Shown: positions 1 to 64,000 of the stretch, one piece after another
How the letters are laid out: every line of letters starts with the position of its first letter
How positions within the stretch are numbered: position 1 is the stretch's first letter
DNA from: Candidatus Woesebacteria bacterium
GTDB taxonomy: Bacteria; Patescibacteriota; Microgenomatia; UBA8517
DNA: 64,000 nt
Reading direction: 5' to 3'
Assembly: GCA_020060845.1 (NCBI GenBank)
Contig: JAGUZK010000045.1
Location: 8,685 to 72,684 of the forward strand
Translations under genes and position numbers: made by a program
Notes under the pieces: generated by a model
Seen by the model: the letters and a program-made list of their open reading frames with translations, nothing else
Databases searched by the model: none
What the model was told of the DNA's origin: nothing

Positions 1-58
1 CAAAGGATCTATCTTAGCAGCTTAACCAAGCTAAAAGAGACGCTCAAGAAGGATAAAA

Positions 59-1372
59 TCATCTCTTAGTCTCTGCACCAAAAAATCTAATTCTGTCGCC
101 TTTGAAATAAAGGTTAATCTGCCTTAGCGGGCCGTTCCTGTGCTTTGCAATATCAAGGTGATAGCTTTGTGTGTCATCATCTGACTCCCTCCAAAGAAAC
201 ATGACAACATCCGCATCTTGTTCAATTGAACCTGATTCGCGAAGGTCCGCCAACTGAGGCTTCTTTTCGCCCCTTTGCTCAACTGCGCGTGAAAGCTGTG
301 ATAGGGCAAGGACAGGAACCTTCAACTCACGGGCAAGGTTCTTAAGCCCTTGCGATATTTCAGAGACCTCCTGTACCCGATTCTCCAAAAGCCGAGATTT
401 AGCAAGCTGAAGATAATCTACGACTATAAGATCAACTCCAGATTCCACCTGAAGCCTGCGAGCTTTAGTCCTCATCTCAAGGATGGATAAACCGGGGGTG
501 TCATCTATATAAATAGGAGCCTCCGCCAGCTCCCCCATGGCGTTACTAAGCTTGGTAAAATCCTCCTCTGAAAGCTTGCCTGTCTTTAGCCTCCACGCGT
601 CGATATCTGCCTGCGCCACCAAAAGTCTGTCAACGAGCTCCTCACGGCTCATCTCCAAAGAAAAAAAACCTACCGGACGCTTATACTTCAAAGCAACATT
701 TTGAGTGATGTTTAGTGCAAGTGATGTTTTACCAACCCCCGGTCTAGCAGCAAGAATTATAAGATTTGATCTTTGCATGCCTGCCAGGGCATCGTCTAAA
801 TCAGAAAAACCCGTAGGAATACCACGAATTCCTTCTGCCTGCTTGTGAAGCTCATCTAACCTATCAAACGAGTCTGCAAGTGCCTCCCTCACAGGCACAA
901 AGGCTCTTGCAACATTTTTTTGAGTAAGTGAAAATATCTCAGACTCAGCCCTATCCAATAACTCATCGGACGCAATCCCCTCGTCCATAGACATATCCAC
1001 CAATGTCGCTGCCACCCTCATAAGAGAACGCTTCGTAGAAGCATCCTTTACTATCTTTCCGTAATGCTCAACATGAGCCGCTGTGGGAACCTTATTTGCA
1101 AGGTCTGCTAGATATGCAACTCCGCCAACCTCTTTCAATGCCTTTTTCTTTTTTAGTTTTTCCGATATTGTCAATATATCCAAAGGGATTCTCTCATCAT
1201 AAAGCAAAAGTGCTGCTTCATAGATTAACTTGTGCCTTTCGTCGTAGAAATCCTCCGGCTTTAGAAATTCTGCGATAGCAATTATTGCATCTTTATCAAT
1301 TAGAAGTGCACCAAGGACTGATTCTTCAGCCTCTCTAGAATGTGGAGGAATTCTAAGGTTTTGATTAGCCAT
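59..1372 (-). CDS. dnaB: replicative DNA helicase DnaB
   Basis: 437 aa. Has the DnaB N-terminal domain, a Walker A (ARPGVGKTSLALN), and RecA-like C-terminal motifs, and ends ...HRNGP like DnaB. Confidence 0.9.
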   Translation of the reverse strand: MANQNLRIPPHSREAEESVLGALLIDKDAIIAIAEFLKPEDFYDERHKLIYEAALLLYDERIPLDILTISEKLKKKKALKEVGGVAYLADLANKVPTAAHVEHYGKIVKDASTKRSLMRVAATLVDMSMDEGIASDELLDRAESEIFSLTQKNVARAFVPVREALADSFDRLDELHKQAEGIRGIPTGFSDLDDALAGMQRSNLIILAARPGVGKTSLALNITQNVALKYKRPVGFFSLEMSREELVDRLLVAQADIDAWRLKTGKLSEEDFTKLSNAMGELAEAPIYIDDTPGLSILEMRTKARRLQVESGVDLIVVDYLQLAKSRLLENRVQEVSEISQGLKNLARELKVPVLALSQLSRAVEQRGEKKPQLADLRESGSIEQDADVVMFLWRESDDDTQSYHLDIAKHRNGPLRQINLYFKGDRIRFFGAETKR

Positions 1373-1470
1373 TGTTATTTTAAGGCAGTTTTAGCACTAC
1401 AAGACAATTCTGTAAAGATGAGGATTGGCGAATCTAATTTTTGCTTTATACCCCAAAAGCATCACTAACT

Positions 1471-2136
1471 CTAACGCACCTCCAAAATGACAGCCTTTTG
1501 CTCCTCAGCTATCTCAGGCTTCTTGACCGAATACTTTTGTAATCTTTCAGCAGGAACCGCCAACAACTTAACAAATTCATCAACCCCACTTAATTTTCCG
1601 AACACTTCTTGATTTAGAACTGGCGTGTTGTAGTGCATCGGTATGACCACATGCGGCTCTACACTTTGCACTACTTCAACAGCGACTCGTGGGTCTATGG
1701 TATAAAACCCACCAACAGGAATAAACAATATATCAATATCTCCTATCTCCTCCACCAGCTTATCATCCAACTTATGCCCCAAATCCCCCAAGTGCACAAG
1801 CCTTAGCTCATCCATCTCATAAACATAAACCGTATTTTTCCCTCTTTCTTCTCCCTTCTCATCATCATGAAATGTTGGATATCCAAGAACAGTTACTCCT
1901 TTCACTTCGTACTCACCTGGTCCTTTAATTATGTAAGGCGAGCCATCCACTAAATCTGCTCGATTGTGATCAGAATGGTCATGAGATATCGTTACCAGAT
2001 CAGCAGATACTCCCAGATACTTGATTCCAACTTGGTCTGGATCAAAAGGATCAGTCACAACAACACACGACTTCCCTTTTAACCTAAAACTGGCATGTCC
2101 TAAATAACTAATCTCCATTAATCCCAATATTAGCAA
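1471..2136 (-). CDS. metal-dependent hydrolase, MBL (beta-lactamase) fold, UPF0173-like
   Basis: 221 aa. HDHSDH metal-binding motif; overall similarity to the small MBL-fold hydrolases. Confidence 0.65.
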   Translation of the reverse strand: MLILGLMEISYLGHASFRLKGKSCVVVTDPFDPDQVGIKYLGVSADLVTISHDHSDHNRADLVDGSPYIIKGPGEYEVKGVTVLGYPTFHDDEKGEERGKNTVYVYEMDELRLVHLGDLGHKLDDKLVEEIGDIDILFIPVGGFYTIDPRVAVEVVQSVEPHVVIPMHYNTPVLNQEVFGKLSGVDEFVKLLAVPAERLQKYSVKKPEIAEEQKAVILEVR

Positions 2137-2231
2137 ATGAGTACAATCTAAACAATAGCCTACAATAAAGTAACTTGAAATAATCGTAAGTTGCGTATAT
2201 ATTACGTAGGAGGTTTATACAAGTAATCCAA

Positions 2232-2672
2232 ATGAGAAAAGAATTACTCATAGTGGTAACTATTGGAATTTTCTGCGGTGTCGTAATTGGGTTTGGTATA
2301 TGGAGAGCAAACAAAGCAATATCCCAAGATCAGGTTAGTGTCGAATCCCAAGTCAGCATATCCCCCACAGAGGCCAAGACAACTCCGTCAGTCCCTGCCA
2401 ATAACAAGATACCACCAGGAATCACCATCTCTACCCCCCAAGAATATGATGTTGTTGCCGAGCCAAAAGTAAAAATAATTGGACTCTCTGCTCCAAATAC
2501 AAACATTGCCATATCATCAGAAACAAATGACTATCTTGTTAAATCCACCCAATCGGGCGAATTTGAGGCAGAAGTTGAACTTATAGAAGGAATTAACCAA
2601 ATAATATTCAAGGAACTTGATTCGTCAGAAAACGAATACACTCTTAAAATTATTTACTCAAAAGATATTTAG
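2232..2672 (+). CDS. hypothetical N-terminally membrane-anchored protein
   Basis: 146 aa. N-terminal TM helix followed by Ser/Thr/Pro-rich and beta-rich sequence; no recognisable domain. Confidence 0.4.
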   Translation: MRKELLIVVTIGIFCGVVIGFGIWRANKAISQDQVSVESQVSISPTEAKTTPSVPANNKIPPGITISTPQEYDVVAEPKVKIIGLSAPNTNIAISSETNDYLVKSTQSGEFEAEVELIEGINQIIFKELDSSENEYTLKIIYSKDI

Positions 2673-2681
2673 CTTGACAAA

Positions 2682-3290
2682 ATGAAAAAAAGCAAATTAA
2701 TTATCCTTACAGTCCTTTGGATGGTTCTAGCAACCAAAAGCATATTTGCAGCCACCGCAACCACATCACCCACTCCGACATCTTCAACAATTGAGGCACA
2801 AGTAAAAAGACGAATTGATGATATCAAAAACTCCCCAAAAGCGTTTGTTGGAACAGTGACAGACAAGACCCAAAACACTCTTCAGATAAGGACCGAAAAA
2901 GAGGAGATTAAAATGGTGTCCGCAGATCCCGCAACAACTATTGTCAAAAAGGACCAAGACAAAAGCACGTCTTCAAAGTATGATGACGTAGCAATTGGAG
3001 ACTTCATAATTGCAATTGGATTTAGAAACGGAAATGACGTCTTAAACGCAAAGAAAATAATAATCACCGCAAACCCAACTGCTCCAAAAAGGAAAATAAT
3101 CAAAGCAAAGATTGCCTCAAACCTAAAAAACCAAATCAAGATTAGTGCTGCAGATAAAATTATTAATCTCAAGTTTCCAAAAAGATGGCAGGGACCTGAG
3201 AAAAAAGAGCTTCTTGAAGGAGACTTGGTGGTAGTATTTGGCGAATTCGAAGATAATAACATAAATCTTCGGTCTATTTTCAAGATATAA
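2682..3290 (+). CDS. hypothetical secreted protein (signal peptide)
   Basis: 202 aa. Lys-rich N-terminus with a hydrophobic signal-like segment and a TSPTPTSST linker. Confidence 0.4.
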   Translation: MKKSKLIILTVLWMVLATKSIFAATATTSPTPTSSTIEAQVKRRIDDIKNSPKAFVGTVTDKTQNTLQIRTEKEEIKMVSADPATTIVKKDQDKSTSSKYDDVAIGDFIIAIGFRNGNDVLNAKKIIITANPTAPKRKIIKAKIASNLKNQIKISAADKIINLKFPKRWQGPEKKELLEGDLVVVFGEFEDNNINLRSIFKI

Positions 3291-3333
3291 GACTTGGTTG
3301 ATATTACCAAGACCGAGTGAAATAATAACTTAT

Positions 3334-4584
3334 ATGAATCAAGTAATCTTGCAGCCATTAAAAGGATTCAGGGACTTCTTGCCTGACGAAGCAAGAAAAA
3401 GAAAATTGGTTATATCAAAAGTCTCCCAAATCTTTGAGCTATTCGGCTTTGAGCCTCTTGAAACCCCAGCTCTCGAATACCAGGAGCTTCTCCTGGGAAA
3501 ATATGGGCAGGAGGCAGAAAAACTTGTCTATAAATTCAAGGATAACGGCGGACGAGATGTAGCGCTTCGCTATGACCAAACAGTACCTACCGCCCGAATA
3601 CTAGCCATGTATCATCAAAAGCTTGCAATGCCATGGAGAAGATATCAAATCCAGCCCGTTTGGAGAGCTGACAAACCACAAAAAGGAAGATACAGAGAAA
3701 TTACACACTGTGACGCCGATATCTTTGGATCTAAATCAGCAATTTCCGATGCCGAGTGCATTGCCCTAGCTGACCAAATTTTCGCCCAATTAGGATTTGG
3801 CGAATATAAAATTTATCTTAATGATAGAAACATACTTTTTGATATCATTAATTTTGTAAGCATCCCTCAAGAACTTCAGTTTTCTGTCATCGCATCAATT
3901 GATAAGCTTGACAGGAAAACTAAGGAAGAAGTGGCCGATGAGCTTCGCCAAAAAGGAATAAACGAGCTTACAATTAAACATCTTTTCGACCATCTTGATA
4001 ACGCAACACCCACACAATCACTGCTTGCTGTCATGAAGCATTGTCAAGAGTTAGGAGTACCTAAAGACAAAATAATTTTTGAGGCAAGACTGGCGCGTGG
4101 TCTTGATTACTATACCAGTACTATCTTTGAAGTAAAAATTGACAATTATCTAGGAGGCTCTGTGCTTGGGGGAGGTAGATACGACCATCTAATCAAAAAA
4201 TTATGCGATGTAGATATTCCTGCTGTGGGTTTTGCCCTGGGGCTTGATCGGACAATTGATGCTATGAACCAGTTTGGACTATTTCCCCCGGATAAATCTG
4301 CAACGAAAGTACTAGTTAGTGTCTTTTCTAGAGACCTCATTGACGAATCAGCCATTGTTGTCGCAAATCTTCGTGAAAATAACATCAATGCTGAAATCTA
4401 TCCATCAGAAGATACCAGACTTGACAAACAGCTTAAATACGCAGACAAAAAGGGCATAAGATTTCTGGTGGTTATAGGCCCTGAAGAGGTGAAAAAAAAC
4501 AAGGTAATATTGAAAGATCTTCAGACAGGAAAACAAGAAGACACTCGTCTTATGGATCTTCCCAGCAAGATAAAATCTCTTTAG
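3334..4584 (+). CDS. hisS: histidine--tRNA ligase
   Basis: Class II HisRS motifs (LKGFRDFLP..., RYDQTVP) plus a C-terminal anticodon-binding domain. The ORF-track start at 3298 uses TTG; the in-frame ATG at 3334 (MNQVILQPLKG...) is the likelier start. Confidence 0.85.
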   Translation: MNQVILQPLKGFRDFLPDEARKRKLVISKVSQIFELFGFEPLETPALEYQELLLGKYGQEAEKLVYKFKDNGGRDVALRYDQTVPTARILAMYHQKLAMPWRRYQIQPVWRADKPQKGRYREITHCDADIFGSKSAISDAECIALADQIFAQLGFGEYKIYLNDRNILFDIINFVSIPQELQFSVIASIDKLDRKTKEEVADELRQKGINELTIKHLFDHLDNATPTQSLLAVMKHCQELGVPKDKIIFEARLARGLDYYTSTIFEVKIDNYLGGSVLGGGRYDHLIKKLCDVDIPAVGFALGLDRTIDAMNQFGLFPPDKSATKVLVSVFSRDLIDESAIVVANLRENNINAEIYPSEDTRLDKQLKYADKKGIRFLVVIGPEEVKKNKVILKDLQTGKQEDTRLMDLPSKIKSL

Positions 4585-4622
4585 CGACTTCACTCATAAA
4601 TATAATCTGTGTAAACTAATAT

Positions 4623-5546
4623 TTGATGAGTAAGTATCGCCTGCGTGCTTACTGGTATCTTTTAATATCTACTCTTATATGGGGATTGGCTTCTGTGGTA
4701 ATCAAGGCAACTTTAACAGAAATTGCCCCCTTACCGTTTCTGACATACAGGTTCCTTCTTTCCTCACTAATCGCAGTCTTTTTTGCCGGAAGAATTATAA
4801 CTCTTATCAAAAAACACGCTGAGGACTCTCTAGAGATAATCCTTCATTCCCTTTTCTCCTCAACAATCTCACTTGGCCTTTTATTTTGGGGGTTGGAAAG
4901 GTCAACAGTCTTAGATTTGGCGGTAATAACTCTGGTTGCACCCTTGCTCACTGAACTTGCTGGTGTTATCTTTCTTGGCGAGCACTTTACTAAACGGGAA
5001 AAAATAGGAACGCTAGTTGCTATAGTGGGCACAGTTTTTACGATATTTGAGCCACTAATAAATGATGGCAACGGCTGGGGAAGTTTCCTTGGAAACGCCT
5101 TAATTTTTTTATACCTTATTTTCGACATCGCAAGCGTGATAATCCTAAAAAGGCTACTTAGGAAGGATATCGACATCACCGCATTGACAAATCTCTCCTT
5201 TGTAATTGCCTTTCTAGCTTTCCTGCCATTCTTTATTCTTTTTGCAAACATAGACACTGTAACCGGGCTCATAAATCTGCCACTCAAATACCATCTGGGA
5301 GTTATGTATATGGCGTTTTTTTCCGGGACTGTTGCCTACTTTTTTCGCAATAAAGGACAAAAAACTATTGAGGTTGGCGAAGCAGGACTTTTTAGCTATC
5401 TTACCCAAGTCGTCTCGGCCCTACTTGCAGTCATCTTTTTGAAAGAAAAAGTCACTATCGGATTTTTGATCGGAGCAATCATCGTTACTGCAGGAGTTGT
5501 ATACGCCGAGATTAAACCGCGCGTTGCCTCCAGAAAACTAAGCTGA
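4623..5546 (+). CDS. EamA/DMT-family membrane transporter
   Basis: 307 aa and polytopic (about 10 TM helices), with the duplicated EamA-like architecture. Confidence 0.65.
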   Translation: MMSKYRLRAYWYLLISTLIWGLASVVIKATLTEIAPLPFLTYRFLLSSLIAVFFAGRIITLIKKHAEDSLEIILHSLFSSTISLGLLFWGLERSTVLDLAVITLVAPLLTELAGVIFLGEHFTKREKIGTLVAIVGTVFTIFEPLINDGNGWGSFLGNALIFLYLIFDIASVIILKRLLRKDIDITALTNLSFVIAFLAFLPFFILFANIDTVTGLINLPLKYHLGVMYMAFFSGTVAYFFRNKGQKTIEVGEAGLFSYLTQVVSALLAVIFLKEKVTIGFLIGAIIVTAGVVYAEIKPRVASRKLS

Positions 5547-5589
5547 TATAATACTCTTACCATCAATATCAATTCGATATTTTTAGATT

Positions 5590-5913
5590 ATGAAAGCACA
5601 AATCCATCCCAAATGGTTTGAAGAAACCAAAGTCACATGCGCCTGCGGCAATGTGTTTTATTTTGGATCTACCCTACCTGAGATTCAAGTTGAAGTCTGT
5701 TATAAATGCCATCCTTTCTACACTGGGCAAATGAAATATGTTGATACCGCGGGCCGAGTAGATGCATTTCTTGCTAAGAAGACAAAGGCAAAGACAAAAG
5801 TTATATCCAAAGCCCAAAAAAGGGCGCTTAAAAAACAAAAAAAGATCCAAAAGGAGCTGGAAAGACCAGAAACTTTGGAGGAGCTTCGTAGGTCCTCTCA
5901 GAAAAGAAAGTAA
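5590..5913 (+). CDS. rpmE: 50S ribosomal protein L31 with Lys-rich C-terminal extension
   Basis: MKAQIHPKWFEETKVTCACGN...CYKCHPFYTG is canonical L31. It carries an unusual ~37-aa basic tail. Confidence 0.85.
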   Translation: MKAQIHPKWFEETKVTCACGNVFYFGSTLPEIQVEVCYKCHPFYTGQMKYVDTAGRVDAFLAKKTKAKTKVISKAQKRALKKQKKIQKELERPETLEELRRSSQKRK

Positions 5914-5967
5914 AAGCATCTTGCTTTTTGTAACTGCACCAAATAAGACATACAATGTCTATATAAA

Positions 5968-6699
5968 ATGAACACTTTCCAATACCAAAATCACAGCCCT
6001 TCCCAATCCCAACAAAAAGCCTACATTGAGATTCGCGGTGCCACTGGCGGAGATGAAGCCAAGCTGTGGGGACTTGATCTCTTGCGCATGTATACAAGAT
6101 TTGCAAGCAAAAAAGGCTGGAGGGTAGATCGCGTGGATGACCTTACGCTACTTATTAGCGGAAACGGCGTATTTGACCTTTTGAAAAATGAAACCGGTGT
6201 CCATAGAGTACAAAGGATACCAATAACTGAGAAAAAGGGGCGAATTCACACTTCAACTGCAACTGTGGTCGTTCTCCCAGAGATAAAAGAAAATGAAATC
6301 CAGATCAGACCAGAAGAATTAGAAATCCAATTTTTCCGCTCAGGCGGACATGGAGGTCAAAATGTCAATAAGGTCTCAACGGCTGTAAGGCTCATCCATA
6401 AGCCAACTGGGATAGTAGTCACCGCTTCTCAAGAACGATTCCAAGAACAAAATAGAGCTATTGCTCTTTCGCTCTTAAGGTCACGCCTGTGGGAAAAGGA
6501 GGAACAGAAAAAAGAGCAGACAATCGCTGGTTACAGGTCAAGTATCGGAAGAGGTATGAGAGCTGAAAAGATCAGGACATATAACTATCCCCAAAACAGA
6601 GTAACAGATCATCGAATAAGCAAAAGCTGGAGTAATCTTGAAGATATAATTGATGGCGACCTGGAAAAAGTATTGCAATCCACAAAAGAGATTTCTTAA
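5968..6699 (+). CDS. prfA: peptide chain release factor 1 homologue, N-terminally truncated (domains 2-4 only)
   Basis: 243 aa. Has the GGQ motif ([12 protein letters not shown]) and an RF1-type PxT motif (RIPITE), and aligns to E. coli RF1 from about residue 105. It sits 55 bp downstream of rpmE, the canonical position. Confidence 0.8.
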
Positions 6700-6707
6700 A
6701 TATCCAA

Positions 6708-7892
6708 CTATTCTTCCATCTCGGACAAAGTTGCCTTTAGTTTGATAGTTTCCCCATTTCGCCAAATCTCCAATTCAACCTCCTGACCAGGCTTTTTCTT
6801 ACTAATTATCTCTACCAACCCATTTCCTTCTTCCTTGATCTCCTCTCCATCTATCTTTACAATAATATCTTCCTCCTGGATCCCAGCTTTTTCAGCCGGA
6901 GAGCCACTTACAATATTTAATACAAGTGCTCCCTGAGGAACTTCGTTCAATATTGCTGCTTGTTTAGAAATCATCTGATACTCCACTCCAAGAAATGGCC
7001 TAGATGCAAAACTCCCAGTTTGACTAAATGTCTTCAAAGCATCCTTTAATACGTTCACGGGAAGGGCAAACCCTATATTTTGTGCACCTGAAGCAACAGC
7101 GACATTAACTCCAATAACCTGACCAGCTGAATTAAGAAGCGGTCCACCTGAATTCCCAGGATTTATTGCTGCATCTGTTTGTATTACATCATCAAGTCTC
7201 TCAACATAACCTTCAAAAGGATTACCAGCTTCAATACCTCGACCTAATCCTGATATCACACCAGTTGTCACTGTGTGGCGAAATTCACCCAAAGCAGTAC
7301 CTATCGCGATTACAAATTGACCAACCTTAAGGCTATCTGAATCTCCAAGCTCAACAGGTTTTAAGCCGGAAGCATCAATCTTCAATACAGCTAAGTCATT
7401 AGATGGATCTCTACTTATATTCTTCACCTCATATTCCTTACCATCTTTGGTAATGACCTTATAAGATGAATTAGTATCCGCTACAACATGCTTATTGGTA
7501 ACAATTAAGCCATCGCTTGATACGACAAAACCCGTCCCTATATCTTGGGGCTTTCCTCCCTCGATTCTTGACCTAAAACCGCTGAAGGGATCAAACTCAA
7601 GAATCCTTCGCCTTGGAGTCTGTATCGATACAGTAACTACTGAAGGACTTACTCGTTCAGCAACCTCAATCACCACCGATTCTTCATTGACCACTCGAGA
7701 ACTATCTGTAGGAACTACTCTTAAAGATTTTTCAGATACCCTTTTAACAAAATAATCAAGCGGTTTAATAACAAATAGCCTATCAGCAATGGCCCCTCCC
7801 ACTGCCGAAGTGAGTATCAAAAGGCTGACAAAAAAACCAACTATAAACCCTTTTATCCTGTTAACTCGAATTATTGCCTTTGACTCATCCAT
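6708..7892 (-). CDS. htrA: HtrA/DegP-family serine protease with PDZ domain
   Basis: N-terminal TM helix, trypsin-like core (GNSGGPLLN) and a C-terminal PDZ domain. Confidence 0.85.
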   Translation of the reverse strand: MDESKAIIRVNRIKGFIVGFFVSLLILTSAVGGAIADRLFVIKPLDYFVKRVSEKSLRVVPTDSSRVVNEESVVIEVAERVSPSVVTVSIQTPRRRILEFDPFSGFRSRIEGGKPQDIGTGFVVSSDGLIVTNKHVVADTNSSYKVITKDGKEYEVKNISRDPSNDLAVLKIDASGLKPVELGDSDSLKVGQFVIAIGTALGEFRHTVTTGVISGLGRGIEAGNPFEGYVERLDDVIQTDAAINPGNSGGPLLNSAGQVIGVNVAVASGAQNIGFALPVNVLKDALKTFSQTGSFASRPFLGVEYQMISKQAAILNEVPQGALVLNIVSGSPAEKAGIQEEDIIVKIDGEEIKEEGNGLVEIISKKKPGQEVELEIWRNGETIKLKATLSEMEE

Positions 7893-7943
7893 AAATGCCT
7901 CCTATTGTAAAAATTTATATCTTAAAAAAAGCTTAAAAACAAG

Positions 7944-9209
7944 TCAAAGCATTTTTACCTGTTCTATGGCCTTAATCAACTGCTCGTCATCAGAGGTATT
8001 CTCGTCATCCCTGACAAGCACATCGGGCTCAAGCCCTTTTCCATCAACCCAATAACCCGACGGAGTAAGCCATCTTGCAATTGTAATATGAAGCGCAGAT
8101 CCACCATTTACTTGCTGGGGTTCTTGTATCGTTCCTTTTCCAAAACTTGTCTCACCAATCAGCTTAACCTTCTTGTTGTCCCTTAGTGCTCCGGCAAAAA
8201 TTTCTGACGCGGACGCTGACCCCTTGTTTATTAGTACAACAGTTTTATAATTGCGAAGCCGTCCTATCTTTGTAACCTTGGATTCTTCCTTGGTTCCTCT
8301 TGAATCCTCCTCAATGACTACCACATCCCCAGTCTCAAGAAAATCACTTGCAAGATCAACTGCCCCTTGCAAATACCCACCGGGGTTATTACGAACATCA
8401 ACAACAATCATTTTTGTTTCCTTCTCCAACAATACCCCCTCAACAGCCTTATTCCACTCTTCCAGTGTCTCACCTCCGAACTTCATTACCTTTATGTAAG
8501 CTAGTGATTTGTCATCTCCTCCCTTATCCAATGGTAAGAAAGAAAGCCTCACACTGGGGACCTCAATAGTCCTTCGTGTTACTTCTACCTCTATAGGGTC
8601 AGTCACTCCCTCTCGCAATAAAGTAAGCTTAATTCTTGTTCCAGCAGTGCCTCTTATTATGCCCACCGCATCGGGAATAGACATCCCAAATGTCCCAGTA
8701 TCAACATTCTTTGCTTCATCCTTTATGGCAACAATTAGATCCCCCGCCTTAATACCTGCCTCCTCAGCTGGTGATCCTGGAAGTGGAGCAATAACAGCCA
8801 GTTGCGATCCTATATAACCTATTTGAATCCCTATACCATCAAAGTTGCCCTTGAGATCCTCCTGCACTAGTTTATTATCATCCGGCGGCAAAAAAGCTGT
8901 GTATGGATCGCCAATTGCAGAAACCATCCCTTGGATTGCTCCATAGACCATCTTCCCCTCCACAATTCTTTTTTTATCGTAGTAACGCGACTCCAAAATA
9001 TCCCAAACTTTCCAAAAAAGATCAAAGTTCACATATTCCTTAGAAGGAGGCTTTGACCGTGTAATTATTGCCTTAGGGAAGGATTGCATCTGGGCCGTAT
9101 AGCCTTTAACACCTAACCAATAACCACTCAGAAATACCAAAGAGAAGACAAACGAGAAGATGATAACTGACCTCACAAAGTTTAAAGATCCCGTCCTCAG
9201 AAATTTCAT
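7944..9209 (-). CDS. ctpA: carboxyl-terminal processing protease (S41 family)
   Basis: PDZ domain plus the S41 catalytic region (VVLINKGSASASEIFAGAL...GKGTIQ), with an N-terminal TM anchor. Confidence 0.8.
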   Translation of the reverse strand: MKFLRTGSLNFVRSVIIFSFVFSLVFLSGYWLGVKGYTAQMQSFPKAIITRSKPPSKEYVNFDLFWKVWDILESRYYDKKRIVEGKMVYGAIQGMVSAIGDPYTAFLPPDDNKLVQEDLKGNFDGIGIQIGYIGSQLAVIAPLPGSPAEEAGIKAGDLIVAIKDEAKNVDTGTFGMSIPDAVGIIRGTAGTRIKLTLLREGVTDPIEVEVTRRTIEVPSVRLSFLPLDKGGDDKSLAYIKVMKFGGETLEEWNKAVEGVLLEKETKMIVVDVRNNPGGYLQGAVDLASDFLETGDVVVIEEDSRGTKEESKVTKIGRLRNYKTVVLINKGSASASEIFAGALRDNKKVKLIGETSFGKGTIQEPQQVNGGSALHITIARWLTPSGYWVDGKGLEPDVLVRDDENTSDDEQLIKAIEQVKML

Positions 9210-9271
9210 AGTTTCTAAAACAACACAAACATTGTACTACATTTTACAAAAAAAATAGCCCCCGAATAGGA

Positions 9272-9511
9272 TTAGACTGAGGCAACAAAAGGGAGAAAAC
9301 CTAAATGTCTAGCTCTCTTTATCGCAATAGTCAATTTCCTCTGGTGCTTAGAACAAAGACCAGATCTTGATCTTCCTATTATTTTGGCCCTCTCGCTTAA
9401 ATATTTTCTAAGCTCATCTGGATTCTTGTAAGACGGTTCAAATCCTTGTTTGCAAAAAGGACAGTTAACCGCAACCCTCTCAACTATTAAAACTCTTTTT
9501 TTACTTTTCAT
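9272..9511 (-). CDS. rpsR: 30S ribosomal protein S18
   Basis: 79 aa with conserved S18 motifs (CPFC, RKYLSERAKI, GLCSKHQRKLTIAIKRARHLG). Confidence 0.85.
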   Translation of the reverse strand: MKSKKRVLIVERVAVNCPFCKQGFEPSYKNPDELRKYLSERAKIIGRSRSGLCSKHQRKLTIAIKRARHLGFLPFVASV

Positions 9512-9547
9512 ACGCTCCCGGTAAAAACAAAAATCACAACACTAACA

Positions 9548-10039
9548 TTAAAAAGGAATATCTTCCTCTTCCGAAGGATTATCATTTTGACTGCTTCCTT
9601 TCTTTGCACCAGCATCTGCTTTCGAGGTCTTTGCCTCTACTTCTTCAATATCTGACGGAATATCCTCGATTGGAACTTCATCGACACTTACTTCCTCAGG
9701 AGCTCCTTTCGAATCTAGAATTATCATGTCAGAGATTACAACCTCGACAGAAGATCTTTCAGAACCGTCCTGTGCCTGCCATTTACGAGTCTGCAGTCTC
9801 CCCTCAACATAAACTTTTCTACCTTTTTTGAGAAGTTGAGCACATAATTCAGCAAGCTTGTTCCAAGCCACTATACGATGAAATTCGACTTCCTCCTTTT
9901 TCTCACCCGACTCAGTCACCCATTGTCTATTGGTAGCCAGACCAAAAGTACAAACGGCTGCACCTGCGGGAGTATAGCGAAGCTCTGGATCCCGAGTGAG
10001 ATTGCCTATCAGTGTAACTTTATTTAGACTACGTGCCAT
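9548..10039 (-). CDS. ssb: single-stranded DNA-binding protein
   Basis: OB-fold N-terminus (VTLIGNLTRDPELRYTPAGAAV), an acidic tail and C-terminal DIPF. Confidence 0.9.
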   Translation of the reverse strand: MARSLNKVTLIGNLTRDPELRYTPAGAAVCTFGLATNRQWVTESGEKKEEVEFHRIVAWNKLAELCAQLLKKGRKVYVEGRLQTRKWQAQDGSERSSVEVVISDMIILDSKGAPEEVSVDEVPIEDIPSDIEEVEAKTSKADAGAKKGSSQNDNPSEEEDIPF

Positions 10040-10042
10040 TTT

Positions 10043-10327
10043 CTACCCCTCTTTTACCAACAAGTGTCTAATAATACCTTCCTCAACCCTTATCTTTTCG
10101 TTTAAGATAGTGGCTAACTTTGGTTCTAATTCTAGCTCAAAATATAGATAAGTGCCAGATGTATTTTTCTTAATTGGATTAGCAAACTCCTTAACACCTA
10201 AGTCTTGGCTTACAACAACCTTGCCGCCGTTAACCTCTACTATTTTACTAATCATATCAACAACAGCCTTCTTACTTGAAGGGCTTGCCTTTTCCGGCAG
10301 TACAACTGTTAATTCATATATACCCAT
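10043..10327 (-). CDS. rpsF: 30S ribosomal protein S6
   Basis: 94 aa, starts MGIYELTVVL, and lies in the classic rpsF-ssb-rpsR operon order. Confidence 0.85.
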   Translation of the reverse strand: MGIYELTVVLPEKASPSSKKAVVDMISKIVEVNGGKVVVSQDLGVKEFANPIKKNTSGTYLYFELELEPKLATILNEKIRVEEGIIRHLLVKEG

Positions 10328-10383
10328 AAACTTCTGAAGTATATCACATAAAAAAAATGATTTTAAGAACTAGAAAGGATTTT

Positions 10384-11487
10384 TTAACTTCCAATCTTGA
10401 ATTCGACCACATCCCCATCCCTCATAACATAGTCTCGACCTTCGCTTCTTACCATCCCCTTCTCCCTTGCCCTGACCCAACCTTTCGCTTCTACAAACTT
10501 TTCAAAATCGACAACATCAGCCTTTATAAATTTCTTTTCAAAGTCACTATGGATTACTCCCGCTGCCACGCTTGCTTTTGTACCACTCCTGATAGTCCAT
10601 GCCCTTACCTCTTTTTCTCCAGCTGTCAAAAAAGTTATTAGCCCCAACGTCTTGAAAGCCTTTTTGATAAGCCTTTCAAGACCAGATTCTTTAATCCCTA
10701 TATCAGCCAGATAAGCTCTTTGGTCACTCTCAGATAAACTTGCAAGATCAGATTCAATTTTTGCGCATATTGCAACGACTTGAGACAATTCAAGATTAAA
10801 TTTCTTCGAATATTCAAACTCAATCTTGTTTGCATCGCGAAGATTTGACTCATCAACATTTAGGCAAACTATGATAGGTTTAACAGTAATTAGAGAAAGT
10901 AAATTAGCAACTTTGAGCTCCTTGTCCGATAAAACCATATCACGCACCGGCACACCACGAGACAAAGCATCCTTAAGTTTTGTCACTACTTCCCAAAAAG
11001 ACAGCGCTTCCTTATCTTGGGTATTACCAGGCGATTTTTGCTTCTCTAGCGTTTGAAGGTCTGCAAGCTTAAGCTCCGTCTCAACAGCCTCAAAATCTTC
11101 CTCCGGAGACGCTACTCCCTGTTTGACAACATCCGGATCCGAAAACATCCTTACAACATGGCAGATAGCCGAAGTCTCTCTTATATGCGCTAAAAACCTG
11201 TTACCCAGCCCCTCTCCCTTTGAAGCTCCAGCAATAAGACCTGCTATATCCACAAACTCAACAGTCGCGGGGATTTTGGGAGGCAGGTGGTCCATATTCT
11301 CCGAATCTTTTACCACCTCAGAAAGCTTATCCAACCGCCAATCGGGTACATCAACAATACCAACATTCGGTTCAATTGTAGCAAATGGAAAGTTTGCAAC
11401 ATACGCTTGCTGACGCTTCAAAAGCGCATTAAAAAGCGTTGACTTTCCTACATTTGGCAAACCAACAATTCCGACCGATAGGTTCAT
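10384..11487 (-). CDS. ychF: ribosome-binding ATPase YchF (Obg-family GTPase)
   Basis: G1 motif GIVGLPNVGKSTLFNAL, with C-terminal TGS domain. Confidence 0.9.
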   Translation of the reverse strand: MNLSVGIVGLPNVGKSTLFNALLKRQQAYVANFPFATIEPNVGIVDVPDWRLDKLSEVVKDSENMDHLPPKIPATVEFVDIAGLIAGASKGEGLGNRFLAHIRETSAICHVVRMFSDPDVVKQGVASPEEDFEAVETELKLADLQTLEKQKSPGNTQDKEALSFWEVVTKLKDALSRGVPVRDMVLSDKELKVANLLSLITVKPIIVCLNVDESNLRDANKIEFEYSKKFNLELSQVVAICAKIESDLASLSESDQRAYLADIGIKESGLERLIKKAFKTLGLITFLTAGEKEVRAWTIRSGTKASVAAGVIHSDFEKKFIKADVVDFEKFVEAKGWVRAREKGMVRSEGRDYVMRDGDVVEFKIGS

Positions 11488-13120
11488 GTCCCAACTTTTC
11501 GGTGGAAGTCAGAGCCAGTTGTGGTAGTGGTATGTGACATAAGACTTCTACCTCACTCCTTTCTTTTATAATTACTTTCTCTATTATATCTCGAATGAAG
11601 TTCTTTTTGTCATACAACTTAAGGCTTTTGAGAGTCTTTCTTGCTTCAGCACATAATTCATCAGCCTCAATGTTGACTACTTCGGGTGAGACTCTGGCTT
11701 TTAGCTCCTCTAATTGCCTTTGATATCCCTCTTTCTTTCGTCTGGCTGCCCTTACTAACTCCATATACTGGTCAAACTCCATCACACCTGAACCATAGGC
11801 TTTGGCGTAGCGATTGATTTCTTCTGTCAGTTTGTCGATTTGCTCCTGAATCTTTAATCTCTCTTGGGTATCTGCTGATCGGTTTGCCTGTTCTCGAATC
11901 CATTCCTCAGCGTGCTTTTTAAGGAGCTCTGAATTAGTTAAATGGTTTGTCAATTCTTTCCAGACCAATGCGTCTAAAACTCTGGCATTTACCCCTCCAA
12001 TGTGGCAACGGCGTTGTTCTTTGGGAAAATGGTGTAATCTTTCTTCACAGCGGTAGTAGTAGTGTCCGTTTCTGTTACAACCATCTCCTGCCCTACGGTT
12101 ACCACATCCACACCACAATACCTCTGAGAGAAGATAATCAAACTTTCTGTGCTTCTTAGCATATCTTCGGTTGTATTCCATAATCTCTTGGGCTTTATCG
12201 TATAAAAATCTGTCCTCCATAATTATCGGCACCTTGAAGGGATACCACTCCTCTTTGGGTCGAAGGCGACGGCTATTTTTCTTTACTTTACGATATTTAT
12301 CATTTTTAATCCTAGTTTTAGACTCTACAGCCTCATGCTTATTGTAATAAGCGATTCCTGTCCAGTAGGTTTCGCAACGAAGCATTCTTGTTATCGAACC
12401 TTTCGTCCAAAAATCACTTCTTCTTTTCCTAGGCTTAATACCCAAATCGTATAAACGCCTAATAATACCGTTTATGGATACTCTTTCGATCACAAACCAG
12501 TCAAAAACTAATTTTATTGTCCGTATTTCTTCTTCGTTTCTCTCCCAGTGAGCAGGCGTGGTATCGGTTCTCTTAACATAGTTGTAGCCATACAAGGCAC
12601 TCCCGCTTATGACAACGCCGTTTTTAGCTTTGTAGAGTTTACCTCTCCTGAAGCGCTCGGCTATCTTTACCCTCTCATAATCATGGAAACAGCCCAACAC
12701 ATTTCTCATAAGACCTTGTTCTTCATTTATTGGATTAATATCGTGGAGGGAAATAACTTTGATCCCCGCTTCTTCAAATTCTCTAAGGAGAACAAGCTGA
12801 TATGTAAAATCCCTCGATAGACGACCAATATCATAAACATACAGGACTTGAATTTCCTGTCTTTTAATTGAGTCACGAAGTGCGTCTAAACCTGGTCGAG
12901 CCAACATCGTGCCTGTCCAGCCATTATCAAGAAAGATGTGTTTTTGAGAAAGAATGTTGCCATCAGCTTCAATTCTGCATTTCGTCTCATCAATCTGAGA
13001 TTCTATTGTGGCTTCTTGTTCCTGGCGACCTGTTGAAACTCTAGCATACAAACCCGCAATCAACGATTGCTTAACTCCACCGTTACCTGTATGATTTGTG
13101 TTAGGCAGTAAATCTTCCAT
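11429..13120 (-). CDS. large serine recombinase (resolvase-domain integrase)
   Basis: 563 aa. N-terminal resolvase catalytic domain (YARVSTGRQE...YVYDIGRLSRD), a recombinase domain, Cys-rich zinc-ribbon region (CGCG...C..C) and a coiled-coil. Its last ~59 nt overlap ychF. Confidence 0.85.
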   Translation of the reverse strand: MEDLLPNTNHTGNGGVKQSLIAGLYARVSTGRQEQEATIESQIDETKCRIEADGNILSQKHIFLDNGWTGTMLARPGLDALRDSIKRQEIQVLYVYDIGRLSRDFTYQLVLLREFEEAGIKVISLHDINPINEEQGLMRNVLGCFHDYERVKIAERFRRGKLYKAKNGVVISGSALYGYNYVKRTDTTPAHWERNEEEIRTIKLVFDWFVIERVSINGIIRRLYDLGIKPRKRRSDFWTKGSITRMLRCETYWTGIAYYNKHEAVESKTRIKNDKYRKVKKNSRRLRPKEEWYPFKVPIIMEDRFLYDKAQEIMEYNRRYAKKHRKFDYLLSEVLWCGCGNRRAGDGCNRNGHYYYRCEERLHHFPKEQRRCHIGGVNARVLDALVWKELTNHLTNSELLKKHAEEWIREQANRSADTQERLKIQEQIDKLTEEINRYAKAYGSGVMEFDQYMELVRAARRKKEGYQRQLEELKARVSPEVVNIEADELCAEARKTLKSLKLYDKKNFIRDIIEKVIIKERSEVEVLCHIPLPQLALTSTEKLGHEPIGRNCWFAKCRKVNAF

Positions 13121-13142
13121 AGGTTTATTTGCTTATTAGGGG

Positions 13143-13170
13143 TCTGGCTTCGCTAGCGAAAGACCCCTAA
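13143..13170. repeat. compound palindrome: 8-bp inverted repeat (aggggtct/agacccct) enclosing a perfect 12-nt palindrome (ttcgctagcgaa)
   Basis: Read directly from the sequence. Followed on the + strand by aattttttataa; lies between the HTH gene and the recombinase start. Confidence 0.7.
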
Positions 13171-13180
13171 TTTTTTATAA

Positions 13181-13360
13181 TCAAGTTTTCGTCATAGGCT
13201 TCTCAAATAACTCTGCCAGCTTGACATTGCTGATTCTCCAGGCTTTGCCCAACTTAATAGCTGGCAATTGCCCTCGTCTTGCCATCCGATAAATGGTTAT
13301 CTTGGCAAGTTTGAGCTTTTCAGCTGCTTCGTTTATGGTTAGATATTCCTGGTTTTCCAT
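13181..13360 (-). CDS. excisionase-family HTH DNA-binding protein (AlpA/Xis-like, possible RDF)
   Basis: 59-aa ORF, below the ORF-track length cutoff: MENQEYLTINEAAEKLKLAKITIYRMARRGQLPAIKLGKAWRISNVKLAELFEKPMTKT. HTH pattern typical of the excisionase/MerR-like family. Confidence 0.55.
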   Translation of the reverse strand: MENQEYLTINEAAEKLKLAKITIYRMARRGQLPAIKLGKAWRISNVKLAELFEKPMTKT

Positions 13361-13394
13361 AAGGCTAATTGATATTGTTTGATATACTTACACA

Positions 13395-13619
13395 CTACCC
13401 AGAGGTTCTCTGTAAGTCAAGTGTGATCGTTAATGCTCCTTTATCCATCTTTTGTCTTTCTATAATATTCTGTCTTGCCAATGTAAAAAGGCGGTCATAA
13501 ACTAGTTTTAAGCGCTCGGCACTCTCTGGTTTATCCGCATAAATAAAGCTGATGTTAGGTGGCATTATCCTTCTCATGTTCGTATTTGGCATATTTCCCT
13601 GCGCCAATTTTCTTGTCAT
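13395..13619 (-). CDS. hypothetical small protein
   Basis: 74-aa ORF that overlaps the next ORF upstream; may be spurious or use an alternative start. Confidence 0.25.
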   Translation of the reverse strand: MTRKLAQGNMPNTNMRRIMPPNISFIYADKPESAERLKLVYDRLFTLARQNIIERQKMDKGALTITLDLQRTSG

Positions 13620-14169
13620 TCCAGTCCTTTATTACTTCACTGATTCTCTTACCCAATTCTTTTTCTTCTGGAGTCAGAGGTTTTTGCTCTATCTCTTCGA
13701 TGTAGTTCTTTGAAACTTCATATTTCCCAACAGATTCGCCCCACTCGATTCTTGTCATCTCCCAAAGCTGCCGAACTTCCTGGACAGTAGCTGGTTGACC
13801 TGCTTGCATCTGCTTTTTTAAAGCTTGAAGTTTGTTCCAAAACATCTCGGTGATAAGATAGGCTCTCTTTTGCCGAATCTGAGTTGTTTTCTTCTTAAGC
13901 ACCTCCAAATCTTCTGCTAATTTCTTATCTGCCCGCTCAACCCAGTGATATTTGACTGACCAGCGCTCTATTGTCCTTTCCGAGGGTAAATCGCCAAGTC
14001 TAGAGCCAAAAATCACCGACAACTCTCCTGCTGAACTCCGACTTATTTGTTGCCATGCCTGGATTAGTTTTGAGACGCTGCCAACTTCGCAATACAGCAA
14101 GAACGCCGAATATTGTTTCTCTGACTCCCCAGGCATTTTTGATGTTGTAAGTTTCTTTATCTTTTCCAT
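13555..14169 (-). CDS. hypothetical protein (phage-like module)
   Basis: 204 aa, helical and charged; no recognisable domain. Confidence 0.4.
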   Translation of the reverse strand: MEKIKKLTTSKMPGESEKQYSAFLLYCEVGSVSKLIQAWQQISRSSAGELSVIFGSRLGDLPSERTIERWSVKYHWVERADKKLAEDLEVLKKKTTQIRQKRAYLITEMFWNKLQALKKQMQAGQPATVQEVRQLWEMTRIEWGESVGKYEVSKNYIEEIEQKPLTPEEKELGKRISEVIKDWNDKKIGAGKYAKYEHEKDNAT

Positions 14170-14172
14170 AGG

Positions 14173-14541
14173 TTATTTTGCTTTTAGCATCGGCTTGCCA
14201 AGTTTCTTATAGATTCCTTCTCTAATTTTCTGCATTTGCTCTGGTGATAGCGGAATATAAGGTGCTTCAGTTGCTCGTTCTGGCAATTGCTTGGTATTTT
14301 TCAAAAATCTGCTTTTTCTATAAAACTCGGCGATATAAGGAATTGGTATTGCAAAGGAGTTAAAAACAATCGCTCCTCGCTCTCCTCTAGCTAGTGCTTC
14401 TTGAACAATTCGAGCCTGATTCTTACTTAGTTCGTATTCTCCCTTTGTGCTCATAATGACAACCCAAATCTCCTCATAATCTTCCTCATTAAATGCCAAG
14501 TTATTTGATATTTCTGGCATCGATGCCTCGTTTGCTGACAT
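14173..14541 (-). CDS. hypothetical protein
   Basis: 122-aa ORF tightly packed with its neighbours. Confidence 0.4.
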   Translation of the reverse strand: MSANEASMPEISNNLAFNEEDYEEIWVVIMSTKGEYELSKNQARIVQEALARGERGAIVFNSFAIPIPYIAEFYRKSRFLKNTKQLPERATEAPYIPLSPEQMQKIREGIYKKLGKPMLKAK

Positions 14542-15229
14542 GTTCGCTCGCCTCCTTTCTAATTTTTAATGCGTCACTTTTGACAAAATTCCTTAAAGCA
14601 GCCAGATAATTTTTATAGCGTTTGCCGTGTGCCTCGCAGTAATTAACCAGGCTGTCATAGCAACTCCTCACAAACGCCAGGGAAACTTGATAATCCTGGG
14701 CTACTTGCTGAAATTCATCTTCACCAAGACTGCTAATATCGGAATACTTTCCTTTAAGGGAGATTAAGTCTTTCTCTTTACTTGTGTTTATTTCTCTTTC
14801 AGTATCTGAAGAAATCTCTGAAGTATTATCTGAATTATATTGCTGATTTTCTGCAAATAGATTTGCTGAATCTCTACAAATTAAATTGCTGATTTTCTGC
14901 AAATTGAGCTTAAAGTGCCTTTTGGGAGGAACTCCTTTGAGTTCGACTTTCATTAAATTCAATCTCTTTATCTTTTTAATCGCACCTTCCTGTTCACTCC
15001 TTGATAGAGCAGTTTCTTCCTTAATTTCGTCAATAGTTTTATAAATTGATTCTGGGTCGTGTCCCTTTCCCCACCAATACAAAAGTTGTGAAAGTAGCAA
15101 CCCAGCCTTAACCGATCCTGTCAGTTTTGCCAATACTGGATTAAACGCTATTGGCTTAACGCTCAAAACTTCAAGAAGTTTCTTGTTGTAATTTATGTTT
15201 CTAGTCCTATTTTTATCCTGCTCTTCCAT
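14501..15229 (-). CDS. putative replication initiation/replisome-organizer protein (DnaD-like N-terminal winged helix)
   Basis: 242 aa. The N-terminal segment LAKLTGSVKAGLLLSQLLYWW...SRSEQEGAIKKIKRLNLM resembles phage replisome-organizer/DnaD N-terminal domains. This is a low-confidence family call. Confidence 0.35.
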   Translation of the reverse strand: MEEQDKNRTRNINYNKKLLEVLSVKPIAFNPVLAKLTGSVKAGLLLSQLLYWWGKGHDPESIYKTIDEIKEETALSRSEQEGAIKKIKRLNLMKVELKGVPPKRHFKLNLQKISNLICRDSANLFAENQQYNSDNTSEISSDTEREINTSKEKDLISLKGKYSDISSLGEDEFQQVAQDYQVSLAFVRSCYDSLVNYCEAHGKRYKNYLAALRNFVKSDALKIRKEASEHVSKRGIDARNIK

Positions 15230-15231
15230 AG

Positions 15232-15522
15232 TTATTTTTCCTGATACAATTTTTGCTTTAAATCTCGAATCACTGTTACCGCTCGTCTGAAATCAACGAG
15301 GCAACTGGGTGAATTTTCTGGCGCAAAATTGAAGGACTGGAGAAGTTCTTTTCGTTCTGGAGAATCTTTTAAGATAAAAACAGACCGCTTGGGATTAGAA
15401 GATGGTTCAACGCCTATAAGGTCAAAGCCTTTGAGGATTAAAAAGGCAACAGTATAGAAGCTGCCACATTTCCATTGTTTATCTTTATTGCGTTTTTCCA
15501 TATTGATTCTCCTTTGAGTCAT
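15232..15522 (-). CDS. hypothetical protein
   Basis: 96-aa ORF, first gene of the minus-strand phage-like block. Confidence 0.4.
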   Translation of the reverse strand: MTQRRINMEKRNKDKQWKCGSFYTVAFLILKGFDLIGVEPSSNPKRSVFILKDSPERKELLQSFNFAPENSPSCLVDFRRAVTVIRDLKQKLYQEK

Positions 15523-15789
15523 AAAAAAAGGGACTCTGTCTTGAGTCCCTATCTTGCTGGGAACACGCCGTAACCGCAGAAGTCGCAGTTACATCATGCT
15601 ATCTTTTCTGGAAAATCAATCAGGGGTGTTGCTTTCGAATAAAGTCGGAGGTGTGGCTGTCGTGCTATCGTTTCAATCCTAAGTCTTTTCAAGACTTTTC
15701 TTATATTATAAGTGTATATAGTCCTGAACCTCTTGTCAAGATTAAAAATGTAGTAAGATTATCTCCAAATTGATACAATATAAGTATAA

Positions 15790-15930
15790 AGCCTAAACCC
15801 GCAAGGGCATGGCTAAGAAAACCCATCACAGGCGGTAAGCTCCTCGTCAGAGCACCTGTGATGGGTCATATCCCGAAAGGGGTATGGGTAGCCGAAAGGC
15901 TATCGCTGGCGGGGAGCTTTTTGTTTGATT
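15790..15930 (+). ncRNA. candidate structured RNA / origin-like element
   Basis: + strand carries three GNRA-capped hairpins: cccGCAAggg (15798-15807), cccGAAAggg (15872-15881) and tagccGAAAggcta (15889-15902). A 12-bp perfect inverted repeat (acccatcacagg at 15821-15832, cctgtgatgggt at 15855-15866) is also present. A possible pseudoknot pairs gctcc (15839-15843) with ggagc (15913-15917), followed by a T-run. Confidence 0.3.
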
Positions 15931-15977
15931 TGACAATCTCCCCCAAGCGAAGTTAACATAGCCAACCATATCAAAAT

Positions 15978-16646
15978 ATGACAATAAAGATGAAAAATAA
16001 GGCTCGTATAGTCGTCCCGATCTTGTTTATTGCCCTTTTACTGCTTGCTGGTAGCTTATTTTGGTATAAGTCGTTTCAGGACAGGTTTGCTCCTCCTCGT
16101 AAAGACGCTCCTATGGTTAAGTTTCGAGTTGACAAACAAAACACTCTCATGGCTGTTACTGGCAATCTTCACTACTACGGTTTTGTCAAAGATGAGGAAG
16201 CACTTAAATATGCGCTTTTACATACCAAAGACAATAAGCTTGGCAAAGAAGGGGCGATCAAAGTTGGTAATAACACCATCGACACTGAGACCGCTTACGA
16301 TATTTCCCAATCGATGAGTGCTTGGGAGATAGCCAGAATTCTTCTCAATGAAGGCACACCAAGTATCAGAGATTGTGATCATGGTTGTGAGGAATATAAC
16401 CCTTTTACGCCAGCCATTTTGCCTGGTGGTGATATTGCTCCCACCTGGAAAGAACAAATGCAGGCAAAGTATAGCTGGGTAAAAAACTTTGATGATTGCC
16501 TTAAAGCCATCGGGCATGATGGCGGTCAAGTTACCAGCGAGGAGGCTTCTAAACGCACTGGTCATCCCAGGGTTTGTAATACCGCCGATGGTCGTTATTT
16601 TATTCAAGGAAAAGAAGGCTGGACTGATTATCCGCCTTATCCCTAA
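15978..16646 (+). CDS. hypothetical secreted/membrane-anchored protein
   Basis: 222 aa with an N-terminal TM/signal sequence (IVVPILFIALLLLAGSLFWY) and Cys-containing C-terminal domain. Confidence 0.5.
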   Translation: MTIKMKNKARIVVPILFIALLLLAGSLFWYKSFQDRFAPPRKDAPMVKFRVDKQNTLMAVTGNLHYYGFVKDEEALKYALLHTKDNKLGKEGAIKVGNNTIDTETAYDISQSMSAWEIARILLNEGTPSIRDCDHGCEEYNPFTPAILPGGDIAPTWKEQMQAKYSWVKNFDDCLKAIGHDGGQVTSEEASKRTGHPRVCNTADGRYFIQGKEGWTDYPPYP

Positions 16647-16655
16647 AGAAAGGAG

Positions 16656-17384
16656 GTGAAAAATATGAAGACTAAAATTATTATCGCTTTGGTTGTTCTT
16701 GTTCTCCTAGGAGCTTTAGTTTGGTGGAAAAAAGGCAGCAACTTACCAATACCTAATGTGACTACTAACAAAGAGACAGACTCTAAGACTGTTGAGATGG
16801 CTGCCATTAGGACATTTATGGCAGATCCTAATTTAGAATTCTCATTTGTTAATACTGACCTACCGATGCCATATTTTAGGGTTGGTAAGATTACTAAAAC
16901 CAAAGATGGAGAAAATATGGAGGCGGTTGAGAGATGGACAAGGAAAGTCAATGTCTATGAGGATACAAAACCATTAAATAATTCATGCGCCGTTTATCAA
17001 TATCATGTCGATCCTAAAAGCCATACCTTAACCCAAGCTGTAATAAGAAGCTTGCATCAAGATGAAATTGAAGCTCTCAAACAAAAAGGTACTCCTTGTG
17101 TATCAGTTGATCCTTTTGAAAACGCACCAGAATTAACTAAAGAAGAAGCTCAAAAGATTGCTTTTGGTTATTTAAGCCATGCCTTACCTAACTTTGAGGA
17201 GATTAAAGACCAATTTGTTTATTCTCAAGATCAAAAAGCTCACACCTGGCTTTGGGAAGATAAAAGTTATCAGTTACCAGAAGGATTAGAAGGAAGACCA
17301 TATTCCTATCCAATTATCCGCCTAACCGTTTATAGTCCTGGGCAGATTTTGTATTGGAACACTGTCCCGTTGTTTGAGAACTAA
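16656..17384 (+). CDS. hypothetical secreted protein
   Basis: 242 aa with an N-terminal signal/TM and a strong SD (aggaggtg) 8 nt upstream; 9-nt gap from previous gene. Confidence 0.5.
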   Translation: MKNMKTKIIIALVVLVLLGALVWWKKGSNLPIPNVTTNKETDSKTVEMAAIRTFMADPNLEFSFVNTDLPMPYFRVGKITKTKDGENMEAVERWTRKVNVYEDTKPLNNSCAVYQYHVDPKSHTLTQAVIRSLHQDEIEALKQKGTPCVSVDPFENAPELTKEEAQKIAFGYLSHALPNFEEIKDQFVYSQDQKAHTWLWEDKSYQLPEGLEGRPYSYPIIRLTVYSPGQILYWNTVPLFEN

Positions 17385-17506
17385 AACCACCACTGCCTAT
17401 TGGTTAAGATGCCCAACGAGGCTTTTGAAGCTAAATTAAGGTAAACTATGCCACTCCAGGCAGGAAAGTTCCATAAAAGTTAACACGGGAGGCTACTTTC
17501 GGTAAC

Positions 17507-20500
17507 TTATTTAATTCCTTTCTTCATAAGCTGGATGTTTTCATCTGCCCTTTGTTCCTCAAATTTAATGTTGTCATCTAAATACTTTTCATAGCCCTTA
17601 ATAAAAATCTGTAGGGTTGGATTCTTATCTTCCTTCCAGGGTTGAATCTCATCTTTTTTTCGCTTGTAGGCATCCTTCACTCCGTATTCTCCTGTTACTA
17701 CTCCTGTTTGAGAAAGAATGATAAACATTTCGCTTCGATATTCCCTATATAATTTGTTGCCTGTGTTTTGAAGAAATTTCTTAATGAAAGCCTTTGATAC
17801 TTCGTGGAGAAACGGTTCGCCTTTATAAGCTCTCAAAATTGAAAGAACTAAAAGTGCGTTGCGTTTACCACCCTGTTTTATTAAATCTAAAAGATAAGTT
17901 TCTAGCTTGCCGTTAAAAGAGGGAAAAATTGCTCTCAATAGATTACTTGCCTCAAAATGATACAGCCAATCTTTTTCCGAGAACCATTTTAATATCTCTG
18001 TAATTACGACTTTCTCAGATTGAGCCAAGTCTTCCCGAATTTCATGAAAATCTAGTGGAATAGCATCATATCTGTAGCGTTCTTGTGTTTTTAGATGATG
18101 AGTAACTCTCTCAAAGAAGAAACCTATTACTTTTTGAGGATATTTTTTTATAATTGGTTTTAAGATTTCTTCGACATGATAATCCACAGAAGAGTGGAGA
18201 ATTAAACTTTTTAGCACGGTATTGTAATCTTGACTCTTAAATGTCTCCAAAAGAGAATAATCTCTTACCCACAATCTTGTTGCCCAACTATCATCCTTGA
18301 TTTTAATTAACTCCTGCAGTGTTAAGATGAATATTTGCTTAAGTTGATTAGAATCACTATGCTTTTCCATGCAAACACGCAGGATGTTAAACATAGCATT
18401 TTTGTCTTTTGATCCAATTACCTTCTTAAATATCAGATTAAGCAGATCTAAATCTAGAGTATCGGTGTAGGTGAACAAATAACTCAACACAAAAAGGTGC
18501 CTACCTCTTTTTGACCATTCGATCGCCAACTTCTTAGCTAGGGGTTTTTTGCTACTTTCCCATATACCAGCCAGTAAGTGGATAAGGAAAAACTTCATTT
18601 CTTTTTCGTGTTTTGTCAGCAGTTCAATTGCAAATTCTGGTTTATCTTTACCCAGCCTGTGCAGGAAGATATTGAAGTATTGAAACTTGCCAGCATCCAC
18701 ATCTGTATATTCCTTGGCAATAGAGATAATCCTGTTTAACCATTCCTTCCGAGTTTCATCATTGATATTCTGAATAAACTTATTGATCTTGTTTTCTCGT
18801 TGTTCTTTTGCTTTTTTCCAATCCAATTCCTCATCAAACTTATAATCGTAGCCAAAAAAGACTTTGAACATGTTGTATTCTTTATCTGAAGCTATTCTTG
18901 TTTCTAACTCGCTTATCTTAGGAAGTCTATCCTTACCGTATCTTTTAACAAACCAGTGTGCCTGTTCTTCAATCTCTTTAATAAGTTGAGCATCGCTATC
19001 TGGAAATATCGACAAATAAAACTCTATAATTTTATTTGTATCATTTACTACTAAATCTTCTAACTCCTTGCTGTAATTACCTCTACTTGGCGTCCTAGTC
19101 GCCTCGTTTAATGACAGAAGTATTTCTTTTCTAACTTGAACATCTTTTGAGCTTGTATAAAGTTTCTTTAAGATTTCTATTGTGCGTCCCCTTATTTTTT
19201 GAAGTAATTCTGATGGCTTGAGAGAACCAAACGAAATTGTAAATGTCTTATAGTCAGACATTGAATGACCTTCATATTCTGGGTTTAACAACTCTTTGGC
19301 TATTATGTTAATTACTTCTTGATTTTTTATTTTTTTGCTATCGCTCCACTTTTCTAGTTCATCCAAGGTAGTGCCTTGAGCTAGATAACCAATATACTTT
19401 AAGGCATAAAGGTTATATTCAACTAAGGATTTAATCGCTTCGATTGCTTTTTTCCTATACTCTTCTTTCTCGGCAAGGTGCGTAAGCAAATCCAAAACTT
19501 CTTTAGGTTTGTGATATCTTACCTCTTTCAAGAGATCAATAACTTTAAGAATTACATCTTGATTCGATTTTCCCTTAAACTTCCCAAGTTTGCTTTTATA
19601 TTCTTTCTGGGGAAGGGGTTTTGCGTTTATGAGAGCCTTAGAAATCTTAATAACCTGGTCTGGAACTCGGAATGCGTATTGTTCAAGTATCTCTAAATTG
19701 GCACAAATATCATCATTGTTAGTCGGAGTTTTTGTAATAAAATTAAGTAATCCTATTGACTCTTTTTGTAAGAATTTGGTTGCCTGTTCTGTCTTAGCAA
19801 GTTGTTCTCGTATACGAGCCTTTTCCTCTTTCGAATCAAAGAAGCTATCTATATGCTCAGGTGAGGTATCGCTAATCAGTTCGAGGAGAGACTCCATGCC
19901 TATTTGTTCATTTTCAACAAGATACAAATTGGGTGTGCTGATAATTATCTCCTTATCTAATAATTTTTGGATAATTACGGTAATTTCTTCTTCTGATACT
20001 CTTAATATCTTGCTAAATATGGCAGCCACTTTTCCTTTAGGTATGGCTCTAATAAGATAAAGAAGCCCTACGCATTTAACTGTATTTTCTTCAAATGATC
20101 TCGCTAGGTCTGTTAGCGACTCACTCAACTCACGATAACTTTGACTCTTTGCAAATTGCTGCCATCGTCCATTTAGCTCACTGGAGTTATCTCCAATTTC
20201 CCTACCTGTCAAGTCAAGTGTCCTTCCTTTTGTGTCCGAGTGGAGTTTTAAGGATTTTTTTGTTTTCTCATCAAAAAAGAACCAATATGTTTTTTGAGCG
20301 GTTGTATCCACAACAAAAAGTAGGGTTGGAACACTGGAGTTAACAAGATAATCTATAACTGACCGCTTGCAGAAGTATTTGTTGTTCTTAATAGATTTTT
20401 TACTCTTTTGTTGGTAGTGGAGGTATTTCTCTAAATATCTTCCCCTGCCGTCCCTTAGGCGGATTTCTCCGTCAATATCTGGAGTTTTACCGTTAAACGG

Positions 20501-20590
20501 ATTTACTGAAAAATATGACTCGTCGAGAGAGGTCTGAAGAATTTTGCTACCCTTTTCATCAATCGTGTCTTGTTGAGTATATTTGCTCAT
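17507..20590 (-). CDS. large protein: DUF4365-like PD-(D/E)xK N-terminal domain + long alpha-helical (HEAT-like) repeat region; last gene of the Type III R-M operon
   Basis: 1027 aa. The N-terminal ~130 aa (PDIDGEIRLRDG...YLHYQQKS) match my recollection of the DUF4365 nuclease-fold pattern (DxD...QxK). The rest is helical with no NTPase motif. It starts 7 nt downstream of res. Confidence 0.6.
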   Translation of the reverse strand: MSKYTQQDTIDEKGSKILQTSLDESYFSVNPFNGKTPDIDGEIRLRDGRGRYLEKYLHYQQKSKKSIKNNKYFCKRSVIDYLVNSSVPTLLFVVDTTAQKTYWFFFDEKTKKSLKLHSDTKGRTLDLTGREIGDNSSELNGRWQQFAKSQSYRELSESLTDLARSFEENTVKCVGLLYLIRAIPKGKVAAIFSKILRVSEEEITVIIQKLLDKEIIISTPNLYLVENEQIGMESLLELISDTSPEHIDSFFDSKEEKARIREQLAKTEQATKFLQKESIGLLNFITKTPTNNDDICANLEILEQYAFRVPDQVIKISKALINAKPLPQKEYKSKLGKFKGKSNQDVILKVIDLLKEVRYHKPKEVLDLLTHLAEKEEYRKKAIEAIKSLVEYNLYALKYIGYLAQGTTLDELEKWSDSKKIKNQEVINIIAKELLNPEYEGHSMSDYKTFTISFGSLKPSELLQKIRGRTIEILKKLYTSSKDVQVRKEILLSLNEATRTPSRGNYSKELEDLVVNDTNKIIEFYLSIFPDSDAQLIKEIEEQAHWFVKRYGKDRLPKISELETRIASDKEYNMFKVFFGYDYKFDEELDWKKAKEQRENKINKFIQNINDETRKEWLNRIISIAKEYTDVDAGKFQYFNIFLHRLGKDKPEFAIELLTKHEKEMKFFLIHLLAGIWESSKKPLAKKLAIEWSKRGRHLFVLSYLFTYTDTLDLDLLNLIFKKVIGSKDKNAMFNILRVCMEKHSDSNQLKQIFILTLQELIKIKDDSWATRLWVRDYSLLETFKSQDYNTVLKSLILHSSVDYHVEEILKPIIKKYPQKVIGFFFERVTHHLKTQERYRYDAIPLDFHEIREDLAQSEKVVITEILKWFSEKDWLYHFEASNLLRAIFPSFNGKLETYLLDLIKQGGKRNALLVLSILRAYKGEPFLHEVSKAFIKKFLQNTGNKLYREYRSEMFIILSQTGVVTGEYGVKDAYKRKKDEIQPWKEDKNPTLQIFIKGYEKYLDDNIKFEEQRADENIQLMKKGIK

Positions 20591-20597
20591 TTCTCAT

Positions 20598-22916
20598 TCA
20601 ATTGACTGTATATGCGCTACTGATAATAGCGTCAAAACTGTTAATTCTGTTTACTGCCGTATGGGGCAAGAGTTTATAGATCCACTTCTTCTTAGTCGCT
20701 TCAGAGGCTATCTTGCACCATTCTTCTGCCTGCTTTGCCTTTTCCAAAACCTCTGGGTCTTTTTTGTCGAGTTTGCTTTTGTCTTTTACTTCTACCAAGT
20801 AATTGGCATCTTTTCTCTCGACAATAAAATCTGGGTTATAGTTGCCGTAAATATACTTAATTGGTAGTTGTCCGTTTCTAAGCCTTACCCAACTAATAAC
20901 TGTTTTGTCTTTCTCTAAGGAATCTGCTAGTAGTTTCTCTTGTGTCGAATCAAAAACATAAGCAGGGTAAACACTTTTGTTATAACCCTCGATGATATTG
21001 CCTCTAGACTCAGTTTCGCTTACTTCGTCTTTATTTAATGGCACTGCTGAGGCTTTTACCACTTTCATGTATGGCTCAAAAGGAATTTCTTCATCCACCA
21101 CTTGATACTCAATCCTTGTTTGCTCATCCAGCTTTTCTCGCAGCTGGGGTAAGATATCATTCAGAATTGTCTGCTCATGCAGTTTTACGAGTTCCGATAG
21201 TTCTTTCCCTTTAACTTGAAGTTGATCGAGATAATGTTTAACTAATCTTTGCAAGACAGCCTTGAAAGAAATATCAAATTCAGACATCTCAAGTAGAATG
21301 AGTCTAACAATCCTATTAACTGGATTAATTTCTTCCTTTACTTCGATGTCTCCTGCTTCTTCTGTTTGCCTGGAAACAATATCTGCTTTAATAAGTTTTG
21401 GTTTAATTTTCTTTAACTCCTCTAGGCGCAACTTTATTGGAAAGAACTCCAATTTATTGCTTGAATATACTCTTGCTTCAACAGATGGAATTTTAATCCA
21501 AAGTTTTTTGTTTTCAATTGGCTTAATTTCAACTGTTTTTAATTCCTCTTTCTTTTCTGCCTTTTTAACCCCAAGCCCTTCTGCTACTTCATGGGCAACT
21601 GCCACCACTCTGGCAAAATTGTCGTGAGAGATAATATCCAGGGAATCCAGCTCTTCAACGCCCGTTAGCTCGCCAAAGGGCAATCTAAGCCCCCTACCAA
21701 TGGTTTGCTCGATAAGAGTCCTACTGATTGAGGCCCTGAAGGGGATGATGGTATAGACATTTTTAACATCCCAGCCTTCTTTGAGTTTGTCCACATGAAT
21801 GACAATCTCATTTTTATTAACTGGGAATGGTTCTTCTAAACGGAGCAGTTGATGAATAGAGTCAACTTCACTTTCGCTAGTTACCAATAGTGTTTTATCC
21901 TTGTAATAGCCATCAAAGAAATCGTCACTTTCAACCATTGTTTTAACATCTTTGGCGTGTTGGATGTTTCTAGTCGTTATAAGGGTGATGGGCAATACAA
22001 AGGGGAGTTTGTTATTTTTACAGTATTCTTCGATTAAAGCCTTCTTTTCTCTGTGCCTTCTTATTCCATCCTCAAGTTTGACTAGTTCGAGGTCGCCTTT
22101 ATAGGTATAGTCATCGCTTCGAGCTATGACATAAGGAATTTTGATGTAACCGCCTTTAGCGCCGTTACCGTCATGTAAGCTCGCCAAAGCCTTTTTAGAA
22201 TCGTTTATAGCGTCTGCCAGTGTATAAGAATAGACAACATTGTTCTCGTTGGCTGGTGTAGCCGTGAACTCCAGTCCTAGTTCTGGTTTCAGATGGTTTA
22301 TTGCCTTGATTGACTTTACCCCTCGATAACGGTGACTTTCATCCATTAAAATAACTAGATCTTTTTGTTGGAGAAGTTCAGCAAAGCTCGATCCTAGAGT
22401 TTCTTGATAGCGGTGAAATCTAAACTCAACATCAGTTCGTTCATTGAAAATCTTTTGGATGTTGAAGACATAAATGTTAACCGCATCAAAAAGCTGGTTG
22501 CCAAAGTTAGCGTAGGTGTAATTTTCACCTGTGATTAAATTAAACATCGGAAAGTCGGTTAAACCGTCTAGGACATATTTTTTACTCGAAGGAGTAAAGT
22601 TGTCGATTGTTTTTGTATAAATTGTTTCTCCTGGAGTTAGAATAAAGAAATCTTTTAATCCCTTCGTGTAGTAAAGATAAGCGATCATTGCAGCCATTAG
22701 CCTGGTTTTGCCCACGCCTGTTGCTAGCGCAAATGTGAATGAAGGAAATTCAGTATCAAATTTGATATTACCAACTAATCTTGCCTCAATATCTTCAAGT
22801 TTATCTTTGCCGAGCTTTATTCCTGAGATGATTGAGTCAAGTTTAACAAGAGAAAGTTCTTGAGGCTTTCTTAAACTTAATTCCTTAGTTAATTTTTCGA
22901 TAATGTTCATACTCAT
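20598..22916 (-). CDS. res: Type III restriction enzyme Res subunit
   Basis: 772 aa. SF2 helicase motifs (ATGVGKTR, DEAH-like MDESHRY) and a C-terminal PD-(D/E)xK motif (PDFIV...LVEVKD). Confidence 0.85.
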   Translation of the reverse strand: MSMNIIEKLTKELSLRKPQELSLVKLDSIISGIKLGKDKLEDIEARLVGNIKFDTEFPSFTFALATGVGKTRLMAAMIAYLYYTKGLKDFFILTPGETIYTKTIDNFTPSSKKYVLDGLTDFPMFNLITGENYTYANFGNQLFDAVNIYVFNIQKIFNERTDVEFRFHRYQETLGSSFAELLQQKDLVILMDESHRYRGVKSIKAINHLKPELGLEFTATPANENNVVYSYTLADAINDSKKALASLHDGNGAKGGYIKIPYVIARSDDYTYKGDLELVKLEDGIRRHREKKALIEEYCKNNKLPFVLPITLITTRNIQHAKDVKTMVESDDFFDGYYKDKTLLVTSESEVDSIHQLLRLEEPFPVNKNEIVIHVDKLKEGWDVKNVYTIIPFRASISRTLIEQTIGRGLRLPFGELTGVEELDSLDIISHDNFARVVAVAHEVAEGLGVKKAEKKEELKTVEIKPIENKKLWIKIPSVEARVYSSNKLEFFPIKLRLEELKKIKPKLIKADIVSRQTEEAGDIEVKEEINPVNRIVRLILLEMSEFDISFKAVLQRLVKHYLDQLQVKGKELSELVKLHEQTILNDILPQLREKLDEQTRIEYQVVDEEIPFEPYMKVVKASAVPLNKDEVSETESRGNIIEGYNKSVYPAYVFDSTQEKLLADSLEKDKTVISWVRLRNGQLPIKYIYGNYNPDFIVERKDANYLVEVKDKSKLDKKDPEVLEKAKQAEEWCKIASEATKKKWIYKLLPHTAVNRINSFDAIISSAYTVN

Positions 22917-24580
22917 ACTTTAAACTTTTTTAATAAAACATCGGGAATTTTTCTAACTTCGACATTTTCTGGTAACTTAATTTTACTTGATATTGTTTTG
23001 GCATAGATAATAAGATAATCAGCTTTGTCGCCAACTTCTCGCACTATAGCATTTACATAATCCTGACTAAGATATTGTTCAGTTACATGGGCGATAGTTC
23101 TTCCTGAAATACCATGTAGGGCATTATCTGGATTAAGGAGTTTGAACCCTTCAACTTTCAGAACTGCCCGAATAAGATCTCCGTTGTAGACCTTTGGATT
23201 TAGAACCGTTAGCCTCAAATCATCATCGGCTACAAATAGACTGTCTCCCAGCTCAAAATATTTGAAACCGCCCCCACCTTTCCATCCAACTTCTTTACTG
23301 ATACCGCTTTGATCTTCTCCTGAAATCACTCTTTTCAAGCGGGGGATGATATGAGTTTTTGCATGCTCACCCAACTCTACCATTATCCATTTCCTACCCA
23401 TCTTATGAGCTACTGCACCCGTTGTGCCTGAACCTGCAAAACTATCCAAAACAATATCTCCTGGTTTTGTAGCCAATTCTATAATTAATTTGATTAAAGC
23501 CTCTGGTTTTTTGCTCTGCTTAAACTCAACTCCTCCTTCAAGGTGAAGAGCTGCATTTGGGAATTTCCATATGTTCGAAAGTCGCTGTTTTTTGATCAGT
23601 GTTCCATCTTTCTTTTTTTCAACAACTTCTTTTAACCAGGCGACTATACGCCCATTTAGAAAGTAAGTCTTGATAAGTTGCCCTGCATATTTTCCTTTTG
23701 TCGGGATATATTCGATGTAAGACAGTCCTTTTTGGGGTATCTCTGGTCGAATTTGTAAAATTGTCCCACCGCTTGGGTTATAGTCAGCAAAAACATTGTT
23801 AAAATGCTTGTAATAATCATCTATAGAGTCGCTCGTCCTAAACTTCTTGATCTCGTAATTCTCACATTTATATATCTTAATTTCTCCGATATTCAATCTT
23901 TGAATTGTTTTGATAAGTTTTGACTTGCCTGGATTTAATAAGGCTTTGTTATATCCTTTGACAAAACCTTCTATCTCCACTTCTGTCATCGTTTGTAAAG
24001 TACCTTCTTCTCTAAGAAGTTTATAGTCCTTGGCATAAACAAGGATGTATTCACTAACATCAAAAATTAAACTTTGTTGTCCTACTCCAGCCACATCTTT
24101 TACCTGAACTGTAATAAAGGATACAAAATTATCATCTCCAAACTTTTCATCCATAATCATTTTCAATCGAGCGAATTCCCTGGAATCAATATGCACAAAT
24201 ATAAGACCCCTTTTATTTAACAGTTTATGAAGTAAGTCGATTCTATCCCTCATCATTGTCAGCCAAATAGAGTGTTCTAAACCGTCATCATAAAATTCAA
24301 AAGCAGCACCAGTATTAAATGGGGGATCGATATAGATAAGTTTTATCTTTCCTTCATAATCGGGAAGAAGGGCTTTTAACGCTAAAAGATTGTCTCCTTT
24401 TATTAAGATGTTTTCTGTATTTTTATCACCATAGACTGCTTTCTCTAGAAGAATGCGAGGCTCTGAGACCCTGGGGTCTTTTTTATCTACCCATTGATAT
24501 TTTTTCTTTTCAGGATCATAGTAAAGACTTTTGTCTTTGTTATACCAGGTTAATTCTAATTTTTTACTTTTTTGAGACAT
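22913..24580 (-). CDS. mod: Type III DNA methyltransferase Mod subunit (N6-adenine)
   Basis: 555 aa with motif IV IYIDPPFNTG and a SAM-binding region; overlaps res by 4 nt. Confidence 0.85.
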   Translation of the reverse strand: MSQKSKKLELTWYNKDKSLYYDPEKKKYQWVDKKDPRVSEPRILLEKAVYGDKNTENILIKGDNLLALKALLPDYEGKIKLIYIDPPFNTGAAFEFYDDGLEHSIWLTMMRDRIDLLHKLLNKRGLIFVHIDSREFARLKMIMDEKFGDDNFVSFITVQVKDVAGVGQQSLIFDVSEYILVYAKDYKLLREEGTLQTMTEVEIEGFVKGYNKALLNPGKSKLIKTIQRLNIGEIKIYKCENYEIKKFRTSDSIDDYYKHFNNVFADYNPSGGTILQIRPEIPQKGLSYIEYIPTKGKYAGQLIKTYFLNGRIVAWLKEVVEKKKDGTLIKKQRLSNIWKFPNAALHLEGGVEFKQSKKPEALIKLIIELATKPGDIVLDSFAGSGTTGAVAHKMGRKWIMVELGEHAKTHIIPRLKRVISGEDQSGISKEVGWKGGGGFKYFELGDSLFVADDDLRLTVLNPKVYNGDLIRAVLKVEGFKLLNPDNALHGISGRTIAHVTEQYLSQDYVNAIVREVGDKADYLIIYAKTISSKIKLPENVEVRKIPDVLLKKFKV

Positions 24581-24581
24581 A

Positions 24582-25421
24582 TCAATCTTTTACTAAACTT
24601 AATGTTTTAACAAAATCAATGAATTTATAACCAAACTCTGTAAGGAATTCTACTTTGCTAGCACCTGAACCAATACCACCATCTTTTACTCCTACTCTAA
24701 ATATTCCAAGAGATAGAAGCTCACTTGATATTTCAGCATATTGGTTTTGTTTCTTCCGTTCTTCTTCAAACTGTGCCTTACTTAGGTTCTTGTCTTGGGA
24801 GATATTGGGAATTCTTGATTTAACAATCTCGCTATTAGGATTAAATTCTTCATAAATCCAGTGCATGATAACCTCAGAGTCTGGTTTCTGTCTCATAGTA
24901 AGTTCTTCCCACCACTCAACACTACCTTCATGCTTTCCTTTCATCTTAGCTACTTCTTCCTTTGCCCATTTTTCTTTCCTAGGGATAATAACCTCAGATA
25001 TAAACTTTAAATACTCAAGAGATTCTAATGAAATTTCCTGAGCCACTCGATAAAACCTTTCTAGATTTATTAGATGCCTATCTTCTGCTGAAACATAACC
25101 ATCTAGATAAATTTGCTGTATGAGTTTTCTTTTCTTTATTTCTCTGGTTCTTATTAATGCTTCAAAAGTTATTGCTAATGACTGTTGAAATTCTTGAGAG
25201 CTTAATATTTCTTCCTTAAGTTGGGGAACATGTTTTTTTAATAGATTCCAAAATTCTTTACCTTCATCTGGATATAAGTCAAAAAAAGACCAAACTGCAA
25301 CTTTGCAAAAAAATAAAGATCCTCTCGTGTAAGGATTAGGAGGAAGATTTTTCTCTATTTCATCCATTAAAGCTAAAAAAGTATTTTTTGTCACAGCTTT
25401 CAATGTTTTAGATATTTTCAT
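24582..25421 (-). CDS. hypothetical protein (operon member, unknown function)
   Basis: 279 aa, translationally coupled (1-nt gap to mod, 4-nt overlap with HTH gene). Confidence 0.5.
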   Translation of the reverse strand: MKISKTLKAVTKNTFLALMDEIEKNLPPNPYTRGSLFFCKVAVWSFFDLYPDEGKEFWNLLKKHVPQLKEEILSSQEFQQSLAITFEALIRTREIKKRKLIQQIYLDGYVSAEDRHLINLERFYRVAQEISLESLEYLKFISEVIIPRKEKWAKEEVAKMKGKHEGSVEWWEELTMRQKPDSEVIMHWIYEEFNPNSEIVKSRIPNISQDKNLSKAQFEEERKKQNQYAEISSELLSLGIFRVGVKDGGIGSGASKVEFLTEFGYKFIDFVKTLSLVKD

Positions 25422-25612
25422 TTTTTCTTTTTATTTAAAAAGATTTTTATTTTGTTAGGATCATATCTTCTATCTCCTCGTTTATTAATTCTAACAGCCT
25501 TGAGTTTGCCATCCTTATCCCATCTGCGTAAGGTTTCGGCATGCACATTTAAGATTTCTGCTGCTTGTTTTATGGTTAGGAGTTTTGGTAAATCAAATTT
25601 ATTTTTACTCAT
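25418..25612 (-). CDS. excisionase-family HTH DNA-binding protein
   Basis: 64 aa: LTIKQAAEILNVHAETLRRWDKDGKLKAVRI. Confidence 0.55.
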   Translation of the reverse strand: MSKNKFDLPKLLTIKQAAEILNVHAETLRRWDKDGKLKAVRINKRGDRRYDPNKIKIFLNKKKK

Positions 25613-25614
25613 AT

Positions 25615-27420
25615 TTAATGTTGACTATTTAATTTTGTTGCTATGGCTTCTTGTTCATCGTATAGAGCTTTGTCCTGATCAATCATTTTCTGCTCGGCTG
25701 CTGTTAGCCATTGATTAGACTCCATCCTTGTAACGATTGCCGAAATATTAGCGATTCTTGTCGATATTATCTCATTAATTCTATCAATATCGCTTTTATT
25801 TTTCTCATAAAATTCTTTGTATTCTTTTAACTTTGCCCAACCTGGTTGAATTTCTTTTAATCTTTCAAGTGAAGTTCTCCAACTATCTATTACTTCTTTT
25901 GAATAGTTGGGTGGTACATAACCTGCAAAATGCTGAACGATTACTTGAGTGGGGCAACCATTGATTTCTCCTTCTACCTCAGCGATGCCTACCTCTTGAT
26001 AGGTTTTATCTGTTAAAAATTTTTTGGATTCTGGAAACTGGAATTGGTTGTCAATTAACTCTTCTGCTTCGTAATAACCCTGTGTAGGTGCTTCACCCCA
26101 AACAATATTGGAGTAATTAGTCTCCCTCATAGCCTTTTCCATTGTGTAACCACTTCTTGTTGCCTCAAAGGAGAAATCGTCAAACTTTAAGATTGTCTCG
26201 CCTCTTTTTTGAGCCGACAGTTCAAGTTTTGGTTGGTATTTTAGTTCTCTTGCACCTGCCTCTTTTCGCTTTTCGTTAAGAAGTGTTAAGTATTTTTCTT
26301 TATCAAGTTTTATCTTTGAGGATTCATCAAAATCTCTTGAGGTATCTCGCCAGTATTTAGCAAGATCACCCTTTTGATCTTTAAGGGGCAAGACATGATT
26401 GACAGCGCTAATCTCAACAAACCCAATTTCTCTTGAATCTCCACTTCCTTTGCGATTGTCTCCCATTACAAAAATATGGTTTTCAGGGACAATCACTTTC
26501 TGACATTCCTTTAGAAAAGCCTCTCCAAATGTGGATCGAGGCTTTGCGGTATAAGGTTCTTTTAAGGGCTCGCCGTTAAGGTAAACAATTCCTTCTCGAA
26601 GTTCGATACTGTCGCCTGGCACACCAATTACTCTTTTAACCCACCCTGAAGGTTCACCATACATATTTTTGGTCATCTCCCTAATTTTGTCGTTTTCAAC
26701 AACAACAATGTCCCCCCTACCGATTTCATAATTAAAGTATCTTCTGCCCGCAATTACTAATCCGTTAGGGTAGCGTATCATGCCTGGGTAGCCAACAATT
26801 TGTTTTGCCAATTCTTTGGGGTCTTTTCCTTCGCCTTTGGGAAAGGTTGGAAACATTGACCCTGTCCCAGCTATAGCAATTGCTTCTGGGTCGTAACCTA
26901 AAGCCTCCTTAACCATTACCCCAACTAGTGCGTAACCACCAATCCAAATCGGCAAGATAATTGCACCAACAATTAAAAGTGCGATTATTTTTGTCATGAA
27001 AGGTTTGATACTAAACCCTTTAAGTAGCCCCTTGATGCCTGTATGTTTAAGTTTTTTGATAGCTTCAAGGGGTCTGAGGATATAAACCGCCAAATAAAGG
27101 GGTAAAACAGCAAGAATAAAGAAGAGCTTTATAAGAAAAACAAAGATATTTTGCTTTTTCTGAGACCTCTTAGCTATAAGTTGGGCAGTAAAACTAATAA
27201 TCCCCACTAAGAAAGCCAGACATCCTACTAAAACCAACCCTAAAACTAAGAAGGCATAGATATTGGGAGCTTTATCAAAAAGTTCTCTTCTGATACCTAC
27301 AACATAGCCGATCATTACTAACACACTTATGACGCAGGTTAGCCAAATCACAAATGAGATCTTAATGACTTTATTAAAGGGCGCTTTTTTCTCTTGTAGT
27401 TGTGACAGTTTTTTCGGCAT
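25615..27420 (-). CDS. signal peptidase I (S26)-domain membrane protein with extra ~250-aa C-terminal domain
   Basis: 601 aa. N-terminal multi-TM region, then catalytic motifs GSMFPTF (Ser), VKRVIGVPGD (Lys) and GDNRKGSGDSR, then an unassigned C-terminal domain. First gene of the six-gene operon. Confidence 0.7.
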   Translation of the reverse strand: MPKKLSQLQEKKAPFNKVIKISFVIWLTCVISVLVMIGYVVGIRRELFDKAPNIYAFLVLGLVLVGCLAFLVGIISFTAQLIAKRSQKKQNIFVFLIKLFFILAVLPLYLAVYILRPLEAIKKLKHTGIKGLLKGFSIKPFMTKIIALLIVGAIILPIWIGGYALVGVMVKEALGYDPEAIAIAGTGSMFPTFPKGEGKDPKELAKQIVGYPGMIRYPNGLVIAGRRYFNYEIGRGDIVVVENDKIREMTKNMYGEPSGWVKRVIGVPGDSIELREGIVYLNGEPLKEPYTAKPRSTFGEAFLKECQKVIVPENHIFVMGDNRKGSGDSREIGFVEISAVNHVLPLKDQKGDLAKYWRDTSRDFDESSKIKLDKEKYLTLLNEKRKEAGARELKYQPKLELSAQKRGETILKFDDFSFEATRSGYTMEKAMRETNYSNIVWGEAPTQGYYEAEELIDNQFQFPESKKFLTDKTYQEVGIAEVEGEINGCPTQVIVQHFAGYVPPNYSKEVIDSWRTSLERLKEIQPGWAKLKEYKEFYEKNKSDIDRINEIISTRIANISAIVTRMESNQWLTAAEQKMIDQDKALYDEQEAIATKLNSQH

Positions 27421-27474
27421 AACTCAACAAAATTATACAAAAATTAAAGAGAAATTGGTATACTGTTTGTTGCT

Positions 27475-28311
27475 ATGGCAGATAATTTAGAAGAAAGAAT
27501 TAGTGAACGCCTTAAAAAGCTTCAATCAAGAAAGGGATATTATTATCTCCTTACACATCTTGATTACCCATCAAATCAGAAGCGCCTGGACAAAAACGCT
27601 ATAAACGCTCAAATAAAAGTGATTGAGGACGCACTGCCAGAAATTAAAAAACTGATGAAGCAAATCAAAAGATATGTCCCCCATATTTGGGATCAGACTA
27701 AATATGCAGCAGCCTATCTGCTTCTTGGGAAGGCATTTAGTAATCTTGAAACGATAATTCTTCTTGCCCAGAAAGGACACAATCTTGAGATGGTAGATTT
27801 AGCACGCTCTGGAACGGAATCTATTGATTTAGCATTTCTTTTATCTGAAGATAGCCAAAACCAACAACTTGAAAAGTGGTTTAAGGGGAAAATTATCGAA
27901 AATGAAAAAGCCCGAAAGGCTCTTGATAGAGTAATTAACCAACTAAATCCTGCTTCCGTCAAACTACCCGTAGAGGAAATGAAAAAAGAAGTTTATAAAA
28001 CCTATTCCCTCTACACACATAGCAGTTATGCTGCTCTCCTAGATTCAATCGATGTCTTTCATGAAGATTTTGATTTTGAAAGATATGCAGGATTTCACTT
28101 CGCCAGAAGAAACCTACACGCTGTCCAAGACCTGGCTATCAAAATTCTATTACAGCTGAAAAACATCTATGTGCAATGTAAAAATCAAGATTGTCTAAAT
28201 GAAGTCGACGAATTACTAAAACAAATAGGACATATTGATATGACCCCAGGAGAAATCGCCAAAGTTATAAATGAGCATCTTGGTGATAGGAGTAAAAAAG
28301 ATAAAACATAA
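27475..28311 (+). CDS. hypothetical helical protein
   Basis: 278 aa, divergent from the six-gene operon across a 54-bp intergenic region. Confidence 0.5.
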   Translation: MADNLEERISERLKKLQSRKGYYYLLTHLDYPSNQKRLDKNAINAQIKVIEDALPEIKKLMKQIKRYVPHIWDQTKYAAAYLLLGKAFSNLETIILLAQKGHNLEMVDLARSGTESIDLAFLLSEDSQNQQLEKWFKGKIIENEKARKALDRVINQLNPASVKLPVEEMKKEVYKTYSLYTHSSYAALLDSIDVFHEDFDFERYAGFHFARRNLHAVQDLAIKILLQLKNIYVQCKNQDCLNEVDELLKQIGHIDMTPGEIAKVINEHLGDRSKKDKT

Positions 28312-28326
28312 ATTGTTCTGAATATT

Positions 28327-29421
28327 ATGGCTCATTATCGATATTTGAGGGACGAATCTTACTATAATGACCTTTACGATCTCCACACCATCGAGACCTG
28401 TCTTGATTACTACTGGAGCTTGAAAAGTGGCTTTGAAAAGCATCGGGGTGACAAGAGTTTCAAAAAATACTCCAAGAAAAAGTTCGATACCGAGGTTCAC
28501 AAAGTTGTCAGCTATACCATCAACGCTATTAAAATCGACAGGTTTCGGCATAAAAAGGACACCATCCTAAAGTGGATGGACGATGATCGCCAACGCCAGG
28601 ATCGATTAGACAATGCCGTCGAACCGAAGGATATTCTCTGCCATCAATGCAATAGCCCAATGCTCGCTACCACTAAAGACCTCATAGACCACCTAAATAA
28701 ACCCATGAGAGTTCTTTTCTTCTTTGAATGTCCAAACTGCAAGAAAAGACGAGGTGTTTATGATGATGGCTCAGAGTTTGTTTCAAAACCCCCACTCTGC
28801 CCTAAGTGCAAACACGAAGCCAGGCTAACCTACAAAAGAAAGGGGGAGGTAACAATCTGGACGACTTCCTGTTCTTCTTGTGGCTATAAAGAGGTTGACA
28901 AAGACGATTTTAATAAATGGGAAGTCGATAGAAAGAAAAAAGAAGAGCGAGATCGACTCCTACTTAAGGAATATCGTGCTGAGTTTTGTCTCTCTGATGA
29001 AGATGGTCAGGATTGCCTTTGGAGAATTGACCAGATGAAAAGGCTCGTAGACGAAATGGAAGAGCGGGAAAAACACAAAAAAGAATATGACGCAGTAGCC
29101 AACATTAAAAAACTGACTGTTGTCGAGCTTGAAAAGCTCATTAACGACACCATCAATTCTCAAGGTTATATCCGTCTTGAATTGTCCAAGCCTGAGTTTG
29201 GAAAGCAGCTTATCGTTGGTTTTACTGTCCAAGACAGTAACACCTCCCGCCAAGAGTATGACAGTCGCAATGGCTTCAGAAAGCTCGTTCAGGGGGCTTT
29301 ATCAGGCACAAACTGGCGCTTGATGGTCACCAGCCTTAGTTATCGATTGGGTTATCTTCAGGGTAGCCTCAGAGCCTACGAAACAGAGGAAGACATCCTC
29401 ACCCTTGTAAGGAAGAAGTAA
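28327..29421 (+). CDS. hypothetical protein with two zinc-ribbon-like CxxC pairs
   Basis: 364 aa with CHQC...CPNC and CPKC...CSSC; lies 15 nt after the previous gene. Confidence 0.5.
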   Translation: MAHYRYLRDESYYNDLYDLHTIETCLDYYWSLKSGFEKHRGDKSFKKYSKKKFDTEVHKVVSYTINAIKIDRFRHKKDTILKWMDDDRQRQDRLDNAVEPKDILCHQCNSPMLATTKDLIDHLNKPMRVLFFFECPNCKKRRGVYDDGSEFVSKPPLCPKCKHEARLTYKRKGEVTIWTTSCSSCGYKEVDKDDFNKWEVDRKKKEERDRLLLKEYRAEFCLSDEDGQDCLWRIDQMKRLVDEMEEREKHKKEYDAVANIKKLTVVELEKLINDTINSQGYIRLELSKPEFGKQLIVGFTVQDSNTSRQEYDSRNGFRKLVQGALSGTNWRLMVTSLSYRLGYLQGSLRAYETEEDILTLVRKK

Positions 29422-29974
29422 AAAATCTCATTAGTTTTTCAATCGCTATGTTAATTTCAGAGACAGATTGATCTAGTTCAGAGAGATCAACATCTTTTAT
29501 CGCTTTAGAGAAATTAAATGATCGTTGTGGTTTCAAGACCTTAGGTATGTTAATCTTGTGAGTTGTCGAGGGTATTCCCTCTTTTTCGTTCCCATATTGT
29601 ATAAACCACTGAGAATGGACTATATCATTCCTTGCTTTGCAACACTTCATAAGTAACTCTAGTATTTCCTCAAACTCTCTTGCTCTCTTTTTGCCACATC
29701 TTTCAACAACTAAAGACCTGAGTAGTTGAACCTTCTTCTCAAAACCTAAAGGCGAAGTAATTCTCCTTCCTATTTGTTGCTTTACTCCCGCATTTCCCTC
29801 AGCACCAATAAGTTCCCAAATCCAAAATTCAACCATCGCCTCCAAGTGGTTTAGGAGAACAACTACTTCCCCTATCTTTGCAAGATATTCTTTTGTTTTA
29901 GGGTCTTGATTATCAAGAATTTTCGCTGGCATATCCCAATTATAAGCTATTTGTGGGCATGGCAGGACTTTCAT
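29399..29974 (-). CDS. HEPN-like (Rx4H) protein, possible abortive-infection/RNase component
   Basis: 191 aa, all-helical, with KARNDIVH matching the HEPN Rx4-6H motif. Convergent with the previous gene and overlapping its 3' end. Confidence 0.3.
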   Translation of the reverse strand: MKVLPCPQIAYNWDMPAKILDNQDPKTKEYLAKIGEVVVLLNHLEAMVEFWIWELIGAEGNAGVKQQIGRRITSPLGFEKKVQLLRSLVVERCGKKRAREFEEILELLMKCCKARNDIVHSQWFIQYGNEKEGIPSTTHKINIPKVLKPQRSFNFSKAIKDVDLSELDQSVSEINIAIEKLMRFFTSSLQG

Positions 29975-30025
29975 AGCTGATAGGTGGCGGTGTAGAGCGT
30001 ATTATTCTTCCATAATCGTCTCTCT

Positions 30026-30130
30026 GGGTGATAATTCTGACAGTTCTTTTGTTTGGAAGTAAGAAGTTAAATCTGAAGTCTAAAGTTGTGGAATATCTTA
30101 TTCTATCCCTACAGAAAGATTTGACATCGG
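30026..30130. repeat. copy A of ~100-bp imperfect direct repeat (degenerate copy of the 5' end of the 35788..35991 ORF)
   Basis: Core tgaagtctaaagttgtgg...tcttat...cc..acagaaagatttgacat is about 80% identical to 35931-35988. Confidence 0.7.
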
Positions 30131-30280
30131 TTTAAAAAATCACTTAACAGTTAATTTTAGCAAAAATGAGGTTGTTTTGTTTAGGTTTTAGAAGCTTAAG
30201 TTCTAGTACAAAATCTCAAATACGAAATCCGAAGAGTTTAAAGTTATTCTAGAACTAGAACTATTTTATCATTAAGAAAA

Positions 30281-30724
30281 CTACTTACGAAGTGCTTCAA
30301 ATCCCTTCTGAATGTAGGTCTTTACATTGGGAGCAAATTCCATATCTTTTAAGTCTTCTTCAGAAACCCACTTTGTATCAATAGTATCCTCGAGTGGTTT
30401 TGCTTCCCCTTTTTTCCAATGGCAAAGAAAGATAAGTGCAACCACATGTTGTCCAGTTGAACGAATGAAAGTGTTGTTTGTTAAAAGTTCAGCGTGATCT
30501 TCTATTTCAACTCCAGTCTCCTCCTTTACTTCTTTCTTGAGAGTTTCCTCGATGACATTCCAAACATCACCCTTCGTCCTTTCCACCTTCCCACCAGGTA
30601 TCGTCCACTTTCCTGGTTCGTGAGTTTCTTCCCAACTTCTTTGAGAAACTAAAATCTTCCCGTCCTTTTCAACTACTGCGTTAACCAAAACTAGGTGTGT
30701 CTTATCTGTTGCTAAATCTGCCAT
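30281..30724 (-). CDS. NUDIX hydrolase
   Basis: Nudix box GGKVERTKGDVWNVIEETLKKEVKEETGVEIED. Confidence 0.8.
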   Translation of the reverse strand: MADLATDKTHLVLVNAVVEKDGKILVSQRSWEETHEPGKWTIPGGKVERTKGDVWNVIEETLKKEVKEETGVEIEDHAELLTNNTFIRSTGQHVVALIFLCHWKKGEAKPLEDTIDTKWVSEEDLKDMEFAPNVKTYIQKGFEALRK

Positions 30725-30774
30725 AACTAGCGTAATTCTACATCAAATTATCTTAAAGATCCACAACAAACGAC

Positions 30775-31434
30775 TCACTTCATCGCATAAGAACTTATTC
30801 CTTCTTTGTTCACCAGTCTTCCATAATAAACATTGACGAACTTCACTTTCCCGTAATAGCTCATTTCTTCTATTTCACACACACCTAATTTTCTCAGCTG
30901 TTCCTTGTTGCTATTTGCCGCCATGTGCATAGCTAAATTTTTTGTTACCAGTCTACTAACCTTTTCAAAAAGAATTGGTGTCGAAGGAATAGTCTTGGTA
31001 ATGTCGGGGGTTGTTTCAGACAGAGAAAGTCCCAAATCCTCTCTCCATTCAACATCCGAAACTACTACCTGAACACCATTCTTTCTAGCCTGAACAAGCA
31101 TCCCCTCATCTAAAGCATCCCTCACAACAAAAGTTATCTTATCTTCAACCCCAAATGTTCTAGCGTTTACTTTTGCTGCTCTTATCCTTTCTGGATTTAT
31201 ATCGACAGCGTAGATGTGGGGTAAATATTTAGCTAGAAAGACTGTCGTGCCTCCAACCCCGCAACACAACTCCAAGACTGGAACTTTCCCTAATTTTCGA
31301 AGGATGCGTTTTGCTGTATGCTCAGATGCTGATTGATAACTCGTTAAAAGTAAACCCTCTTTATCTCCAATAATAGGAAGGTTTGTTTTAAAACGATATC
31401 TTTTCCCTATTGTATCTATATCTGTGTATCTCAT
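30775..31434 (-). CDS. class I SAM-dependent methyltransferase
   Basis: Motif I VLELCCGVGGTTVFLA, a downstream acidic residue, and a DINPERI motif. Confidence 0.65.
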   Translation of the reverse strand: MRYTDIDTIGKRYRFKTNLPIIGDKEGLLLTSYQSASEHTAKRILRKLGKVPVLELCCGVGGTTVFLAKYLPHIYAVDINPERIRAAKVNARTFGVEDKITFVVRDALDEGMLVQARKNGVQVVVSDVEWREDLGLSLSETTPDITKTIPSTPILFEKVSRLVTKNLAMHMAANSNKEQLRKLGVCEIEEMSYYGKVKFVNVYYGRLVNKEGISSYAMK

Positions 31435-32291
31435 AATCGATATTTATCCTTTATTCTAACAACAACTTCTTTGGGAAGAACACCCCCTTTTAGCATGACA
31501 CAAGCTGCGCCCATCTCCGCACCTATTTGGACACATTCAACAATTGGTCTACCCCTCATATAACCAACCAAAAAACCAGCCTTAAAATTGTCTCCCGCTC
31601 CAGTAGGATCAACAACTCTCTCAACAGGAATTGTCGGAAGTTCCAAGATTGTAACACTCCCTCGATTTCTTTGATAAATTCTAGAACCTTCTGCGCCAAG
31701 AGTTACAATTAAAGCCAATAGCTTTTGATAGTCGTCTCCACTCAAAGTAAGATCTTCAAGATATGCAAGCGCAGCTTGATGTTCCTCTTTGTTCATGAAG
31801 ATAAAAGAACTAAGACCAGCAACAACTTTATCAAAATACCTCGGATCTTCAATTAACATTGGACCTGGTTCGTAAGACAATTCTACCCTTAACGAAGCTA
31901 ATCTTCTCGCCAAACCCGGTGGACAACTTACTAAATGAGCAACATCATAATCAGTTTCTAATCCATTAGGAACTTCCATCCTGTCCATGGTTGGATGACA
32001 TTGATTGTCATACCAAATACTACTTGAAATTGAATTGTCTCTAGATATAACTTCGCAAACAGGTAACTGCTCAACACTGTCAGAAGTTAAAGAAAGGTCT
32101 ATGTCATTTTGAATCAAAAATTCGCGATATCTCGCACTAAATTCGTCTTTTCCTAATACTGACATTATTCCAACCTGAATTCCCAAGCCCCTAGCAGCTA
32201 TTGCTAGATTGGCGGCTGATCCTCCATATTTTTCTTCTCCGTCAATGACATCTTTAGCCAGATTACCAACTATCAACAGTCTTTCTTTCAT
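31431..32291 (-). CDS. PfkB-family carbohydrate/nucleoside kinase
   Basis: C-terminal PfkB signature DPTGAGDNFKAGF and an N-terminal GG motif. Confidence 0.75.
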   Translation of the reverse strand: MKERLLIVGNLAKDVIDGEEKYGGSAANLAIAARGLGIQVGIMSVLGKDEFSARYREFLIQNDIDLSLTSDSVEQLPVCEVISRDNSISSSIWYDNQCHPTMDRMEVPNGLETDYDVAHLVSCPPGLARRLASLRVELSYEPGPMLIEDPRYFDKVVAGLSSFIFMNKEEHQAALAYLEDLTLSGDDYQKLLALIVTLGAEGSRIYQRNRGSVTILELPTIPVERVVDPTGAGDNFKAGFLVGYMRGRPIVECVQIGAEMGAACVMLKGGVLPKEVVVRIKDKYRL

Positions 32292-32911
32292 ATCAATCCC
32301 CTCTCTTTCAAATCCGAGACTATACTTTGAGCAATAAACTCTGTTATTAGTTCTTCTTCCAGTGTTGCATCGATGACTATAATTCTTGGCGAATGTCGCT
32401 CGGCTAAGTCCAAATATCTTCGCCTTTTTTCTCTTTGCCAGTCTAAATCCATGGAGTGAGAATGCAAAGAGTCTTGGCGAGTTTTGACAATTATCTCTGG
32501 ATCAAGATCTAGTAAAAATGTTCTTGTGGTCTCTGGTAAGCAAGCTACAGAACCCTCTGCCTCTTCAAGAGTCATATCTTTATTTGCAATTCTGTTAGAA
32601 TCTTTATATCTATCCCAAATTAAAACCCTATTTGTTCCCTCGTTATCTTTCAAGACAGCTATCATGTCCATAAGAAATAAGGCGTTGCGTTCCCAAGTTT
32701 TCAAACTTCCCATATTATGTCGTAAAAATTCACCCAATGGAGTAGAACTAGGACTTTTACCGACCTGAACAGGTATATTTCTTGAAAGCAGCTCTTTTTC
32801 TAATCTGATAACTTGCGTTGTTTTACCAACACCATCAATACCCTCAAGACTGAAATGGACTCTAGGGATTGGAATCTCAACCATTATAGCAGGGAATCTC
32901 TCTATTGCCAT
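32288..32911 (-). CDS. tmk: thymidylate (dTMP) kinase
   Basis: P-loop SLEGIDGVGKTTQ is the Tmk pattern. Confidence 0.75.
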   Translation of the reverse strand: MAIERFPAIMVEIPIPRVHFSLEGIDGVGKTTQVIRLEKELLSRNIPVQVGKSPSSTPLGEFLRHNMGSLKTWERNALFLMDMIAVLKDNEGTNRVLIWDRYKDSNRIANKDMTLEEAEGSVACLPETTRTFLLDLDPEIIVKTRQDSLHSHSMDLDWQREKRRRYLDLAERHSPRIIVIDATLEEELITEFIAQSIVSDLKERGLI

Positions 32912-34437
32912 TCTATTGTTGCAGGCGGTTTATCAGTAATATCATAGACAACCCTTCCAATATTAAGTTCATCTACAATCCTTTTAGATATCTCGGGTAA
33001 ATAAGGCATAGCGATTCTTGAAAAATTGGCAGTCATAGAATTATCTGACTCCACGATTCTTACCACCACCGCTTGTTCGTTTTTAACATGGTCATCACCC
33101 TTCACACCAAGGCTTGGAACATTTATTAAAATTGCAAAAGCCATCCAAATTTTATCTTTTATTTCAGATTGATAAATTATATCTTCTACAATCTTGGTAG
33201 CTTTTTTAACCAACTCTACCTTCGACGGCGTTACTTCGCCTTGAACCCTTATTGCAAATCCAGGTCCTGGAAATACTTTCCTTTTGACTACCCAATCAGG
33301 TAACCCCAATTCTTTAGATATCTCCCTCACTTGATTTTTAAATAATTCTCTCAATGGTTCCAATAATTTGAATTTAAATTTCTTCGGTAGAGCCGCAACA
33401 TTATGATGTGGCTTAATTCTTGAGGAAAACTTAGTAACTCCACTTTCGACGACATCCGACCAGATTGTTCCTTGCGCAAAATATCTAGCTCCAAAACTCT
33501 TTGCATAACCTTCAAACACTTCTATAAACCTCTTTCCAATTATCATCCCTTTTTCAGTTGGATCCTCTATCCCCTTTAGCGACTTAAAGAACACCTCTTT
33601 TGCATCTAAAATCTTTAGAGGAATGTCAAAATTCTTACAGAACGACTTGACCTCCACGAGCGTCTCATCTGGCATCAAACCAGTATCAACATACACTGCC
33701 TTTATTTGTTTTTTAGGGAATGCCTTGCGAAGAAGAACGCTCATTGTTAAAGAATCAACCCCGCCAGACAAACCGAAAATAATCTTCTCAGAACCAACTT
33801 CTTGTCTCAAATCTCCCACAATGGAATCGATAAAGTTTTTTGCCGTCCACCGCTTCCCTCGTTTTGCCCTACAAATAACCGAACAAAAATTATCTAGAAT
33901 TTTAGACCCATTCTCCGTATGCGATACTTCTGGATGAAATTGCACGCCATAAAACAACTTTTTATCATCCTTAATCGCAGCAACTTTAGAGTAATCACTA
34001 GAGGCTATAATTGAAAATCCTTTGGGCAACTTCTTTACGGAATCCCGATGACTCATCCAAACCACAAACTTCTTTGGCAAATCCTTAAAAATTCCGTCAG
34101 AACATTTCAGCTCTAATACAGATTTGCCAAACTCCGCTTTTCCAGCACCTACTTTACCGCCAATTCTGTCAGCCAGCAGCTGATGACCATAGCAGATACC
34201 CAAGATTGGAATTCCCAAATTTAGCCACTTTTTATCAAAATCAATCTTACCGTCATACACCGAAGATGCACCACCAGAAAGAATCAAACCCTCGAGATTT
34301 TTATTCTTATTCAATTTATTATAAAATTCCACTACTCTATAATCTCCCGCCAGAATGTGGGATTCGTATCCTAATTTAGACAATACGAACTTAATTAAAT
34401 GTGTATACTGGCTACCAAAATCTAGTATTAAAAACAT
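32902..34437 (-). CDS. guaA: GMP synthase (glutamine-hydrolysing)
   Basis: GATase domain (GICYGHQLL), ATP-PPase (SGGVDS) and a C-terminal dimerisation domain (...ATIEWQ). Confidence 0.9.
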   Translation of the reverse strand: MFLILDFGSQYTHLIKFVLSKLGYESHILAGDYRVVEFYNKLNKNKNLEGLILSGGASSVYDGKIDFDKKWLNLGIPILGICYGHQLLADRIGGKVGAGKAEFGKSVLELKCSDGIFKDLPKKFVVWMSHRDSVKKLPKGFSIIASSDYSKVAAIKDDKKLFYGVQFHPEVSHTENGSKILDNFCSVICRAKRGKRWTAKNFIDSIVGDLRQEVGSEKIIFGLSGGVDSLTMSVLLRKAFPKKQIKAVYVDTGLMPDETLVEVKSFCKNFDIPLKILDAKEVFFKSLKGIEDPTEKGMIIGKRFIEVFEGYAKSFGARYFAQGTIWSDVVESGVTKFSSRIKPHHNVAALPKKFKFKLLEPLRELFKNQVREISKELGLPDWVVKRKVFPGPGFAIRVQGEVTPSKVELVKKATKIVEDIIYQSEIKDKIWMAFAILINVPSLGVKGDDHVKNEQAVVVRIVESDNSMTANFSRIAMPYLPEISKRIVDELNIGRVVYDITDKPPATIEWQ

Positions 34438-34441
34438 GGGC

Positions 34442-35068
34442 TTAAATAGATTTCAAGTAATCTTTATAGGTGTTTACATGTTCTGTTAAGTAATTAATAT
34501 CCTCAGGCGTGAAGATTTTGAGCTTTTCGGCAACTTTACACAAACTCTTAAAATTGGAAATTGAGAAGACCTTAACACCCAATTTATCTCCGATTTCTTT
34601 GTCAAAACCATAACTAAAAATCGAATAGAGATTAACCCTACATCCTAAATCTTTGAAAAACTTAACCACCCCCGATACAGTCAAACCAGTCGCGAAAACA
34701 TCGTCTACCACTGCAACCAATGAACCTTTTGTTGGAGTCATACCGACAATCCTCCGTTTGTCGTTATATTTTTTGTTTTCTTTGCGATATAGAATTACAG
34801 GTCTTATGAGCGTATCCGCTATAGCTGAAGCATAATATGTTCCGCCACTCTCAATTCCACATATATAATCTGGTTCATCGCCAATCAGTTCTGACATTTT
34901 TCTCACCAAAAGATGTCTTACCTCATAGATCGGTAATGTGTTCTTGAGGTTTATGTAAATTGGTGAAAATATACCTGGTTTAACCTCAATTGGACAATCT
35001 TTTGAATAGATAACAACTCCTGGAGTTGACAAGAGTGCTGTTTCTACAATTTTATTCGTCTTAGCCAT
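34442..35068 (-). CDS. phosphoribosyltransferase (type I PRTase; orotate/purine PRT-like)
   Basis: PRPP-binding motif LVAVVDDVFATGLT. Confidence 0.7.
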   Translation of the reverse strand: MAKTNKIVETALLSTPGVVIYSKDCPIEVKPGIFSPIYINLKNTLPIYEVRHLLVRKMSELIGDEPDYICGIESGGTYYASAIADTLIRPVILYRKENKKYNDKRRIVGMTPTKGSLVAVVDDVFATGLTVSGVVKFFKDLGCRVNLYSIFSYGFDKEIGDKLGVKVFSISNFKSLCKVAEKLKIFTPEDINYLTEHVNTYKDYLKSI

Positions 35069-35074
35069 AGAGTT

Positions 35075-35135
35075 TACTCACCAGTGAGTAAGCAACAATA
35101 AAGAGGATTATAGTTTTAAAGAAATCTCTTGTCAA
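35075..35135 (-). promoter_or_regulatory. consensus sigma70-type promoter plus 5'-UTR hairpin for the PRTase-guaA-tmk-pfkB-MTase operon
   Basis: On the minus strand: TTGACA (+ strand 35130-35135), a 17-nt spacer, TATAAT (35107-35112), then an 8-bp stem hairpin ttactcac/gtgagtaa (35075-35094) before the start codon at 35068. Confidence 0.5.
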
Positions 35136-35159
35136 CCTTTCGTAAAAATAAATTAATAT

Positions 35160-35750
35160 CTAGGAAGAATACTCTGTATCCGCTTTCAACTTATCCTGGA
35201 GCAAATTTCGGACAACTTCAGATTTGGGAATACGATCCTTTTTAGATAAATACGAGAGATATTTATCAAGCTCGTATGGAATAAACATGTTAAACTTTAT
35301 CCTTGTCTTCGGGACATTTTTGAAAAACCGCCTTAAGATACCAGCGATGTTTTTAGGAGTATAGGACTGTTTAAACAACAACGGATTTTTATAATCTCTT
35401 ACCATCAATGGTAAATCTCCATTACCTCCTTTTTTGAAAAGGCACAAAACGGGTATTTTATTGCTCAGAGCATATTCAATTTGGATTCCCAGAGATGTCG
35501 AAGGAATCGTTATTTCGGCTACGACACAATCTGAATTAGATATTTTTTTTCTTAATGTCTCAAACACGTCGTCACCTTCTCCTACCCCGCCCTTATCTTC
35601 ACGACCACCTTCTTGAGATTCAAGCATAGCAGCATAATAAGGATTTGTAATTGTATGTTTGGAGGATTTAATCACCTGTAACACCTTTAGATAATTTTCC
35701 CTATCTTCCTTATGACTTCCTGAAGACGAAGCTGTAAAATACACTTTCAT
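35160..35750 (-). CDS. nucleoside 2-deoxyribosyltransferase-like domain fused to C-terminal ribbon-helix-helix (CopG-like) domain
   Basis: 196 aa. N-terminus MKVYFTAS... and PSTSLGIQIEYALSNKIPVL match the NDT-family pattern (SxGTxxExGyA..gKPV). The C-terminal IPYELDKYLSYLSKKDRIPKSEVVRNLL is RHH-like. Confidence 0.45.
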   Translation of the reverse strand: MKVYFTASSSGSHKEDRENYLKVLQVIKSSKHTITNPYYAAMLESQEGGREDKGGVGEGDDVFETLRKKISNSDCVVAEITIPSTSLGIQIEYALSNKIPVLCLFKKGGNGDLPLMVRDYKNPLLFKQSYTPKNIAGILRRFFKNVPKTRIKFNMFIPYELDKYLSYLSKKDRIPKSEVVRNLLQDKLKADTEYSS

Positions 35751-35787
35751 TTAACTGTATTATAACATGTAACAAAGATCCTGCGAA

Positions 35788-35991
35788 TTATCCCTGTAAA
35801 AGCCCGTATGAAGGTTTAGAAGGGTTCTCCAGGATTAATGGTGGTGGCACGGAGCGGATAATTCTCCCTAAGTTATCTCTTTCCTCAATAATCCGCCATT
35901 TTCTTGGGTGTGGGAGAATAAGCCCGAACTTGAAGTCTAATGTTGTGGTTGGGTATGTCTTATCCCGACAGAAAGACTTGACATTGAGCAA
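35788..35991 (-). CDS. small hypothetical ORF (67 aa) whose 5' end lies in repeat copy B
   Basis: The ORF is intact here; a degenerate pseudo-copy (MSNLSVGIE*) is found at 30105-30134. Confidence 0.3.
   Translation of the reverse strand: MLNVKSFCRDKTYPTTTLDFKFGLILPHPRKWRIIEERDNLGRIIRSVPPPLILENPSKPSYGLLQG
35857..35988. repeat. copy B of ~100-bp imperfect direct repeat
   Basis: See copy A; contains ttgacat and cagaaagacttgacat. Confidence 0.7.
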
Positions 35992-36753
35992 TTATAAATC
36001 AACTCTCACTAATATGGGACAGTGATCCGAGCCTTTTACATGATTTAAAATAGATGATTCTTTAATTTTTGATTTTAGGTCTTTTGCGATAAAGGCATAA
36101 TCTATTCTCCAACCCAAGTTTCTCTCTCTCGCATTATAACTATATGGAAACCATGAGTAAAAACCCGTTCCCTTGTTAAAAATCCTAAAACTGTCAACAA
36201 AACCAAGCGCTATTAATCTATCAAGCCACACTCTCTCCTCGGGTGTAAACATAGTATTGCCCATATTTTGCTTTGGTCTTGCCAAGTCAATTTCTTTGTG
36301 AGCAATATTAAAATCACCGATCAGGATTATATTTCTTGCCGTCATCTTTTTAATAAATCTCGCCAAATGTGAATAAGCTTTTAATTTAAACCCCATGTTT
36401 TCTTTCTGTCTTCCTCCGTGGGGCATATAGACATTTAGCAGGGAAAAATCAGAAAAACTGACTCCCAAAATTCTTCCTTGATTATCAAATTCTTCCAAAC
36501 CGATTTTGTTGATTATTTTCAAGGGCTCCAGCTTTGTAAAGACTGCCGTTCCCGCATATCCCCTTCTTTGATCACTGTTAAAGAAAGAAAAGTAGCCAAG
36601 GGGGCTTTTCAAATTAGAAGATAACTGACTAGTGCACGCTTTTATCTCCTGCAAGCAAACTATATCTGCATCTATTTTTTTAAGACTTTCTATAAAATTA
36701 TTTCTGGAGATTGCTCTTATGCCGTTGACGTTCCAAGAAAGAATTTTAAGCAT
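35992..36753 (-). CDS. xth: exodeoxyribonuclease III / AP endonuclease
   Basis: MLKILSWNVNGIRA...LQEIK...GDFN...DH, the EEP-fold Xth pattern. Confidence 0.85.
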   Translation of the reverse strand: MLKILSWNVNGIRAISRNNFIESLKKIDADIVCLQEIKACTSQLSSNLKSPLGYFSFFNSDQRRGYAGTAVFTKLEPLKIINKIGLEEFDNQGRILGVSFSDFSLLNVYMPHGGRQKENMGFKLKAYSHLARFIKKMTARNIILIGDFNIAHKEIDLARPKQNMGNTMFTPEERVWLDRLIALGFVDSFRIFNKGTGFYSWFPYSYNARERNLGWRIDYAFIAKDLKSKIKESSILNHVKGSDHCPILVRVDL

Positions 36754-36819
36754 TGCAGATGGTTTACTACAAGGTGTTTTTACATCCCCAATAGCTCAAC
36801 TAATATACATATAACCGCT

Positions 36820-37290
36820 TCACTTTCCAAATAACTTCCAAAAAATCTCTTTGAGCACTTCTTGTACTACTTTATCATCTTTCTCTAGCTTTTTAATAAA
36901 ACTTATCGGTAAAGAGATTGATATTGTTTGATTGCTTGAGAGACTCTTATACAAATCCTTGTACAATTTTTCCCTCACCTTTTTACCACGGGAGGTTAAA
37001 TTTCTTTTTAGATGAAAATCGTCAAGACTACAGGTAATAGACAGTATATCAGGATCGCAGTCCCAAGTTCCAAGCTGCAACATATGTAAAATACTCCCAA
37101 CTTCCAGCAAAACCCCCTCTTCTATCTTTCCTTTGAAATAATCCTTAAAAACTCTAACTAAGATTGCCCTTATCCTTGAAGGTGGATAATCTAACGCCTC
37201 AAACAAATTCTTAGCCTCATCCAAGGTTGCTAAATAGCTTTCTGTCTTACTTCCTAAGATGGTTAACTGTTTCACAGCCATATTATACAC
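36820..37290 (-). CDS. hypothetical protein
   Basis: 156-aa ORF; no domain recognised. Confidence 0.4.
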   Translation of the reverse strand: MYNMAVKQLTILGSKTESYLATLDEAKNLFEALDYPPSRIRAILVRVFKDYFKGKIEEGVLLEVGSILHMLQLGTWDCDPDILSITCSLDDFHLKRNLTSRGKKVREKLYKDLYKSLSSNQTISISLPISFIKKLEKDDKVVQEVLKEIFWKLFGK

Positions 37291-37312
37291 AAAGATCCAT
37301 CCACACTAGCTA

Positions 37313-37387
37313 GGAGTGAAACGGCTTTACAAATTCCAGAAGTGTCTATCTATTTCACTCCTGGAGTGTACATGTGTACATGTACAC
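37313..37387. promoter_or_regulatory. candidate operator: 10-bp inverted repeat (aggagtgaaa/tttcactcct) followed by TGTACA palindromic array (tgtacatgtgtacatgtaca)
   Basis: Read directly from the sequence, in the 5' region of the minus-strand gene starting at 37290. Confidence 0.4.
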
Positions 37388-37523
37388 ATAAGACAATAGA
37401 ACGGGATAAACATTTTGAAATCTCGAGGGCAGATAATTTACTACATTAAGCCAATCTCCAGCCTCACCTGCAGAATTTTACCCCACAGCTATATTCGCAT
37501 GCAACTGAGGATATAATTGCATT

Positions 37524-38078
37524 CTATTGATCCGAACCAGACTTATTTTCCTCCTTCATCTTCTTTGCGTTTTTTAAGGCTACCAATATATTAAGTAGTT
37601 CAAAAAATTGTTCTTTAGGTTCAAGTATCCTATATACTTCCCGCCTCTTATCATCTGGTTCACGTTCTACAGTCAACAAGTTTTCCACCAAACGTACTTC
37701 CCCATCTTTAGGCGACACTAATAGATACTTACGATTAGATATCCGCCATGCACCTACATTCATCCCTTTTCCACCATGACCTTCCCTCTTTTGATAAGAA
37801 ACCACGAAAACAACGTCCCCTTCTCTGAGATGAAAGGGCTTTTCTCCACCATCAGTCTTTTCAAAAAATTCATATTCTCCAAGATCATCTGGACGAAGAG
37901 CCATCACACTGCTCATGGAGATCACCACACCAGATTCAGTTAGACTAAAATATGCAGCACCCTCTGTATACCCTTCATTAACCAACCCTAAAACTTCCTT
38001 AAGATAAGTAGGAGCTAATGATTCTTTTACATTTTTTACACCTTTTGGTTCTGCTACTTCATTTATACCCCGGGCCAT
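37524..38078 (-). CDS. hypothetical protein
   Basis: 184-aa ORF. Confidence 0.4.
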   Translation of the reverse strand: MARGINEVAEPKGVKNVKESLAPTYLKEVLGLVNEGYTEGAAYFSLTESGVVISMSSVMALRPDDLGEYEFFEKTDGGEKPFHLREGDVVFVVSYQKREGHGGKGMNVGAWRISNRKYLLVSPKDGEVRLVENLLTVEREPDDKRREVYRILEPKEQFFELLNILVALKNAKKMKEENKSGSDQ

Positions 38079-38572
38079 AATAATTATAAAAAATTATAGC
38101 GGAATAATTCCCTCTTTGTCAAGAATCTCCCTTCTGGTAAGGTATAAGGTATGTAGTAAACAACCTCTATGTCTAAATGGCATATCAAATTTTAGGCATA
38201 AAAAGGCTCTCGTGTCATCCATCATATACATCTGTAATTAGTTCATCACGAGGGTCGAATAGTAGATCCACAAATAGAACATTCTCATGACAATTGGTGC
38301 ACTATAGGCCATAATTCACTCATAGAAGTGTAGAATATTACTATTATGGCTACGAAAGAGTCGTCACAACTAAAACTAACTGTTACTAGAGGAGATTTCT
38401 TAAGGTTGCAACCGTTGCTGTTGCAGGTTTATTTGCAACTTCTTGCGGGGTTAGGCGAGGTTCAGAAAGTAATCTTCCAAATACTGCTGAGGACGTCCTT
38501 TTTCTACATGCAGAAAATACAGTAGAAAAGTTATTCATTCAAAGAAAGATTCTAGCTTTCGAGAAAAAAACG

Positions 38573-38989
38573 TTGCATCCTGAGAATCGGGATGGCGTGG
38601 AGAGCATCACCGTGCTTGACGTAGCGTTTCACTATCTTCTAGATCGCGAGGATGACAACTCTCACATCATCATACGTATTATCCAAAATGCTAGAGATGA
38701 ATACGTAGACTCCAAAGCAATCGTTAAAGGACCAAATAACAAAGATGTCGTTGCAAGTTTTTTCTATAGACATAGGGACAACAAACTTAAATTTTATTAT
38801 GTTCATCCAAGATCAAAGGAAGATCCCAATCGTGTCACAGATAACATTGTAGTTCACGGGCTTGGACTAGCACCTGTTACAGCACAAGGTTATGTTGTTG
38901 GCGTGTTCCTCCCTGACAAGCAATGTAAAGATTTAATCAATACACTAGCAGGCAACCCTCCCCCAGAGGAAACCTTCTCTACCAGATAA
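38573..38989 (+). CDS. hypothetical protein
   Basis: 138-aa ORF preceded by a long AT-rich intergenic region. Confidence 0.4.
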   Translation: MHPENRDGVESITVLDVAFHYLLDREDDNSHIIIRIIQNARDEYVDSKAIVKGPNNKDVVASFFYRHRDNKLKFYYVHPRSKEDPNRVTDNIVVHGLGLAPVTAQGYVVGVFLPDKQCKDLINTLAGNPPPEETFSTR

Positions 38990-39034
38990 CAACTGGAGTC
39001 AAAAAAGAATATTGTTGGGACAACAGCAATCAGT

Positions 39035-39358
39035 TCACAAATTTTGTAGTTTTGTCCTCCCAAAAACCTTCCTTAATTCTACCTTTGCTTGCTCTAGAAT
39101 AGCCTTTTTTGACGGATCAAGCTTTTTCCCTGCTCGGTTAATATAAAAATTAAGCATACTCATAGCAGATTGAAATGGTGTTTTTGCCTTTCTTCTTTGT
39201 GAGTTCTCAGCCGACGCTTTAAGGGACAAAGCAATTTTTTTGGGATCCTTCCATGTAAATATCCCTTCCTCAAGGTCTAGTGCAAATGAAGTCTTTGTAA
39301 CCTTGTAAACCCAGCTATCTTTTGCTCTCTTCTGAGTGTTACCTGCCATCTCAGTCAA
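39035..39358 (-). CDS. hypothetical protein
   Basis: 107-aa ORF overlapping the start of the next gene by 4 nt. Confidence 0.4.
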   Translation of the reverse strand: MTEMAGNTQKRAKDSWVYKVTKTSFALDLEEGIFTWKDPKKIALSLKASAENSQRRKAKTPFQSAMSMLNFYINRAGKKLDPSKKAILEQAKVELRKVFGRTKLQNL

Positions 39359-40494
39359 AGTACTTCCGGATCAACCATCAATATCTTATCATCCCCCACT
39401 TTGGGCCTTCCCCTCCCATCTTGATTGCTTGTGGTGATATACAATCTACCATCGGGGCCCAAAATAACCTCCCTTAGCCTTCCATATTCGCCCTTCAACA
39501 ATTCCTTGATCTTTGGTACGCCAGAAAGATCATAAACAAAGTACAAAGTCTCTCCTCTTAAGCCTGCAAAAAATAATTTATCCTTATAGTAGGCAATCCC
39601 AGCGGGTGCCCACGTGTTTTTCTCACCTGATTCCAAGACGGGCACCAGCATCCCGCTTCTTGATCTTTTTCCTCTAATTGCCGGCCAGCCATAATTTCCA
39701 CCTAAAACGATCTTGTTTAATTCATCGTTACCAGTTTCAGCTCCAGATGGGCCATGCTCAGTTGCCCAAAGATTTCCTTCATCGTCCCAAACTATACCTT
39801 GTGGATTTCTATGCCCATAAGAATAAACTTCATTTCCAAACGGGTTTCCCGGGGCGGGTTTTCCCTCATCTGTGACCCGTAAAATCTTTCCAGCAAGGGC
39901 GTTTTTATCTTGCGCCAAAGATGGATTTTGGGCATCACCTGTTGTTATATAAAGCATCCTATCAGGACCAAATTTTATCCTCCCACCGTTATGATTTAGT
40001 GATCCCGGAATTGAATCAACAATAATCTTTTCATCAACAAGCTTACGGTCTTCATATCGCATCCTAACAACTCTATTGAAGGTATTTCCATCCGAATTCG
40101 AATACGTGTAGTAAAGATAGACAAATTTATTTGAGAAAAAATCAGGGTGTATTGCAATTCCTAGAAGCCCTCCCTCCCCCACCTCGCGCACTGATGAGAC
40201 GGTTGCTATAGTATCCATCTTGGTTACTCCATTTATCCGATCTATTAGACGAACACTTCCGCCTCTTTCAGTTACAAGCATTCCTCCCTCGGGAAGAAAT
40301 GCTATAGCCCAGGGAGTGTCCAAATTTTGAGTAATTATACTCACCTTTCGACTCTCTTCCTCAGTAACAGTTTCCTTCCTTGCATCGCTAGAACCCTCGC
40401 GGGGGGTAATATTATCTTTCCTTTTGGGACCTCTCGCTACCACTGCAATAGCAATGGCAGCTACTACCACCAAAAGAAAAATATGCTTCTTCAT
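39355..40494 (-). CDS. PQQ-dependent soluble sugar (glucose/sorbosone) dehydrogenase, beta-propeller
   Basis: N-terminal TM anchor and GSDH-family motifs (HNGGRIKFGPDRMLYITTGD, GHRNPQGIVWD...LWATEHGP). Confidence 0.75.
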   Translation of the reverse strand: MKKHIFLLVVVAAIAIAVVARGPKRKDNITPREGSSDARKETVTEEESRKVSIITQNLDTPWAIAFLPEGGMLVTERGGSVRLIDRINGVTKMDTIATVSSVREVGEGGLLGIAIHPDFFSNKFVYLYYTYSNSDGNTFNRVVRMRYEDRKLVDEKIIVDSIPGSLNHNGGRIKFGPDRMLYITTGDAQNPSLAQDKNALAGKILRVTDEGKPAPGNPFGNEVYSYGHRNPQGIVWDDEGNLWATEHGPSGAETGNDELNKIVLGGNYGWPAIRGKRSRSGMLVPVLESGEKNTWAPAGIAYYKDKLFFAGLRGETLYFVYDLSGVPKIKELLKGEYGRLREVILGPDGRLYITTSNQDGRGRPKVGDDKILMVDPEVL

Positions 40495-40587
40495 CGGTAG
40501 AAATACTTTACTGGACTATACCATATCCTATGCAGGAAAAAAACCAAAAGTGGCCAACATATTGCCGACAAAATTGGCAATGAAGTT

Positions 40588-41976
40588 CTAGCATTTTTTA
40601 TCCTCGGTTATCTCACCTGCGGGGTTAATTTTTATTTTCCTGCATTGTCCGTTTGTTGTTATCTTAAACTCCAACCTTCCATCATCTTCGTACTTCATCT
40701 CTCCCTTTAGAACGGCATCGGGATAACGCTGGAGGACAACGGCCGGTATCTGAGACTGCGAGCCCGTAGGCATTGTAGTCGTGGTCGGGGTTGGAGTCGG
40801 TGTAGTATTGGTTGGAACACTCTGCCCAAGGTCCCCAATATAATACCCTGCCAGCAAGTTTCTTGCGTTGTTTGAGTGAGTGCCCCTCCCGCCGCGAGTA
40901 TCAAAAGCGATTGTTCCATCCTTCCCACAATAGTCTAAAATTGCCTGCTGTCCACCCGGATGGCGTGCAATATAGGCAGTCAGATTGTAGATCTTATTGG
41001 ATATTACCATCCAGCAATCCTGCAATGTGTTATGGGATGATACCTGTGCCATTGTCAATGTAATGTTTTGTCCTCCCCCGCCGGGAGTTGAACTTGGGGT
41101 TGGGGTAGCATTCTGCGGAGAAGATGTTGGAGTTGGCATATTAGCAGTGGAAGGAACAGTTGTAGGCACAACTGATGCAGTGGATCCAATCCTCCCTATC
41201 AAATAAGAATTAAGCTGGCTTGCCGCAAAACTTGAATGTGCAGAGGGAGGATTTTTGTCTTTGGTGTTAAACGCATTTGTTGCGTCCCTACCACAGTATG
41301 GGGTTATAGCACCCGCCCCACCAGGATGCGCATTCAAATAGGAGGATACTGCATATACATTTCCTGAAATAATTATCCAGCAATCCGAAGGAGTTGAATG
41401 CAAAGACACAGATTGAGTTGTTAAAATGTTGTTACTGCCAGTTCCACTAGCCGGTGCTGTTGTTGGCCTGCCTGCAAATGTCGGGGTAAAGGTCGGTGAG
41501 ACTGTAACCGTATTTTGGGAGGGAGTTATAGTCGCGCCAAAGTTTGATCCCAATTTGCCTAAGTAATATTGGTTGAGAAGATCTCTTGCAAATTGCGAAT
41601 GGGCAGTGGGGGGATTTTTGTCTTTGGTGTTATAGGCGTTCGTCGCATCCTTACCACAATAAGGCAACATAGACGCTGCGCTACCAGGGTGCAAGTCAAG
41701 GAACTTGGTGAAATCATAGACATTGCCTTCGATTATCATCCAACAGTCATCCCGAGAGGAATGATTGGCCACTATATCTACCGTGATACCTCCAAGCTGA
41801 GGGTCTGCTTGGACTGATGGGTTATTATCAGTAACCGCAGAGTTCGTGGCAGCAATTTTTTGTCCCAAGTCTGCAGATTTTTTTTGCTCATATAGCACAA
41901 GCCCAGCAACTCCAATTGACGAGACAATTATTACAAACAACAGAACAGAAATACCAACAATTATCTTAATCTTCAT
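40588..41976 (-). CDS. extracytoplasmic protein with three tandem cytochrome b5-like heme-binding domains
   Basis: N-terminal TM helix followed by three ~70-aa repeats, each DCW.I..G.VY....Y...HPGG....YCG.DAT.A......P.AHS.FA, with Thr/Pro-rich linkers. Confidence 0.7.
   Translation of the reverse strand: MKIKIIVGISVLLFVIIVSSIGVAGLVLYEQKKSADLGQKIAATNSAVTDNNPSVQADPQLGGITVDIVANHSSRDDCWMIIEGNVYDFTKFLDLHPGSAASMLPYCGKDATNAYNTKDKNPPTAHSQFARDLLNQYYLGKLGSNFGATITPSQNTVTVSPTFTPTFAGRPTTAPASGTGSNNILTTQSVSLHSTPSDCWIIISGNVYAVSSYLNAHPGGAGAITPYCGRDATNAFNTKDKNPPSAHSSFAASQLNSYLIGRIGSTASVVPTTVPSTANMPTPTSSPQNATPTPSSTPGGGGQNITLTMAQVSSHNTLQDCWMVISNKIYNLTAYIARHPGGQQAILDYCGKDGTIAFDTRGGRGTHSNNARNLLAGYYIGDLGQSVPTNTTPTPTPTTTTMPTGSQSQIPAVVLQRYPDAVLKGEMKYEDDGRLEFKITTNGQCRKIKINPAGEITEDKKC
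40825..41793 (-). repeat. 3x internal tandem repeat (cyt b5-like domains) within CDS; coordinates approximate
   Basis: Seen in the translated protein sequence. Confidence 0.6.
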
Positions 41977-42635
41977 TACTTCAAGACCACTTTCGTTATA
42001 GTAATATCCTCAAGTGGGATCTCAAAGACAGAGACAGGGGCTGACACTATCCTCTCAACAGTATCATATCCTTTCTTTACCCAACCAAGTATGGTGTGCT
42101 TGCCATTTAGCCACTCAGCGTCAGCAGCTAAAATAAAAAGCTGACTTGAATTTGTGTTTGGGCCATTGTTCACAAAGGCAACAACTCCTTTAATCATCCT
42201 GTCTGTTGGGAGGATTTCATCAGCAAATGTATATCCTGCTCCTCCGTTCCCCCACTTTGACTTTAGCTCAACAGACCTTGTGAGCGGATCTCCTATCTCA
42301 AGGAGGACACCTGGCACTACCCGATGTACCCTTAGACCATCATAAAAACCGGATTCGCTAAGCCTGACAAAATTTGATATCGCAATCGGAGCCTTCTCAT
42401 TAAACTCAATCTCAATTGATCCCCTATCAGTTATAATTACTGCTCCCTTATGAAGCCCTTGTGCTTTTGGATAAGTAACACGATTGGAGTAAAGGTTCAG
42501 GGCAGTAAATACAGAAACTACAGCTCCAACCAATAGGACAAAGAGGCTAAGGTACAGCTTAATATCATTTGAAGCAAGAAATTTTTCTATCTTTCCCATC
42601 CACGGATAGTAAAAGTATAATGTTAATAAAAGCAT
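41976..42635 (-). CDS. cyclophilin-type peptidyl-prolyl cis-trans isomerase, membrane-anchored
   Basis: N-terminal TM helix, then cyclophilin motifs (GFYDGLRVHRVVPG, HTILGWVKKG). Confidence 0.8.
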   Translation of the reverse strand: MLLLTLYFYYPWMGKIEKFLASNDIKLYLSLFVLLVGAVVSVFTALNLYSNRVTYPKAQGLHKGAVIITDRGSIEIEFNEKAPIAISNFVRLSESGFYDGLRVHRVVPGVLLEIGDPLTRSVELKSKWGNGGAGYTFADEILPTDRMIKGVVAFVNNGPNTNSSQLFILAADAEWLNGKHTILGWVKKGYDTVERIVSAPVSVFEIPLEDITITKVVLK

Positions 42636-43938
42636 GAAAACTATTCAAGCGTCAAGACTCAATATTGGCATCATCCTCATAATTTTGGCATCTTTAATTC
42701 CAATACTTCTCTGGTTTGAATCTACCAATGCAAGAAACCAAAGCAGTATATTTCTAGCATCAGGGCAGGTCCTTGGCCTGGTGGGGAGTGTACTATTCTC
42801 TATCAATTTTCTATTATCAGCTAGGTTCCGATTTCTTGAAAACCTTTTTGGCGGATTAAATAGGGTCTATATCATACATCACCTTGTTGGGGCTGTATCA
42901 TTTATCCTTCTCTTATATCATCCTGTAATGATTTCACTTCATTACGTGCCAATCTCTGTTGTAGCGGCGGCAAAGATTCTTTTTTCATCCTATTCGAATT
43001 TTCCAATTTTCTCAGGAATAATTGCGCTTGCAGTTATGATCATTACCCTTGCACTTACATTTTTCATCAAACTCCCCTATCAAATATGGAAAGTGTCACA
43101 CAAATTCTTGGGACTTGCGCTTTTCTTTGCCTCGCTTCATATATACCTTATTCCAAGCACTGTCTCATCAAACATTCCCCTCAGAATCTACATCCTCTCA
43201 TTTAGCTTCGCAGGAATAGCTGCTTTTCTCTACAAAAGCGTTTTTGAGAGGTTCACTATCAAAAAATACCACTATAAAGTCACTGATGTTAAACTCCTCG
43301 GCAATGATATAACAGAAGTGATTCTAGCTCCCTTGTCAAAAACAATGTTTTATCTCCCGGGACAATTCGTCTTTGTTAGTTTCACATCCTTGGGTATCAC
43401 TAAGGAGGCTCATCCTTTCTCGCTTACTTCCTCACCGGATCAGGAATTTTTATCCTTTGGCATCAAAAGCTCTGGCGACTATACCGAGACCATAAAGCTA
43501 CTTAAAAAGGATGCAATAGCTCAAATCGAAGGACCATATGGATATTTCACTTTCTATCGTTATGGAACAAAAAGACAAATATGGATCGCGGGCGGAATCG
43601 GAATTACGCCATTTTTATCAATGGCAAGAAGCCTCACAACACCTAATCCTTATAAGATCGACCTTTATTATGTTGTTAGCACAAAAGATGAGGCCGTATT
43701 CCTTGACGAACTCCAAAAAATCGAGTCCTCAACTGAAAATTTTAAAGTGATTCCTCACTTCTCAAAGGAAATGGGGAGACTAAATTCGGATACTATAATG
43801 CAAAAATCACCAGATGCAGTAAATTCAGATATTCTTCTCTGCGGTCCGCCGCCAATGATGAAATCACTAAAAACTCAGCTTAAGAAACTTGGAATCAAGG
43901 GCTACAGAATACATTCCGAAGAGTTTTCAATCGATTAA
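42634..43938 (+). CDS. ferric-reductase-like transmembrane domain fused to FAD/NAD(P)-binding oxidoreductase (NOX/FRE-like)
   Basis: 6-TM region with conserved His pairs, FAD-binding HPFSLTSSP and NAD-binding GGIGITPF...CGPPPM. Confidence 0.7.
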   Translation: MKTIQASRLNIGIILIILASLIPILLWFESTNARNQSSIFLASGQVLGLVGSVLFSINFLLSARFRFLENLFGGLNRVYIIHHLVGAVSFILLLYHPVMISLHYVPISVVAAAKILFSSYSNFPIFSGIIALAVMIITLALTFFIKLPYQIWKVSHKFLGLALFFASLHIYLIPSTVSSNIPLRIYILSFSFAGIAAFLYKSVFERFTIKKYHYKVTDVKLLGNDITEVILAPLSKTMFYLPGQFVFVSFTSLGITKEAHPFSLTSSPDQEFLSFGIKSSGDYTETIKLLKKDAIAQIEGPYGYFTFYRYGTKRQIWIAGGIGITPFLSMARSLTTPNPYKIDLYYVVSTKDEAVFLDELQKIESSTENFKVIPHFSKEMGRLNSDTIMQKSPDAVNSDILLCGPPPMMKSLKTQLKKLGIKGYRIHSEEFSID

Positions 43939-45342
43939 ACTTTGTTGCAACAACTTTAGTATTACTGCTGTATTGGGACGCATAAGCAATTTCGAACTCC
44001 ACTTACCATCTCTTATAAGAATAGGAAAATCTACACTTTTACCTAAAAACTCTGTCAGTTTATATGCATACTCACCATCAGGCAAACCATAAACATTAAT
44101 AGGAACATTCTCATAATGCTTGCCTGACGGATCGTAATTGACAATTAATATTGTTAGACCGTCACCACCAAGAACCCCAATCGCCTTCACAAAATCACCC
44201 TCTCCCGTAATATCAATTGCAATACCAGGCACGTCAATATCATTCAAAAACCCGAATGCCTTAAAACGAGGCTTCTCCTCGGGCACTCCCCACTTGGGAT
44301 TAGTTAAAATGCCCCACCTTCCCCAGTGCATCTTATCTCCCTCACCATCAATGACCTCAAAGGTGAACATCTTGTCTACACGGCCAAAATTTTCAGCAAT
44401 AACGGCAATTGTATGAACTGCTGAAAAATAGGTATCATAGCCATCGTCATTTTTTGGAGTATGTCCAAATTCAGTTACAACAAGCTCAAGACTTCTCAAC
44501 CTCGGAAGGTCATTGCCCCACAAAGATAAATTCTCCAAGTCAGATTCATAATCTCTAAGGTACAAGGAATACCTGTGCCACGAATAGAAATCCATTCTAA
44601 GTCCCATTCTTTCCACAAAACTAATAAGATCATATACCCATGACTTATACAAAGCTGTAGTAGCAGGACCGCCAAATTTGAATGCTAATACGTTCTTGGC
44701 AGATTGAGCTCCACGGGATGCATAAAGATACAAGTTAAGATAACTTTTCTCTCCCTTCAGATTGAAATCTCCAAAAAGATCAGGTTCGTTCCAAACCTCA
44801 TAGTAGACATCCTCAATTGCCAATTCGTTTTTGCCACTTATATGCTCGATTGTAGCTCTAACCACATCCTCCCACTCAGCCCAGTTTCTTGGTATATCAA
44901 CCTCGCTGCCTGAGGAAATTGCTGGCGGCATGTAAGAAAGTGAGATAAACGGCTTGGCCCCCATATCTCTTATCGCCTTAATCTCTAAATCCAGTTTTTG
45001 CCAATTATAAACCAACCGACCTTCTGAATTTCTTGCGACAGGCTCATAAAAGTCGTAGACATGGTCAATACGAATATATCTAGGGCCTATTTTCTTCATG
45101 CTGGAGATAGAGTGAGACAGCATCCCCTCAGAGCTTTCCCCTCCCTGGGAAAAATACCTCCAGTTTTCCCGAAACACTTCCCCTTTCTTTGACAAATCAA
45201 TAACAAGATTAGCCTCTTTGCCAGCAATATCCAAATATGCCTTATTAAGAAAGTGGGTATTTTGTCCCACCAAAAAGACACTAAGCGGCAGAAAAAGAAA
45301 AATAAAAAAATAAACAAAACTTCGCAAGATCTTTCTTGACAT
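43927..45342 (-). CDS. secreted glycoside hydrolase (clan GH-A, GH39/GH5-like)
   Basis: N-terminal signal/TM and a YYEVWNEPDL catalytic acid/base-like motif. The family assignment is tentative. Confidence 0.5.
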   Translation of the reverse strand: MSRKILRSFVYFFIFLFLPLSVFLVGQNTHFLNKAYLDIAGKEANLVIDLSKKGEVFRENWRYFSQGGESSEGMLSHSISSMKKIGPRYIRIDHVYDFYEPVARNSEGRLVYNWQKLDLEIKAIRDMGAKPFISLSYMPPAISSGSEVDIPRNWAEWEDVVRATIEHISGKNELAIEDVYYEVWNEPDLFGDFNLKGEKSYLNLYLYASRGAQSAKNVLAFKFGGPATTALYKSWVYDLISFVERMGLRMDFYSWHRYSLYLRDYESDLENLSLWGNDLPRLRSLELVVTEFGHTPKNDDGYDTYFSAVHTIAVIAENFGRVDKMFTFEVIDGEGDKMHWGRWGILTNPKWGVPEEKPRFKAFGFLNDIDVPGIAIDITGEGDFVKAIGVLGGDGLTILIVNYDPSGKHYENVPINVYGLPDGEYAYKLTEFLGKSVDFPILIRDGKWSSKLLMRPNTAVILKLLQQSLID

Positions 45343-45348
45343 AGCCCG

Positions 45349-46026
45349 CTAATATTCAATCTCAGTAATTATCTTCATCCTTGCACTCTCAATAACAGTG
45401 GTATCCGACGTCAAGGATTTAACTTGAAGTCTGTACTTGTTATTTCCTCTCCAAATGCTAATTTTCCCGGAAGTTACAGCCGTTGATGTTTGACTAGTAG
45501 TCGTTACCTCACTGCCATCAACTGCCCGCGAATTTGTTATATCATAGAGCCTTGCGTATGCTGCTCCATTTCCATTGAAAAGCTTCATATTCACCTCCAG
45601 ATAAGCCTCCTTAAAACCACTAAAATCAGAAATGTTTAGATAAAATTCGCTTCCGGCAACATCTGTCCACTGAGTATTGGTAGTACTTCCCGATCCCGGG
45701 ATTGGATAATAGAACGCGTTTCTAGCAACACTTTTTTTGGCCAGAGAAGGCGTTGGTGTTATTACTGTACTTGCTGGAATAATGATTTTCTGGACCTCTT
45801 CTTGAATTACCTTTTTGCATTCATCATCGCAGATCAAACTAGTCTTCTCAAACCCTTTATCCATAACACCCTCGTCTTTCACCAATTCAACCTCTTTCTT
45901 ACCAGAGACAAGATCGGGGTCATTGTTTGAAACCCACCCGTACAGGAAATAGAGAAAAAAAATATTAAGTACTACTACGTCCAAAACTGCTATTGCAAGA
46001 AACACTCTCTTGAGTACCATGCCCAT
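45349..46026 (-). CDS. hypothetical secreted protein
   Basis: 225 aa with an N-terminal TM helix. Confidence 0.4.
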   Translation of the reverse strand: MGMVLKRVFLAIAVLDVVVLNIFFLYFLYGWVSNNDPDLVSGKKEVELVKDEGVMDKGFEKTSLICDDECKKVIQEEVQKIIIPASTVITPTPSLAKKSVARNAFYYPIPGSGSTTNTQWTDVAGSEFYLNISDFSGFKEAYLEVNMKLFNGNGAAYARLYDITNSRAVDGSEVTTTSQTSTAVTSGKISIWRGNNKYRLQVKSLTSDTTVIESARMKIITEIEY

Positions 46027-46079
46027 CTATTCTGAAGCAAATCAAAACCAATTAGCAAGTGGATCCTTTCAGAAGCAGA

Positions 46080-48074
46080 TTATTTCAAATCTAAGCTCTT
46101 TATCAGCTCCCAATCATCTTGATCGTAGACATCAATACTTCTGTCGCCAAAAATATAAAAGAAATTATTTATATAGGCAGCTCTTTTTGGTGCATACAAA
46201 GAAACCGCTTTCTCAAGCTGTAGTGTGTTTTTGTATGAGAAGATATACCCTCCTTGCCCTCCAGGAATAAAAAATATTTGTCTTTCTGGGTCACTTAGGA
46301 ACGCATGGTGGTTATTCTGCACTTCAGTCCAATATTCATTAAGAGTATATTTTCCAACCTCAACGGGTCTTCCGGCATCTGAAACATCAAATACTGACAG
46401 CTTTACCTGTGAACCCTCCTGTCCAACTCCCAATATCAGATCATCCTTAAGCGGGTGAAGATAGGATGAGTAACCGGGAATCTTTAGCTCTCCAACTTTT
46501 TTAGGACGAGACGGGTTAGAAAGGTCAATTACATAAAATGGGTCAGTTTGCCTAAATGTAACTACATATCCGCTTTTACCAATAAATCTCACAGAATAAA
46601 TTCTTTCCCCGACTCCTAAATCAACTACCTCACCAACCTTCCTAAGCCCGTTGTCAAGAACATAAACGTCATTAACTGAGGATGACGCCATCCCCATCCA
46701 ACTACCACCGCTTGTTGTTGCAATCCTTAAATAGCCGTTAAATTCATCAATGCTAAACTGATTAAGGATCTTTCCCGCAACACTCCCTGTCGCCTCGATC
46801 CCAAAATTGTCGACGTTGATCTTTACAATTCCGGTTCTCTCGAGATCACGTGCACGCTCCTTGATAAAAAGAGATAGCCTGTTGTTTAGTTCATTTTCAA
46901 ATCGAAGCCTTTCGTCTTTCCCCAAAGAGGACTTATATTGGTCTATAACCCTTTGAATCTCACTAACTTTTGAGGATAAAGAGATGTCATATTCCCCAAT
47001 CTTTCTGACTTTCTCTACGACAAATTCAGGCACAAGATCACTGGCTTGACTTCTTAGAAAGTCGTACATCATCAAGGAGTAATCAGAATTGTAAGCGTAA
47101 GTCACATACAAGTTTTTGCTGGACATATAAGTTACTGTAGATTCAGAAGAGATAAACGATACTTTCTTCTCTACAGCACCATCATTAGGATCAACCACCA
47201 TCGCAGTCGTAAGCAGATCCGCAGAAATTATGATATCAGGCCTATAGATGTCTTTGCAGGTAATAACTACACCTGTAGACAAGGGTATATCACATGGAGA
47301 AAACTCATCTATATAATTTTGGGTGACAAGATAAAGTTTTCCATCCATAAGCCTGGATGCAATAATCCTCGCAGAACTTTTACTAAAATTCAGTTCCCAT
47401 TTTTTCGACGGGCTATCAGACCCGACATCATAAGAAACAACCCCCTCCGAAGTAAAAATCATCAAATTATTAGAGGAAAGAAGCATCTCCCCAGCCTCTG
47501 ATATCTCAGAAATTTTAGCTATCTGGCTGGGAGGGAGTGCTGAAATTATTTTTATCTTAGACTGATCAATTGGCGGTGCGGGTTCTCGAAATGAATCTTT
47601 AATATCCATTTCAACAGGTCGCTCGGGCAGATTAATACCAAAAGAAACTCCCTGTGCCCAATAATAAAACCTTTTTCCGTCAGTCTTTAAGATATCCGGT
47701 TCGTCAACCCCGGGAGTCTGAATATTCGTCTGGGAGTAACGCTCCACCTTTGTGGTGGCTAAACCGGTAGGTTCCTCCATTGTAGCCCTCGGCGCAATCA
47801 TCACATCACTAGTAACCCTCCCCATTTGTGACATGTCCTTTGCTTGGGATAGATATTCTCTAAACTCAGCCTCACTTGCAAACTTTTCAATCTTCTCGGG
47901 GATACCATTCTTGCTTCCAGGGTAAAAAGGAGTATCACTAACACCCTTCTTCACCCTAGCAGTCCAAACAGCAACAACCAAAACTAATAATGAGAAGAAT
48001 ACTATTCCCAGGAGGACAATATTTACTTTAGGCTTTACTGGCGGCAAACTGTCGCTGGCATCTTTTTCCATCAT
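46080..48074 (-). CDS. secreted beta-propeller-domain protein (PF09826-like)
   Basis: 664 aa with an N-terminal TM helix. The C-terminal segment (GERIYSVRFIGKSGYVVTFRQTDPFYVIDLS...GELKIPGYSSYLHP) matches my recollection of this family. Confidence 0.45.
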   Translation of the reverse strand: MMEKDASDSLPPVKPKVNIVLLGIVFFSLLVLVVAVWTARVKKGVSDTPFYPGSKNGIPEKIEKFASEAEFREYLSQAKDMSQMGRVTSDVMIAPRATMEEPTGLATTKVERYSQTNIQTPGVDEPDILKTDGKRFYYWAQGVSFGINLPERPVEMDIKDSFREPAPPIDQSKIKIISALPPSQIAKISEISEAGEMLLSSNNLMIFTSEGVVSYDVGSDSPSKKWELNFSKSSARIIASRLMDGKLYLVTQNYIDEFSPCDIPLSTGVVITCKDIYRPDIIISADLLTTAMVVDPNDGAVEKKVSFISSESTVTYMSSKNLYVTYAYNSDYSLMMYDFLRSQASDLVPEFVVEKVRKIGEYDISLSSKVSEIQRVIDQYKSSLGKDERLRFENELNNRLSLFIKERARDLERTGIVKINVDNFGIEATGSVAGKILNQFSIDEFNGYLRIATTSGGSWMGMASSSVNDVYVLDNGLRKVGEVVDLGVGERIYSVRFIGKSGYVVTFRQTDPFYVIDLSNPSRPKKVGELKIPGYSSYLHPLKDDLILGVGQEGSQVKLSVFDVSDAGRPVEVGKYTLNEYWTEVQNNHHAFLSDPERQIFFIPGGQGGYIFSYKNTLQLEKAVSLYAPKRAAYINNFFYIFGDRSIDVYDQDDWELIKSLDLK

Positions 48075-48130
48075 TGGCAGGTAAATGATAACATCTCTAA
48101 AAAGATATTCACAACAAGATCTTTTTACAA

Positions 48131-49189
48131 TTAATTCATTCGCTCATTCATTTCATACAAGGCTACAATAAAAAGCGATTCACTCCATCCAAGAGGAGTA
48201 TTTTCATTATATTCCGGGCTATTCGAGAAATAAAGCTCTGGAAGTCCCTCAGGTGTATCAATAGCAATGAGATCCTTTATTAGTTCATTTGCTTTTTCGC
48301 GATCACCCAGCTTTTCATAAATTATTGCCAGCCAAGCAAGTCCGAATGTCCACTCAGCCTCCTCGCTTACTTGATCCTCGTTCTTATTGTAGTATCGATC
48401 GCCCTTGTAGCGAATAACACCTCTTTCTCTTAGAAGATGATATTCAACATTTTCTAGTATCTGATCACGCTGATTCTCACTCACCACATCATACGGCCAG
48501 ATTAAAGACAAAAGCGCAAGATCAACAAACTTACTCTTTGATTCGCGTGGAAGTAGCTCATTTAACGAATCCTCACCCTTTTTAATAAGACTAATTGGCA
48601 CCGATATCTGAGGCACTCTGGAGATTGATCTTAACCCTGCAACACATGCCCCTACACTTGATGCATGCAGTTCTTCATTCTCCTCCCATACCCCCGAATC
48701 TGGATCCTTCCAGTACTCAATAGCCTCAAGATATCTAACTAGCTTGTTAACAATGCGAAAATGATCAACAGTCTTAAGAATGGATCTTTTTTGGTTTATC
48801 TCAAGCTCGCCCAATCTAAATAGGATACAGCCAATAGCATCATTTTGCTTATTTCCCCACTCTTCCCAAAATTCATCAAAAGTATCTGGATGAAAACGAG
48901 CGTGAATTCTCTTAAAGGACTCTTTTGGGTGCTCGGCAATGGCCCAGTCAATTTTATCCTCATAGCGCAAAAAAATATTCAATATCGCCTTGTATGTTCT
49001 CTCCACAGTCTTCCAATCACCCAATACCTCAAAAGCAATTGTTTCATAAAAATTATCCCTTAGCCAAGATTTATCGTAGCCAGTTGAGACTCCCTTCTTT
49101 GAAGCTAAAAAAAGACCCGATTTTGACTTAAGACCACGCAATATCTGAACATGCTTTTTGATTAGCTGATCGTATGTGAGTCTTGCCAT
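48131..49189 (-). CDS. GH15-related (glucoamylase/six-hairpin glycosidase-like) protein
   Basis: 352 aa with a WLRDN motif near the N-terminus. It is short for GH15, so the call is tentative. Confidence 0.4.
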   Translation of the reverse strand: MARLTYDQLIKKHVQILRGLKSKSGLFLASKKGVSTGYDKSWLRDNFYETIAFEVLGDWKTVERTYKAILNIFLRYEDKIDWAIAEHPKESFKRIHARFHPDTFDEFWEEWGNKQNDAIGCILFRLGELEINQKRSILKTVDHFRIVNKLVRYLEAIEYWKDPDSGVWEENEELHASSVGACVAGLRSISRVPQISVPISLIKKGEDSLNELLPRESKSKFVDLALLSLIWPYDVVSENQRDQILENVEYHLLRERGVIRYKGDRYYNKNEDQVSEEAEWTFGLAWLAIIYEKLGDREKANELIKDLIAIDTPEGLPELYFSNSPEYNENTPLGWSESLFIVALYEMNERMN

Positions 49190-49235
49190 CTAAGATAAAA
49201 AACATCTAATTCATTTTTATATTACCACAGCAAGC

Positions 49236-49853
49236 TTATGAAGAATGCAGAGATCTCTTGAAACGATTTTCAACCTCCTCCCAGTTAACCACATTCCACC
49301 AAGCATCAATATATTCAGCACGCCTATTTTGATATTTCAAGTAATATGCATGTTCCCAGACATCGATTCCTAATATGGGGATATTTCCATGTGAGATTGG
49401 GCTATTTTGAAACGAGTGACGTTTAAGAGACAACCTCCGCTCAGGGGTAACTATCAGAAAAGCCCATCCACTGCCAAAAACTCCCATCGCTTTTTGGGTA
49501 AACTGTTCCTTAAATGCCAATAGACTCCCAAAGGTAGAGTTTATCGCGTCCAAGAGCGCACCTTCAGGCTGTTTTTTTGGATTTGGTGCCATAATCTCCC
49601 AGAACAAGCTGTGGTTTGCATGGCCTCCTCCATTGTTGATAACCGCCATCCTAATATCCTCAGGGACAGCTTCTAAATCAGATAAAATTTCCTCAATGGG
49701 TTTCTTATAAAAATCTGGATACTTCTCAAGCGCCTTGTTGAGGTTATCAACATATGCCTGATGGTGCTTGGTGTGGTGGATCCTCATTGTTGCTTCATCA
49801 ATATACGGCTCAAGAGAGTTATATTGATATCTTAGTACCGGAAGAGTAAACAT
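49236..49853 (-). CDS. sodA: Fe/Mn superoxide dismutase
   Basis: HHTKHHQAYVDNLN, DVWEHAYY. Confidence 0.9.
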   Translation of the reverse strand: MFTLPVLRYQYNSLEPYIDEATMRIHHTKHHQAYVDNLNKALEKYPDFYKKPIEEILSDLEAVPEDIRMAVINNGGGHANHSLFWEIMAPNPKKQPEGALLDAINSTFGSLLAFKEQFTQKAMGVFGSGWAFLIVTPERRLSLKRHSFQNSPISHGNIPILGIDVWEHAYYLKYQNRRAEYIDAWWNVVNWEEVENRFKRSLHSS

Positions 49854-49928
49854 ACCTTTACTATAATACGTTTATCCCATGCTAGTAGTCAATCCACAAC
49901 TTACTAATAGGGTCAATATGGCTGGACT

Positions 49929-50891
49929 TTATGCGTATTCAATCCTTATCATCCTATTAAAAAATTTTTCTTGTGTAGGAAAATTGTTTACTGCCCTTCT
50001 TGCCAACACCTCATCGTCGTCAAAATATAGATAGTGGATCATGTCTGAAGCAGACAGCGATGGCAGAAGCTGAAACAAAGACCTGAGGACTATTTCTCTT
50101 TTAACATCTGCTCTTCTTTCCCGAAGTAGATCCATTAGACCAACTCCTCTTTTTTCCGACATCAATTTGTATTTCCATGACAACAGCACTGAAATTGATA
50201 GGGCATTAATTAACCACTGTATCGCCATAGTTTCAAGCATCCTTTCAGCGATGCTCTCCCTTTTGCCAGATGCAAAATAAATCAGATGAGCAGTCTCATG
50301 GTCCCATACCCTTCTTAAATTCACAACACCACCATTGGCCAATACTTGCCCGGTATTTATATAAATAACAGGTTTTTCACCCAGAAAATACATTCCTTCG
50401 AGTTTAAATAAGGAAGGCACTGAACCTAATAGATCTATAAGAATTTTAGAGATAACATCATTATCATTATTACCACGAACCCGATCTTTATCTTCCATCA
50501 TCATTCTTACTTCGGAGTATGGCCTTGCGCCTAGACTTATTACCAATCCTTTATCTATAAGTCTTTCAACTCTAGGGTAGTATGCTGGAGAGACCATACG
50601 ATCCGCCCTTGAAAGGATATTTTCTTTAACTTTGATCACATCTACAACAACATTCACTTTTCGACCATCACTCTCAATGCCAACATTATCAATTATCTCA
50701 ATTCCAGTTTCTGCCACTCCCTCATCTTTTCCTGGATATCCCCCTTCGTGGCCACAAGAAGCGGTCTGGAAATCTCCAACAACACCTTCACCTATCCTTT
50801 GTATCCCATTCGGTAAGAAAGCTAGAGCACTTAATTCTAAAACCTCCAAAAACTCTCTTCTGCTAAGTTGTTTTGGCAATCGTTCTCTCAT
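49929..50891 (-). CDS. hypothetical protein with HExxH motif (possible zinc metallopeptidase-like)
   Basis: 320 aa; HETAH is present but not confirmed in a peptidase context. Confidence 0.35.
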   Translation of the reverse strand: MRERLPKQLSRREFLEVLELSALAFLPNGIQRIGEGVVGDFQTASCGHEGGYPGKDEGVAETGIEIIDNVGIESDGRKVNVVVDVIKVKENILSRADRMVSPAYYPRVERLIDKGLVISLGARPYSEVRMMMEDKDRVRGNNDNDVISKILIDLLGSVPSLFKLEGMYFLGEKPVIYINTGQVLANGGVVNLRRVWDHETAHLIYFASGKRESIAERMLETMAIQWLINALSISVLLSWKYKLMSEKRGVGLMDLLRERRADVKREIVLRSLFQLLPSLSASDMIHYLYFDDDEVLARRAVNNFPTQEKFFNRMIRIEYA

Positions 50892-50968
50892 AACAGCATG
50901 CTATTATAAAGCAACTTCATGGATCTTCAAAATCGCACGCTTCCTGCATTTGAATTCTTTAGAGAGAT

Positions 50969-51307
50969 TTGTATACTAAACACATGACACGATATAAAGA
51001 TTACTTCGACAAGATGCTTTCTGAGAACAAAGACTTATTCGATGAATTTTCAAGACTCCATGATAGATACGCACTTAACAAGTCCGCTCTGCAGGAAGAA
51101 TTTAATAAGATAGGACAGAAAGTTCTTGAAATCGTCCACGAATATGAAAACCGGCTTTGCGCAAATACTGAACGCGGAATATACAGTAATTTTTCAGCTA
51201 CCCTAGCTGAAAAATTTCAGAACGAAGTGAGACAAGCCTTTCCATTGATCGACCATATCGGATTAAAGGCCGATGGGTTTACTATCAAAAAGATTAACCT
51301 CTCCTAA
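50969..51307 (+). CDS. hypothetical protein
   Basis: 112-aa ORF. Confidence 0.35.
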   Translation: MYTKHMTRYKDYFDKMLSENKDLFDEFSRLHDRYALNKSALQEEFNKIGQKVLEIVHEYENRLCANTERGIYSNFSATLAEKFQNEVRQAFPLIDHIGLKADGFTIKKINLS

Positions 51308-51324
51308 GTAAGGACCACTTTGCT

Positions 51325-51942
51325 TTATTTAAGAAAGTCTATGTTTTCATCAAGTTGAGGAGTTGAGATCGAAGAATCCTCTAAACTTTTTTCGATAATT
51401 TCATTAAGAAGAACCTTTGCATCCTCCTCAATCTTTAATATCTCTGCATCATCAGCATACAAAGAAGGTTCCGTCCTCTGAAAGGGAGGTACAGTGGGAG
51501 CTTTGGATGGAACAAAAGTTCCTTGATCTTTGCTATTCCCAAGATACTTGTTCAACCGTACGACCACAAAAAAGATTATCAAACCAAAAAAAACTACCAT
51601 AAACAGATTGACCACTTTTCTAGTAAAACTAACATCCACTACATTCTTTGCGTAAGACAATCCTTTTTGCCCAAGCATCTTTCTTTTTTCAGCACTGGGA
51701 GCCGTTCTAGACAAAATCTCGAGGGCAACTTTTTGGATCATGCCCCTTGCCTTCTTGAAATCCTCTTTGACGCTATCCTCTTCAATCTGTGCGGGTTCAA
51801 CTTTCGGCTCCTGCTTAACACTTTCTGGGATTTTTCTCACCGGCCTACCCATAAGCATTGAAAACCAGGTATTGATAGCACTAGATAAGACCTCAAATAC
51901 ACTCTTTTTGGACCCTTTTTCTTGTAAATTATCGTCGGCCAT
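51325..51942 (-). CDS. hypothetical membrane protein
   Basis: 205 aa with a single internal TM helix. Confidence 0.4.
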   Translation of the reverse strand: MADDNLQEKGSKKSVFEVLSSAINTWFSMLMGRPVRKIPESVKQEPKVEPAQIEEDSVKEDFKKARGMIQKVALEILSRTAPSAEKRKMLGQKGLSYAKNVVDVSFTRKVVNLFMVVFFGLIIFFVVVRLNKYLGNSKDQGTFVPSKAPTVPPFQRTEPSLYADDAEILKIEEDAKVLLNEIIEKSLEDSSISTPQLDENIDFLK

Positions 51943-51948
51943 AGTAAT

Positions 51949-52803
51949 CTAGATTACATCTTTTGTCTTGATTTCGTTTATTGCCTCAATGAACTTAAAA
52001 ATCGCGTCCTTCTGATAGCCTGTGGATTCTGCCAATGACTTTATTATCCCATTGTATGCTGATACATCCTTCACTTTTCCCTTCAATATTTCCCCATAGA
52101 CACTGGCTCTCTTGTCGTTACTTCTTTTAATGATAACTTCAACCTCAGCGAGATACCTATCAATTACCTGAACCTTCCTAACATCAAGCGCAAAACCTTC
52201 CCTTGTATCAGCCCGTATTACATCAAACCTTTTTCTAAACCCCCAAAACAGGTTCTCAAGGCGATCCGCATAATCTTGGGTCTTTGCATATGATATGTTA
52301 AGAAGGATTTCATAGATCAATGGATCCGTTAGAGTCCTTTTTCTTGTCTGAGCCTCTTTGGAATCCTCAGTTAAATCCTCCAGGCTAGCTGCACTGGGTA
52401 ATGACAGAATATGGGTTTCATACCATTTAACCTCTTCATCTACCTTTGTCTGTAATCTGCCTGCAGTTTCGTCATTAAATCCATCAGTATCCTTGTACTT
52501 CTTCATTAGCATATCAAGGTAATAGATTATTACCTCGTCCCTTAGCTTTAGAATCGATTGACCGGCGTCAATAAGTGCGCTTTCCGACTTTGGTGTGCGA
52601 CTGCGCAAATGCTGTGCCTTTGCTGTCACATACAGGTCATACACTTTCTTATATTCTTCGAGTTTACTAAGATATTGGCTGTAAGATTTATCAAAGCTGG
52701 CTCTTGCTGAAGAAGCTGGATCCTCAACCTCTTGCGCAACAACAAATTTTACACCTACCCAAAAATAAACAAGGATTAGAAATAAAAATAAAGCCTTTCT
52801 CAT
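51949..52803 (-). CDS. hypothetical secreted protein
   Basis: 284 aa with an N-terminal signal sequence. Confidence 0.4.
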   Translation of the reverse strand: MRKALFLFLILVYFWVGVKFVVAQEVEDPASSARASFDKSYSQYLSKLEEYKKVYDLYVTAKAQHLRSRTPKSESALIDAGQSILKLRDEVIIYYLDMLMKKYKDTDGFNDETAGRLQTKVDEEVKWYETHILSLPSAASLEDLTEDSKEAQTRKRTLTDPLIYEILLNISYAKTQDYADRLENLFWGFRKRFDVIRADTREGFALDVRKVQVIDRYLAEVEVIIKRSNDKRASVYGEILKGKVKDVSAYNGIIKSLAESTGYQKDAIFKFIEAINEIKTKDVI

Positions 52804-52852
52804 ACTTTTAATTTACCCTTATTTTTAGTCCCTTACAATACCGTCCTATCCT

Positions 52853-53497
52853 TCATATAAACAATCCAACAGGAACTGAAGAAAAATCCTCAACTACTAA
52901 GTCTGCGCGGTCAAACACTGGGTGGTCAAAATTATTATGGAGGATAACACCGACCTTCATACCAGCTTTTTTTGCTGCAATAACCCCACTTGATGCATCC
53001 TCGAATACAAAACATTCAAATGGATGCACTTTTAATTTCCTGGCACACAACAAAAAAATTTCCGGATCTGGCTTTTTATTCTCAACATCCTCCCCTGTGA
53101 CAATTGCATCAAATAAATTATCAATCTCCAGCAGTTTCCCTATTTTATAAACAATTCCTCTACTATTGGAGGTGGCCAAAGCAAGTTTAATCCCACCTTT
53201 TTTTAATTTGATGGCAAATTCCCTAAATCCAGGAGTAAGCCTTGATTGGTCAATCATTCTTTCGAACTCATCTTGAGTTTCTTGGGCAAGGTCGGAGGGT
53301 GTTTTGTCGGTCTGTAAATCAAATCTCCGGAAAAAATTCTCCCAGTTTTCTACAATACCGATACCTCGCTCATGGCAGAACTCATGGCTTGGATTTACGC
53401 CGTACCTTGCTAGAACTATCTTAAAAGCCTTCTCATAGACTAACTCATGATCAGCAACGGTACCATCTTGGTCAAAAATCACAGCCTTAAATCTCAT
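52853..53497 (-). CDS. HAD-family hydrolase (beta-phosphoglucomutase-like)
   Basis: Motif I AVIFDQDGTV, then motifs II and III. Confidence 0.75.
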   Translation of the reverse strand: MRFKAVIFDQDGTVADHELVYEKAFKIVLARYGVNPSHEFCHERGIGIVENWENFFRRFDLQTDKTPSDLAQETQDEFERMIDQSRLTPGFREFAIKLKKGGIKLALATSNSRGIVYKIGKLLEIDNLFDAIVTGEDVENKKPDPEIFLLCARKLKVHPFECFVFEDASSGVIAAKKAGMKVGVILHNNFDHPVFDRADLVVEDFSSVPVGLFI

Positions 53498-54966
53498 TTT
53501 TCAATCCTTGATTTACGGGGAGTCACCCTTATCCCAGCTGCCGTATCTTCAACACGAAATCCCATTGATTCTATCCTTTCTCTTAGCTCGTCAGCAGCCT
53601 TAAAGTCGCCAGCCTTCCTTAAAGACTCTCTTTTCCGAATCAGATCCTCAACTTCTTTGGGAATTTCAAATAACTCAGATTCAAGACTAGAAAGACCCAA
53701 CCCCAATACCTCGTCAAAGGTCAATACCAGATCATACTTGTCCTCAGAAGGGATATTACTTTTAAGTGCCTGCCAAAGAACTGCCAGTGCTTTTGATGTA
53801 TTTAGATCATCCTCCACAGCATCTCTAAAGCTGGTGGAAAAATCATTAATTTTCCTCTCTTTCTCACTTGAGAGAATGGTCCTATTCTTGTCAGTTTTTG
53901 CAGATAAGACCAGGTCTCGAAGATTATCCAGTGACTTTTGTGCAGCATCAATACTTCTCCATGTAAAGTTAAGTGTATCCCTATAGTGCGCGCCAAGGTA
54001 TAGATAGCGCAGTGCCAAAGGTTCATAACCTTTATCCTCAATATCATGCAAAGTATATGCGTTTCCAAGGGACTTCCCCATTCTTCTGCCATCAACCTTC
54101 AAAAATTCTCCATGCATCCAGTACTTTGCTGGAATCTTCCCTGTTGCGGCAAGTGACTGAGCAATTTCATTTGTATGGTGGATCGCTATGTGGTCAACCC
54201 CGCCGGTATGAATATCAAATTGTTCACCCAAATACTTCATACTCATCGCTGAACATTCTATATGCCAACCTGGAAAGCCAACTCCCCATGGTGAGTCCCA
54301 TTCCATATGACGCCGATTTGACGGATCATCGGTCTGTGGATTAAAGCTTCTGCCACCAACATAGGAGAATTTCCACAAGGCAAAATCGAAGGGATTTCTT
54401 TTTTGGGGATCCTCCTTTAGTTCCTCCCTAGTTGCAACCCTTTTGTCTATCATCTTCTGGCCTCCCAGTATCCCATAACTGGGTAATTTGGAAACATCAA
54501 AATATACTCCAAGGTCAGTCACATAGGTAAACCCCTTTTCCTCAATTTTTTTTATAAGAGCAATCTGGTCTCCTATATGATCTGTAGCTGAGACAAAATG
54601 TGTGGGAGGCAAGATATTTAACTTAGTTCTGCTTTCCACAAAGTCTTTAGTATAAAATCGGGCTACCTCCCAAGCAGTTTTTCCTTCCTGCTTGGCAGCT
54701 TTTTCTATCCTATCCTCACCAACATCAGCATCACCAACATTATCACCGGTTAGATGACCAACATCGGTAATATTCATAACATGCACCACATCGTATCCCA
54801 AAAAAATAAGCGCTCTTCTTAGGACATCCTCAAAAACAAATGTCCGCCAATTTCCAATATGGGGATAGTAATAGACAGTGGGGCCACATGTATAAAGACC
54901 AACACGAGGAGGCTTAATGGGTGAAAAATCCTCCAGCCTGCGGGTAAGCGTGTTATAGATTCTCAT
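53494..54966 (-). CDS. cysS: cysteine--tRNA ligase
   Basis: HIGN (CGPTVYYYPHIGN) and KMSKS (RMGKSLGN) motifs with zinc-binding Cys residues. The ORF track begins at 54984; MRIYNTL at 54966 is the likelier start. Confidence 0.9.
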   Translation of the reverse strand: MRIYNTLTRRLEDFSPIKPPRVGLYTCGPTVYYYPHIGNWRTFVFEDVLRRALIFLGYDVVHVMNITDVGHLTGDNVGDADVGEDRIEKAAKQEGKTAWEVARFYTKDFVESRTKLNILPPTHFVSATDHIGDQIALIKKIEEKGFTYVTDLGVYFDVSKLPSYGILGGQKMIDKRVATREELKEDPQKRNPFDFALWKFSYVGGRSFNPQTDDPSNRRHMEWDSPWGVGFPGWHIECSAMSMKYLGEQFDIHTGGVDHIAIHHTNEIAQSLAATGKIPAKYWMHGEFLKVDGRRMGKSLGNAYTLHDIEDKGYEPLALRYLYLGAHYRDTLNFTWRSIDAAQKSLDNLRDLVLSAKTDKNRTILSSEKERKINDFSTSFRDAVEDDLNTSKALAVLWQALKSNIPSEDKYDLVLTFDEVLGLGLSSLESELFEIPKEVEDLIRKRESLRKAGDFKAADELRERIESMGFRVEDTAAGIRVTPRKSRIEK

Positions 54967-54973
54967 CTGAAAT

Positions 54974-55774
54974 CTAGATATCAAAATTCATGTACTTAGA
55001 ACTATATTTCTTATCCAAATCAACTTTATAGTACCACTCAAAGTGATTTTTAGAAAGAAAAAGCCAAAGAGGAAATCTCAATTTGATTTGTGCAAATCGT
55101 TGGCTTCTGTGGCACTTTACAGCCATCCACTTTCTCACCCATGCTATACCAATATCTAGATAATGTGTCGGGGTACAAAAAAACTGAGAAACCTCGCTAG
55201 GCACAAACATTCTTTTTAATCTTCTGTCCAACGATACCCAAAAAAGACTAAATTCATCTTTTGCGCGTGTGTTAAGATATCTTGCAATCTTTAGTGTCTC
55301 CTTTGACAAAGCAATATGGTCGGGGTGTCCAGTTAACCCGGAATGGTCATAAGTAATAATCATCGAGGGTCTCTCCTTAAAGATAGTTTTTTTAAGCCAA
55401 GAAGACCAGCTATTCCTTTCATTCTTCAACTTTCCATCACTAAAGTCCCCGATTATAAGTCTATTTACTCCAAGACGGGAACACGCCATCCTCAACTCAT
55501 GTTCTCTAACTTGTGCTAATGATTTGCCTTTAGGATGAATATGAATTTTACCGGCGCCACCCCTGGTAAGTGTAACTACCACTGTATAAATCCCCATCCT
55601 CCCAGCTATATATAATAATCCCCCAGTCATCATCGATTCATCATCTGGATGAGGAAATACAACCATAATCTTTTTTCCTTTTAACCTCTCCAGATGCCCT
55701 GTCAGACTTTCCATAAAAAAATAAAAAAACCAAGCCAAAGCTCGGTCTTGATCAACTTGCACGCAGCCTGCCAA
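54974..55774 (-). CDS. PIG-L/LmbE-family N-acetylglucosaminyl deacetylase
   Basis: VVFPHPDDE motif and a downstream HxxH. Confidence 0.7.
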   Translation of the reverse strand: MAGCVQVDQDRALAWFFYFFMESLTGHLERLKGKKIMVVFPHPDDESMMTGGLLYIAGRMGIYTVVVTLTRGGAGKIHIHPKGKSLAQVREHELRMACSRLGVNRLIIGDFSDGKLKNERNSWSSWLKKTIFKERPSMIITYDHSGLTGHPDHIALSKETLKIARYLNTRAKDEFSLFWVSLDRRLKRMFVPSEVSQFFCTPTHYLDIGIAWVRKWMAVKCHRSQRFAQIKLRFPLWLFLSKNHFEWYYKVDLDKKYSSKYMNFDI

Positions 55775-55869
55775 AACAAGCTACGGCAAGAGGGAAAAAC
55801 AACAATCAAAACTTATACTGTTCTTATTCATATTTCCATAGCATACCACAGAAAAAATTGTTTGCCAAC

Positions 55870-56316
55870 CTACCTTCCTCCCTTGAGCCATTCACCTGTC
55901 CCTTTTGGACGCTTAAAAATACCTGGCAATCCTATCTTTCTTTTGGGTGGAGTAATTATCTCCGAGATCTTTTTCCTCTTTTTTTCCTCATCTCTCCTTT
56001 GCTCCTCCATAACCCTTGCCTCCTTGGCACGGCGTTCTTCCTCACGAGCTAATTTCAACTTTTCTAACTCCCTCTCTAAATAGTCAAGTCTGACTTGAGT
56101 AGCTTTACTATAATCCTCTGCAGGTACTGCGTCTTCTTTTTGGACTGAGCTTGCGGGCCCTTTTGATTTCATCTCACTCCCGGCAGGCTTTAAGCCGGCT
56201 GCCTCGGACACCGCCTGTTTCGGGATCTCAATAAGCTCCCCAGCTATCTGCTTTGCGGTCTGGACGGCCGCCTGCTTGGCCACATTTCCTGCGGACTTCA
56301 TTGCTGTCTTAATCAT
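55870..56316 (-). CDS. hypothetical charged/coiled-coil protein
   Basis: 148-aa ORF. Confidence 0.35.
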   Translation of the reverse strand: MIKTAMKSAGNVAKQAAVQTAKQIAGELIEIPKQAVSEAAGLKPAGSEMKSKGPASSVQKEDAVPAEDYSKATQVRLDYLERELEKLKLAREEERRAKEARVMEEQRRDEEKKRKKISEIITPPKRKIGLPGIFKRPKGTGEWLKGGR

Positions 56317-56513
56317 TTTTCTTTTTTAGGTTCTCCTTGTCTCTCCACTATCCCAATCACGCTATTATTTTTCTCCCGTCTTTCCCCAATAATCCCAGAT
56401 ACCCACTTCTAAAATTTTGCCAATTCCAACCCAACATTCGTTGGCGGAAACTTATTACCAAAAGTTGCTTCTCCCCTTTCCCTATCAAAATTTTCCATGC
56501 TAATCACCTCCTG

Positions 56514-57122
56514 TCACATCTGCCTTCTTCCCTCGATAGCCTGTGTCAGAGTCATCTCATCAGCATACTCCAAATCAGCTCCCGTTGGTATTCCCATACC
56601 AAGCCTCGAAATTTTAACCTCCACACCTGAATTTCTAATCAGTCTTGCGATATACATTGCAGTTGCGTCTCCTTCCATGTTTGGATTGGTAGCAATAATA
56701 ACCTCCCGAATACCTTTATCCCAATCCTTGATCCTCAACAAAAGCTCTTTAATAAAGATTTCATCTGGGCCAATATCTTCCAACGGATTTATAGCACCAT
56801 GCAAAACATGATACAAACCTTTGTACTTTGATGTCTTCTCAATCGCCAGTGTATCAAGAGGGTGCTCTACCACCATTATCTTTTCTCTATCTCGATTACT
56901 ATCAGTACAAACACTGCAAGGGTCGCCTTCTGATACATTTTTACATATAGAGCACAGGAGGGTATTTTTTTTGAGATTTTCAAGACTTTTTGCAAAATCC
57001 GAAAGCTGAGCCTGGGGGACATGCAAAAGATAATAAGCCAGACGCTGTGCCGTCTTGGGACCAATCCCCGGAAGCCTTTCAAACGACTCGATTAAATCAG
57101 TCAATGCCTGTGGAACCTTCAT
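56514..57122 (-). CDS. recR: recombination protein RecR
   Basis: HhH (LPGIGPKTAQRLA), C4 zinc finger and Toprim domain. Confidence 0.9.
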   Translation of the reverse strand: MKVPQALTDLIESFERLPGIGPKTAQRLAYYLLHVPQAQLSDFAKSLENLKKNTLLCSICKNVSEGDPCSVCTDSNRDREKIMVVEHPLDTLAIEKTSKYKGLYHVLHGAINPLEDIGPDEIFIKELLLRIKDWDKGIREVIIATNPNMEGDATAMYIARLIRNSGVEVKISRLGMGIPTGADLEYADEMTLTQAIEGRRQM

Positions 57123-57184
57123 ACCTTGTAATTCTAAACTTAGACTGCACCCTGTACAAGGAGAATGTGTGCAGTTCGACCTCC

Positions 57185-57469
57185 TTATCCAAGACCACCC
57201 AGAAGACTGCCTAATCCACCACCTTCGTCCATCAACTTTTTAGCAACTTTTTTTTGGACCTCTTTCATTGCCCTATTAATAATCTTGACAAGGTCACTTC
57301 TCTCCTGCCCATCAATTTCTATCCACAAGACTTCTTGCGCACCATTTACTTTTACTCTTACTCCATTTTCTTCTTCAACATGCTCAACCTGCTCAAACTT
57401 CTTCTTCAGCTGAGCAGCTTGCTGGCGCGCCTGCAAGATCTGTTTTCCTTGTCTTAACTTATCAAACAT
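57185..57469 (-). CDS. ybaB: nucleoid-associated protein YbaB/EbfC
   Basis: 94 aa, in the canonical dnaX-ybaB-recR arrangement. Confidence 0.85.
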   Translation of the reverse strand: MFDKLRQGKQILQARQQAAQLKKKFEQVEHVEEENGVRVKVNGAQEVLWIEIDGQERSDLVKIINRAMKEVQKKVAKKLMDEGGGLGSLLGGLG

Positions 57470-57522
57470 AAAAAGTAATAATCAATAATACATCTATCCC
57501 CTTGGGTTTGCAATACAGTTAG

Positions 57523-59112
57523 TCAAAATTTATTTTGACCTTGGTTAAAAATCTTCTCAGCAACTTTGACAATGTCATCATCTTCCTCGCTCAGTACTGC
57601 CTCGCTAGTGTGGCTTCCATCTTTGATTTCTCCGTTTCCATCCTCAGCTCCATCGGCTTTGCCCAAAGTCTTCGAGGCAAACCCATTCTGGGGAGGTGAA
57701 CCTAGCTTGCAGGCAACAATTATATCCTTCCCCAAAACTTGCGAGATAGATTTTTCCAGAATGGTCCTGTGAGGATTCGATTCAAGACGCTCTTTATGGA
57801 AAGAATAATACACCCTAAGTGTTAGAAGCCGTCCATCAAAATTGACAGGCTTTGCAGCTCTTAGCAAGGCTTCAGTTGAAGCATTTTTCTGCCTAACGAT
57901 AGATAATGCTTTTGTCCAACTATCCCCACTTATTGCCTTAATATCTTCACTTTCTCCATTATCTTCTAGATTGAGTTTGCGCCCCTTGGAATCCTTTTCA
58001 TTATTCTCCTTTTCAAAAATCCCAGAGCGCTCATCAGTGCTAGAGCCAACTTGCGGCTTATTTGATTCATTATCGCCGACACCACCGAAAATACTAAAAC
58101 ACCAATCCGCAATAGCAATCTCAAGTGGAATCTGCTCCAGGGTCGCATATCCAATCTTAGCCAAAGAACCTATAAATAGATCCAATAGCTTTATAACATC
58201 CTCCCTTGATAGTGGAAGTGTCCCTTTTTCTTGAGTTACCTGGATTATTAATTCTTCCCTAAGCCTCTTTATCAAAAGGTCAGTAATATTTTTCACTGAG
58301 GCTCCTTTAGAGACCACACTATCAAGATAAGCTAAAGCCCGACTTGCATCTCTTGCAGCAATCATTTCAAGAAATGATTGAGTATCAAATCCGGCAGTTT
58401 TGGATAGATATCCCCTTATCTCCTCTGGAGTCATCTTAATATTCTCATTAACAAGCATTTCTAAAAGTTTTACTGCATCACGGAAAGAGCCATCTGAGAA
58501 TTCTCCAATCACTCTCAATGCATCATCGCCTATCTTCAACTTTTCTAGCTTTGCAATTCTTTTTAGGGCCCTTAGGTACTCCTCTTCAGTCGGCTTGGTA
58601 AATCCTACAGAAACCACTCGAGACAATATTGTCGGGATAAGCTTCTCAGGATTAGTGGTAGCAAGAATAAAAAAAACATGTTCTGGAGGCTCCTCTAGGG
58701 TTTTAAGGAGAGCATTGCTTGCCTCAGGTGTTAACATATGAGCTTCGTCAATAATGTAGACTTTCTTATCAAGGCGGGAAGGTGCAAGTTTAACAGCCTC
58801 CCTAAGGGATCTAATATCTTCAATCCCCCTGTGGCTTGCAGCATCCATCTCAATGACATCAATATTAACCCCTTTTGAGATACTGCTACATATCTCACAT
58901 TCGTTGCAGGGCTCAATACCTTTTTTATTCTTGCAATTTAAGGACTTTGCTAAAATTCTTGCCGCAGATGTTTTCCCAGTTCCTTTTGGACCATAGAAAA
59001 GAAAAGCATGCGGGATGTTGCCACTTGCCACAATTTTCCTCAAAGTCTCCCTCACGCTTGTAATATCCAGCTCATCAAAACTTTTGGCTCGATACTTAAG
59101 ATAAAATGTCAT
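57523..59112 (-). CDS. dnaX: DNA polymerase III subunit gamma/tau
   Basis: AAA+ domain (FYGPKGTGKTS), a zinc module (C..C..C) and sensor motifs. Confidence 0.85.
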   Translation of the reverse strand: MTFYLKYRAKSFDELDITSVRETLRKIVASGNIPHAFLFYGPKGTGKTSAARILAKSLNCKNKKGIEPCNECEICSSISKGVNIDVIEMDAASHRGIEDIRSLREAVKLAPSRLDKKVYIIDEAHMLTPEASNALLKTLEEPPEHVFFILATTNPEKLIPTILSRVVSVGFTKPTEEEYLRALKRIAKLEKLKIGDDALRVIGEFSDGSFRDAVKLLEMLVNENIKMTPEEIRGYLSKTAGFDTQSFLEMIAARDASRALAYLDSVVSKGASVKNITDLLIKRLREELIIQVTQEKGTLPLSREDVIKLLDLFIGSLAKIGYATLEQIPLEIAIADWCFSIFGGVGDNESNKPQVGSSTDERSGIFEKENNEKDSKGRKLNLEDNGESEDIKAISGDSWTKALSIVRQKNASTEALLRAAKPVNFDGRLLTLRVYYSFHKERLESNPHRTILEKSISQVLGKDIIVACKLGSPPQNGFASKTLGKADGAEDGNGEIKDGSHTSEAVLSEEDDDIVKVAEKIFNQGQNKF

Positions 59113-59139
59113 AAAAAAATCACAGGGCAGACCACTTTT

Positions 59140-59529
59140 TTACTCGTGATGAAACCCCAAAAGGTGCATAGCTGAATGCCTAATCAATTCAAGAGCTTTT
59201 TGCTCAATTAGAACCCCTTCATCTTTTGCCTCTTTGAATATCTTTGGGTAACAAAGAACTATCTCTCCAAGTCTTATAAATCCATCATCGGGATAAATAA
59301 ATTCTCCTCTAACTTCACTCTCAGGGAAAGATAGTACATCATGAACCATATCTTTTTCACCAAGGTGCCTACGGGCTAACTCAACCATTGCCTTTTCGCC
59401 CACGAGTGATACCTCTACAAGGCTGTCAGAAACAATACCATGCGATTTGAAAAATTCCTGCAAAGTCTTTCTAATCTTCCAATTGCTAATAGGATAGTGG
59501 GACTGTTTTTTGATAAGTACCTTGATCAT
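59140..59529 (-). CDS. ybeY: rRNA maturation endoribonuclease YbeY
   Basis: H..MHLLGFHHE metal-binding motif. Confidence 0.7.
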   Translation of the reverse strand: MIKVLIKKQSHYPISNWKIRKTLQEFFKSHGIVSDSLVEVSLVGEKAMVELARRHLGEKDMVHDVLSFPESEVRGEFIYPDDGFIRLGEIVLCYPKIFKEAKDEGVLIEQKALELIRHSAMHLLGFHHE

Positions 59530-59586
59530 GACATGATATTGGGAACTTTATAATTTGACAGGCAAACTCACCAGAACTTGGAACCC

Positions 59587-60063
59587 CTAGCCATTTAGTT
59601 TGGTTTTAACCATTTGAGAGACACGCTCACCTTCCACCCTTCCGGCAAGTTTACCCATAACTTCCCCCATAACTCTTCCAAATTGTGAGACAGAATTTAC
59701 TCCTAATCTTGCAATTACTTCATCTATAATCCTGGAAAGCTCAGCGTCATCAATTTCCTCAGGTAAAAATTCTTGCAAAATTTCAATTTCTTTTTTTTCC
59801 TTATTAATCCTTTCGTCAATATCCTCAGGAGAATGATCAGTCTTTTTTTGCTTGGCCTGTTCATAAGACTGAATCGCATCTTTTCTCTTCCTTATCTCTC
59901 TTCTTACAACCATTACTACTTCATCAGAAGTCAATTCCCCCCGCTTTGCAATCTTCTCGTAATTTAGGGAAGATAAAAGCTGCCTCAAAACAGACACCCG
60001 CAATTTATTATCCGCCAAGAGAGCTTCCTTTATTTTTGCAGTTAAATCTTTTTGGTAGTCCAT
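59587..60063 (-). CDS. GatB/YqeY-domain protein
   Basis: 158-aa ORF with the YqeY-like pattern. Confidence 0.7.
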   Translation of the reverse strand: MDYQKDLTAKIKEALLADNKLRVSVLRQLLSSLNYEKIAKRGELTSDEVVMVVRREIRKRKDAIQSYEQAKQKKTDHSPEDIDERINKEKKEIEILQEFLPEEIDDAELSRIIDEVIARLGVNSVSQFGRVMGEVMGKLAGRVEGERVSQMVKTKLNG

Positions 60064-60066
60064 TTT

Positions 60067-60456
60067 TTATATATTCGCTTTTATCTTTTCTGCAATTTCC
60101 TCCATCTCTTTTCCGCTTAAGGTTTTTCGCTCTCTAGAGTCAATAAAATTCTCATTTGAATAAATCGGGACAACCCATATATGTGCATGGTGCACATCCA
60201 TCCCGTGAGTCAAAAATTCAACCATATTTGCGCCAAGCCCCTTCATCTGTGCCTTGGCAACACTTCTTGCTGCTTCCCAATATTCTCCAAAATTTGGAAC
60301 GTCCCACGTCCAACGGTAATGAATCTTTGGAATTACAAGTGTATGCCCGGGATTAAGTGGGGCTATATCCAAAAAACCCATAAAATCGGGGTCTTCATAA
60401 ACAACATTGGCTGGAATCTCCTTTTTGGCTATCCTGCAAAAAACACATCCTTCCAC
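60067..60456 (-). CDS. HIT-family (histidine triad) protein
   Basis: CVFCRI...; HHAHIWVVP histidine triad. Confidence 0.8.
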   Translation of the reverse strand: MEGCVFCRIAKKEIPANVVYEDPDFMGFLDIAPLNPGHTLVIPKIHYRWTWDVPNFGEYWEAARSVAKAQMKGLGANMVEFLTHGMDVHHAHIWVVPIYSNENFIDSRERKTLSGKEMEEIAEKIKANI

Positions 60457-60503
60457 AACTTAAAGTATAAAACTTATAGCCAATCTATACAACATCCTTA
60501 TAT

Positions 60504-61532
60504 CTAAAGAAGGGATACTATTTTGCGCGCCAATTTATCTGAATCATGGCGAATAAGACTTCTTGTAAGCTTATCTCCTTTTGATTTCTCGTAAACCCTT
60601 TCAGAAACAAAATCTCCCCTTATCACAAGTGGCTTTTGTAAATTCTCCAGGTCATCCACAACGGGAAATGCCTGCTCCTGTTCATATCTCTTAAGAACCT
60701 CTCGAGGATACTTATTCTTATTGTTTACCAGCACAACATCAATCACTGGCCCAATATACTTTTGTAGCTCATCAAGATGCCGTCCAGCAGTAAAACCATC
60801 AGTTTGACCGTGGCGAGTCATCAGATTAACAACATAGACCTTCTTTGCCCGCGACCTCCTTACTGCAGCCTTTATACCCTTTACTAAGAAGTTGGGAAGT
60901 ATGCTCGTATATAGATCCCCCGGCCCAATAACAATAATGTCAGCAGACTTAATTGCCAAAATAGCTTTTTTGTTCGCATGTGCAGGTGGAAATAATTCAA
61001 CCTCAACAATCCTGTGCTTCACGAGTTCCCCATCTGGCTCATCAATCGCGTGCTCTCCCAATACTTGTTTGCCGTTTGAATAACGTGCCACTAGGTGCGA
61101 ATTATCATAAGTAACCGGAATAATACTTCCCTTTACCCCTAAGATTTCGCATGTTTTGCTGATTGCTTTTTCCTGATTGCCGCCATAGATATCAGTTAAA
61201 GCTGCCATAAACAAATTCCCAAAAGTCATTCCCGTTATTCCTGTTCCTAGACTATATCTATAAGTAAAAAGCTTGCGCAAAGTTTGATCAGCATTTTCAG
61301 AAGAAAGAGCCACCATACACTGGCGTATATCAGAAGTTGGCAATAGTCCAAACTCATCCCTTATCACACGATTGCTTCCGCCGGAATCCATCATCGAAAC
61401 AACAACCGAAAGATTAAGAGGAAACTTCTTAAGCCCCAAAAGAACTGTATAAGTACCAGTTCCTCCTCCAATAACTACTACCTTCTTTTCCATAAAAGCC
61501 TTTTTCCCATTAATTTCTCTGTTCGGACCCAC
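60504..61532 (-). CDS. yvcK: YvcK/CofD-family gluconeogenesis factor (UPF0052)
   Basis: VVIGGGTGTYTVLLGLK...MMDSGGS. Confidence 0.8.
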   Translation of the reverse strand: MGPNREINGKKAFMEKKVVVIGGGTGTYTVLLGLKKFPLNLSVVVSMMDSGGSNRVIRDEFGLLPTSDIRQCMVALSSENADQTLRKLFTYRYSLGTGITGMTFGNLFMAALTDIYGGNQEKAISKTCEILGVKGSIIPVTYDNSHLVARYSNGKQVLGEHAIDEPDGELVKHRIVEVELFPPAHANKKAILAIKSADIIVIGPGDLYTSILPNFLVKGIKAAVRRSRAKKVYVVNLMTRHGQTDGFTAGRHLDELQKYIGPVIDVVLVNNKNKYPREVLKRYEQEQAFPVVDDLENLQKPLVIRGDFVSERVYEKSKGDKLTRSLIRHDSDKLARKIVSLL

Positions 61533-61803
61533 CTCTTCCCATCAGTGCATTCCAAACTTCTCGGTCTTTAATTTTTGCCGCCACAACCTCCAAAAGTACT
61601 CTAAGTCTACCAGCCAATTCTCCATCTTGTGGTTTTTTTTCCAATCTATCCTTGATTGCCAATTCCAAGCTTTGGAGCTCCGGGATCTGTAAGCCGGTGA
61701 TACCAAGATCAAAAGGGTCACCAAGTTTTTCTTCTCTGGCTTTTTCCATTCTGGACAGCACCTCTCCCAAAATGCCCTGTTGGCTGGTAGATTTTTTCAT
61801 CAT
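61510..61803 (-). CDS. hypothetical protein
   Basis: 97-aa ORF overlapping both neighbours. Confidence 0.3.
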   Translation of the reverse strand: MMKKSTSQQGILGEVLSRMEKAREEKLGDPFDLGITGLQIPELQSLELAIKDRLEKKPQDGELAGRLRVLLEVVAAKIKDREVWNALMGRGGSEQRN

Positions 61804-63041
61804 TTACCATCAAACATATTTATCAAACCCTCAAAAGTCAACCTATGGGTCACTTCACTTTCTCTCTCTTTATACTCAAGGTCGTTCTTCCCGTCCGACA
61901 CGACCAGACGAATAGGAATTCCAATAAGATCACTGTCCGCAAACTTTTCACCAGCCGACAAATCCCTATCATCCCACAAGACATCAACTCCTAATTTGGT
62001 TAATTTTTTGTAAACATCTTGAGCCTTTTTTCTTGTGGAGCCGCCGTGGCCCAACTCCAACAAGTGGACATCAAATGGTGCGATCGCACGACTCCAGATA
62101 ATTCCCTTATCGTCATGGCTTACCTCTGCCCATGCTCCTATAATCCGAGTCGTCCCAATTCCGTAGGACCCAAAAAAGGGTGGCTTCTTGCTACCGTCAG
62201 AATCTGTAAAATAGATCCTCATTAGTTCACTGTAATAGGTTCCAAAAGGAAAAATGTTTCCCACCTCAATAGATTTGCTACTAACTATTTCTCCCTTCCC
62301 ACATTTAGGGCAAACATCTCCAACCTTTCCATCAAATATCTCTTGATTTTGCCCCCAATCACAACTATTGCAATAATAAATCAAATCTTCTCCGCCGTCT
62401 GAAATCACCTGAAACTCATGCGTCTTGTTTTGGGTAAAGACTCCCCCACCAGCCTCAATAATCCTAAAATTAAAACCAATTCTCCTGAAAATCTCAGAGT
62501 AAGCGCCTTTGACTAATTCATAAAAGCTCCAAAAATCATTCTCGTCTCGATGAATACTATAAAGATCCTTCATCAGAAACTCCCTACCTCGAAGGATTCC
62601 CGACCTGGCCCGTGGTTCATTCCTAAACTTTGTAGAAAAATGATAAAGTGCGATAGGCAAATCCTGATAACTTCTTACAAACTTCCGCGTTAGGTCCAGG
62701 AATATCTCCTCATGAGTAAACGACAGGGCATACTCCCTTCCACGGCTGTCCTCAAACTGATACATCACCTCACGTGCCGAATCCCATCTTCCTGTCTCAT
62801 TCCAAATGTTTTTTGGATGCAGAAGGGGCATAAGAATTTCCTGACATCCAATCTTATTTAATTCCTCACGAATGATATTGTTGACTTTGGAAACGACCCT
62901 TTGCCCCATCGGAAGAAGAGTCCAGCTCCCAGCCATAAGCTGATCTATAAAGCCTGCACGTACCAATAACTTGTGGTTTATACTTACAGCATCCCTTGGA
63001 GCTTCTTTTTTTGTTTCCGGAAAAAGTCTACTTTGCAACAT
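61800..63041 (-). CDS. proS: proline--tRNA ligase lacking the INS editing domain, with small Zn-ribbon insertion
   Basis: Bacterial-type N-terminus (AVSINHKLLVRAGFI...WTLLP), class II motifs and a C-terminal anticodon-binding domain; CNSC...CPKC lies in the insertion position. 413 aa. Confidence 0.85.
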   Translation of the reverse strand: MLQSRLFPETKKEAPRDAVSINHKLLVRAGFIDQLMAGSWTLLPMGQRVVSKVNNIIREELNKIGCQEILMPLLHPKNIWNETGRWDSAREVMYQFEDSRGREYALSFTHEEIFLDLTRKFVRSYQDLPIALYHFSTKFRNEPRARSGILRGREFLMKDLYSIHRDENDFWSFYELVKGAYSEIFRRIGFNFRIIEAGGGVFTQNKTHEFQVISDGGEDLIYYCNSCDWGQNQEIFDGKVGDVCPKCGKGEIVSSKSIEVGNIFPFGTYYSELMRIYFTDSDGSKKPPFFGSYGIGTTRIIGAWAEVSHDDKGIIWSRAIAPFDVHLLELGHGGSTRKKAQDVYKKLTKLGVDVLWDDRDLSAGEKFADSDLIGIPIRLVVSDGKNDLEYKERESEVTHRLTFEGLINMFDGK

Positions 63042-63117
63042 AGCTTACCAGATCATATCAAAATACCGCCAAAAATTCCATTAAACTCCCCCCATCCCAA
63101 AAAATATACGCTTGAAG

Positions 63118-64000
63118 CTACTTCACCAGATTTTTCAAAAATCCGTCCACACTCCCTGCTAAGACTAGACGCCGGATATCAGCAAAGGTGACAGCAAAAA
63201 GAAGAAGCATAAGAATTGCCATGCCAGCAGCATGAATAATATTTTCCACCCTTGGAATAACCCTTCTACCCAAAAACCTCTCGATAACTATAAAGAGCAT
63301 CCTTCCTCCATCCAAAGCTGGAAATGGTAAGACGTTAAGGATCGCAAGGTTTACAGAAAGAACCCCAACAAAATTAACAAGAGCCAAAACTCCCAGACTT
63401 GCCGCCTGTGATGTCAAAGCATAAATACCAACCGGACCAGCCACATCTTTTGGGACAACTCCTCTGAACAATCCCACTATCATGTTTATTAGCCCTGCTG
63501 TAATCATTCCCGTCCAAAAAAGCGCTTCCCTGAAGCCATAATAAATTCCAACAAAAGGCCTTTGCCATAAAGGTGGGTAAAAGATAGATGTCGTACTCAC
63601 AACAACTCCCAAGGCACCTTGACCCTGGGGCGGATTTTCTCTTGGAATAGCTTTGATTTCAATTATCTTTTCACCCCTTCTTAGCGAAAAAACAGCCTCT
63701 TTGCCTATTGTATCCTTCACAGCCGATAGAAAATCCTCATTGCTTAAGACTTCTCTGCCATTCACTTTAGTGATTACATCTCCCGTCTCAAATCCAGCAA
63801 TATCTGCTGGAGACCCTTGTGCAACCTCAATCACAGAGACGTCCTTAGTATCTTTTGGAATTCCGGACACGCTATAAACAACAGCAAATGCAATAACAGC
63901 AAGGACAAAATTCATAATAACTCCAGCCAAAATCACAATCGCCCTTGTCTTTTTAGACTTATTTAAGAAAGCCCTTTTTGGGTAAGCAATACCATCGCTA
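63118..64000 (-). CDS. rseP: RIP/site-2 zinc metalloprotease RseP-like (PDZ + TM), 5' end outside window
   Basis: PDZ domain and C-terminal TM helices. The reading frame stays open to the window edge, and the HExxH-bearing N-terminus is not in the window. Confidence 0.6.
   Translation of the reverse strand, partial: SDGIAYPKRAFLNKSKKTRAIVILAGVIMNFVLAVIAFAVVYSVSGIPKDTKDVSVIEVAQGSPADIAGFETGDVITKVNGREVLSNEDFLSAVKDTIGKEAVFSLRRGEKIIEIKAIPRENPPQGQGALGVVVSTTSIFYPPLWQRPFVGIYYGFREALFWTGMITAGLINMIVGLFRGVVPKDVAGPVGIYALTSQAASLGVLALVNFVGVLSVNLAILNVLPFPALDGGRMLFIVIERFLGRRVIPRVENIIHAAGMAILMLLLFAVTFADIRRLVLAGSVDGFLKNLVK

What the first reader, a model, noticed from the sequence alone, without database searches (positions are those of the whole stretch)
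11429..30280. ~18.5 kb integrated element inserted next to ychF
The left flank (rpsF-ssb-rpsR-ychF) and the right flank (nucleotide-salvage operon) are housekeeping. The interval between them carries a large serine recombinase, two excisionase-like HTH genes, a DnaD-like replication module, an R-M system and about 12 unknown ORFs, and it is visibly A/T-richer. The right boundary is not defined; serine integrases leave no long direct repeats. The element may also be composite: a recombinase module at 11.4-15.5 kb and a defence module at 17.5-30 kb.
Basis: partly seen in the sequence, partly recalled or inferred. Interest (0 to 1): 0.55.

Follow-up and report, generated by a model that had tools for sequence, protein, structure and literature searches.

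The report
Serine-integrase island inserted into ychF
An 18.6 kb mobile island carrying anti-phage defence genes sits in the first codons of the GTPase gene ychF of an uncultured Patescibacteria (CPR) bacterium, and its own integrase gene is cut in two by the insertion, which is unusual for this kind of enzyme.

Summary
A large serine recombinase (LSR) element occupies window ~11472-30108 (18.6 kb). attL lies in ychF codons 6-7. attR lies in the 29975-30280 spacer, where the displaced native ychF start (MSNLSVGIE*) survives. The element supplies a replacement ychF start.

The attachment site lies inside the LSR reading frame. Integration removes the last ~56 codons, which sit 18.6 kb away in frame just past attR. 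The integrated gene ends instead in 14 codons read from ychF in another frame. Two database homologues and one metagenome contig carry the unsplit gene.

Related LSRs (40-97% identical) abut ychF in four other genome contexts. Nearly all of the 120 best homologues end in the same kind of tail. One 1.4 kb stretch of the LSR is 100% identical to an element in a host whose own genes are only ~65-70% identical.

The core also holds a replication initiator, an excisionase-like HTH protein and a LOOT RNA. The cargo (Type III R-M and others) varies between near-identical strains.

A second scar at ~35.97 kb brackets the "salvage operon"; its origin is unresolved. No empty site was found in this species. 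New variant of a known kind.

The parts
10384..11487 (-). ychF, the target gene. Codons 1-5 and part of codon 6 (11472-11487) are supplied by the element; the rest is host DNA.
   Evidence: Pfam MMR_HSR1/YchF-GTPase_C. Identity to L090 drops from 100% to ~75% at 11467.
11445..11500 (-). attL: the element's P' arm with the replacement ychF start ATGAACCTATCGGTCGG, the crossover at about 11471/11472, then the host B' arm.
   Evidence: The attP forms L094/L096 are pseudo-palindromic around GTAG^GG.
11429..13120 (-). Large serine recombinase, integrated (truncated) form, 563 aa. The last 14 codons are ychF DNA read in the +2 frame.
   Evidence: Pfam. Homologue tails. dN/dS about 0.04 against L091.
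13181..13360 (-). HTH_17 excisionase-like protein, 59 aa; candidate directionality factor.
   Evidence: Pfam 9e-14. PHROG excisionase/RDF families. Conserved next to the LSR in L001, L092, L093, L094 and L095.
13395..13619 (-). Small ORF (65-74 aa) with no family match.
13555..14169 (-). 204-aa protein with a weak match to a small-terminase family.
   Evidence: phrog_6299, 4.3e-14. 82-87% identical in L090 and L091.
14173..14541 (-). 122-aa protein, unknown.
14501..15229 (-). Replication initiator (O-like/DnaD-like), 242 aa.
   Evidence: phrog_9773 3.5e-26 and phrog_6493 8.8e-13. The homologue in L091 hits HTH_36.
15232..15522 (-). DUF5659 protein, first gene of the integrase operon.
   Evidence: Pfam 3.6e-08. 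Also present in L025, L090, L094 and L104.
15790..15904 (+). LOOT RNA (Rfam RF03000), divergent from the integrase operon and 74 nt upstream of the 222-aa gene.
   Evidence: 85.7 bits against a gathering score of 46.4. Same position and orientation in L001, L090, L091 and L025.
15978..17384 (+). Two genes (222 and 242 aa) for proteins with hydrophobic N-termini and no family match.
   Evidence: 89% and 57% identical in L090.
17409..17499 (.). Conserved non-coding block between core and cargo. It is the left breakpoint of the strain-level cargo swap. Function unknown.
   Evidence: No covariation.
17507..20590 (-). 1027-aa DUF4365 protein (cargo), replaced in strain L001 by NucS_C plus two other genes.
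   Evidence: Pfam. PADLOC Aga REase 1.4e-09..
20598..24580 (-). Type III restriction-modification: Res 20598-22916 and Mod 22913-24580. The Mod target-recognition region 23452-24245 is swapped in L003/L004.
24582..27420 (-). 279-aa unknown, 64-aa MerR/HTH_17 protein (PADLOC mad1), and a 601-aa S26 signal peptidase with a long C-terminal extension. In L005 the stretch 24581-28351 (these genes and the 278-aa gene that follows) is replaced by HEPN_AbiU2, an HTH protein and a 208-aa gene.
27475..29974 (.). Three unknown cargo genes: 278 aa (+), 364 aa (+) and 191 aa (-).
29940..30108 (-). Detached 3' piece of the integrase gene (~55 codons plus stop), which also holds the P arm. It is in frame with the LSR body across the crossover.
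   Evidence: reconstructed ORF of 605 aa. Homologous to the C-termini of P0082, P0096 and L102.
30098..30162 (-). attR1 host side: the extended -10-like TGCTAAAAT (30154-30162) and the displaced native ychF start ATGTCAAATCTTTCTGTAGGGATAGAATAA (MSNLSVGIE*). Crossover at about 30108/30109.
   Evidence: Identical in L003-L008.
30109..35966 (-). Block between the two scars: NUDIX, methyltransferase, PfkB, Tmk, GuaA, PRT and a 196-aa gene. Status unresolved: an older LSR-less unit or captured DNA.
35788..36002 (-). Second scar (attR2): TATAAT 35991-35996, a ychF-type start at 35961-35984, and a second copy of the integrase C-terminal piece at 35788-35965.
   Evidence: The matching uninterrupted junction is seen in L103.

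Best explanation
Window ~11472-30108 is an integrative mobile element of a Patescibacteria (Microgenomates-type) bacterium. It inserted into ychF by a large serine recombinase.

Integration (inferred from the junction sequences).
- In the free form, the attachment site attP lies inside the 3' part of the recombinase gene, which then encodes ~605 aa.
- The enzyme recombines attP with attB. attB spans the native ychF start, and the crossover falls at a GG in codons 6-7.

Four consequences of integration.
1. ychF loses its native promoter and first six codons. It continues from a start supplied by the element, so the N-terminus changes from MSNLSVG... to MNLSVG... The P-loop stays intact. No -10-like box lies upstream of the new start, so ychF is probably transcribed with the integrase operon (inferred).
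2. The recombinase loses its last ~56 residues and ends in 14 residues read from ychF DNA in the +2 frame. All canonical domains are kept.
3. The detached coding piece and the native ychF promoter end up together at the far junction, pointing into the cargo.
4. Excision (attL x attR) would restore both genes. The excising enzyme would be the truncated recombinase, probably helped by the adjacent HTH_17 protein. This step is inferred.

Gene content.
- The core carries DUF5659, a replication initiator, a small-terminase-like protein, HTH_17, the LSR, a LOOT RNA and two exported proteins. This suggests a replicating circular intermediate, possibly packaged by a helper phage (speculative).
- The 12.7 kb cargo carries defence genes that homologous recombination reshuffles between strains.
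For: Junction mapping.
- Against L090 (CP055308.1), host genes are 46-73% identical in protein and ~64-75% in DNA. The stretch 11468-12899 is 100% identical and 12900-14150 is 80-90% identical. The break falls at ychF codon 7.
- The displaced native start plus an in-frame recombinase C-terminal piece lies at 30127-29940.
- The pattern occurs twice in the window, against 0 expected by chance.

Split gene.
- P0082 and P0096 are unsplit genes ending ...LGYEP.SRD...YLEF.F...RII.QRDE.GRIVHS. This matches the piece encoded beyond attR.
- The frames agree: the LSR frame is the ychF frame +2 on both sides. The reconstructed ORF is 605 aa and the reconstructed YchF is 369 aa.
- L102 joins an LSR 3' end in frame to such a piece. 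There follow 3.75 kb and then 8,960 bp that are 100% identical to the integrated L091 element. The contig is 15,619 bp, against a predicted circle of 15,405 bp.

Family behaviour.
- LSRs 97%, 87% and 40% identical abut and overlap ychF in L090, L091-093 and L025.
- L025 has both junctions, with a TGCTATAAT promoter and native start at its attR.
- Of the 120 best homologues, 2 are unsplit, 3 are fragments lacking the C-terminus, and the remaining 115 end in short ychF-frame-type tails.
- Relatives without an LSR have a TATAAT-like box 6-8 nt before the ychF ATG. The window's attL does not.

Selection and fold.
- dN/dS is about 0.04 for the LSR body.
- The AF2 model places the last confident strand at residues 514-521. 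The crossover corresponds to ~residue 535, so the canonical fold is retained.

Not a virus.
- No relative was found in IMG/VR.
- No structural phage proteins were found.
Against: - No empty site and no attP junction of this particular element was found. Every contig carrying the exact ychF, NUDIX or xth protein has the element or breaks at it. A metagenome scan for the reconstructed attB found nothing.
- The activity of the truncated recombinase is not shown, and the directionality factor is not identified.
- L102's LSR end differs from L091's at 5 of 123 nt. L102 could therefore be a tandem junction rather than a circle, and its full contig could not be read.
- A second scar at 35.97 kb means the 18.6 kb unit may be only the inner part of a larger or tandem insertion.
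- The C-terminal piece is modelled at low confidence (pLDDT 34-67), so its role is unknown.
Confidence: 0.85

Rival explanations
1. The inserted DNA is larger. The unit, or a tandem pair of units, runs from ~11472 to ~35966 (24.5 kb) and includes the 'nucleotide-salvage operon'. The 18.6 kb element is then the younger, inner member.
For: - A second junction scar sits at 35961-35984: a leaderless-type TATAAT, a ychF-type start, then the P arm and C-terminal piece. It is 80% identical to attR1 over 56 nt.
- L103 shows the matching uninterrupted junction, xth 3' end, promoter, then ATGTCAAATAAACTTTCTGTCGG|TATTGTCGGTTTGCC.
- L005 has a different promoter, B arm and neighbouring gene up to the same crossover, while the block itself is ~99.9% identical.
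- The block's G+C is 0.376 against 0.405-0.409 for the flanks.
- In L103 the operon is 75-93% identical but ychF is only 44% identical, so the two have different histories.
- Arrays of such scars occur upstream of ychF in L009 (four) and L023 (two).
Against: - The block has no recombinase.
- Its ychF-proximal end is B-type (a native-looking start), not a P' arm. A simple tandem-integration model therefore does not produce it.
- GuaA homologues grade smoothly from 85% down, like a vertically inherited host gene.
- The same operon occurs without ychF next to it in L104.
- tmk and guaA are usually core genes (general knowledge).
Confidence: 0.4
2. Only the ~4-6 kb recombinase core is mobile. The defence genes form a host defence island that merely lies next to it.
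For: - The core has host-like G+C (0.402) and the cargo is lower (0.367).
- The cargo varies between strains while the core is identical.
- A conserved non-coding block at 17409-17499 separates the two parts.
Against: - No junction scar lies between core and cargo.
- The P arm and the detached integrase piece lie beyond the cargo, at 30.1 kb.
- In the related L091/L102 element, the attP junction joins the integrase directly to the far end of the cargo.
- In L096 the unsplit LSR gene is followed directly by a SIR2_2 gene.
Confidence: 0.07
3. The element is a fixed, no longer mobile remnant. Integration crippled the recombinase, as with 'suicidal' integrases, and the locus now serves only as a recombination hotspot for defence genes.
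For: - The element is present in every sampled strain, and no attB or attP of this element was found.
- The recombinase lacks a conserved C-terminal piece.
- LSR-less scars and deleted LSR remnants are common: L020, L009 and P0241.
Against: - A 1.4 kb segment is 100% identical between two species whose host genes are ~65-70% identical.
- dN/dS is about 0.04.
- The ORFs are intact on both sides of the split.
- attP-form relatives exist.
Confidence: 0.15
4. It is a prophage, or a phage satellite (PICI-like) that a helper phage packages.
For: - It has an integrase, an excisionase-like HTH protein, a replication initiator and a small-terminase-like protein (phrog_6299, 4.3e-14).
- The size (15-19 kb) and layout resemble satellites.
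Against: - No capsid, portal, large terminase, tail or lysis gene was found by Pfam or PHROGs in the ORFs tested.
- The family is absent from IMG/VR.
- The terminase-like match is the only packaging hint.
- A full prophage is effectively excluded. The satellite reading is untested.
Confidence: 0.15

Closest known systems
LSR-driven elements that interrupt and restore protein-coding genes: SPbeta/SprA in spsM, skin/SpoIVCA in sigK, A118 in comK, and the gin element in gerE (PMC5499854, PMC5595907, PMC3556126)
   Same: A large serine recombinase sits at one end of the element. Insertion is into a coding sequence at a short site without long repeats, and excision is precise and predicted to restore the gene.
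   Different: - Here the target gene stays functional, because the element brings a substitute start.
- The attachment site lies inside the recombinase ORF.
- The host is a CPR bacterium.
- The closest annotated relative is only 32.5% identical (Wolbachia phage WO recombinase). None of the listed phage or plasmid matches extends past residue ~500, so none covers the C-terminal piece.
SSV1-type 'suicidal' tyrosine integrases of archaeal viruses and plasmids (review PMC8371274)
   Same: attP lies within the integrase gene, so integration splits the gene and excision rebuilds it. The int-att module is compact.
   Different: - Those are tyrosine recombinases, and the review describes them as exclusive to archaea.
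- Their split removes essential parts of the enzyme.
- Here the enzyme is a serine recombinase in bacteria, and only a ~56-residue C-terminal extension beyond the canonical fold is detached.
Myxophage Mx8 IntP/IntX and integration-dependent immunity of mycobacteriophages (from my own knowledge, not checked in the library)
   Same: attP lies inside a coding sequence, so the integrated and free forms encode proteins with different C-termini. This acts as a state-dependent switch.
   Different: - Those systems use tyrosine integrases.
- In the mycobacteriophages the split gene is the repressor.
- No such switch has been shown here.
Defence-carrying integrative islands with a conserved core and a swappable cargo, e.g. 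pipolins (PMC11551731)
   Same: The layout is bimodular. Defence systems are exchanged by recombination, and the content differs between strains.
   Different: The integrase type, the target and the core genes differ. Here the target is ychF, not a tRNA gene.
LOOT RNA motif, Rfam RF03000
   Same: Full-length match well above the gathering score (85.7 against 46.4 bits).
   Different: In the papers I could read I found no genomic or functional context for the family. Here it is a fixed part of the element core.

Membership tests
Large serine recombinase (serine integrase) | N-terminal resolvase-type catalytic domain with the catalytic serine | tested here: met
   PF00239, 1.4e-27, residues 24-169. 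The Y-x-R-V-S-T motif is invariant across 14 homologues.
Large serine recombinase (serine integrase) | Recombinase domain and zinc-ribbon domain following the catalytic domain | tested here: met
   PF07508 1.1e-12 and PF13408 3e-06. Conserved cysteines C327, C329, C348 and C361.
Large serine recombinase (serine integrase) | Long coiled-coil inserted in the zinc-ribbon domain | tested here: met
   The AF2 model of P0082 has helices 368-489 with pLDDT ~80-92. This is a model only.
Large serine recombinase (serine integrase) | Short, imperfectly palindromic attP and attB that recombine at a central dinucleotide without long direct repeats | tested here: met
   The attP forms L094, L096 and L102 show TTGGGA ... 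TCCCA symmetry 18-22 nt either side of GTAG^GG. attL and attR share only an imperfect 17-nt ychF-start copy. The exact dinucleotide is not resolved (ambiguity of ~10 nt).
Large serine recombinase (serine integrase) | Catalysis of attP x attB integration, and of excision with a directionality factor | not testable with these tools
   Needs an in vitro or in vivo recombination assay.
Integrative mobile element (genomic island) | Bounded by attL and attR that recombine to give an intact target and an intact attP | tested here: met
   In silico recombination gives a 369-aa YchF and a 605-aa LSR. An uninterrupted attB-type junction is seen in L103.
Integrative mobile element (genomic island) | Empty-site variant in the same species | tested here: not met
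   None was found among the contigs carrying the exact ychF, NUDIX or xth proteins. The scan for the reconstructed attB found nothing.
Integrative mobile element (genomic island) | Evidence of horizontal movement | tested here: met
   1.4 kb is 100% identical to an element in a host with ~65-70% identical flanking DNA. The same LSR family is at ychF in hosts whose YchF proteins are 49-67% identical.
Prophage | Capsid, portal, large terminase, tail and lysis genes | tested here: not met
   No such Pfam or PHROG match in the ORFs tested. The family has no relative in IMG/VR.
Phage satellite (PICI-like) | Integrase, replication initiator and packaging-redirection gene in a ~10-20 kb island; induced and packaged by a helper phage | tested here: inconclusive
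   The integrase, the initiator and a small-terminase-like match are present. Helper dependence cannot be tested.
'Suicidal' (SSV1-type) integrases | attP within the integrase gene, so the gene is split on integration | tested here: met
'Suicidal' (SSV1-type) integrases | Tyrosine recombinase fold and chemistry | tested here: not met
   The enzyme is a serine recombinase. It works like that family in one respect but is not a member.
Type III restriction-modification | Mod methyltransferase plus Res helicase-nuclease in one operon | tested here: met
   PADLOC MTase_III 2.1e-120 and REase_III 5.7e-86. Pfam N6_N4_Mtase, ResIII and RE_endonuc. The two genes overlap by 4 nt.
LOOT RNA (RF03000) | Covariance-model score above the curated gathering score over the full model | tested here: met
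   85.7 bits against 46.4, model positions 1-121. Four further copies in related elements score 64-87 bits.

The most novel reading that the evidence does not exclude
The split of the recombinase gene may be a built-in state switch. The 605-aa enzyme, made only from the free circle, would integrate. The 563-aa enzyme, made only from the integrated copy with its ychF-derived tail, would be the form that excises or stays silent. The ychF 5' end would then act as a cassette-accreting platform. Each arriving unit brings a new ychF start and pushes older, recombinase-less units upstream. That would explain the scar arrays in L009 and the scar-bracketed salvage operon in the window. It would also make CPR hosts depend on the element for transcription of ychF.
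Probability: 0.2. Interest if true: 0.8.

Novelty: new variant of a known kind. Interest (0 to 1): 0.62.

Why it matters
- **Defined elements in CPR bacteria.** Mobile elements of CPR/Patescibacteria are poorly characterised. In six literature searches I found no paper on a serine-integrase element at ychF or in CPR bacteria. This work gives a family of several hundred recombinases with a defined target, mapped attL/attR/attP sequences and a recognisable core. These features can be used to annotate CPR genomes and to delimit their defence islands.
- **An unusual recombinase arrangement.** The attachment site sits inside the recombinase gene. A review describes that arrangement as exclusive to archaeal tyrosine integrases (PMC8371274). 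A serine-recombinase counterpart raises a testable question: does the detached C-terminal extension control directionality?
- **A dependent host gene.** After integration ychF appears to depend on the element for its start codon, and probably for its promoter.
- **Context for an orphan RNA.** The LOOT RNA gains a genomic context for the first time in what I could read.
- **Tool candidates.** Serine integrases with known sites are useful for genome engineering.

Tried and rejected
**Empty site**
- I looked up contigs carrying the exact ychF, NUDIX, xth and LSR proteins. No empty site appeared. L002 simply ends 61 nt upstream of the ychF ATG, inside the LSR 3' end.
- The lookup of the 222-aa protein found nothing on record.
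- A metagenome scan for the reconstructed attB gave 0 hits.

**Searches within the window**
- There are no tRNA genes, so this is not a tRNA-targeting island.
- A DNA-level search for repeats of the junction gave only chance-level short matches. The remnant was found only by reading the spacer and by a protein-motif scan.

**Candidates I rejected**
- I first took the conserved block at 17409-17499 for attR, because of a TGGGAC similarity. I rejected it: it has no ychF remnant, promoter or C-terminal piece. Its RNA folds show no covariation.
- A possible third scar upstream of attR2 (CTGTCCCATATTAG) is just the DHCPILV end of the xth gene.

**External collections**
- The IMG/VR scan found no relatives.
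- The PDB sequence search matched only the catalytic domain of TP901-1 integrase.
- The AF2 model gave no usable confidence for the C-terminal piece.

**Attempt to recover the full L102 contig**
- I searched with its C-terminal peptide, hoping to retrieve the whole contig. Only short fragment ORFs came back.
- The one remnant I looked up, P0241, sits in a decayed locus with no ychF on the contigs read. It was not informative.

**Literature**
- Searches found no description of this family, nor of an LSR with attP inside its own gene.
- The LOOT motif is not discussed in the main text of the paper I checked, and its supplements are not held.

Full report
**What is in the interval**

On the - strand, the order of genes is as follows.

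| Coordinates | Strand | Feature |
|---|---|---|
| 10384-11487 | - | ychF |
| 11429-13120 | - | 563-aa large serine recombinase (LSR): Resolvase, Recombinase and Zn-ribbon domains |
| 13181-13360 | - | HTH_17 excisionase-like protein |
| 13395-13619 | - | small ORF |
| 13555-14169 | - | 204-aa protein with a small-terminase-like match |
| 14173-14541 | - | 122-aa unknown |
| 14501-15229 | - | replication initiator of the O-like/DnaD-like kind |
| 15232-15522 | - | DUF5659 |
| 15978-17384 | + | two genes for proteins with hydrophobic N-termini |
| 17507-20590 | - | 1027-aa DUF4365 protein |
| 20598-24580 | - | Type III Res and Mod |
| 24582-25421 | - | 279-aa unknown |
| 25418-25612 | - | 64-aa MerR/HTH_17 protein (PADLOC mad1) |
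| 25615-27420 | - | 601-aa S26 signal peptidase |
| 27475-29974 | mixed | three unknowns |

Beyond 30280 lie NUDIX, a methyltransferase, PfkB, Tmk, GuaA and a phosphoribosyltransferase. The window has no tRNA genes. G+C is 0.402 in the core, 0.367 in the cargo and 0.405-0.409 in the outer flanks.

**The host**

The best ychF match among species representatives is 67% identical, in a Patescibacteria MAG. Next come Levyibacteria and Gottesmanbacteria. Synteny downstream of ychF (rpsF-ssb-rpsR-ctpB-htrA) is kept in these relatives. Nothing upstream of ychF is shared with them.

**The left junction**

LSR homologues are numerous: 597 proteins with E <= 1e-20, named where named at all as recombinases of Shapirobacteria, Daviesbacteria and Roizmanbacteria.

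Homologues that are 97% (L090, complete genome CP055308.1), 87% (L091-093) and 40% (L025) identical all sit directly upstream of ychF. Each reading frame runs into the gene.

The host genes of L090 are only 46-73% identical in protein and ~64-75% in DNA to those of the window. Even so:
- window 11468-12899 is 100% identical to L090;
- window 12900-14150 is 80-90% identical;
- the first mismatch is in ychF codon 7, at window 11467.

This locates attL and shows recent horizontal exchange of at least part of the element.

**The right junction**

Relatives without an LSR have a TATAAT-like box 6-8 nt before the ychF ATG. This suggests a leaderless transcript. The window's ychF has no such box, so the native promoter should lie at the other end of the insertion.

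It does. The 29975-30280 spacer, read on the - strand, contains TGCTAAAAT and, 26 nt later, ATGTCAAATCTTTCTGTAGGGATAGAATAA. This reads MSNLSVGIE*, a displaced ychF start. The element's own end carries ATGAACCTATCGGTCGG, an imperfect copy that now serves as the ychF start.

The attP-form sequences show symmetry around GTAG^GG. Using that, the crossovers are at about 11471/11472 and 30108/30109, with an ambiguity of ~10 nt. This gives an 18,637-bp element. Joining the halves in silico gives a 369-aa YchF beginning MSNLSVGIVGLPNVGKS.

**The recombinase gene is split**

The DNA just beyond attR encodes RIRYSTTLDFRFNFLLPNKRTVRIITQRDDYGRIIRSTPPP.... It does so in the frame that continues the LSR frame across the crossover.

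The same peptide ends two database homologues:
- P0082, 579 aa, on contigs L094 and L095;
- P0096, 573 aa, on contig L096, where a SIR2_2 gene follows it directly.

The other 118 of the 120 best homologues break down as follows:
- 3 are fragments without a C-terminus;
- the remaining 115 end shortly after the conserved ...LGYEPxxR, in tails rich in C, W and R;
- among the 102 classified by pattern, the tails are 8, 11 or 16 residues long in 98.

That is what the P-loop-coding DNA of ychF yields in the +2 frame. I verified this reading directly for the window, L025, L090 and L091. For the others it is inferred from the similarity of the tails.

So attP lies inside the gene. The free form encodes ~605 aa. 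The integrated form encodes 563 aa, of which the last 14 come from host DNA.

The AF2 model of P0082 (pLDDT 77 overall) has its last confident strand at 514-521. The crossover corresponds to ~residue 535. The detached piece is modelled poorly, at pLDDT 34-67. The integrated enzyme thus keeps the canonical fold and loses a family-specific extension. None of the listed phage or plasmid LSR matches reaches past residue ~500.

The LSR body is under strong purifying selection (dN 0.062, dS 1.69 against L091). The detached piece is under weaker constraint (pN 0.24-0.34, pS 0.64-0.88).

**An attP-form relative that includes its cargo**

A pattern built from the P' and P arms found one metagenome contig, L102. 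On it:
- an LSR 3' end is fused in frame to the C-terminal piece;
- 3.75 kb of genes follow;
- then come 8,960 bp that are 100% identical to the DNA upstream of the integrated L091 element, including its AAA-ATPase/Mrr/DUF4238 cargo and the initiator gene.

From the L091 map a circle would be 15,405 bp. The contig is 15,619 bp, which fits a circle with terminal redundancy.

The LSR end differs from L091 at 5 of 123 nt, and I could not read the last 2.8 kb of the contig. A tandem junction is therefore not excluded. Either way, the cargo lies inside the att-bounded unit. That argues against the 'core only' reading.

**Core and cargo**

- Rfam finds a full-length LOOT RNA (RF03000) at 15790-15904 (+), at 85.7 bits against a gathering score of 46.4.
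- The same RNA sits at the same place and orientation in L001, L090, L091 and L025. It is always divergent from the integrase operon and, in the window, L090 and L091, 70-110 nt upstream of the oppositely oriented gene.
- Consensus promoter-like sites face both ways in this spacer.
- A ~100-nt non-coding block at 17409-17499 is conserved in L001, L090, L091 and L102. It has no covariation and no assigned role.

Between strains that differ at 2 sites in 11 kb of host flank, three cargo segments are replaced:
- 17468-20605: DUF4365 against NucS_C plus two genes;
- 23452-24245: the Mod recognition domain;
- 24581-28351: the 279-aa, HTH, signal-peptidase and 278-aa genes against HEPN_AbiU2, an HTH protein and a 208-aa gene.

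SNP clusters mark the edges of these replacements. This is cassette exchange by homologous recombination.

**A second scar and the 'housekeeping' flank**

The ychF-start pattern and the P arm occur a second time at 35961-35984 and 35931-35948, with 0 matches to the ychF-start pattern expected by chance. This copy directly follows the stop of an exonuclease III-type gene (xth) and a TATAAT box. A second copy of the C-terminal piece follows it. The salvage operon (30109-35966) thus lies between two attR-type scars.

Three further observations bear on this.
- L103 carries the same operon at 75-93% protein identity. It then has an xth 3' fragment, a TGTTAAAAT box and an intact ychF start: ATGTCAAATAAACTTTCTGTCGG|TATTGTCGGTTTGCCAAATGT. 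This uninterrupted site matches B(attR2)+B'(attL). Its YchF, however, is only 44% identical to the window's and is followed by gatCA.
- L005 has a different promoter, ychF-type start and neighbour up to the very crossover of attR2. Beyond that point it is near-identical to the window.
- Scar arrays occur upstream of ychF in L009 (four scars, with single genes between them) and in L023. L020 and P0241 are recombinase remnants.

Repeated insertion and decay at this site is therefore common.

I cannot say how a unit with a P arm on one side and a B-type arm on the other arose. GuaA homologues grade smoothly, like a host gene. I leave the status of this block open, at about 0.4 that it is inserted DNA.

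**Mechanism: shown and inferred**

Shown from sequence:
- the two junctions;
- the frame relations;
- the substitute ychF start;
- the displaced promoter-like box;
- the unsplit and split forms of the gene;
- the family-wide association with ychF;
- the cross-species identity;
- the cargo exchange.

Inferred:
- the long form integrates;
- the truncated form, perhaps with the HTH_17 protein, excises;
- ychF is now transcribed with the integrase operon;
- the initiator maintains a circular intermediate.

Speculative:
- helper-phage packaging, which rests on one small-terminase-like match.

**Comparison with what is known**

This is a serine-integrase element of the kind that interrupts and restores coding genes: SPbeta, skin, A118 and gin (PMC5499854, PMC5595907, PMC3556126). 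It differs from them in keeping the target gene functional.

Carrying attP inside the integrase gene resembles the archaeal 'suicidal' tyrosine integrases, which a review calls exclusive to archaea (PMC8371274). It also resembles Mx8 IntP/IntX, which I cite from my own knowledge. The enzyme here is of the other recombinase class, and only a C-terminal extension is detached. It is not a prophage.

I found no paper describing this family.

**Verdict**

It is a new variant of a known kind, of moderate to high interest. The main open points are proof of activity, the role of the detached C-terminal piece, and the origin of the second scar.

Noticed in passing
window 15790-15904 (+); L090 7532-7648, L091 7476-7587, L001 5584-5698, L025 6780-6911: A LOOT RNA (Rfam RF03000) is a fixed part of the element core. 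It is always divergent from the integrase operon and just upstream of an oppositely oriented gene. I found no description of any genomic context for this motif.
   Followed up: partly
window 35788-36002: A second attR-type scar: a TATAAT box, a ychF-type start (MSSLSVGI...) and a second copy of the integrase C-terminal piece, directly after the stop of an xth-type gene. Together with attR1 it brackets the GuaA/Tmk 'salvage operon'.
   Followed up: partly
window 17409-17499: A ~100-nt non-coding block conserved (~80%) in four related elements, between core and cargo and at the breakpoint of a strain-level swap. No RNA covariation was seen and its function is unknown.
   Followed up: partly
window 17468-20605, 23452-24245 and 24581-28351, against L001, L003/L004 and L005: Three cargo segments are replaced between strains that are otherwise ~99.98% identical. 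One replacement covers only the target-recognition region of the Type III Mod gene.
   Followed up: yes
window 25615-27420: An S26 signal peptidase of 601 aa lies inside the defence cargo. It has several N-terminal hydrophobic segments and a ~260-residue C-terminal extension with a weak CAP-domain match. It is absent from strain L005.
   Followed up: no
L009 1-4700: The closest GTDB relative has no recombinase at ychF. It has four copies of the ~120-nt scar, 1.2-1.4 kb apart, with single genes between them (AAA ATPase, unknown, CorA, HAD). The layout resembles an array of cassettes.
   Followed up: partly
L011, L013, L014, L016, L017, L021 and L023, just upstream of ychF (position 10001): In CPR relatives, ychF has a TATAAT-like box, often preceded by TG, only 6-8 nt before the ATG. 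This suggests a leaderless mRNA.
   Followed up: no
L021 7985-8116: A duplicate of the first 44 codons of ychF (70% identical) lies 1.9 kb upstream of the real gene. Two membrane-protein genes on the opposite strand lie in between, and there is no recombinase.
   Followed up: no
L103 5980-6993: A genome with the same salvage operon at 75-93% identity has a YchF only 44% identical, followed by gatCA instead of rpsF-ssb-rpsR. The operon and ychF therefore have discordant histories.
   Followed up: partly
window 5968-6699 (+); L001 14789-15355: The release-factor gene (PCRF/RF-1 domains) is only 243 aa here and was called as 188 aa on a near-identical contig. This may be a frameshift site or a truncated gene call.
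   Followed up: no

Follow-up and report, generated by a model that had tools for sequence, protein, structure and literature searches.

Introduction

In the satellite phage P4 and in phage P1, CI RNA and c4 RNA respectively act in place of a protein repressor. These RNAs, together with the c4 RNA of P7, put of HK022 and EAR of Bacillus, are small structured RNAs from control regions of temperate or satellite-type elements, where they lie near the integration and replication genes. Another type of structured RNA, the c-di-GMP-I (GEMM) riboswitch, has a tetraloop-receptor architecture.

The LOOT RNA motif was reported by Weinberg et al. (2017, NAR 45:10811; PMC5737381) as one of many "orphan" structured RNAs emerging from comparative genomics, and Rfam, where it is family RF03000, classes it as "Gene; sRNA". 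In the literature that we found, the supplement to the 2017 article aside, LOOT is mentioned only in Rfam and CaCoFold papers, and no function is assigned to it. Here we describe a LOOT RNA gene within 64,000 nucleotides of a Candidatus Woesebacteria contig (JAGUZK010000045.1), a stretch that we refer to as the window and to which all coordinates apply (Table 1). The Rfam model extends no further than P4; outside it, the locus and its relatives have a covarying long-range helix with a U-tract, a putative promoter with a 5' leader, and a gene order in which LOOT is divergent from an integrase.

Table 1. Features of the LOOT locus and its surroundings in the window.
Feature	Position	Strand	Remarks
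Leftward island operon	11429..15522	-	DUF5659 protein, Rep (O-like / DnaD-like), 122-aa ORF, TerS-like, HTH_17 excisionase-like, large serine recombinase; Pfam and PHROGs scans
Large serine recombinase	11429-13120	-	Stop inside the first codons of ychF
LOOT promoter, extended -10 box TGaTACAAT	15771..15779 (TACAAT 15774-15779)	+	Putative
LOOT RNA core	15790..15904	+	RF03000: P1, P1a, P2 with apical part, P3, P4
P1	15790-15793 / 15811-15814 (element 15790..15814)	+	Encloses internal loop and hairpin P1a
P1 internal loop	UAAA 15794-15797 / CAU 15808-15810	+	
P1a hairpin, cccGCAAggg	15798-15807	+	GCAA loop
P2, perfect 12-bp stem	15821-15832 / 15855-15866	+	22-nt apical region
Strand X of long-range helix	15837-15850	+	In P2 apical region
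Local hairpin GCUC / GAGC	P2 apical region	+	Rfam's inner helix; weak
P3 hairpin, 8 bp	15867..15886	+	Includes cccGAAAggg 15872-15881; GAAA loop 15875-15878
P4 hairpin, 7 bp	15887..15904	+	Includes tagccGAAAggcta 15889-15902; GNRA loop, GAAA 15894-15897
Strand Y, 3' strand of long-range helix	15906..15919	+	Partner 15837-15850; outside Rfam model, which ends at 15904
U-rich tract UUUUUGUUUG	15918..15927	+	Directly 3' of long-range helix; predicted RNA 3' end
Conserved block 3' of LOOT	15928..15959	+	Putative separate promoter, possibly with operator; promoter scan
Parts of conserved block	-35 TTGACA 15930-15935; 18-nt spacer; -10 TAACAT 15954-15959	+	
Two co-oriented secreted/membrane protein genes	15978..17384	+	Variable cargo after LOOT

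Results and Discussion

Identification of the RNA

A cmscan search matches positions 15790-15904 to RF03000 at 85.7 bits (gathering score 46.4, E = 8.7e-15), with all of model positions 1-121 of 121 covered and on the plus strand only. The original prediction, made from the sequence of this segment, had been unable to place it confidently in a known family, and the Rfam scan that it suggested now supplies a full-length match. The elements that it had listed, three GNRA-capped hairpins, a 12-bp stem, a match between loop and tail, and a T-run, are all in place, and the hairpins and the stem are LOOT helices. The six helices of the model (P1, P1a, P2 with its inner helix, P3 and P4) can all form in the window with canonical or G.U pairs, and the CCUAAAC / GCAUGG module and the GAAA and GNRA loops are likewise present, with the family's conserved blocks at 15792-15798 (CCUAAaC), 15807-15812 (GCAUGG) and 15875-15878 (the P3 GAAA loop).

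We collected about 110 relatives, chiefly from metagenomes of Patescibacteria/CPR, and each of 27 that were scanned again with Rfam scored 60-100 bits. Pairing and covariation were counted in a MAFFT alignment of 111 sequences, the window sequence included. Canonical pairs occupy 87.9% of cells; shuffles give 70.5% and slid controls no more than 51.9%. The covariation analysis, a further check put forward with the original prediction, gives a score of 0.498, while shuffles score 0.200 and slid controls 0.138 or less. LOOT is rare in IMG/VR, where a strict pattern finds one contig, and blastn of positions 15690-15980 against plasmid and phage collections yields no match; a loose pattern, CCTAAACC..GGGCATGG, applied to genome contigs returns mostly chance matches and group II introns, with LOOT at 10 of 120 loci.

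The plus strand of the segment folds at -63.4 kcal/mol (z = -5.2 relative to shuffles), and the minus strand folds equally well, which is to be expected of inverted repeats in general. Only the plus strand has the GNRA loops, the conserved G.U pairs and a match to the covariance model, and it is therefore the RNA strand, as originally proposed. Fold energy, family match and pairing counts all go well beyond chance. On these sequence comparisons the segment encodes an RNA of the LOOT family, with family membership, helices and strand established; we find nothing that disqualifies it as a clear member of this known, functionally uncharacterized family.

Of all the explanations considered, we give the least credence, and next to none, to a DNA-level element (a replication origin, packaging site, att site or operator array) or a small self-cleaving ribozyme. 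Inverted repeats, situated in a mobile element and with replication and TerS-like genes close by, would suit the former, and the compact pseudoknotted fold is of a kind seen in many small ribozymes. However, the conserved G.U pairs and GNRA loops on one strand only, and the preservation of helices by compensatory change and not as sequence, argue against a DNA element, as does the location of the att site elsewhere (see below). Neither iterons nor any other direct-repeat family occurs in 15790-15930, where the only repeats are the inverted ones that constitute the RNA helices; the iteron array that the original prediction had set against its own RNA reading is thus absent, and its suggestion of a phage origin or packaging site finds no positive support. 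The small ribozyme that it also offered fares no better, in that no ribozyme family matches at E ≤ 1 and few unpaired nucleotides are conserved in LOOT.

Core fold and putative tetraloop receptor

Helix P2 shows many compensatory changes, even between close relatives, and P3 is paired in 96.7% of cells across the 111 homologues, with changes on both sides at 8/8 pairs. The P4 loop is GAAA, GCAA, GUAA or GCGA in different relatives, and the inner P2 helix has only 4 bp in the window.

The CCUAAA / CAUGG module of P1 resembles the 11-nt GAAA tetraloop receptor, of which the canonical form is CCUAAG / UAUGG (PMC2615604, PMC11381326), and the two are identical at 9 of 11 positions. The Rfam consensus gives CCUAAaC, GCAUGG and the GAAA of P3 in upper case, its mark of high conservation, and this P3 loop is the probable partner predicted for the P1 receptor. 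The 11-nt receptor of group I and II introns and of c-di-GMP-I (GEMM) riboswitches has a canonical G.U closing pair, whereas LOOT has A/C at that place. An identical module, ACC-UAAA-hairpin-CAU-GGU, occurs in group II introns of Clostridia, where it precedes domain V by about 2 kb. The similarity to GEMM "gcctaaacc" elements that was noted originally holds to the extent that this string is one half of the putative receptor and that a module of this type is common to both RNAs, but no GEMM model matches at E ≤ 1 in a permissive scan of 15300-16300, which returned LOOT and a chance-level group I match only; what GEMM and LOOT have in common is a building block and not a family. The group I intron match was discarded (16.8 bits, gathering score 50, E = 0.14, minus strand).

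A long-range helix and the predicted 3' end

It had been proposed that gctcctc (15839-15845) in the P2 loop might pair with ggggagc (15911-15917) in a pseudoknot followed by a T-run (TTTTT at 15918-15922). The complementarity is part of a conserved, covarying helix that is longer than was described, with 14 pairs including G.U; it measures 13-14 bp in the family and crosses P2, and is therefore a pseudoknot. Among the 111 sequences all of 13 pairs show changes on both sides, and the core 9 bp are 94.4% paired. Taken alone, this helix is paired in 89.0% of cells, compared with 74.4% in shuffles, none of 500 of which reaches the observed value, and at most 60% in slid controls. Its conserved U.G pairs fix the strand.

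At least six Ts lie within the 8 nt after the helix in 71 of 108 relatives, and some relatives with poor U-tracts have an additional canonical terminator 15-30 nt downstream. The terminator-like features of the window, a G+C-rich 14-pair stem with UUUUUGUUU, are conserved; the stem is long-range and pseudoknotted, and the consensus terminator scan does not call it. Judging from these features, the long-range helix probably doubles as the terminator stem of LOOT RNA, and intrinsic termination at the U-tract would produce a 3' end there and an RNA of about 140 nt. Intrinsic terminators and pseudoknot platforms of the preQ1-I type resemble LOOT in having a 13-14 bp G+C-rich helix ending at a U-tract, but LOOT differs from intrinsic terminators in that the 5' strand of the stem lies 55 nt upstream in the loop of another helix, and the stem encloses two hairpins and is pseudoknotted. 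It is uncommon for a terminator stem to have two hairpins inside it and also to cross a further helix.

The Rfam model includes the local hairpin, which the long-range helix has to displace, and compensatory variation of this hairpin is seen in the examples inspected. It overlaps strand X in 111/111 sequences, and its median stability is -4.9 kcal/mol as against -25.6 kcal/mol for the long-range duplex; the two states may alternate. A hairpin formed by the tail with sequence just downstream, seen by eye and in folds, is a feature of one subtype.

Putative promoters and downstream genes

The putative -10 box of LOOT ends about 10 nt before P1. The form TGnTAnAAT is found in 8 of 11 members of the window's subfamily, in which the third hexamer position is C, G, A or T while TA..AT is kept, and in other relatives a TATAAT-like box precedes a conserved 5' leader, ACAAYTNAAT, by 5-8 nt. 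These signals suggest that LOOT RNA has its own promoter, from which we infer a transcription start at about 15784-15788.

A second putative promoter, for the two secreted-protein genes, is located in the block immediately following LOOT. This block is nearly invariant in 11/11 subfamily members irrespective of the cargo gene, and CTCCCC (15938-15943) in its spacer is complementary to GGGGAG of strand Y. With this conserved promoter lying between LOOT and the gene that follows, the window copy is most likely a free RNA of about 140 nt, and a cis-regulatory role, among the candidates first suggested, is for that reason less likely here, though still plausible for the family. Even where the downstream promoter is present, as in this subfamily, compensatory changes preserve the helices, which suggests that the RNA functions in its own right.

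A same-strand ORF follows within 400 nt of LOOT at 94 of 95 loci (median distance 45.5 nt), and a promoter-like site intervenes at only 18 of 94, mostly in the window's subfamily, as judged by a consensus that may not hold for Patescibacteria. Since most relatives have no recognizable promoter before the next gene, LOOT is probably also a leader and attenuator in these.

A riboswitch-like leader would go further, sensing a ligand or factor such that the tertiary fold terminates transcription and an alternative fold permits read-through into the cargo or, in some relatives, controls the RBS region. The succession of promoter, structured RNA, helix with U-tract, and ORF at a median of 45 nt, with no promoter in between at about 80% of loci, is consistent with such a device, as are the mutually exclusive local and long-range helices and a putative tetraloop-receptor architecture like that of c-di-GMP-I riboswitches. 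Moreover, in a subset of loci the tail can pair instead with a segment just downstream, and an exact copy of the P2 5' strand (9-17 nt) is located 0-5 nt from the start codon at 11 of 96 loci, compared with one at most in controls. We nonetheless think this reading quite unlikely. The long-range helix exceeds its competitor in stability by about 20 kcal/mol, such that a balanced switch is not obvious; the pairing of tail and downstream segment is not significant family-wide (14% of loci at p ≤ 0.05); U-tract strength shows no correlation with distance to the next ORF; the conserved promoter bypasses LOOT in the window; and no known riboswitch model matches. The downstream genes, which include methylases, a restriction-modification enzyme and membrane proteins, are heterogeneous and reveal no ligand logic, and for that reason the metabolite riboswitch of the original prediction is unlikely.

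Genomic context

As had been recognized at the outset, LOOT lies between divergent units, a minus strand operon ending at 15522 on its left and plus strand ORFs beginning at 15978 on its right. The leader of the leftward operon is about 180 nt long, with a terminator-like hairpin at its end, at 15550-15529, just before the first gene. The island has its junction within ychF, at the 3' end of the recombinase gene, and a junction repeat was not detected in the window; at two other loci tRNA genes adjoin the recombinase 3' end. With the junction at this position, the 3' inverted repeat of LOOT was dismissed as a candidate att site. Scans against Pfam and PHROGs found no family match for the proteins encoded in 15978..17384, and the equivalent position in relatives is taken by DNA methylases, a type IIG restriction-modification enzyme, T5orf172 proteins, zinc-ribbon membrane proteins and others.

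A recombinase cluster is present upstream of LOOT and on the opposite strand at 57 of 124 loci, and at 40 of the 55 that have at least 3 kb of upstream sequence. In 58 of 59 cases the recombinase is upstream of LOOT, and in none of the 59 do the two share a strand; the recombinase gene is often directly adjacent, with 65-190 bp from gene start to LOOT. About a quarter of the loci with enough flank have no serine recombinase within 4 kb, and one LOOT locus has a tyrosine integrase at the recombinase position; across very different elements, integrase and LOOT form the most constant pair. We conclude that the LOOT gene is part of the control region of a small integrated mobile island.

Serine integrases recognize att sites through protein domains, and to our knowledge the directionality factors described for them are proteins. 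An RNA partner of the large serine recombinase, acting for example on the directionality or activity of integration and excision, would account for the strong positional link and the frequent adjacency of the two genes, but we regard it as very improbable given this reliance on proteins, the placement of the att site at the recombinase 3' end and away from LOOT, the loci without a nearby serine recombinase, and the locus with a tyrosine integrase.

We also weighed a trans-acting, immunity-like RNA of the island that would repress the divergent replication, excision and recombinase operon as P4 CI or P1 c4 RNA might, and consider it unlikely. LOOT occupies the position of a master repressor, divergent from the genes for Rep, the TerS-like and Xis-like proteins and the integrase; the constancy of its pairing with an integrase, extending to the tyrosine enzyme, would be expected, and the leader of the leftward operon, with its hairpin, is a plausible control point. 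The LOOT structure is moreover kept even where it is uncoupled from the downstream gene. Yet a comparison of LOOT with the leftward leader found no meaningful repeat or complementarity, the folded RNA is nearly fully paired and offers little seed sequence, RNAs with tertiary structure are unusual as base-pairing regulators, and the analogy with P4 and P1 is one of position alone. Set beside P4 CI, c4, put and EAR, LOOT appears alike in position and logic only: there is no likeness of sequence or structure and no Rfam match, and LOOT neither overlaps nor complements its candidate target operon.

A model for LOOT RNA

The interpretation that we favor, with slightly better than even confidence, is that LOOT is an RNA with its own promoter and a pseudoknot terminator, constituting a built-in gate or insulator at the control region of the island. 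LOOT would be transcribed rightward from its extended -10 promoter. The RNA folds into P1 with a putative receptor of the 11-nt type, the long P2, the GNRA hairpins P3 and P4, and the 13-14 bp tail helix, which displaces the weak local hairpin and has the U-tract immediately next to it. Completion of the fold would probably end the transcript, leaving a compact RNA of about 140 nt. The LOOT gene adjoins, in divergent orientation, the promoter of the operon for replication, excision and the serine recombinase, and it heads a short rightward cargo unit; LOOT RNA would gate or insulate rightward transcription. In most relatives, where the next gene is a median of 45 nt away and has no recognizable promoter, expression of the cargo would require read-through of the pseudoknot terminator. 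In the window, with its conserved promoter after LOOT, the free RNA would be the main product, and the released, folded RNA may have a role in trans in the maintenance module of the island.

A more ambitious proposal, which we advance tentatively and regard as possible but doubtful, is that LOOT represents a new type of mobile-element control RNA whose own tertiary fold, a docked tetraloop plus a pseudoknot, is the terminator, such that completion of the fold decides between release of the RNA of about 140 nt and read-through into defense or exclusion cargo; further partner-swapping helices may take part, these being the tail paired with the downstream segment and the copy of the P2 strand at the start codon. 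If true, integrative elements of Patescibacteria would contain a switch of this kind widely, and it might respond to an element-encoded or host factor.

Conclusions

For the annotation of the window, the segment is explained as a member of a known RNA family, and the riboswitch, ribozyme, origin and att-site readings are without support. For the family, LOOT is found consistently in integrative islands and prophage-like elements, mainly of Patescibacteria, in which mobile elements are almost unstudied. The integrase-proximal position, the 3' end formed by a covarying pseudoknot with terminator features, and the variable defense and membrane cargo close behind it turn LOOT from a motif without context into a testable part of integrative-element control.

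Identification of a LOOT RNA

The intergenic segment at 15790-15930 (+) is a member of LOOT (Rfam RF03000), an RNA family that is already known. RF03000 is the sole Rfam 15 match in the whole window, with 85.7 bits against a gathering score of 46.4 (E = 8.7e-15) and all 121 model positions covered; the original prediction had seen no confident match to a known family, and this full-length match supplies one. The three GNRA hairpins and the perfect 12-bp stem that it described are present (sequence read over 15400-16300; the stem was recovered by a repeat finder), and the Rfam alignment places each of them within a LOOT helix. A permissive local Rfam scan (E <= 1) returned, besides LOOT, only a group I match of chance level on the opposite strand (16.8 bits versus a gathering score of 50). 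No model of GEMM, of another riboswitch or of a ribozyme therefore matches, and the earlier suggestions of a riboswitch or a ribozyme are unsupported, as is a replication origin in our final assessment. LOOT was discovered by Weinberg et al. 2017 (PMC5737381), in which only the supplement covers it, and the CaCoFold paper gives it six helices with about 43 base pairs. The Rfam 14, Rfam 15 and CaCoFold papers and, supplement aside, the main text of Weinberg et al. 2017 report no function.

Features of the LOOT segment and its surroundings in the window
Feature	Position	Strand	Assignment or context
DUF5659 protein	left of LOOT	-	leftward operon
Rep protein, phage O-like / DnaD-like	left of LOOT	-	leftward operon
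122-aa ORF	left of LOOT	-	leftward operon
Small-terminase-like protein	left of LOOT	-	leftward operon
HTH_17 excisionase-like protein	left of LOOT	-	leftward operon
Large serine recombinase	11429-13120	-	leftward operon
Recombinase ORF end within ychF start	11429-11487	-	different frame
Leader of leftward operon (apparent)	within 15501-15739	-	~180 nt
TTGACA	15739-34	-	promoter-like site
TACACT or TATAAT	15716-11 or 15710-05	-	promoter-like site
Terminator-like hairpin	15550-15529	-	followed by U7
Leader segment / SD region	15620-10 / 15512-02	-	complementary
TGATACAAT	15771-79	+	TGnTAnAAT box
RF03000 match	15790-15904	+	LOOT
cccGCAAggg	15798-15807	+	inner hairpin of P1
12-bp stem	15821-32 / 15855-66	+	P2
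gctcctc / ggggagc	15839-45 / 15911-17	+	pairing first noted
Loop-tail complement	15837-50 / 15906-19	+	from repeat finder
Long-range helix	15838-50 / 15906-18	+	pseudoknot
cccGAAAggg	15872-15881	+	P3
tagccGAAAggcta	15889-15902	+	P4
UUUUUGUUUG	15918-27	+	T-run
Conserved block	15928-15959	+	window's subfamily
Two secreted-protein genes	right of LOOT		family without assignment
DUF4365 protein, 1027 aa	17507-20590	-	convergent gene
Cargo	17507-27420	-	convergent genes

A covarying pseudoknot helix

A loose pattern scan gave mostly noise, and relatives were collected with a stricter pattern, which found at least 119 metagenome contigs but one IMG/VR contig only; blastn against plasmids and phages gave no hit. 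All 27 relatives re-scanned with Rfam are LOOT (60-100 bits), and alignment A1 combines 111 full-length sequences with the window. Because CCTAAACC, GGGCATGG and the P3 GAAA were fixed by the search pattern, the conservation of these blocks is taken from the Rfam consensus and not from A1. Loci in named genomes come from Parcubacteria, Gottesmanbacteria, Saccharibacteria, Paceibacterota, Minisyncoccales and other Patescibacteria; two more contigs, from MAGs, are probably misbinned.

The covariation analysis that had been proposed is positive: 87.9% of the cells of the complete structure are paired on A1, compared with 70.5% after column shuffling and no more than 51.9% once partners are slid, and the covariation score is 0.498 versus 0.200. 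The possible pseudoknot of the original prediction, a pairing of the P2 apical loop with the 3' tail, is real, conserved and longer than first noted, and it is the most telling part of the structure. This long-range helix alone has 89.0% of cells paired (74.4% in shuffles, none of 500 reaching its level, and no more than 60% in slid controls), each of its 13 pairs changes on both sides, and its 9-bp core is 94.4% paired, with one example pair CG 46 / UA 46 and another CG 48, GC 24, UG 16, UA 10, AU 9; its support is as good as that of P3. It crosses P2 because its 5' strand sits in the P2 apical loop, and since the Rfam model stops at 15904, short of its 3' strand, it is not part of RF03000. 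LOOT here comprises five nested helices and a covarying pseudoknot helix.

A rival reading takes the segment as a DNA element or a ribozyme. The + strand folds at -63.4 kcal/mol (z = -5.2 versus dinucleotide shuffles) and the - strand about equally; inverted repeats necessarily fold on both strands, so folding energy does not choose between them. The long-range helix keeps U.G at two positions, and this assigns the RNA to the + strand.

The long-range helix is incompatible with a small local hairpin that the Rfam model has in the P2 apical loop: the two overlap in 111/111 sequences, and the long-range duplex has a median energy of -25.6 kcal/mol, the hairpin one of -4.9 kcal/mol. Variants of the hairpin in the sequences inspected (e.g. 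CUGAAC/GUUCAG, CUGAUC/GAUCAG, CCAAAC/GUUUGG) appear compensatory by eye, and it is therefore probably a real, transient state.

A putative tetraloop receptor in P1

The most conserved letters of the Rfam LOOT consensus, CCUAAaC and GCAUGG, lie opposite each other across the P1 internal loop, and CCUAAA / CAUGG agrees with the classical GAAA tetraloop receptor, CCUAAG / UAUGG, at 9 of 11 positions. The P3 loop is a conserved GAAA and the P4 loop varies among GNRA sequences; P3 would dock onto P1. Group II introns matched by the loose pattern served as an unplanned control: those of Clostridia and Lachnospiraceae (L125, L129, L136 at 462-488, L157, L201, L202, L220) carry the ACC-UAAA-hairpin-CAU-GGU module as in LOOT P1, about 2 kb 5' of domain V, and group II introns have a domain I tetraloop receptor at about that position upstream of domain V. 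The GEMM likeness once seen in gcctaaacc is explained by this common tertiary building block.

An integrated island and its integrase operon

LOOT lies, as originally described, between divergent units: the - strand operon to its left and the secreted-protein genes to its right, beyond which a DUF4365 protein, a type III R-M system and an S26 peptidase are encoded convergently. The recombinase ORF ends 59 nt inside the ychF start on the same strand, which places the island at the ychF 5' end, with the operon reading into ychF. From about 30 kb on, the window is ordinary chromosome (guaA, cysS, dnaX, hisS). This layout marks a small integrated island, satellite- or prophage-like, with LOOT in its divergent control region.

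The convergent cargo, which looks like a defence cluster, encodes the 1027-aa DUF4365 protein, type III Res and Mod, an unknown 279-aa protein and a 601-aa S26 signal-peptidase / CAP-domain protein. Exactly this recombinase is on record only once more (L360, Logan SRR7867194 contig), on the same island backbone with LOOT and the pair of secreted-protein genes; there a NucS_C-domain gene follows where the window has the DUF4365 gene, which suggests cargo exchange at this point.

ORFs within 4 kb of LOOT were clustered at 124 loci. The serine recombinase cluster occurs in 57 of these, and in 40 of the 55 that have 3 kb or more of upstream sequence; 58 of its 59 occurrences are upstream of LOOT, and none of the 59 is on the LOOT strand. 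Often it is directly adjacent (gap 65-190 bp); otherwise one to four co-oriented genes (DUF5659, primase/helicase-type and others) intervene. A tyrosine integrase takes its position at one locus and an HTH / M78-peptidase regulator at another. LOOT has a fixed place beside the integrase operon. Such linkage speaks for the rival reading of LOOT as a recombinase partner; against it, a tRNA gene abuts the recombinase 3' end in two genome loci (L145, L198), which puts the att junction there and not at LOOT.

The leftward operon has an apparent leader with a promoter-like site, a strong hairpin, two copies of GAAAnGAUAGCAyGA, a terminator-like hairpin just 5' of the SD and the DUF5659 start codon, and a segment complementary to the SD region; it may be an attenuator of the replication, excision and recombinase genes.

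Flanking signals and downstream genes

Promoter-like and terminator-like signals flank LOOT. Most relatives have a TATAAT-like box 5-8 nt 5' of a conserved leader, ACAAYTNAAT, which lies 10-16 nt 5' of P1 (e.g. L287, L274, L282) and is found in 67/116 relatives. It is missing from most of the window's subfamily (11 members), which instead has TGnTAnAAT, with the third hexamer base varying and TA..AT kept; the box ends ~10 nt before P1, predicting a transcription start near 15786 in the window. At least six T follow within 8 nt of the long-range helix in 71/108 relatives, the window's T-run following directly, and several relatives with poor tracts, e.g. CUUAGUGUU, have an extra canonical terminator 15-30 nt downstream. 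A simple terminator scan did not call the LOOT 3' end of the window, because the stem is long-range.

A same-strand ORF begins within 400 nt 3' in 94/95 loci (median 45.5 nt from the helix end). The families are diverse: N6/N4 methylases, an Eco57I-type enzyme, T5orf172 proteins, zinc-ribbon membrane proteins, a DnaJ-trypsin fusion and, in the window, secreted proteins. Only 18/94 loci have a sigma-70-like site between LOOT and this ORF, 12-13 of them from the window's subfamily, in which the block GATTTGAC..TCCCC..AAGCGAAGTTAACAT is nearly invariant whatever cargo comes next. As it is conserved beyond plain promoter needs, it may also be an operator. The block, also borne by L169, L253, L264, L279, L280, L307, L327, L337, L348 and L350, consists of TTGACA, an 18-nt spacer with CTCCCC and a GTTAAC palindrome, and TAACAT or TAATAT; its CTCCCC is complementary to GGGGAG of the LOOT tail.

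Possible roles of LOOT

One subtype offers the tail another partner, a segment just 3' of the U-tract (e.g. CUGGCGG..CCGCCAG), with matching changes in L349, L334, L255 and L354; this pairing has no significance over the whole family. At 11 of 96 loci (L255, L259, L260, L272, L295, L329, L246, L281, L308, L328, L239; controls <= 1), mostly preceding methylase or R-M genes, an exact copy of the P2 5' strand (9-17 nt) stands 0-5 nt before the downstream start codon and varies in step with P2, and folding predicts that the P2 3' strand can pair with either copy. Both features suggest partner-swapping in transcripts that read through; the window shows no evident case of either. A rival reading makes LOOT a factor-sensing switch; these alternative pairings speak for it, the absence of riboswitch matches in the window against it.

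We infer that LOOT RNA is made from its own promoter. In the window, the first-transcribed half of the tail would find most of its partners in the open loop of the local hairpin, so that the helix could zip up just as polymerase reaches the U-tract; completion of the fold would form the very helix that ends the transcript. The cargo gene of most relatives would be expressible by read-through only, making LOOT a leader and gate there. In the window, given the conserved promoter 3' of LOOT, a free RNA of ~140 nt would be the main product. Such an RNA might, on a rival view, be a trans-acting, immunity-like regulator of the leftward operon. Members of the window's subfamily have almost identical promoters but many compensatory differences in the stems P2, P3 and P4, which speaks for selection on the RNA itself and for a role that goes beyond gating the next gene. 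Compared with the Rfam model, and the 2017 supplement aside, what is added here is confined to the level of the family: a tail helix with its putative terminator, linkage to an integrase and a leader-like layout.

Follow-up and report, generated by a model that had tools for sequence, protein, structure and literature searches.

Six adjoining minus-strand genes in a 64,000-nt stretch of DNA from Candidatus Woesebacteria (the window) appear to form a mosaic, to which we assign a probability of about 0.8. In this mosaic, a host signal peptidase gene (lepB) is followed by a swappable defence island borne on an integrated element, comprising a Type III restriction-modification (R-M) pair and an independent gene for a 1027-aa protein. 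The 1027-aa protein is the most interesting part of the locus. An earlier, sequence-only reading had proposed a new defence module; the 1027-aa gene may well be such a module, a standalone (autonomous) defence gene of an undescribed kind, but a composite six-gene system does not stand, since the linkage is broken. Features are listed in Table 1, and comparison loci carry L numbers.

Table 1. Features of the window and the matches on which they were called.
Feature	Position	Strand	Basis
Element backbone, phage-satellite-like	11429..17384	.	Pfam, PHROG, Rfam matches
Large serine recombinase	11429-13120	-	Pfam Resolvase/Recombinase/Zn_ribbon_recom
Second HTH_17 excisionase-like ORF, 59 aa	13181-13360	-	ORF adjoining recombinase
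Small terminase subunit	13555-14169	-	PHROG terminase small subunit 4e-14
122-aa ORF	14173-14541	-	
O-like replication initiator/HTH_36	14501-15229	-	PHROG replication initiation O-like 4e-26
DUF5659 ORF	15232-15522	-	
LOOT RNA	15790-15904	+	Rfam 85.7 bits
Two genes, function unassigned	15978-17384	+	
Swappable cassette slot directly after res	17468..20605	-	Replaced in L001/L002
1027-aa protein: DUF4365 (Mrr-like PD-QxK nuclease) + winged helix + ~770-aa HEAT-like solenoid	17507..20590	-	DUF4365 1e-9
Res, 772 aa	20598..22916	-	PADLOC REase_III 6e-86; Pfam ResIII 4e-21, RE_endonuc 4e-7, TnsA-like_N 1e-7
Mod, 555 aa, beta-class N6-adenine methyltransferase	22913..24580	-	PADLOC MTase_III 2e-120; Pfam N6_N4_Mtase 6e-41
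Mod variable target-recognition domain (TRD)	23440..24245	-	Strain-to-strain difference
279-aa protein, function unassigned	24582..25421	-	No family match
HTH_17/MerR/excisionase-family DNA-binding protein, 64 aa	25418..25612	-	HTH_17 1e-10; MerR 2e-11
lepB-type signal peptidase I, 601 aa	25615..27420	-	Pfam Peptidase_S26 2e-27; TIGR02227 2e-26
Extended -10 promoter element TGTATAAT	27432..27439	-	~11 nt upstream of lepB ATG; read from sequence

The six open reading frames span exactly 17507-27420. Re-derivation of coordinates and junctions bore out the earlier description of 1-7 nt gaps and 4-nt overlaps: from lepB to the 1027-aa gene the junctions measure 2 nt, -4 nt (overlap), 1 nt, -4 nt (overlap), and 7 nt. 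All six are real genes because their products have homologues elsewhere, and the earlier domain calls were upheld by profile searches with Pfam, NCBIfam, and PADLOC. These five consecutive tight junctions represent the longest such run in the window (runner-up runs, 4 and 3). Such spacing is only moderately unusual: junctions of at most 7 nt account for 37% of the co-directional ones in the rest of this compact genome. No terminator-like sites were found on the minus strand within the block, and promoter-like matches showed no excess there (31 vs. a shuffled expectation of 37.3 ± 6.1). Upstream of the block, TGTATAAT is the sole clear promoter that lies between genes; the divergent intergenic region upstream of lepB comprises only 54 nt. 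Possibly, transcription from the lepB promoter runs on, at least in part, into the cargo operon.

The lepB product consists of N-terminal transmembrane helices, an S26 catalytic domain, and a weak CAP/YkwD-like domain at the C-terminus. The catalytic-box residues S188, K262, and GDNR (320-323) were invariant in the alignment of its homologues, more than 837 of which are ~600 aa long; 436 lepB genome loci were found across Microgenomates. Among the 72 usable loci (each with at least 300 nt downstream), an HTH gene was present downstream in seven and a Mod/Res-like gene in seven, and a homologue of the 279-aa or 1027-aa gene in none. At the empty site in L127 (lepB 77% identical), unrelated convergent genes come after lepB. 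The 601-aa gene is the core housekeeping signal peptidase I of Microgenomates, placed outside the defence cargo; in Candidatus Woesebacteria (CPR/Microgenomates) it would be the essential host enzyme, with an extended -10 promoter of its own.

The 64-aa HTH gene starts 2 nt past the lepB stop. Its ATG lies 1-4 nt past that stop in the window and in L005, L014, L015, L028, L029, L031, L033, L053, and L128, and L017 has only an HTH remnant at the junction. The homologues at this position, present in at least nine genomes, are 77-92% identical and lead differing cargo. Arrays behind the HTH include (i) 279-Mod'-Res-351-305-PDC-S02-like nuclease in L001; (ii) Mod-Res-SMC/AAA_21 in L031; (iii) HNH_5-Mod-Res-... 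in L005; (iv) HEPN-Res-Mod in L033; (v) Res-DUF3800-Mod in L014; (vi) Res-Mod-...-HEAT (1141 aa) in L053; and (vii) an SMC-like ATPase plus an N6_N4 methyltransferase (MTase) in L028 and L029. Of the ~12 contexts of the HTH, at least 9 have cargo with an MTase behind it; L011 and L042, both away from lepB, are among them. Further matches of the protein comprise PADLOC mad1 (3e-12) and a PHROG excisionase/regulator family. The gene is probably the leader of the cargo operon, and its product may control transcription of the cargo in the manner of an R-M C-protein.

The integrated-element setting proposed earlier was confirmed, as an element with a recombinase, a small terminase, an O-like initiator, and a second excisionase-like ORF either borders or encloses the block. 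Downstream of the HTH in L006, L028, and L029, homologues of most backbone genes keep the window order. No similarity was detectable by BLASTP between the window and L006 recombinases, and no att sites of the element were found. The phage-satellite-like element would begin 1-4 nt past the lepB stop, with the HTH_17-led cargo operon as its lepB-proximal end. This cargo would be made of exchangeable cassettes: an optional gene between HTH and Mod (here the 279-aa gene), Mod-Res, and a variable slot after res (here the 1027-aa gene).

In Type III systems, Mod hemimethylates an asymmetric site, and Res, an SF2 ATPase with a PD-ExK nuclease, cuts unmethylated DNA. In translation, the window Mod shows the motif order DPPF, TRD, FAGSGTT, and Res, whose start overlaps mod by 4 nt, carries the SF2 ATPase motifs GVGKT and DESH and a C-terminal endonuclease motif PD...EVK. 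By these motifs, the two genes are predicted to form a complete, intact Type III pair. The TRD stretch could not be aligned to sister strains by blastn, whereas its flanks were 99% identical; compared with L001, protein identity falls to 27-37% over residues ~121-347 of Mod between conserved N- and C-terminal blocks (95-100%). The window TRD is also present in L011. The TRD difference is probably an allelic specificity swap between strains, and such exchange would alter restriction specificity. Genomes whose lepB is just 57-61% identical nevertheless share Res at 87-91% and the HTH at 77-92% identity, which argues that the cargo is mobile.

The slot after res is exchanged as well. In L001 and L002, with flanks 98-99.4% identical, three genes of 351/337, 305, and 347 aa stand in place of the 1027-aa gene, the 347-aa product matching NucS_C/YhcG PDDEXK and the PADLOC candidate PDC-S02 (7e-52). 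Res of L001 is 99.6% identical to the window Res, yet has this different downstream cassette. The position between HTH and Mod is vacant, or occupied by unrelated genes, in other genomes.

The 279-aa protein had no match in Pfam, NCBIfam, PADLOC, or PHROGs, and a search of 5.8 billion proteins gave no more than 15 homologues. Its AF2 model (pLDDT 78), all-helical, ends in a winged-helix-like hairpin, and fold matches were generic helical and wHTH only. Most occurrences of the family lack Mod/Res: homologues stand without R-M in L004, L006, and L008, in the last case adjoining a GmrSD/Schlafen-like gene outside any such backbone; in L005 the homologue flanks lepB on its other side and is encoded on the other strand. 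The gene is missing in L031 and L011 although both have HTH-Mod-Res, and most elements with the HTH family do not carry it. It is probably a rare accessory cargo gene with an independent distribution.

For the 1027-aa protein, the AF2 model (pLDDT 87) includes a helical solenoid, and the predicted nuclease site is intact, with the Q-x-K signature kept. Homologues of the window's Mod/Res stand beside its relatives (45 full-length homologues) in only 2 of 37 loci, namely L094, of the same lineage, and L011. Other neighbours include a range of defence genes, namely GmrSD, Eco57I/MmeI-like MTases, HsdR/HsdMS, AAA_13, STAND NTPases, and HEPN-TPR. The solenoid matched 1741 representative clusters at E ≤ 1e-3 (796 at E ≤ 1e-30). 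Among the best 150 matches, 43 carried RelA_SpoT and 31 DUF4365, and 76 were solenoid-only. In each solenoid-only case examined in Legionella and Pseudanabaena plasmids, a homologous PIN_12 gene lies upstream with a 2-nt gap. Effectors are swapped on a common solenoid scaffold, as a DUF4365 or RelA/SpoT fusion or as a paired PIN gene. The ~770-aa HEAT-like solenoid defines a large family that is undescribed as judged with PADLOC 2.0.0 of 2023, and may have been named since; neighbourhood and domain logic suggest a candidate role in defence. The 1027-aa protein would act alone as an abortive-infection-type sensor-effector, in which the DUF4365 nuclease at the N-terminus would be kept inactive by solenoid and winged helix as long as no phage-derived trigger is bound. 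Once triggered, the nuclease would degrade DNA non-specifically.

The sequence-only reading had tied the flanking genes to Mod and Res as one composite defence system, and had proposed to judge this by their co-occurrence with mod/res in other genomes. In such a system, the S26, 279-aa, and 1027-aa genes would be obligate accessories of the Type III core. Consistent with it, every junction is at most 7 nt, no terminator interrupts the block, S26, Res, and the three genes between them keep their order in the near-identical strains L001-L003, and L094 keeps the order 279-Mod-Res-1027. However, these strains all belong to one species-level lineage (98-100% DNA identity) and are therefore not independent observations. 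Outside it, lepB stands without the other genes in hundreds of genomes, the 279-aa gene occurs without R-M or across lepB on the other strand, and HTH-Mod-Res occurs without the 279-aa gene (L031, L011); the 1027-aa gene, replaced in sister strains, mostly occurs in loci that lack relatives of the window Mod/Res. Because linkage is not conserved beyond a single lineage, the six-gene composite was rejected as highly improbable.

Two narrower groupings were also weighed against the mosaic. The 1027-aa protein might guard R-M as PrrC does with EcoprrI, its nuclease firing when a phage anti-restriction factor disables R-M, with Mod-Res-1027 as a three-gene unit. This trio recurs with a 7-nt gap in a different host (L011; 89/91/84% identity, ychF only 50% identical), and L112 holds a Type I array, HTH-HsdR-HsdM/S-1027 homologue (40% identical); both leave room for a functional relationship. 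In L010, L100, L105, and L107 a Type IIG Eco57I/MmeI-like enzyme is encoded immediately upstream or at a distance of 1-2 genes, and an R-M gene lies just upstream in ~8 of ~30 informative loci. But adjacency of this order would be expected by chance, R-M genes being the commonest residents of defence islands. The R-M types vary (I, IIG, III), so that a conserved specific protein partner is lacking. Many loci have no R-M neighbour but adjoin AAA_13, STAND NTPases, integrases, or housekeeping genes, and the nearly identical Res of L001 works with another cassette; we consider a guard quite unlikely. It is possible, though doubtful, that the HTH-279 pair serves element maintenance or regulation (excision or immunity control) unrelated to defence, R-M and the 1027-aa gene having been inserted between backbone genes. 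A serine-recombinase element without R-M (L006) carries homologues of both in the same order (HTH 79%, 279-aa 75%), and the excisionase matches of the HTH and the winged-helix-like end of the 279-aa model would fit. Against this, a second, better-placed excisionase-like ORF adjoins the recombinase, the HTH usually leads MTase-containing cargo, and the 279-aa gene is missing from most such elements and lies beside a GmrSD/Schlafen-like gene in L008.

The preferred mosaic of host lepB and exchangeable cargo resembles several known systems in its parts. The pair shares with Type III R-M (EcoP15I/EcoP1I, Mod2Res) the mod-res order with 4-nt overlap, a beta-class N6-adenine MTase with central TRD, and a Res composed of SF2 ATPase and C-terminal PD-(D/E)xK nuclease, all with strong profile matches. 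It differs in its short Res (772 vs. ~970 aa in EcoP15I) and in its place behind an HTH_17 leader within a cassette array. Swapping of TRD alleles among strains is reminiscent of phasevarion mod alleles; a simple-sequence repeat that would allow phase variation was absent from the window mod. With SPARDA/TmuRE-Ago (DUF4365 'DREN'-APAZ effector and short pAgo), in which a sensor releases the DUF4365 nuclease to act as a non-specific DNase, the 1027-aa protein shares the N-terminal nuclease domain and its Q-x-K signature, but it has no APAZ and no Argonaute gene, and the solenoid and winged helix are fused to it as putative sensor moiety. Like fused sensor-toxins of the CapRel(SJ46) type, and effector-swapping families in general, the 1027-aa protein joins in a single polypeptide a putatively toxic N-terminal effector and a C-terminal domain that may serve as sensor or antitoxin, and sister architectures carry RelA/SpoT (toxSAS-like) on the same scaffold; however, this ~770-aa scaffold is unrelated in sequence to the CapRel pseudo-ZFD.

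Like the methylation-associated defence system MADS (Maestri et al. 2024), the window has a methylation-based operon led by an HTH that fits mad1. Unlike in MADS, the other five proteins match no PADLOC mad2-mad8 model. In PrrC-EcoprrI, the gene for an anticodon nuclease lies within a Type I R-M locus; here, too, a candidate latent nuclease gene lies directly beside R-M, and relatives adjoin Types I, IIG, and III, but its fold has no ABC-ATPase or anticodon-nuclease domain and the R-M association is not obligate. Prophages and phage satellites provide further defence hotspots (P2/P4 hotspots, PICIs). Although the window element differs in its CPR host, its large serine recombinase, and a hotspot abutting the lepB stop, it shares with them an integrase, an excisionase-like HTH, a replication initiator, and a small terminase, as well as a variable defence block at a fixed position that is exchanged between near-identical strains.

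All six minus-strand open reading frames of the block were found exactly where the sequence-only reading had placed them, and profile searches upheld its domain calls for all six proteins. That reading had taken the six coupled genes for a new composite defence system around a Type III restriction-modification (R-M) core. Comparison with loci in other genomes and contigs (designated L001 to L131) instead resolves them into several parts that do not form one unit: a host lepB gene, an HTH leader, an optional accessory gene, a Type III R-M system, and a mobile candidate defence gene.

Features of the gene block and of the integrated element, with coordinates in the window
Feature	Coordinates	Strand	Remarks
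S26 signal peptidase I, 601 aa	25615-27420	-	2 nt to next gene
HTH_17/MerR/excisionase-type protein, 64 aa	25418-25612	-	4-nt overlap with next gene
279-aa protein	24582-25421	-	1 nt to next gene
Type III Mod, 555 aa	22913-24580	-	4-nt overlap with next gene
Type III Res, 772 aa	20598-22916	-	7 nt to next gene
N-terminal DUF4365 protein, 1027 aa	17507-20590	-	last gene of block
Large serine recombinase, 563 aa	11429-13120		housekeeping ychF beyond recombinase
59-aa HTH_17 ORF (MENQEYLTINEAAEKL...)	13181-13360	-	not listed before; directly upstream of serine recombinase; paralogue of 64-aa HTH
Small terminase subunit			element backbone; PHROG 4e-14
122-aa ORF			element backbone, between small terminase subunit and O-like replication initiator
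O-like replication initiator			element backbone; PHROG 4e-26
DUF5659 gene			element backbone, beside LOOT RNA
LOOT RNA (RF03000)	15790-15904	+	full length; Rfam 85.7 bits vs gathering score 46.4
Two unknown genes		+	element backbone, next to cargo

Co-directional junctions of 7 nt or less account for 37% of those elsewhere in the window, i.e. tight spacing is common in this genome, and the block's run of five is the longest in the window. In compact genomes such as these, dense overlap-coupled packing cannot be taken as evidence for a functional unit. A recognisable Shine-Dalgarno sequence was found upstream of the start codon in none of the six genes. The sequence-only reading had also pointed to separate promoters and terminators as a sign against its proposal. 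Minus-strand terminator-like sites were absent from the block, and promoter-like matches did not exceed shuffled expectation; as the consensus scans for internal promoters and terminators all gave results at or below that level, they are uninformative. Only one clear promoter was seen in an intergenic position, an extended -10 element (TGTATAAT) that precedes the S26 start codon by ~11 nt. Because this element lies so near the ATG, the lepB mRNA would be nearly leaderless.

The 601-aa gene is the housekeeping signal peptidase I gene (lepB) of Microgenomates, since its homologues are widespread and the catalytic-box residues are invariant in the alignment. More than 837 homologues, each about 600 aa long, were detected, and species-representative genomes of Woese-, Shapiro-, Davies-, Collier-, Gottesman-, Roizman-, and Levybacteria contained 436 S26 loci. 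The complete Candidatus Woesebacteria Ch104a genome (CP055308.1; 802,554 bp) also encodes the exact protein. Neighborhoods were counted for 72 lepB loci whose 3′ end was complete and whose downstream sequence reached 300 nt or more. The HTH gene adjoins lepB in seven of these, and any Mod/Res-like gene lies downstream in seven; neither the 279-aa nor the 1027-aa gene has a homologue after lepB in any of the 72. Linkage of the S26, 279-aa, and 1027-aa genes to mod/res in unrelated genomes was thus not found to be conserved at the lepB loci. Nor was it among 37 loci of the 1027-aa family, where homologues of this Mod/Res pair were found in two: L094 (a metagenome contig of the same lineage) and L011 (a different host). 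An empty site is seen in L127 (lepB 77% identical), where 310 nt after lepB are followed by convergent unrelated genes. On the other side of lepB, the window carries a divergent pair (27475-29421, plus strand): one gene of 278 aa that matches DUF5677 weakly, the other an unknown gene of 364 aa. The corresponding position in L005 (10001-11640) holds a 279-family gene and then a DUF5677 gene. As the window and L005 differ at this position, the upstream side may be a second variable slot.

Wherever the HTH gene is present, its ATG lies 1-4 nt past the lepB stop codon (window, L005, L014, L015, L028, L029, L031, L033, L053, and L128), and L017 has a decayed remnant. Occupied lepB genes end in ...NSQH or ...SQW before the stop codon, empty ones mostly in ...NSQ or ...NSR, and two in ...SQN. 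This pattern of lepB ends suggests site-specific insertion at the stop codon. In genomes with only 57-61% identity in lepB, Res is 87-91% and the HTH protein 77-92% identical; on these identities, the cargo behind the HTH gene is mobile. Gene order around lepB is not preserved from genus to genus. The ychF gene lies beyond the recombinase in the window and in L011, and elsewhere does not adjoin lepB. The repeat search gave no convincing direct or inverted repeats flanking the element, and lepB 3′ ends occur both occupied and empty.

The proposal that the genes lie in an integrated element was corroborated: the element begins after lepB, spans ~14 kb, and has a phage-like backbone. Phage satellites were defined here by an integrase, an excisionase-like regulator, a replication initiator, and a packaging-redirecting small terminase within about 10-15 kb. 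The integrase, excisionase-like regulator, replication initiator, and small terminase are all present in 11429-25612 (~14.2 kb), and the element resembles a reduced prophage or a phage satellite. For most backbone genes, homologues occur in the same order behind the HTH gene in L006, L028, and L029. In L028 (20407-21758), the backbone runs on into a large terminase subunit (GpA_ATPase, 8e-19), so the members of the element family may include complete prophages and not only satellites. A 25-nt direct repeat (13318-13342 vs 25555-25579) led to the 59-aa HTH_17 ORF, which is a better candidate for the element's excisionase/RDF than the 64-aa HTH protein. The LOOT RNA is intergenic, with the DUF5659 gene on one side and a plus-strand 222-aa gene on the other; the literature searched has almost nothing on it.

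The Mod-Res pair is, by its motifs, a bona fide Type III R-M system, and its specificity is predicted to vary between strains. Type III systems are further characterized by hemimethylation through Mod and by ATP-dependent cutting of DNA that carries unmethylated sites in inverse orientation. In the translations, Mod contains IYIDPPFNTG, a variable center, and DSFAGSGTTG, with motif IV before and motif I after the target-recognition domain (TRD), as in the beta class (PADLOC MTase_III, 2e-120; Pfam PF01555, N6_N4-type, 6e-41). Res contains GVGKT, MDESH, and NPDF...VEVKD, corresponding to an SF2 ATPase with a C-terminal PD-(D/E)xK domain (ResIII, 4e-21; RE_endonuc, 4e-7; PADLOC REase_III, 6e-86). 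The catalytic motifs of both proteins (DPPF and FAGSGTT; GVGKT, DESH, and PD...EVK) are intact. The mod gene lies directly upstream of res, overlapping it by 4 nt (22913/22916), and the arrangement is alike in L001, L005, L011, and L031.

Two sister strains, L001 and L002, encode an identical 279-aa protein and match the window at 98-99.4% identity on either side, differing at two places. One is the center of mod: the TRD (window 23440-24245, Mod residues ~121-347; L001 11177-12015) has been swapped between flanks that are 99% identical. Mod identity to L001 drops to 27-37% over residues ~121-347, against 95-100% in the N- and C-terminal blocks. The TRD of the window is shared with L011 in its different host, and the Mod of L094 may, at 61% identity, represent a third TRD allele. 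Simple-sequence repeats of the kind used in phase variation were not found in mod. The other difference covers window 17468-20605, i.e. the whole 1027-aa gene, which is replaced after res by three genes (351/337, 305, and 347 aa; L001 14823-17879, L002 9581-12595). The last of these encodes a NucS_C/YhcG PD-(D/E)xK nuclease (PADLOC candidate PDC-S02, 7e-52); the other two gave no profile matches. L094 carries a different Mod allele, and its copy of the 1027-aa gene (4366-6424), although 100% identical, is interrupted between residues 127 and 144 through a frameshift, deletion, or assembly error.

Cargo behind the lepB-HTH junction differs further among other genomes. It comprises (i) a Res-like protein of 860 aa, DUF3800, and a Mod-like protein of 593 aa in L014, a complete genome of the same species; (ii) Mod-Res-SMC/AAA_21 in L031; (iii) HNH_5-Mod-Res-... 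in L005; (iv) HEPN-Res-Mod and an AAA_15 ATPase in L033; (v) Res-Mod-... and a 1141-aa HEAT protein in L053; and (vi) an SMC-like ATPase with a small N6_N4 MTase in L028 and L029. Given this differing cargo, the slot between HTH and Mod is empty or filled by unrelated genes, and the slot after Res is likewise variable. All five non-host genes belong to a cassette array, which occupies a hotspot beside lepB and is carried by a satellite-like element. In Microgenomates, the region just behind lepB is a recurrent defence hotspot, borne on a serine-recombinase satellite-like element and led by a small conserved HTH. Exchange of both the TRD and the gene after res among near-identical strains gives a strain-level view of an arms race.

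For the 279-aa protein, 15 homologues were found among 5.8 billion proteins; it has no match in Pfam, NCBIfam, PADLOC, or PHROGs, and no relatives in IMG/VR or GenBank phages. The proposed linkage of its gene to mod/res did not extend beyond the source lineage, where four of five contexts lack a Type III R-M system and the remaining one lies across lepB. These contexts include a serine-recombinase element with an HTH gene and no R-M system (L006), a GmrSD/Schlafen-like neighbor (L008 and L009), and an HTH_3 neighbor (L004); in L005, the gene is on the other side of lepB, divergent, and an HNH_5 gene occupies its usual slot. We treat it as independent accessory cargo. In the AF2 model (pLDDT 78), the fold is helical and ends in a winged-helix-like hairpin at the C-terminus; the model gave generic matches only, and the protein is possibly DNA-binding.

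The 1027-aa protein has 45 full-length homologues, and searches of IMG/VR and GenBank phages gave no match to its family. Its AF2 model (pLDDT 87) comprises a nuclease, a winged helix, and a ~770-aa alpha-solenoid resembling HEAT/ARM proteins. The nuclease matches DUF4365 (PF14280, 1e-9; PADLOC Aga_REase, 1e-9); D38, D40, and Q60 are invariant in the family and K62 is at least 90% conserved. Q60 and K62 correspond to Q62 and K64 of the SPARDA-type nuclease TmuRE, the active-site residues mutated in that enzyme (PMC10810196). A profile of the family retrieved 1741 clusters at 50% identity (E ≤ 1e-3), 796 of them at E ≤ 1e-30. Among the best 150 of the 1741 clusters, 31 have the DUF4365 N-terminus, 43 carry RelA_SpoT instead (Pfam 1e-9 to 1e-12; PADLOC PDC-S33 matches N-terminally), and 76 consist of the solenoid alone (~780-820 aa). 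RelA/SpoT fusions occur on Sphingobium and Rhizobium plasmids, the Rhizobium gene near SIR2 and VapBC genes; Sphingobium WP_017501911 is a RelA/SpoT-solenoid protein, and Legionella WP_058461130/WP_058461131 a PIN-solenoid pair. On plasmids of Legionella adelaidensis (L129 5003-8424) and Pseudanabaena galeata (L131 4958-8409), homologous PIN_12 genes (332/346 aa) lie 2 nt upstream of a solenoid-only gene (~800 aa); this module is thus found in two phyla, and in Legionella it adjoins an integrase. PADLOC 2.0.0 gave no system match over the solenoid for any family architecture. The literature searched contained nothing on a DUF4365 protein of about 1000 aa with a HEAT/solenoid part, nor on a PIN-solenoid pair.

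Swapping of toxic effectors on one conserved scaffold is a hallmark of sensor-effector immune proteins. With a probability of roughly 0.4, we propose that the ~770-aa solenoid defines a large unnamed immune-sensor family across CPR, Proteobacteria, and Cyanobacteria (at least 1741 clusters), which exchanges DUF4365 DNase, RelA/SpoT toxSAS-like, or separate PIN effectors. In Microgenomates, under the same proposal, it sits in an HTH_17-led array targeting the stop codon of lepB, an essential gene, and the cargo would be expressed by read-through from the housekeeping promoter. If true, the family would be a new modular abortive-infection defence system. One helical scaffold with three kinds of effector (DUF4365, RelA/SpoT, or PIN) makes it a testable candidate, expressible in model hosts.

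The 1027-aa protein might alternatively guard R-M systems, like PrrC. This reading is kept alive by two arrays: a compact version in L011 (HTH-Mod-Res-1028 aa-truncated recombinase-ychF), and L112, where a Type I HsdR/HsdMS pair lies beside a 1027-aa relative, likewise behind HTH_17. However, we do not favor it, because the R-M partners are of different types and no R-M system at all is present at many loci of the family. Other relatives lie among GmrSD, Eco57I/MmeI-like enzymes, AAA_13, SMC-like and STAND NTPases, HEPN-TPR, and integrases; these neighborhoods are typical of defence islands, and no partner is constant among them. A fixed partner gene was also sought by clustering 125 neighboring ORFs and rejected: the only recurrences were lineage-restricted (GmrSD-like, nine loci; MmeI-like MTase, five; a 336-aa unknown, four) and were read as defence-island synteny. 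A GmrSD_N/SLFN_AlbA_2 protein of ~700 aa lies directly downstream of the ~42%-identity 1027 clade (L010, L098, L101, L106, L107, L116, L117, and L123), and the same domain pair follows a 279-family gene in L008 (7289-9415). This adjacency may reflect lineage synteny or a real pairing. We regard the 1027-aa gene as an independently mobile candidate defence gene.

CPR bacteria, to our knowledge, mostly lack CRISPR and are not culturable, and their phage resistance is therefore largely inferred from genomes; the locus bears on how they resist phages. Known systems were compared as well. MADS is a set of eight genes (mad1-mad8) with HTH, ATPase, kinase, MTase, and nuclease components; only a mad1-like HTH (PADLOC 3e-12) was found, the other mad models being absent among the PADLOC matches, and membership was rejected. 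The same applies to STAND/Avs proteins, in which a central P-loop STAND NTPase separates the effector from the repeat sensor, as the 1027-aa protein has no NTPase family match and its model no alpha/beta NTPase domain. SPARDA membership was rejected too, with no APAZ domain and no short Argonaute gene in the 1027-aa protein or its neighbors, and a HEAT-like solenoid as C-terminus; the likeness to SPARDA lies in the DUF4365 nuclease with its QxK active site.
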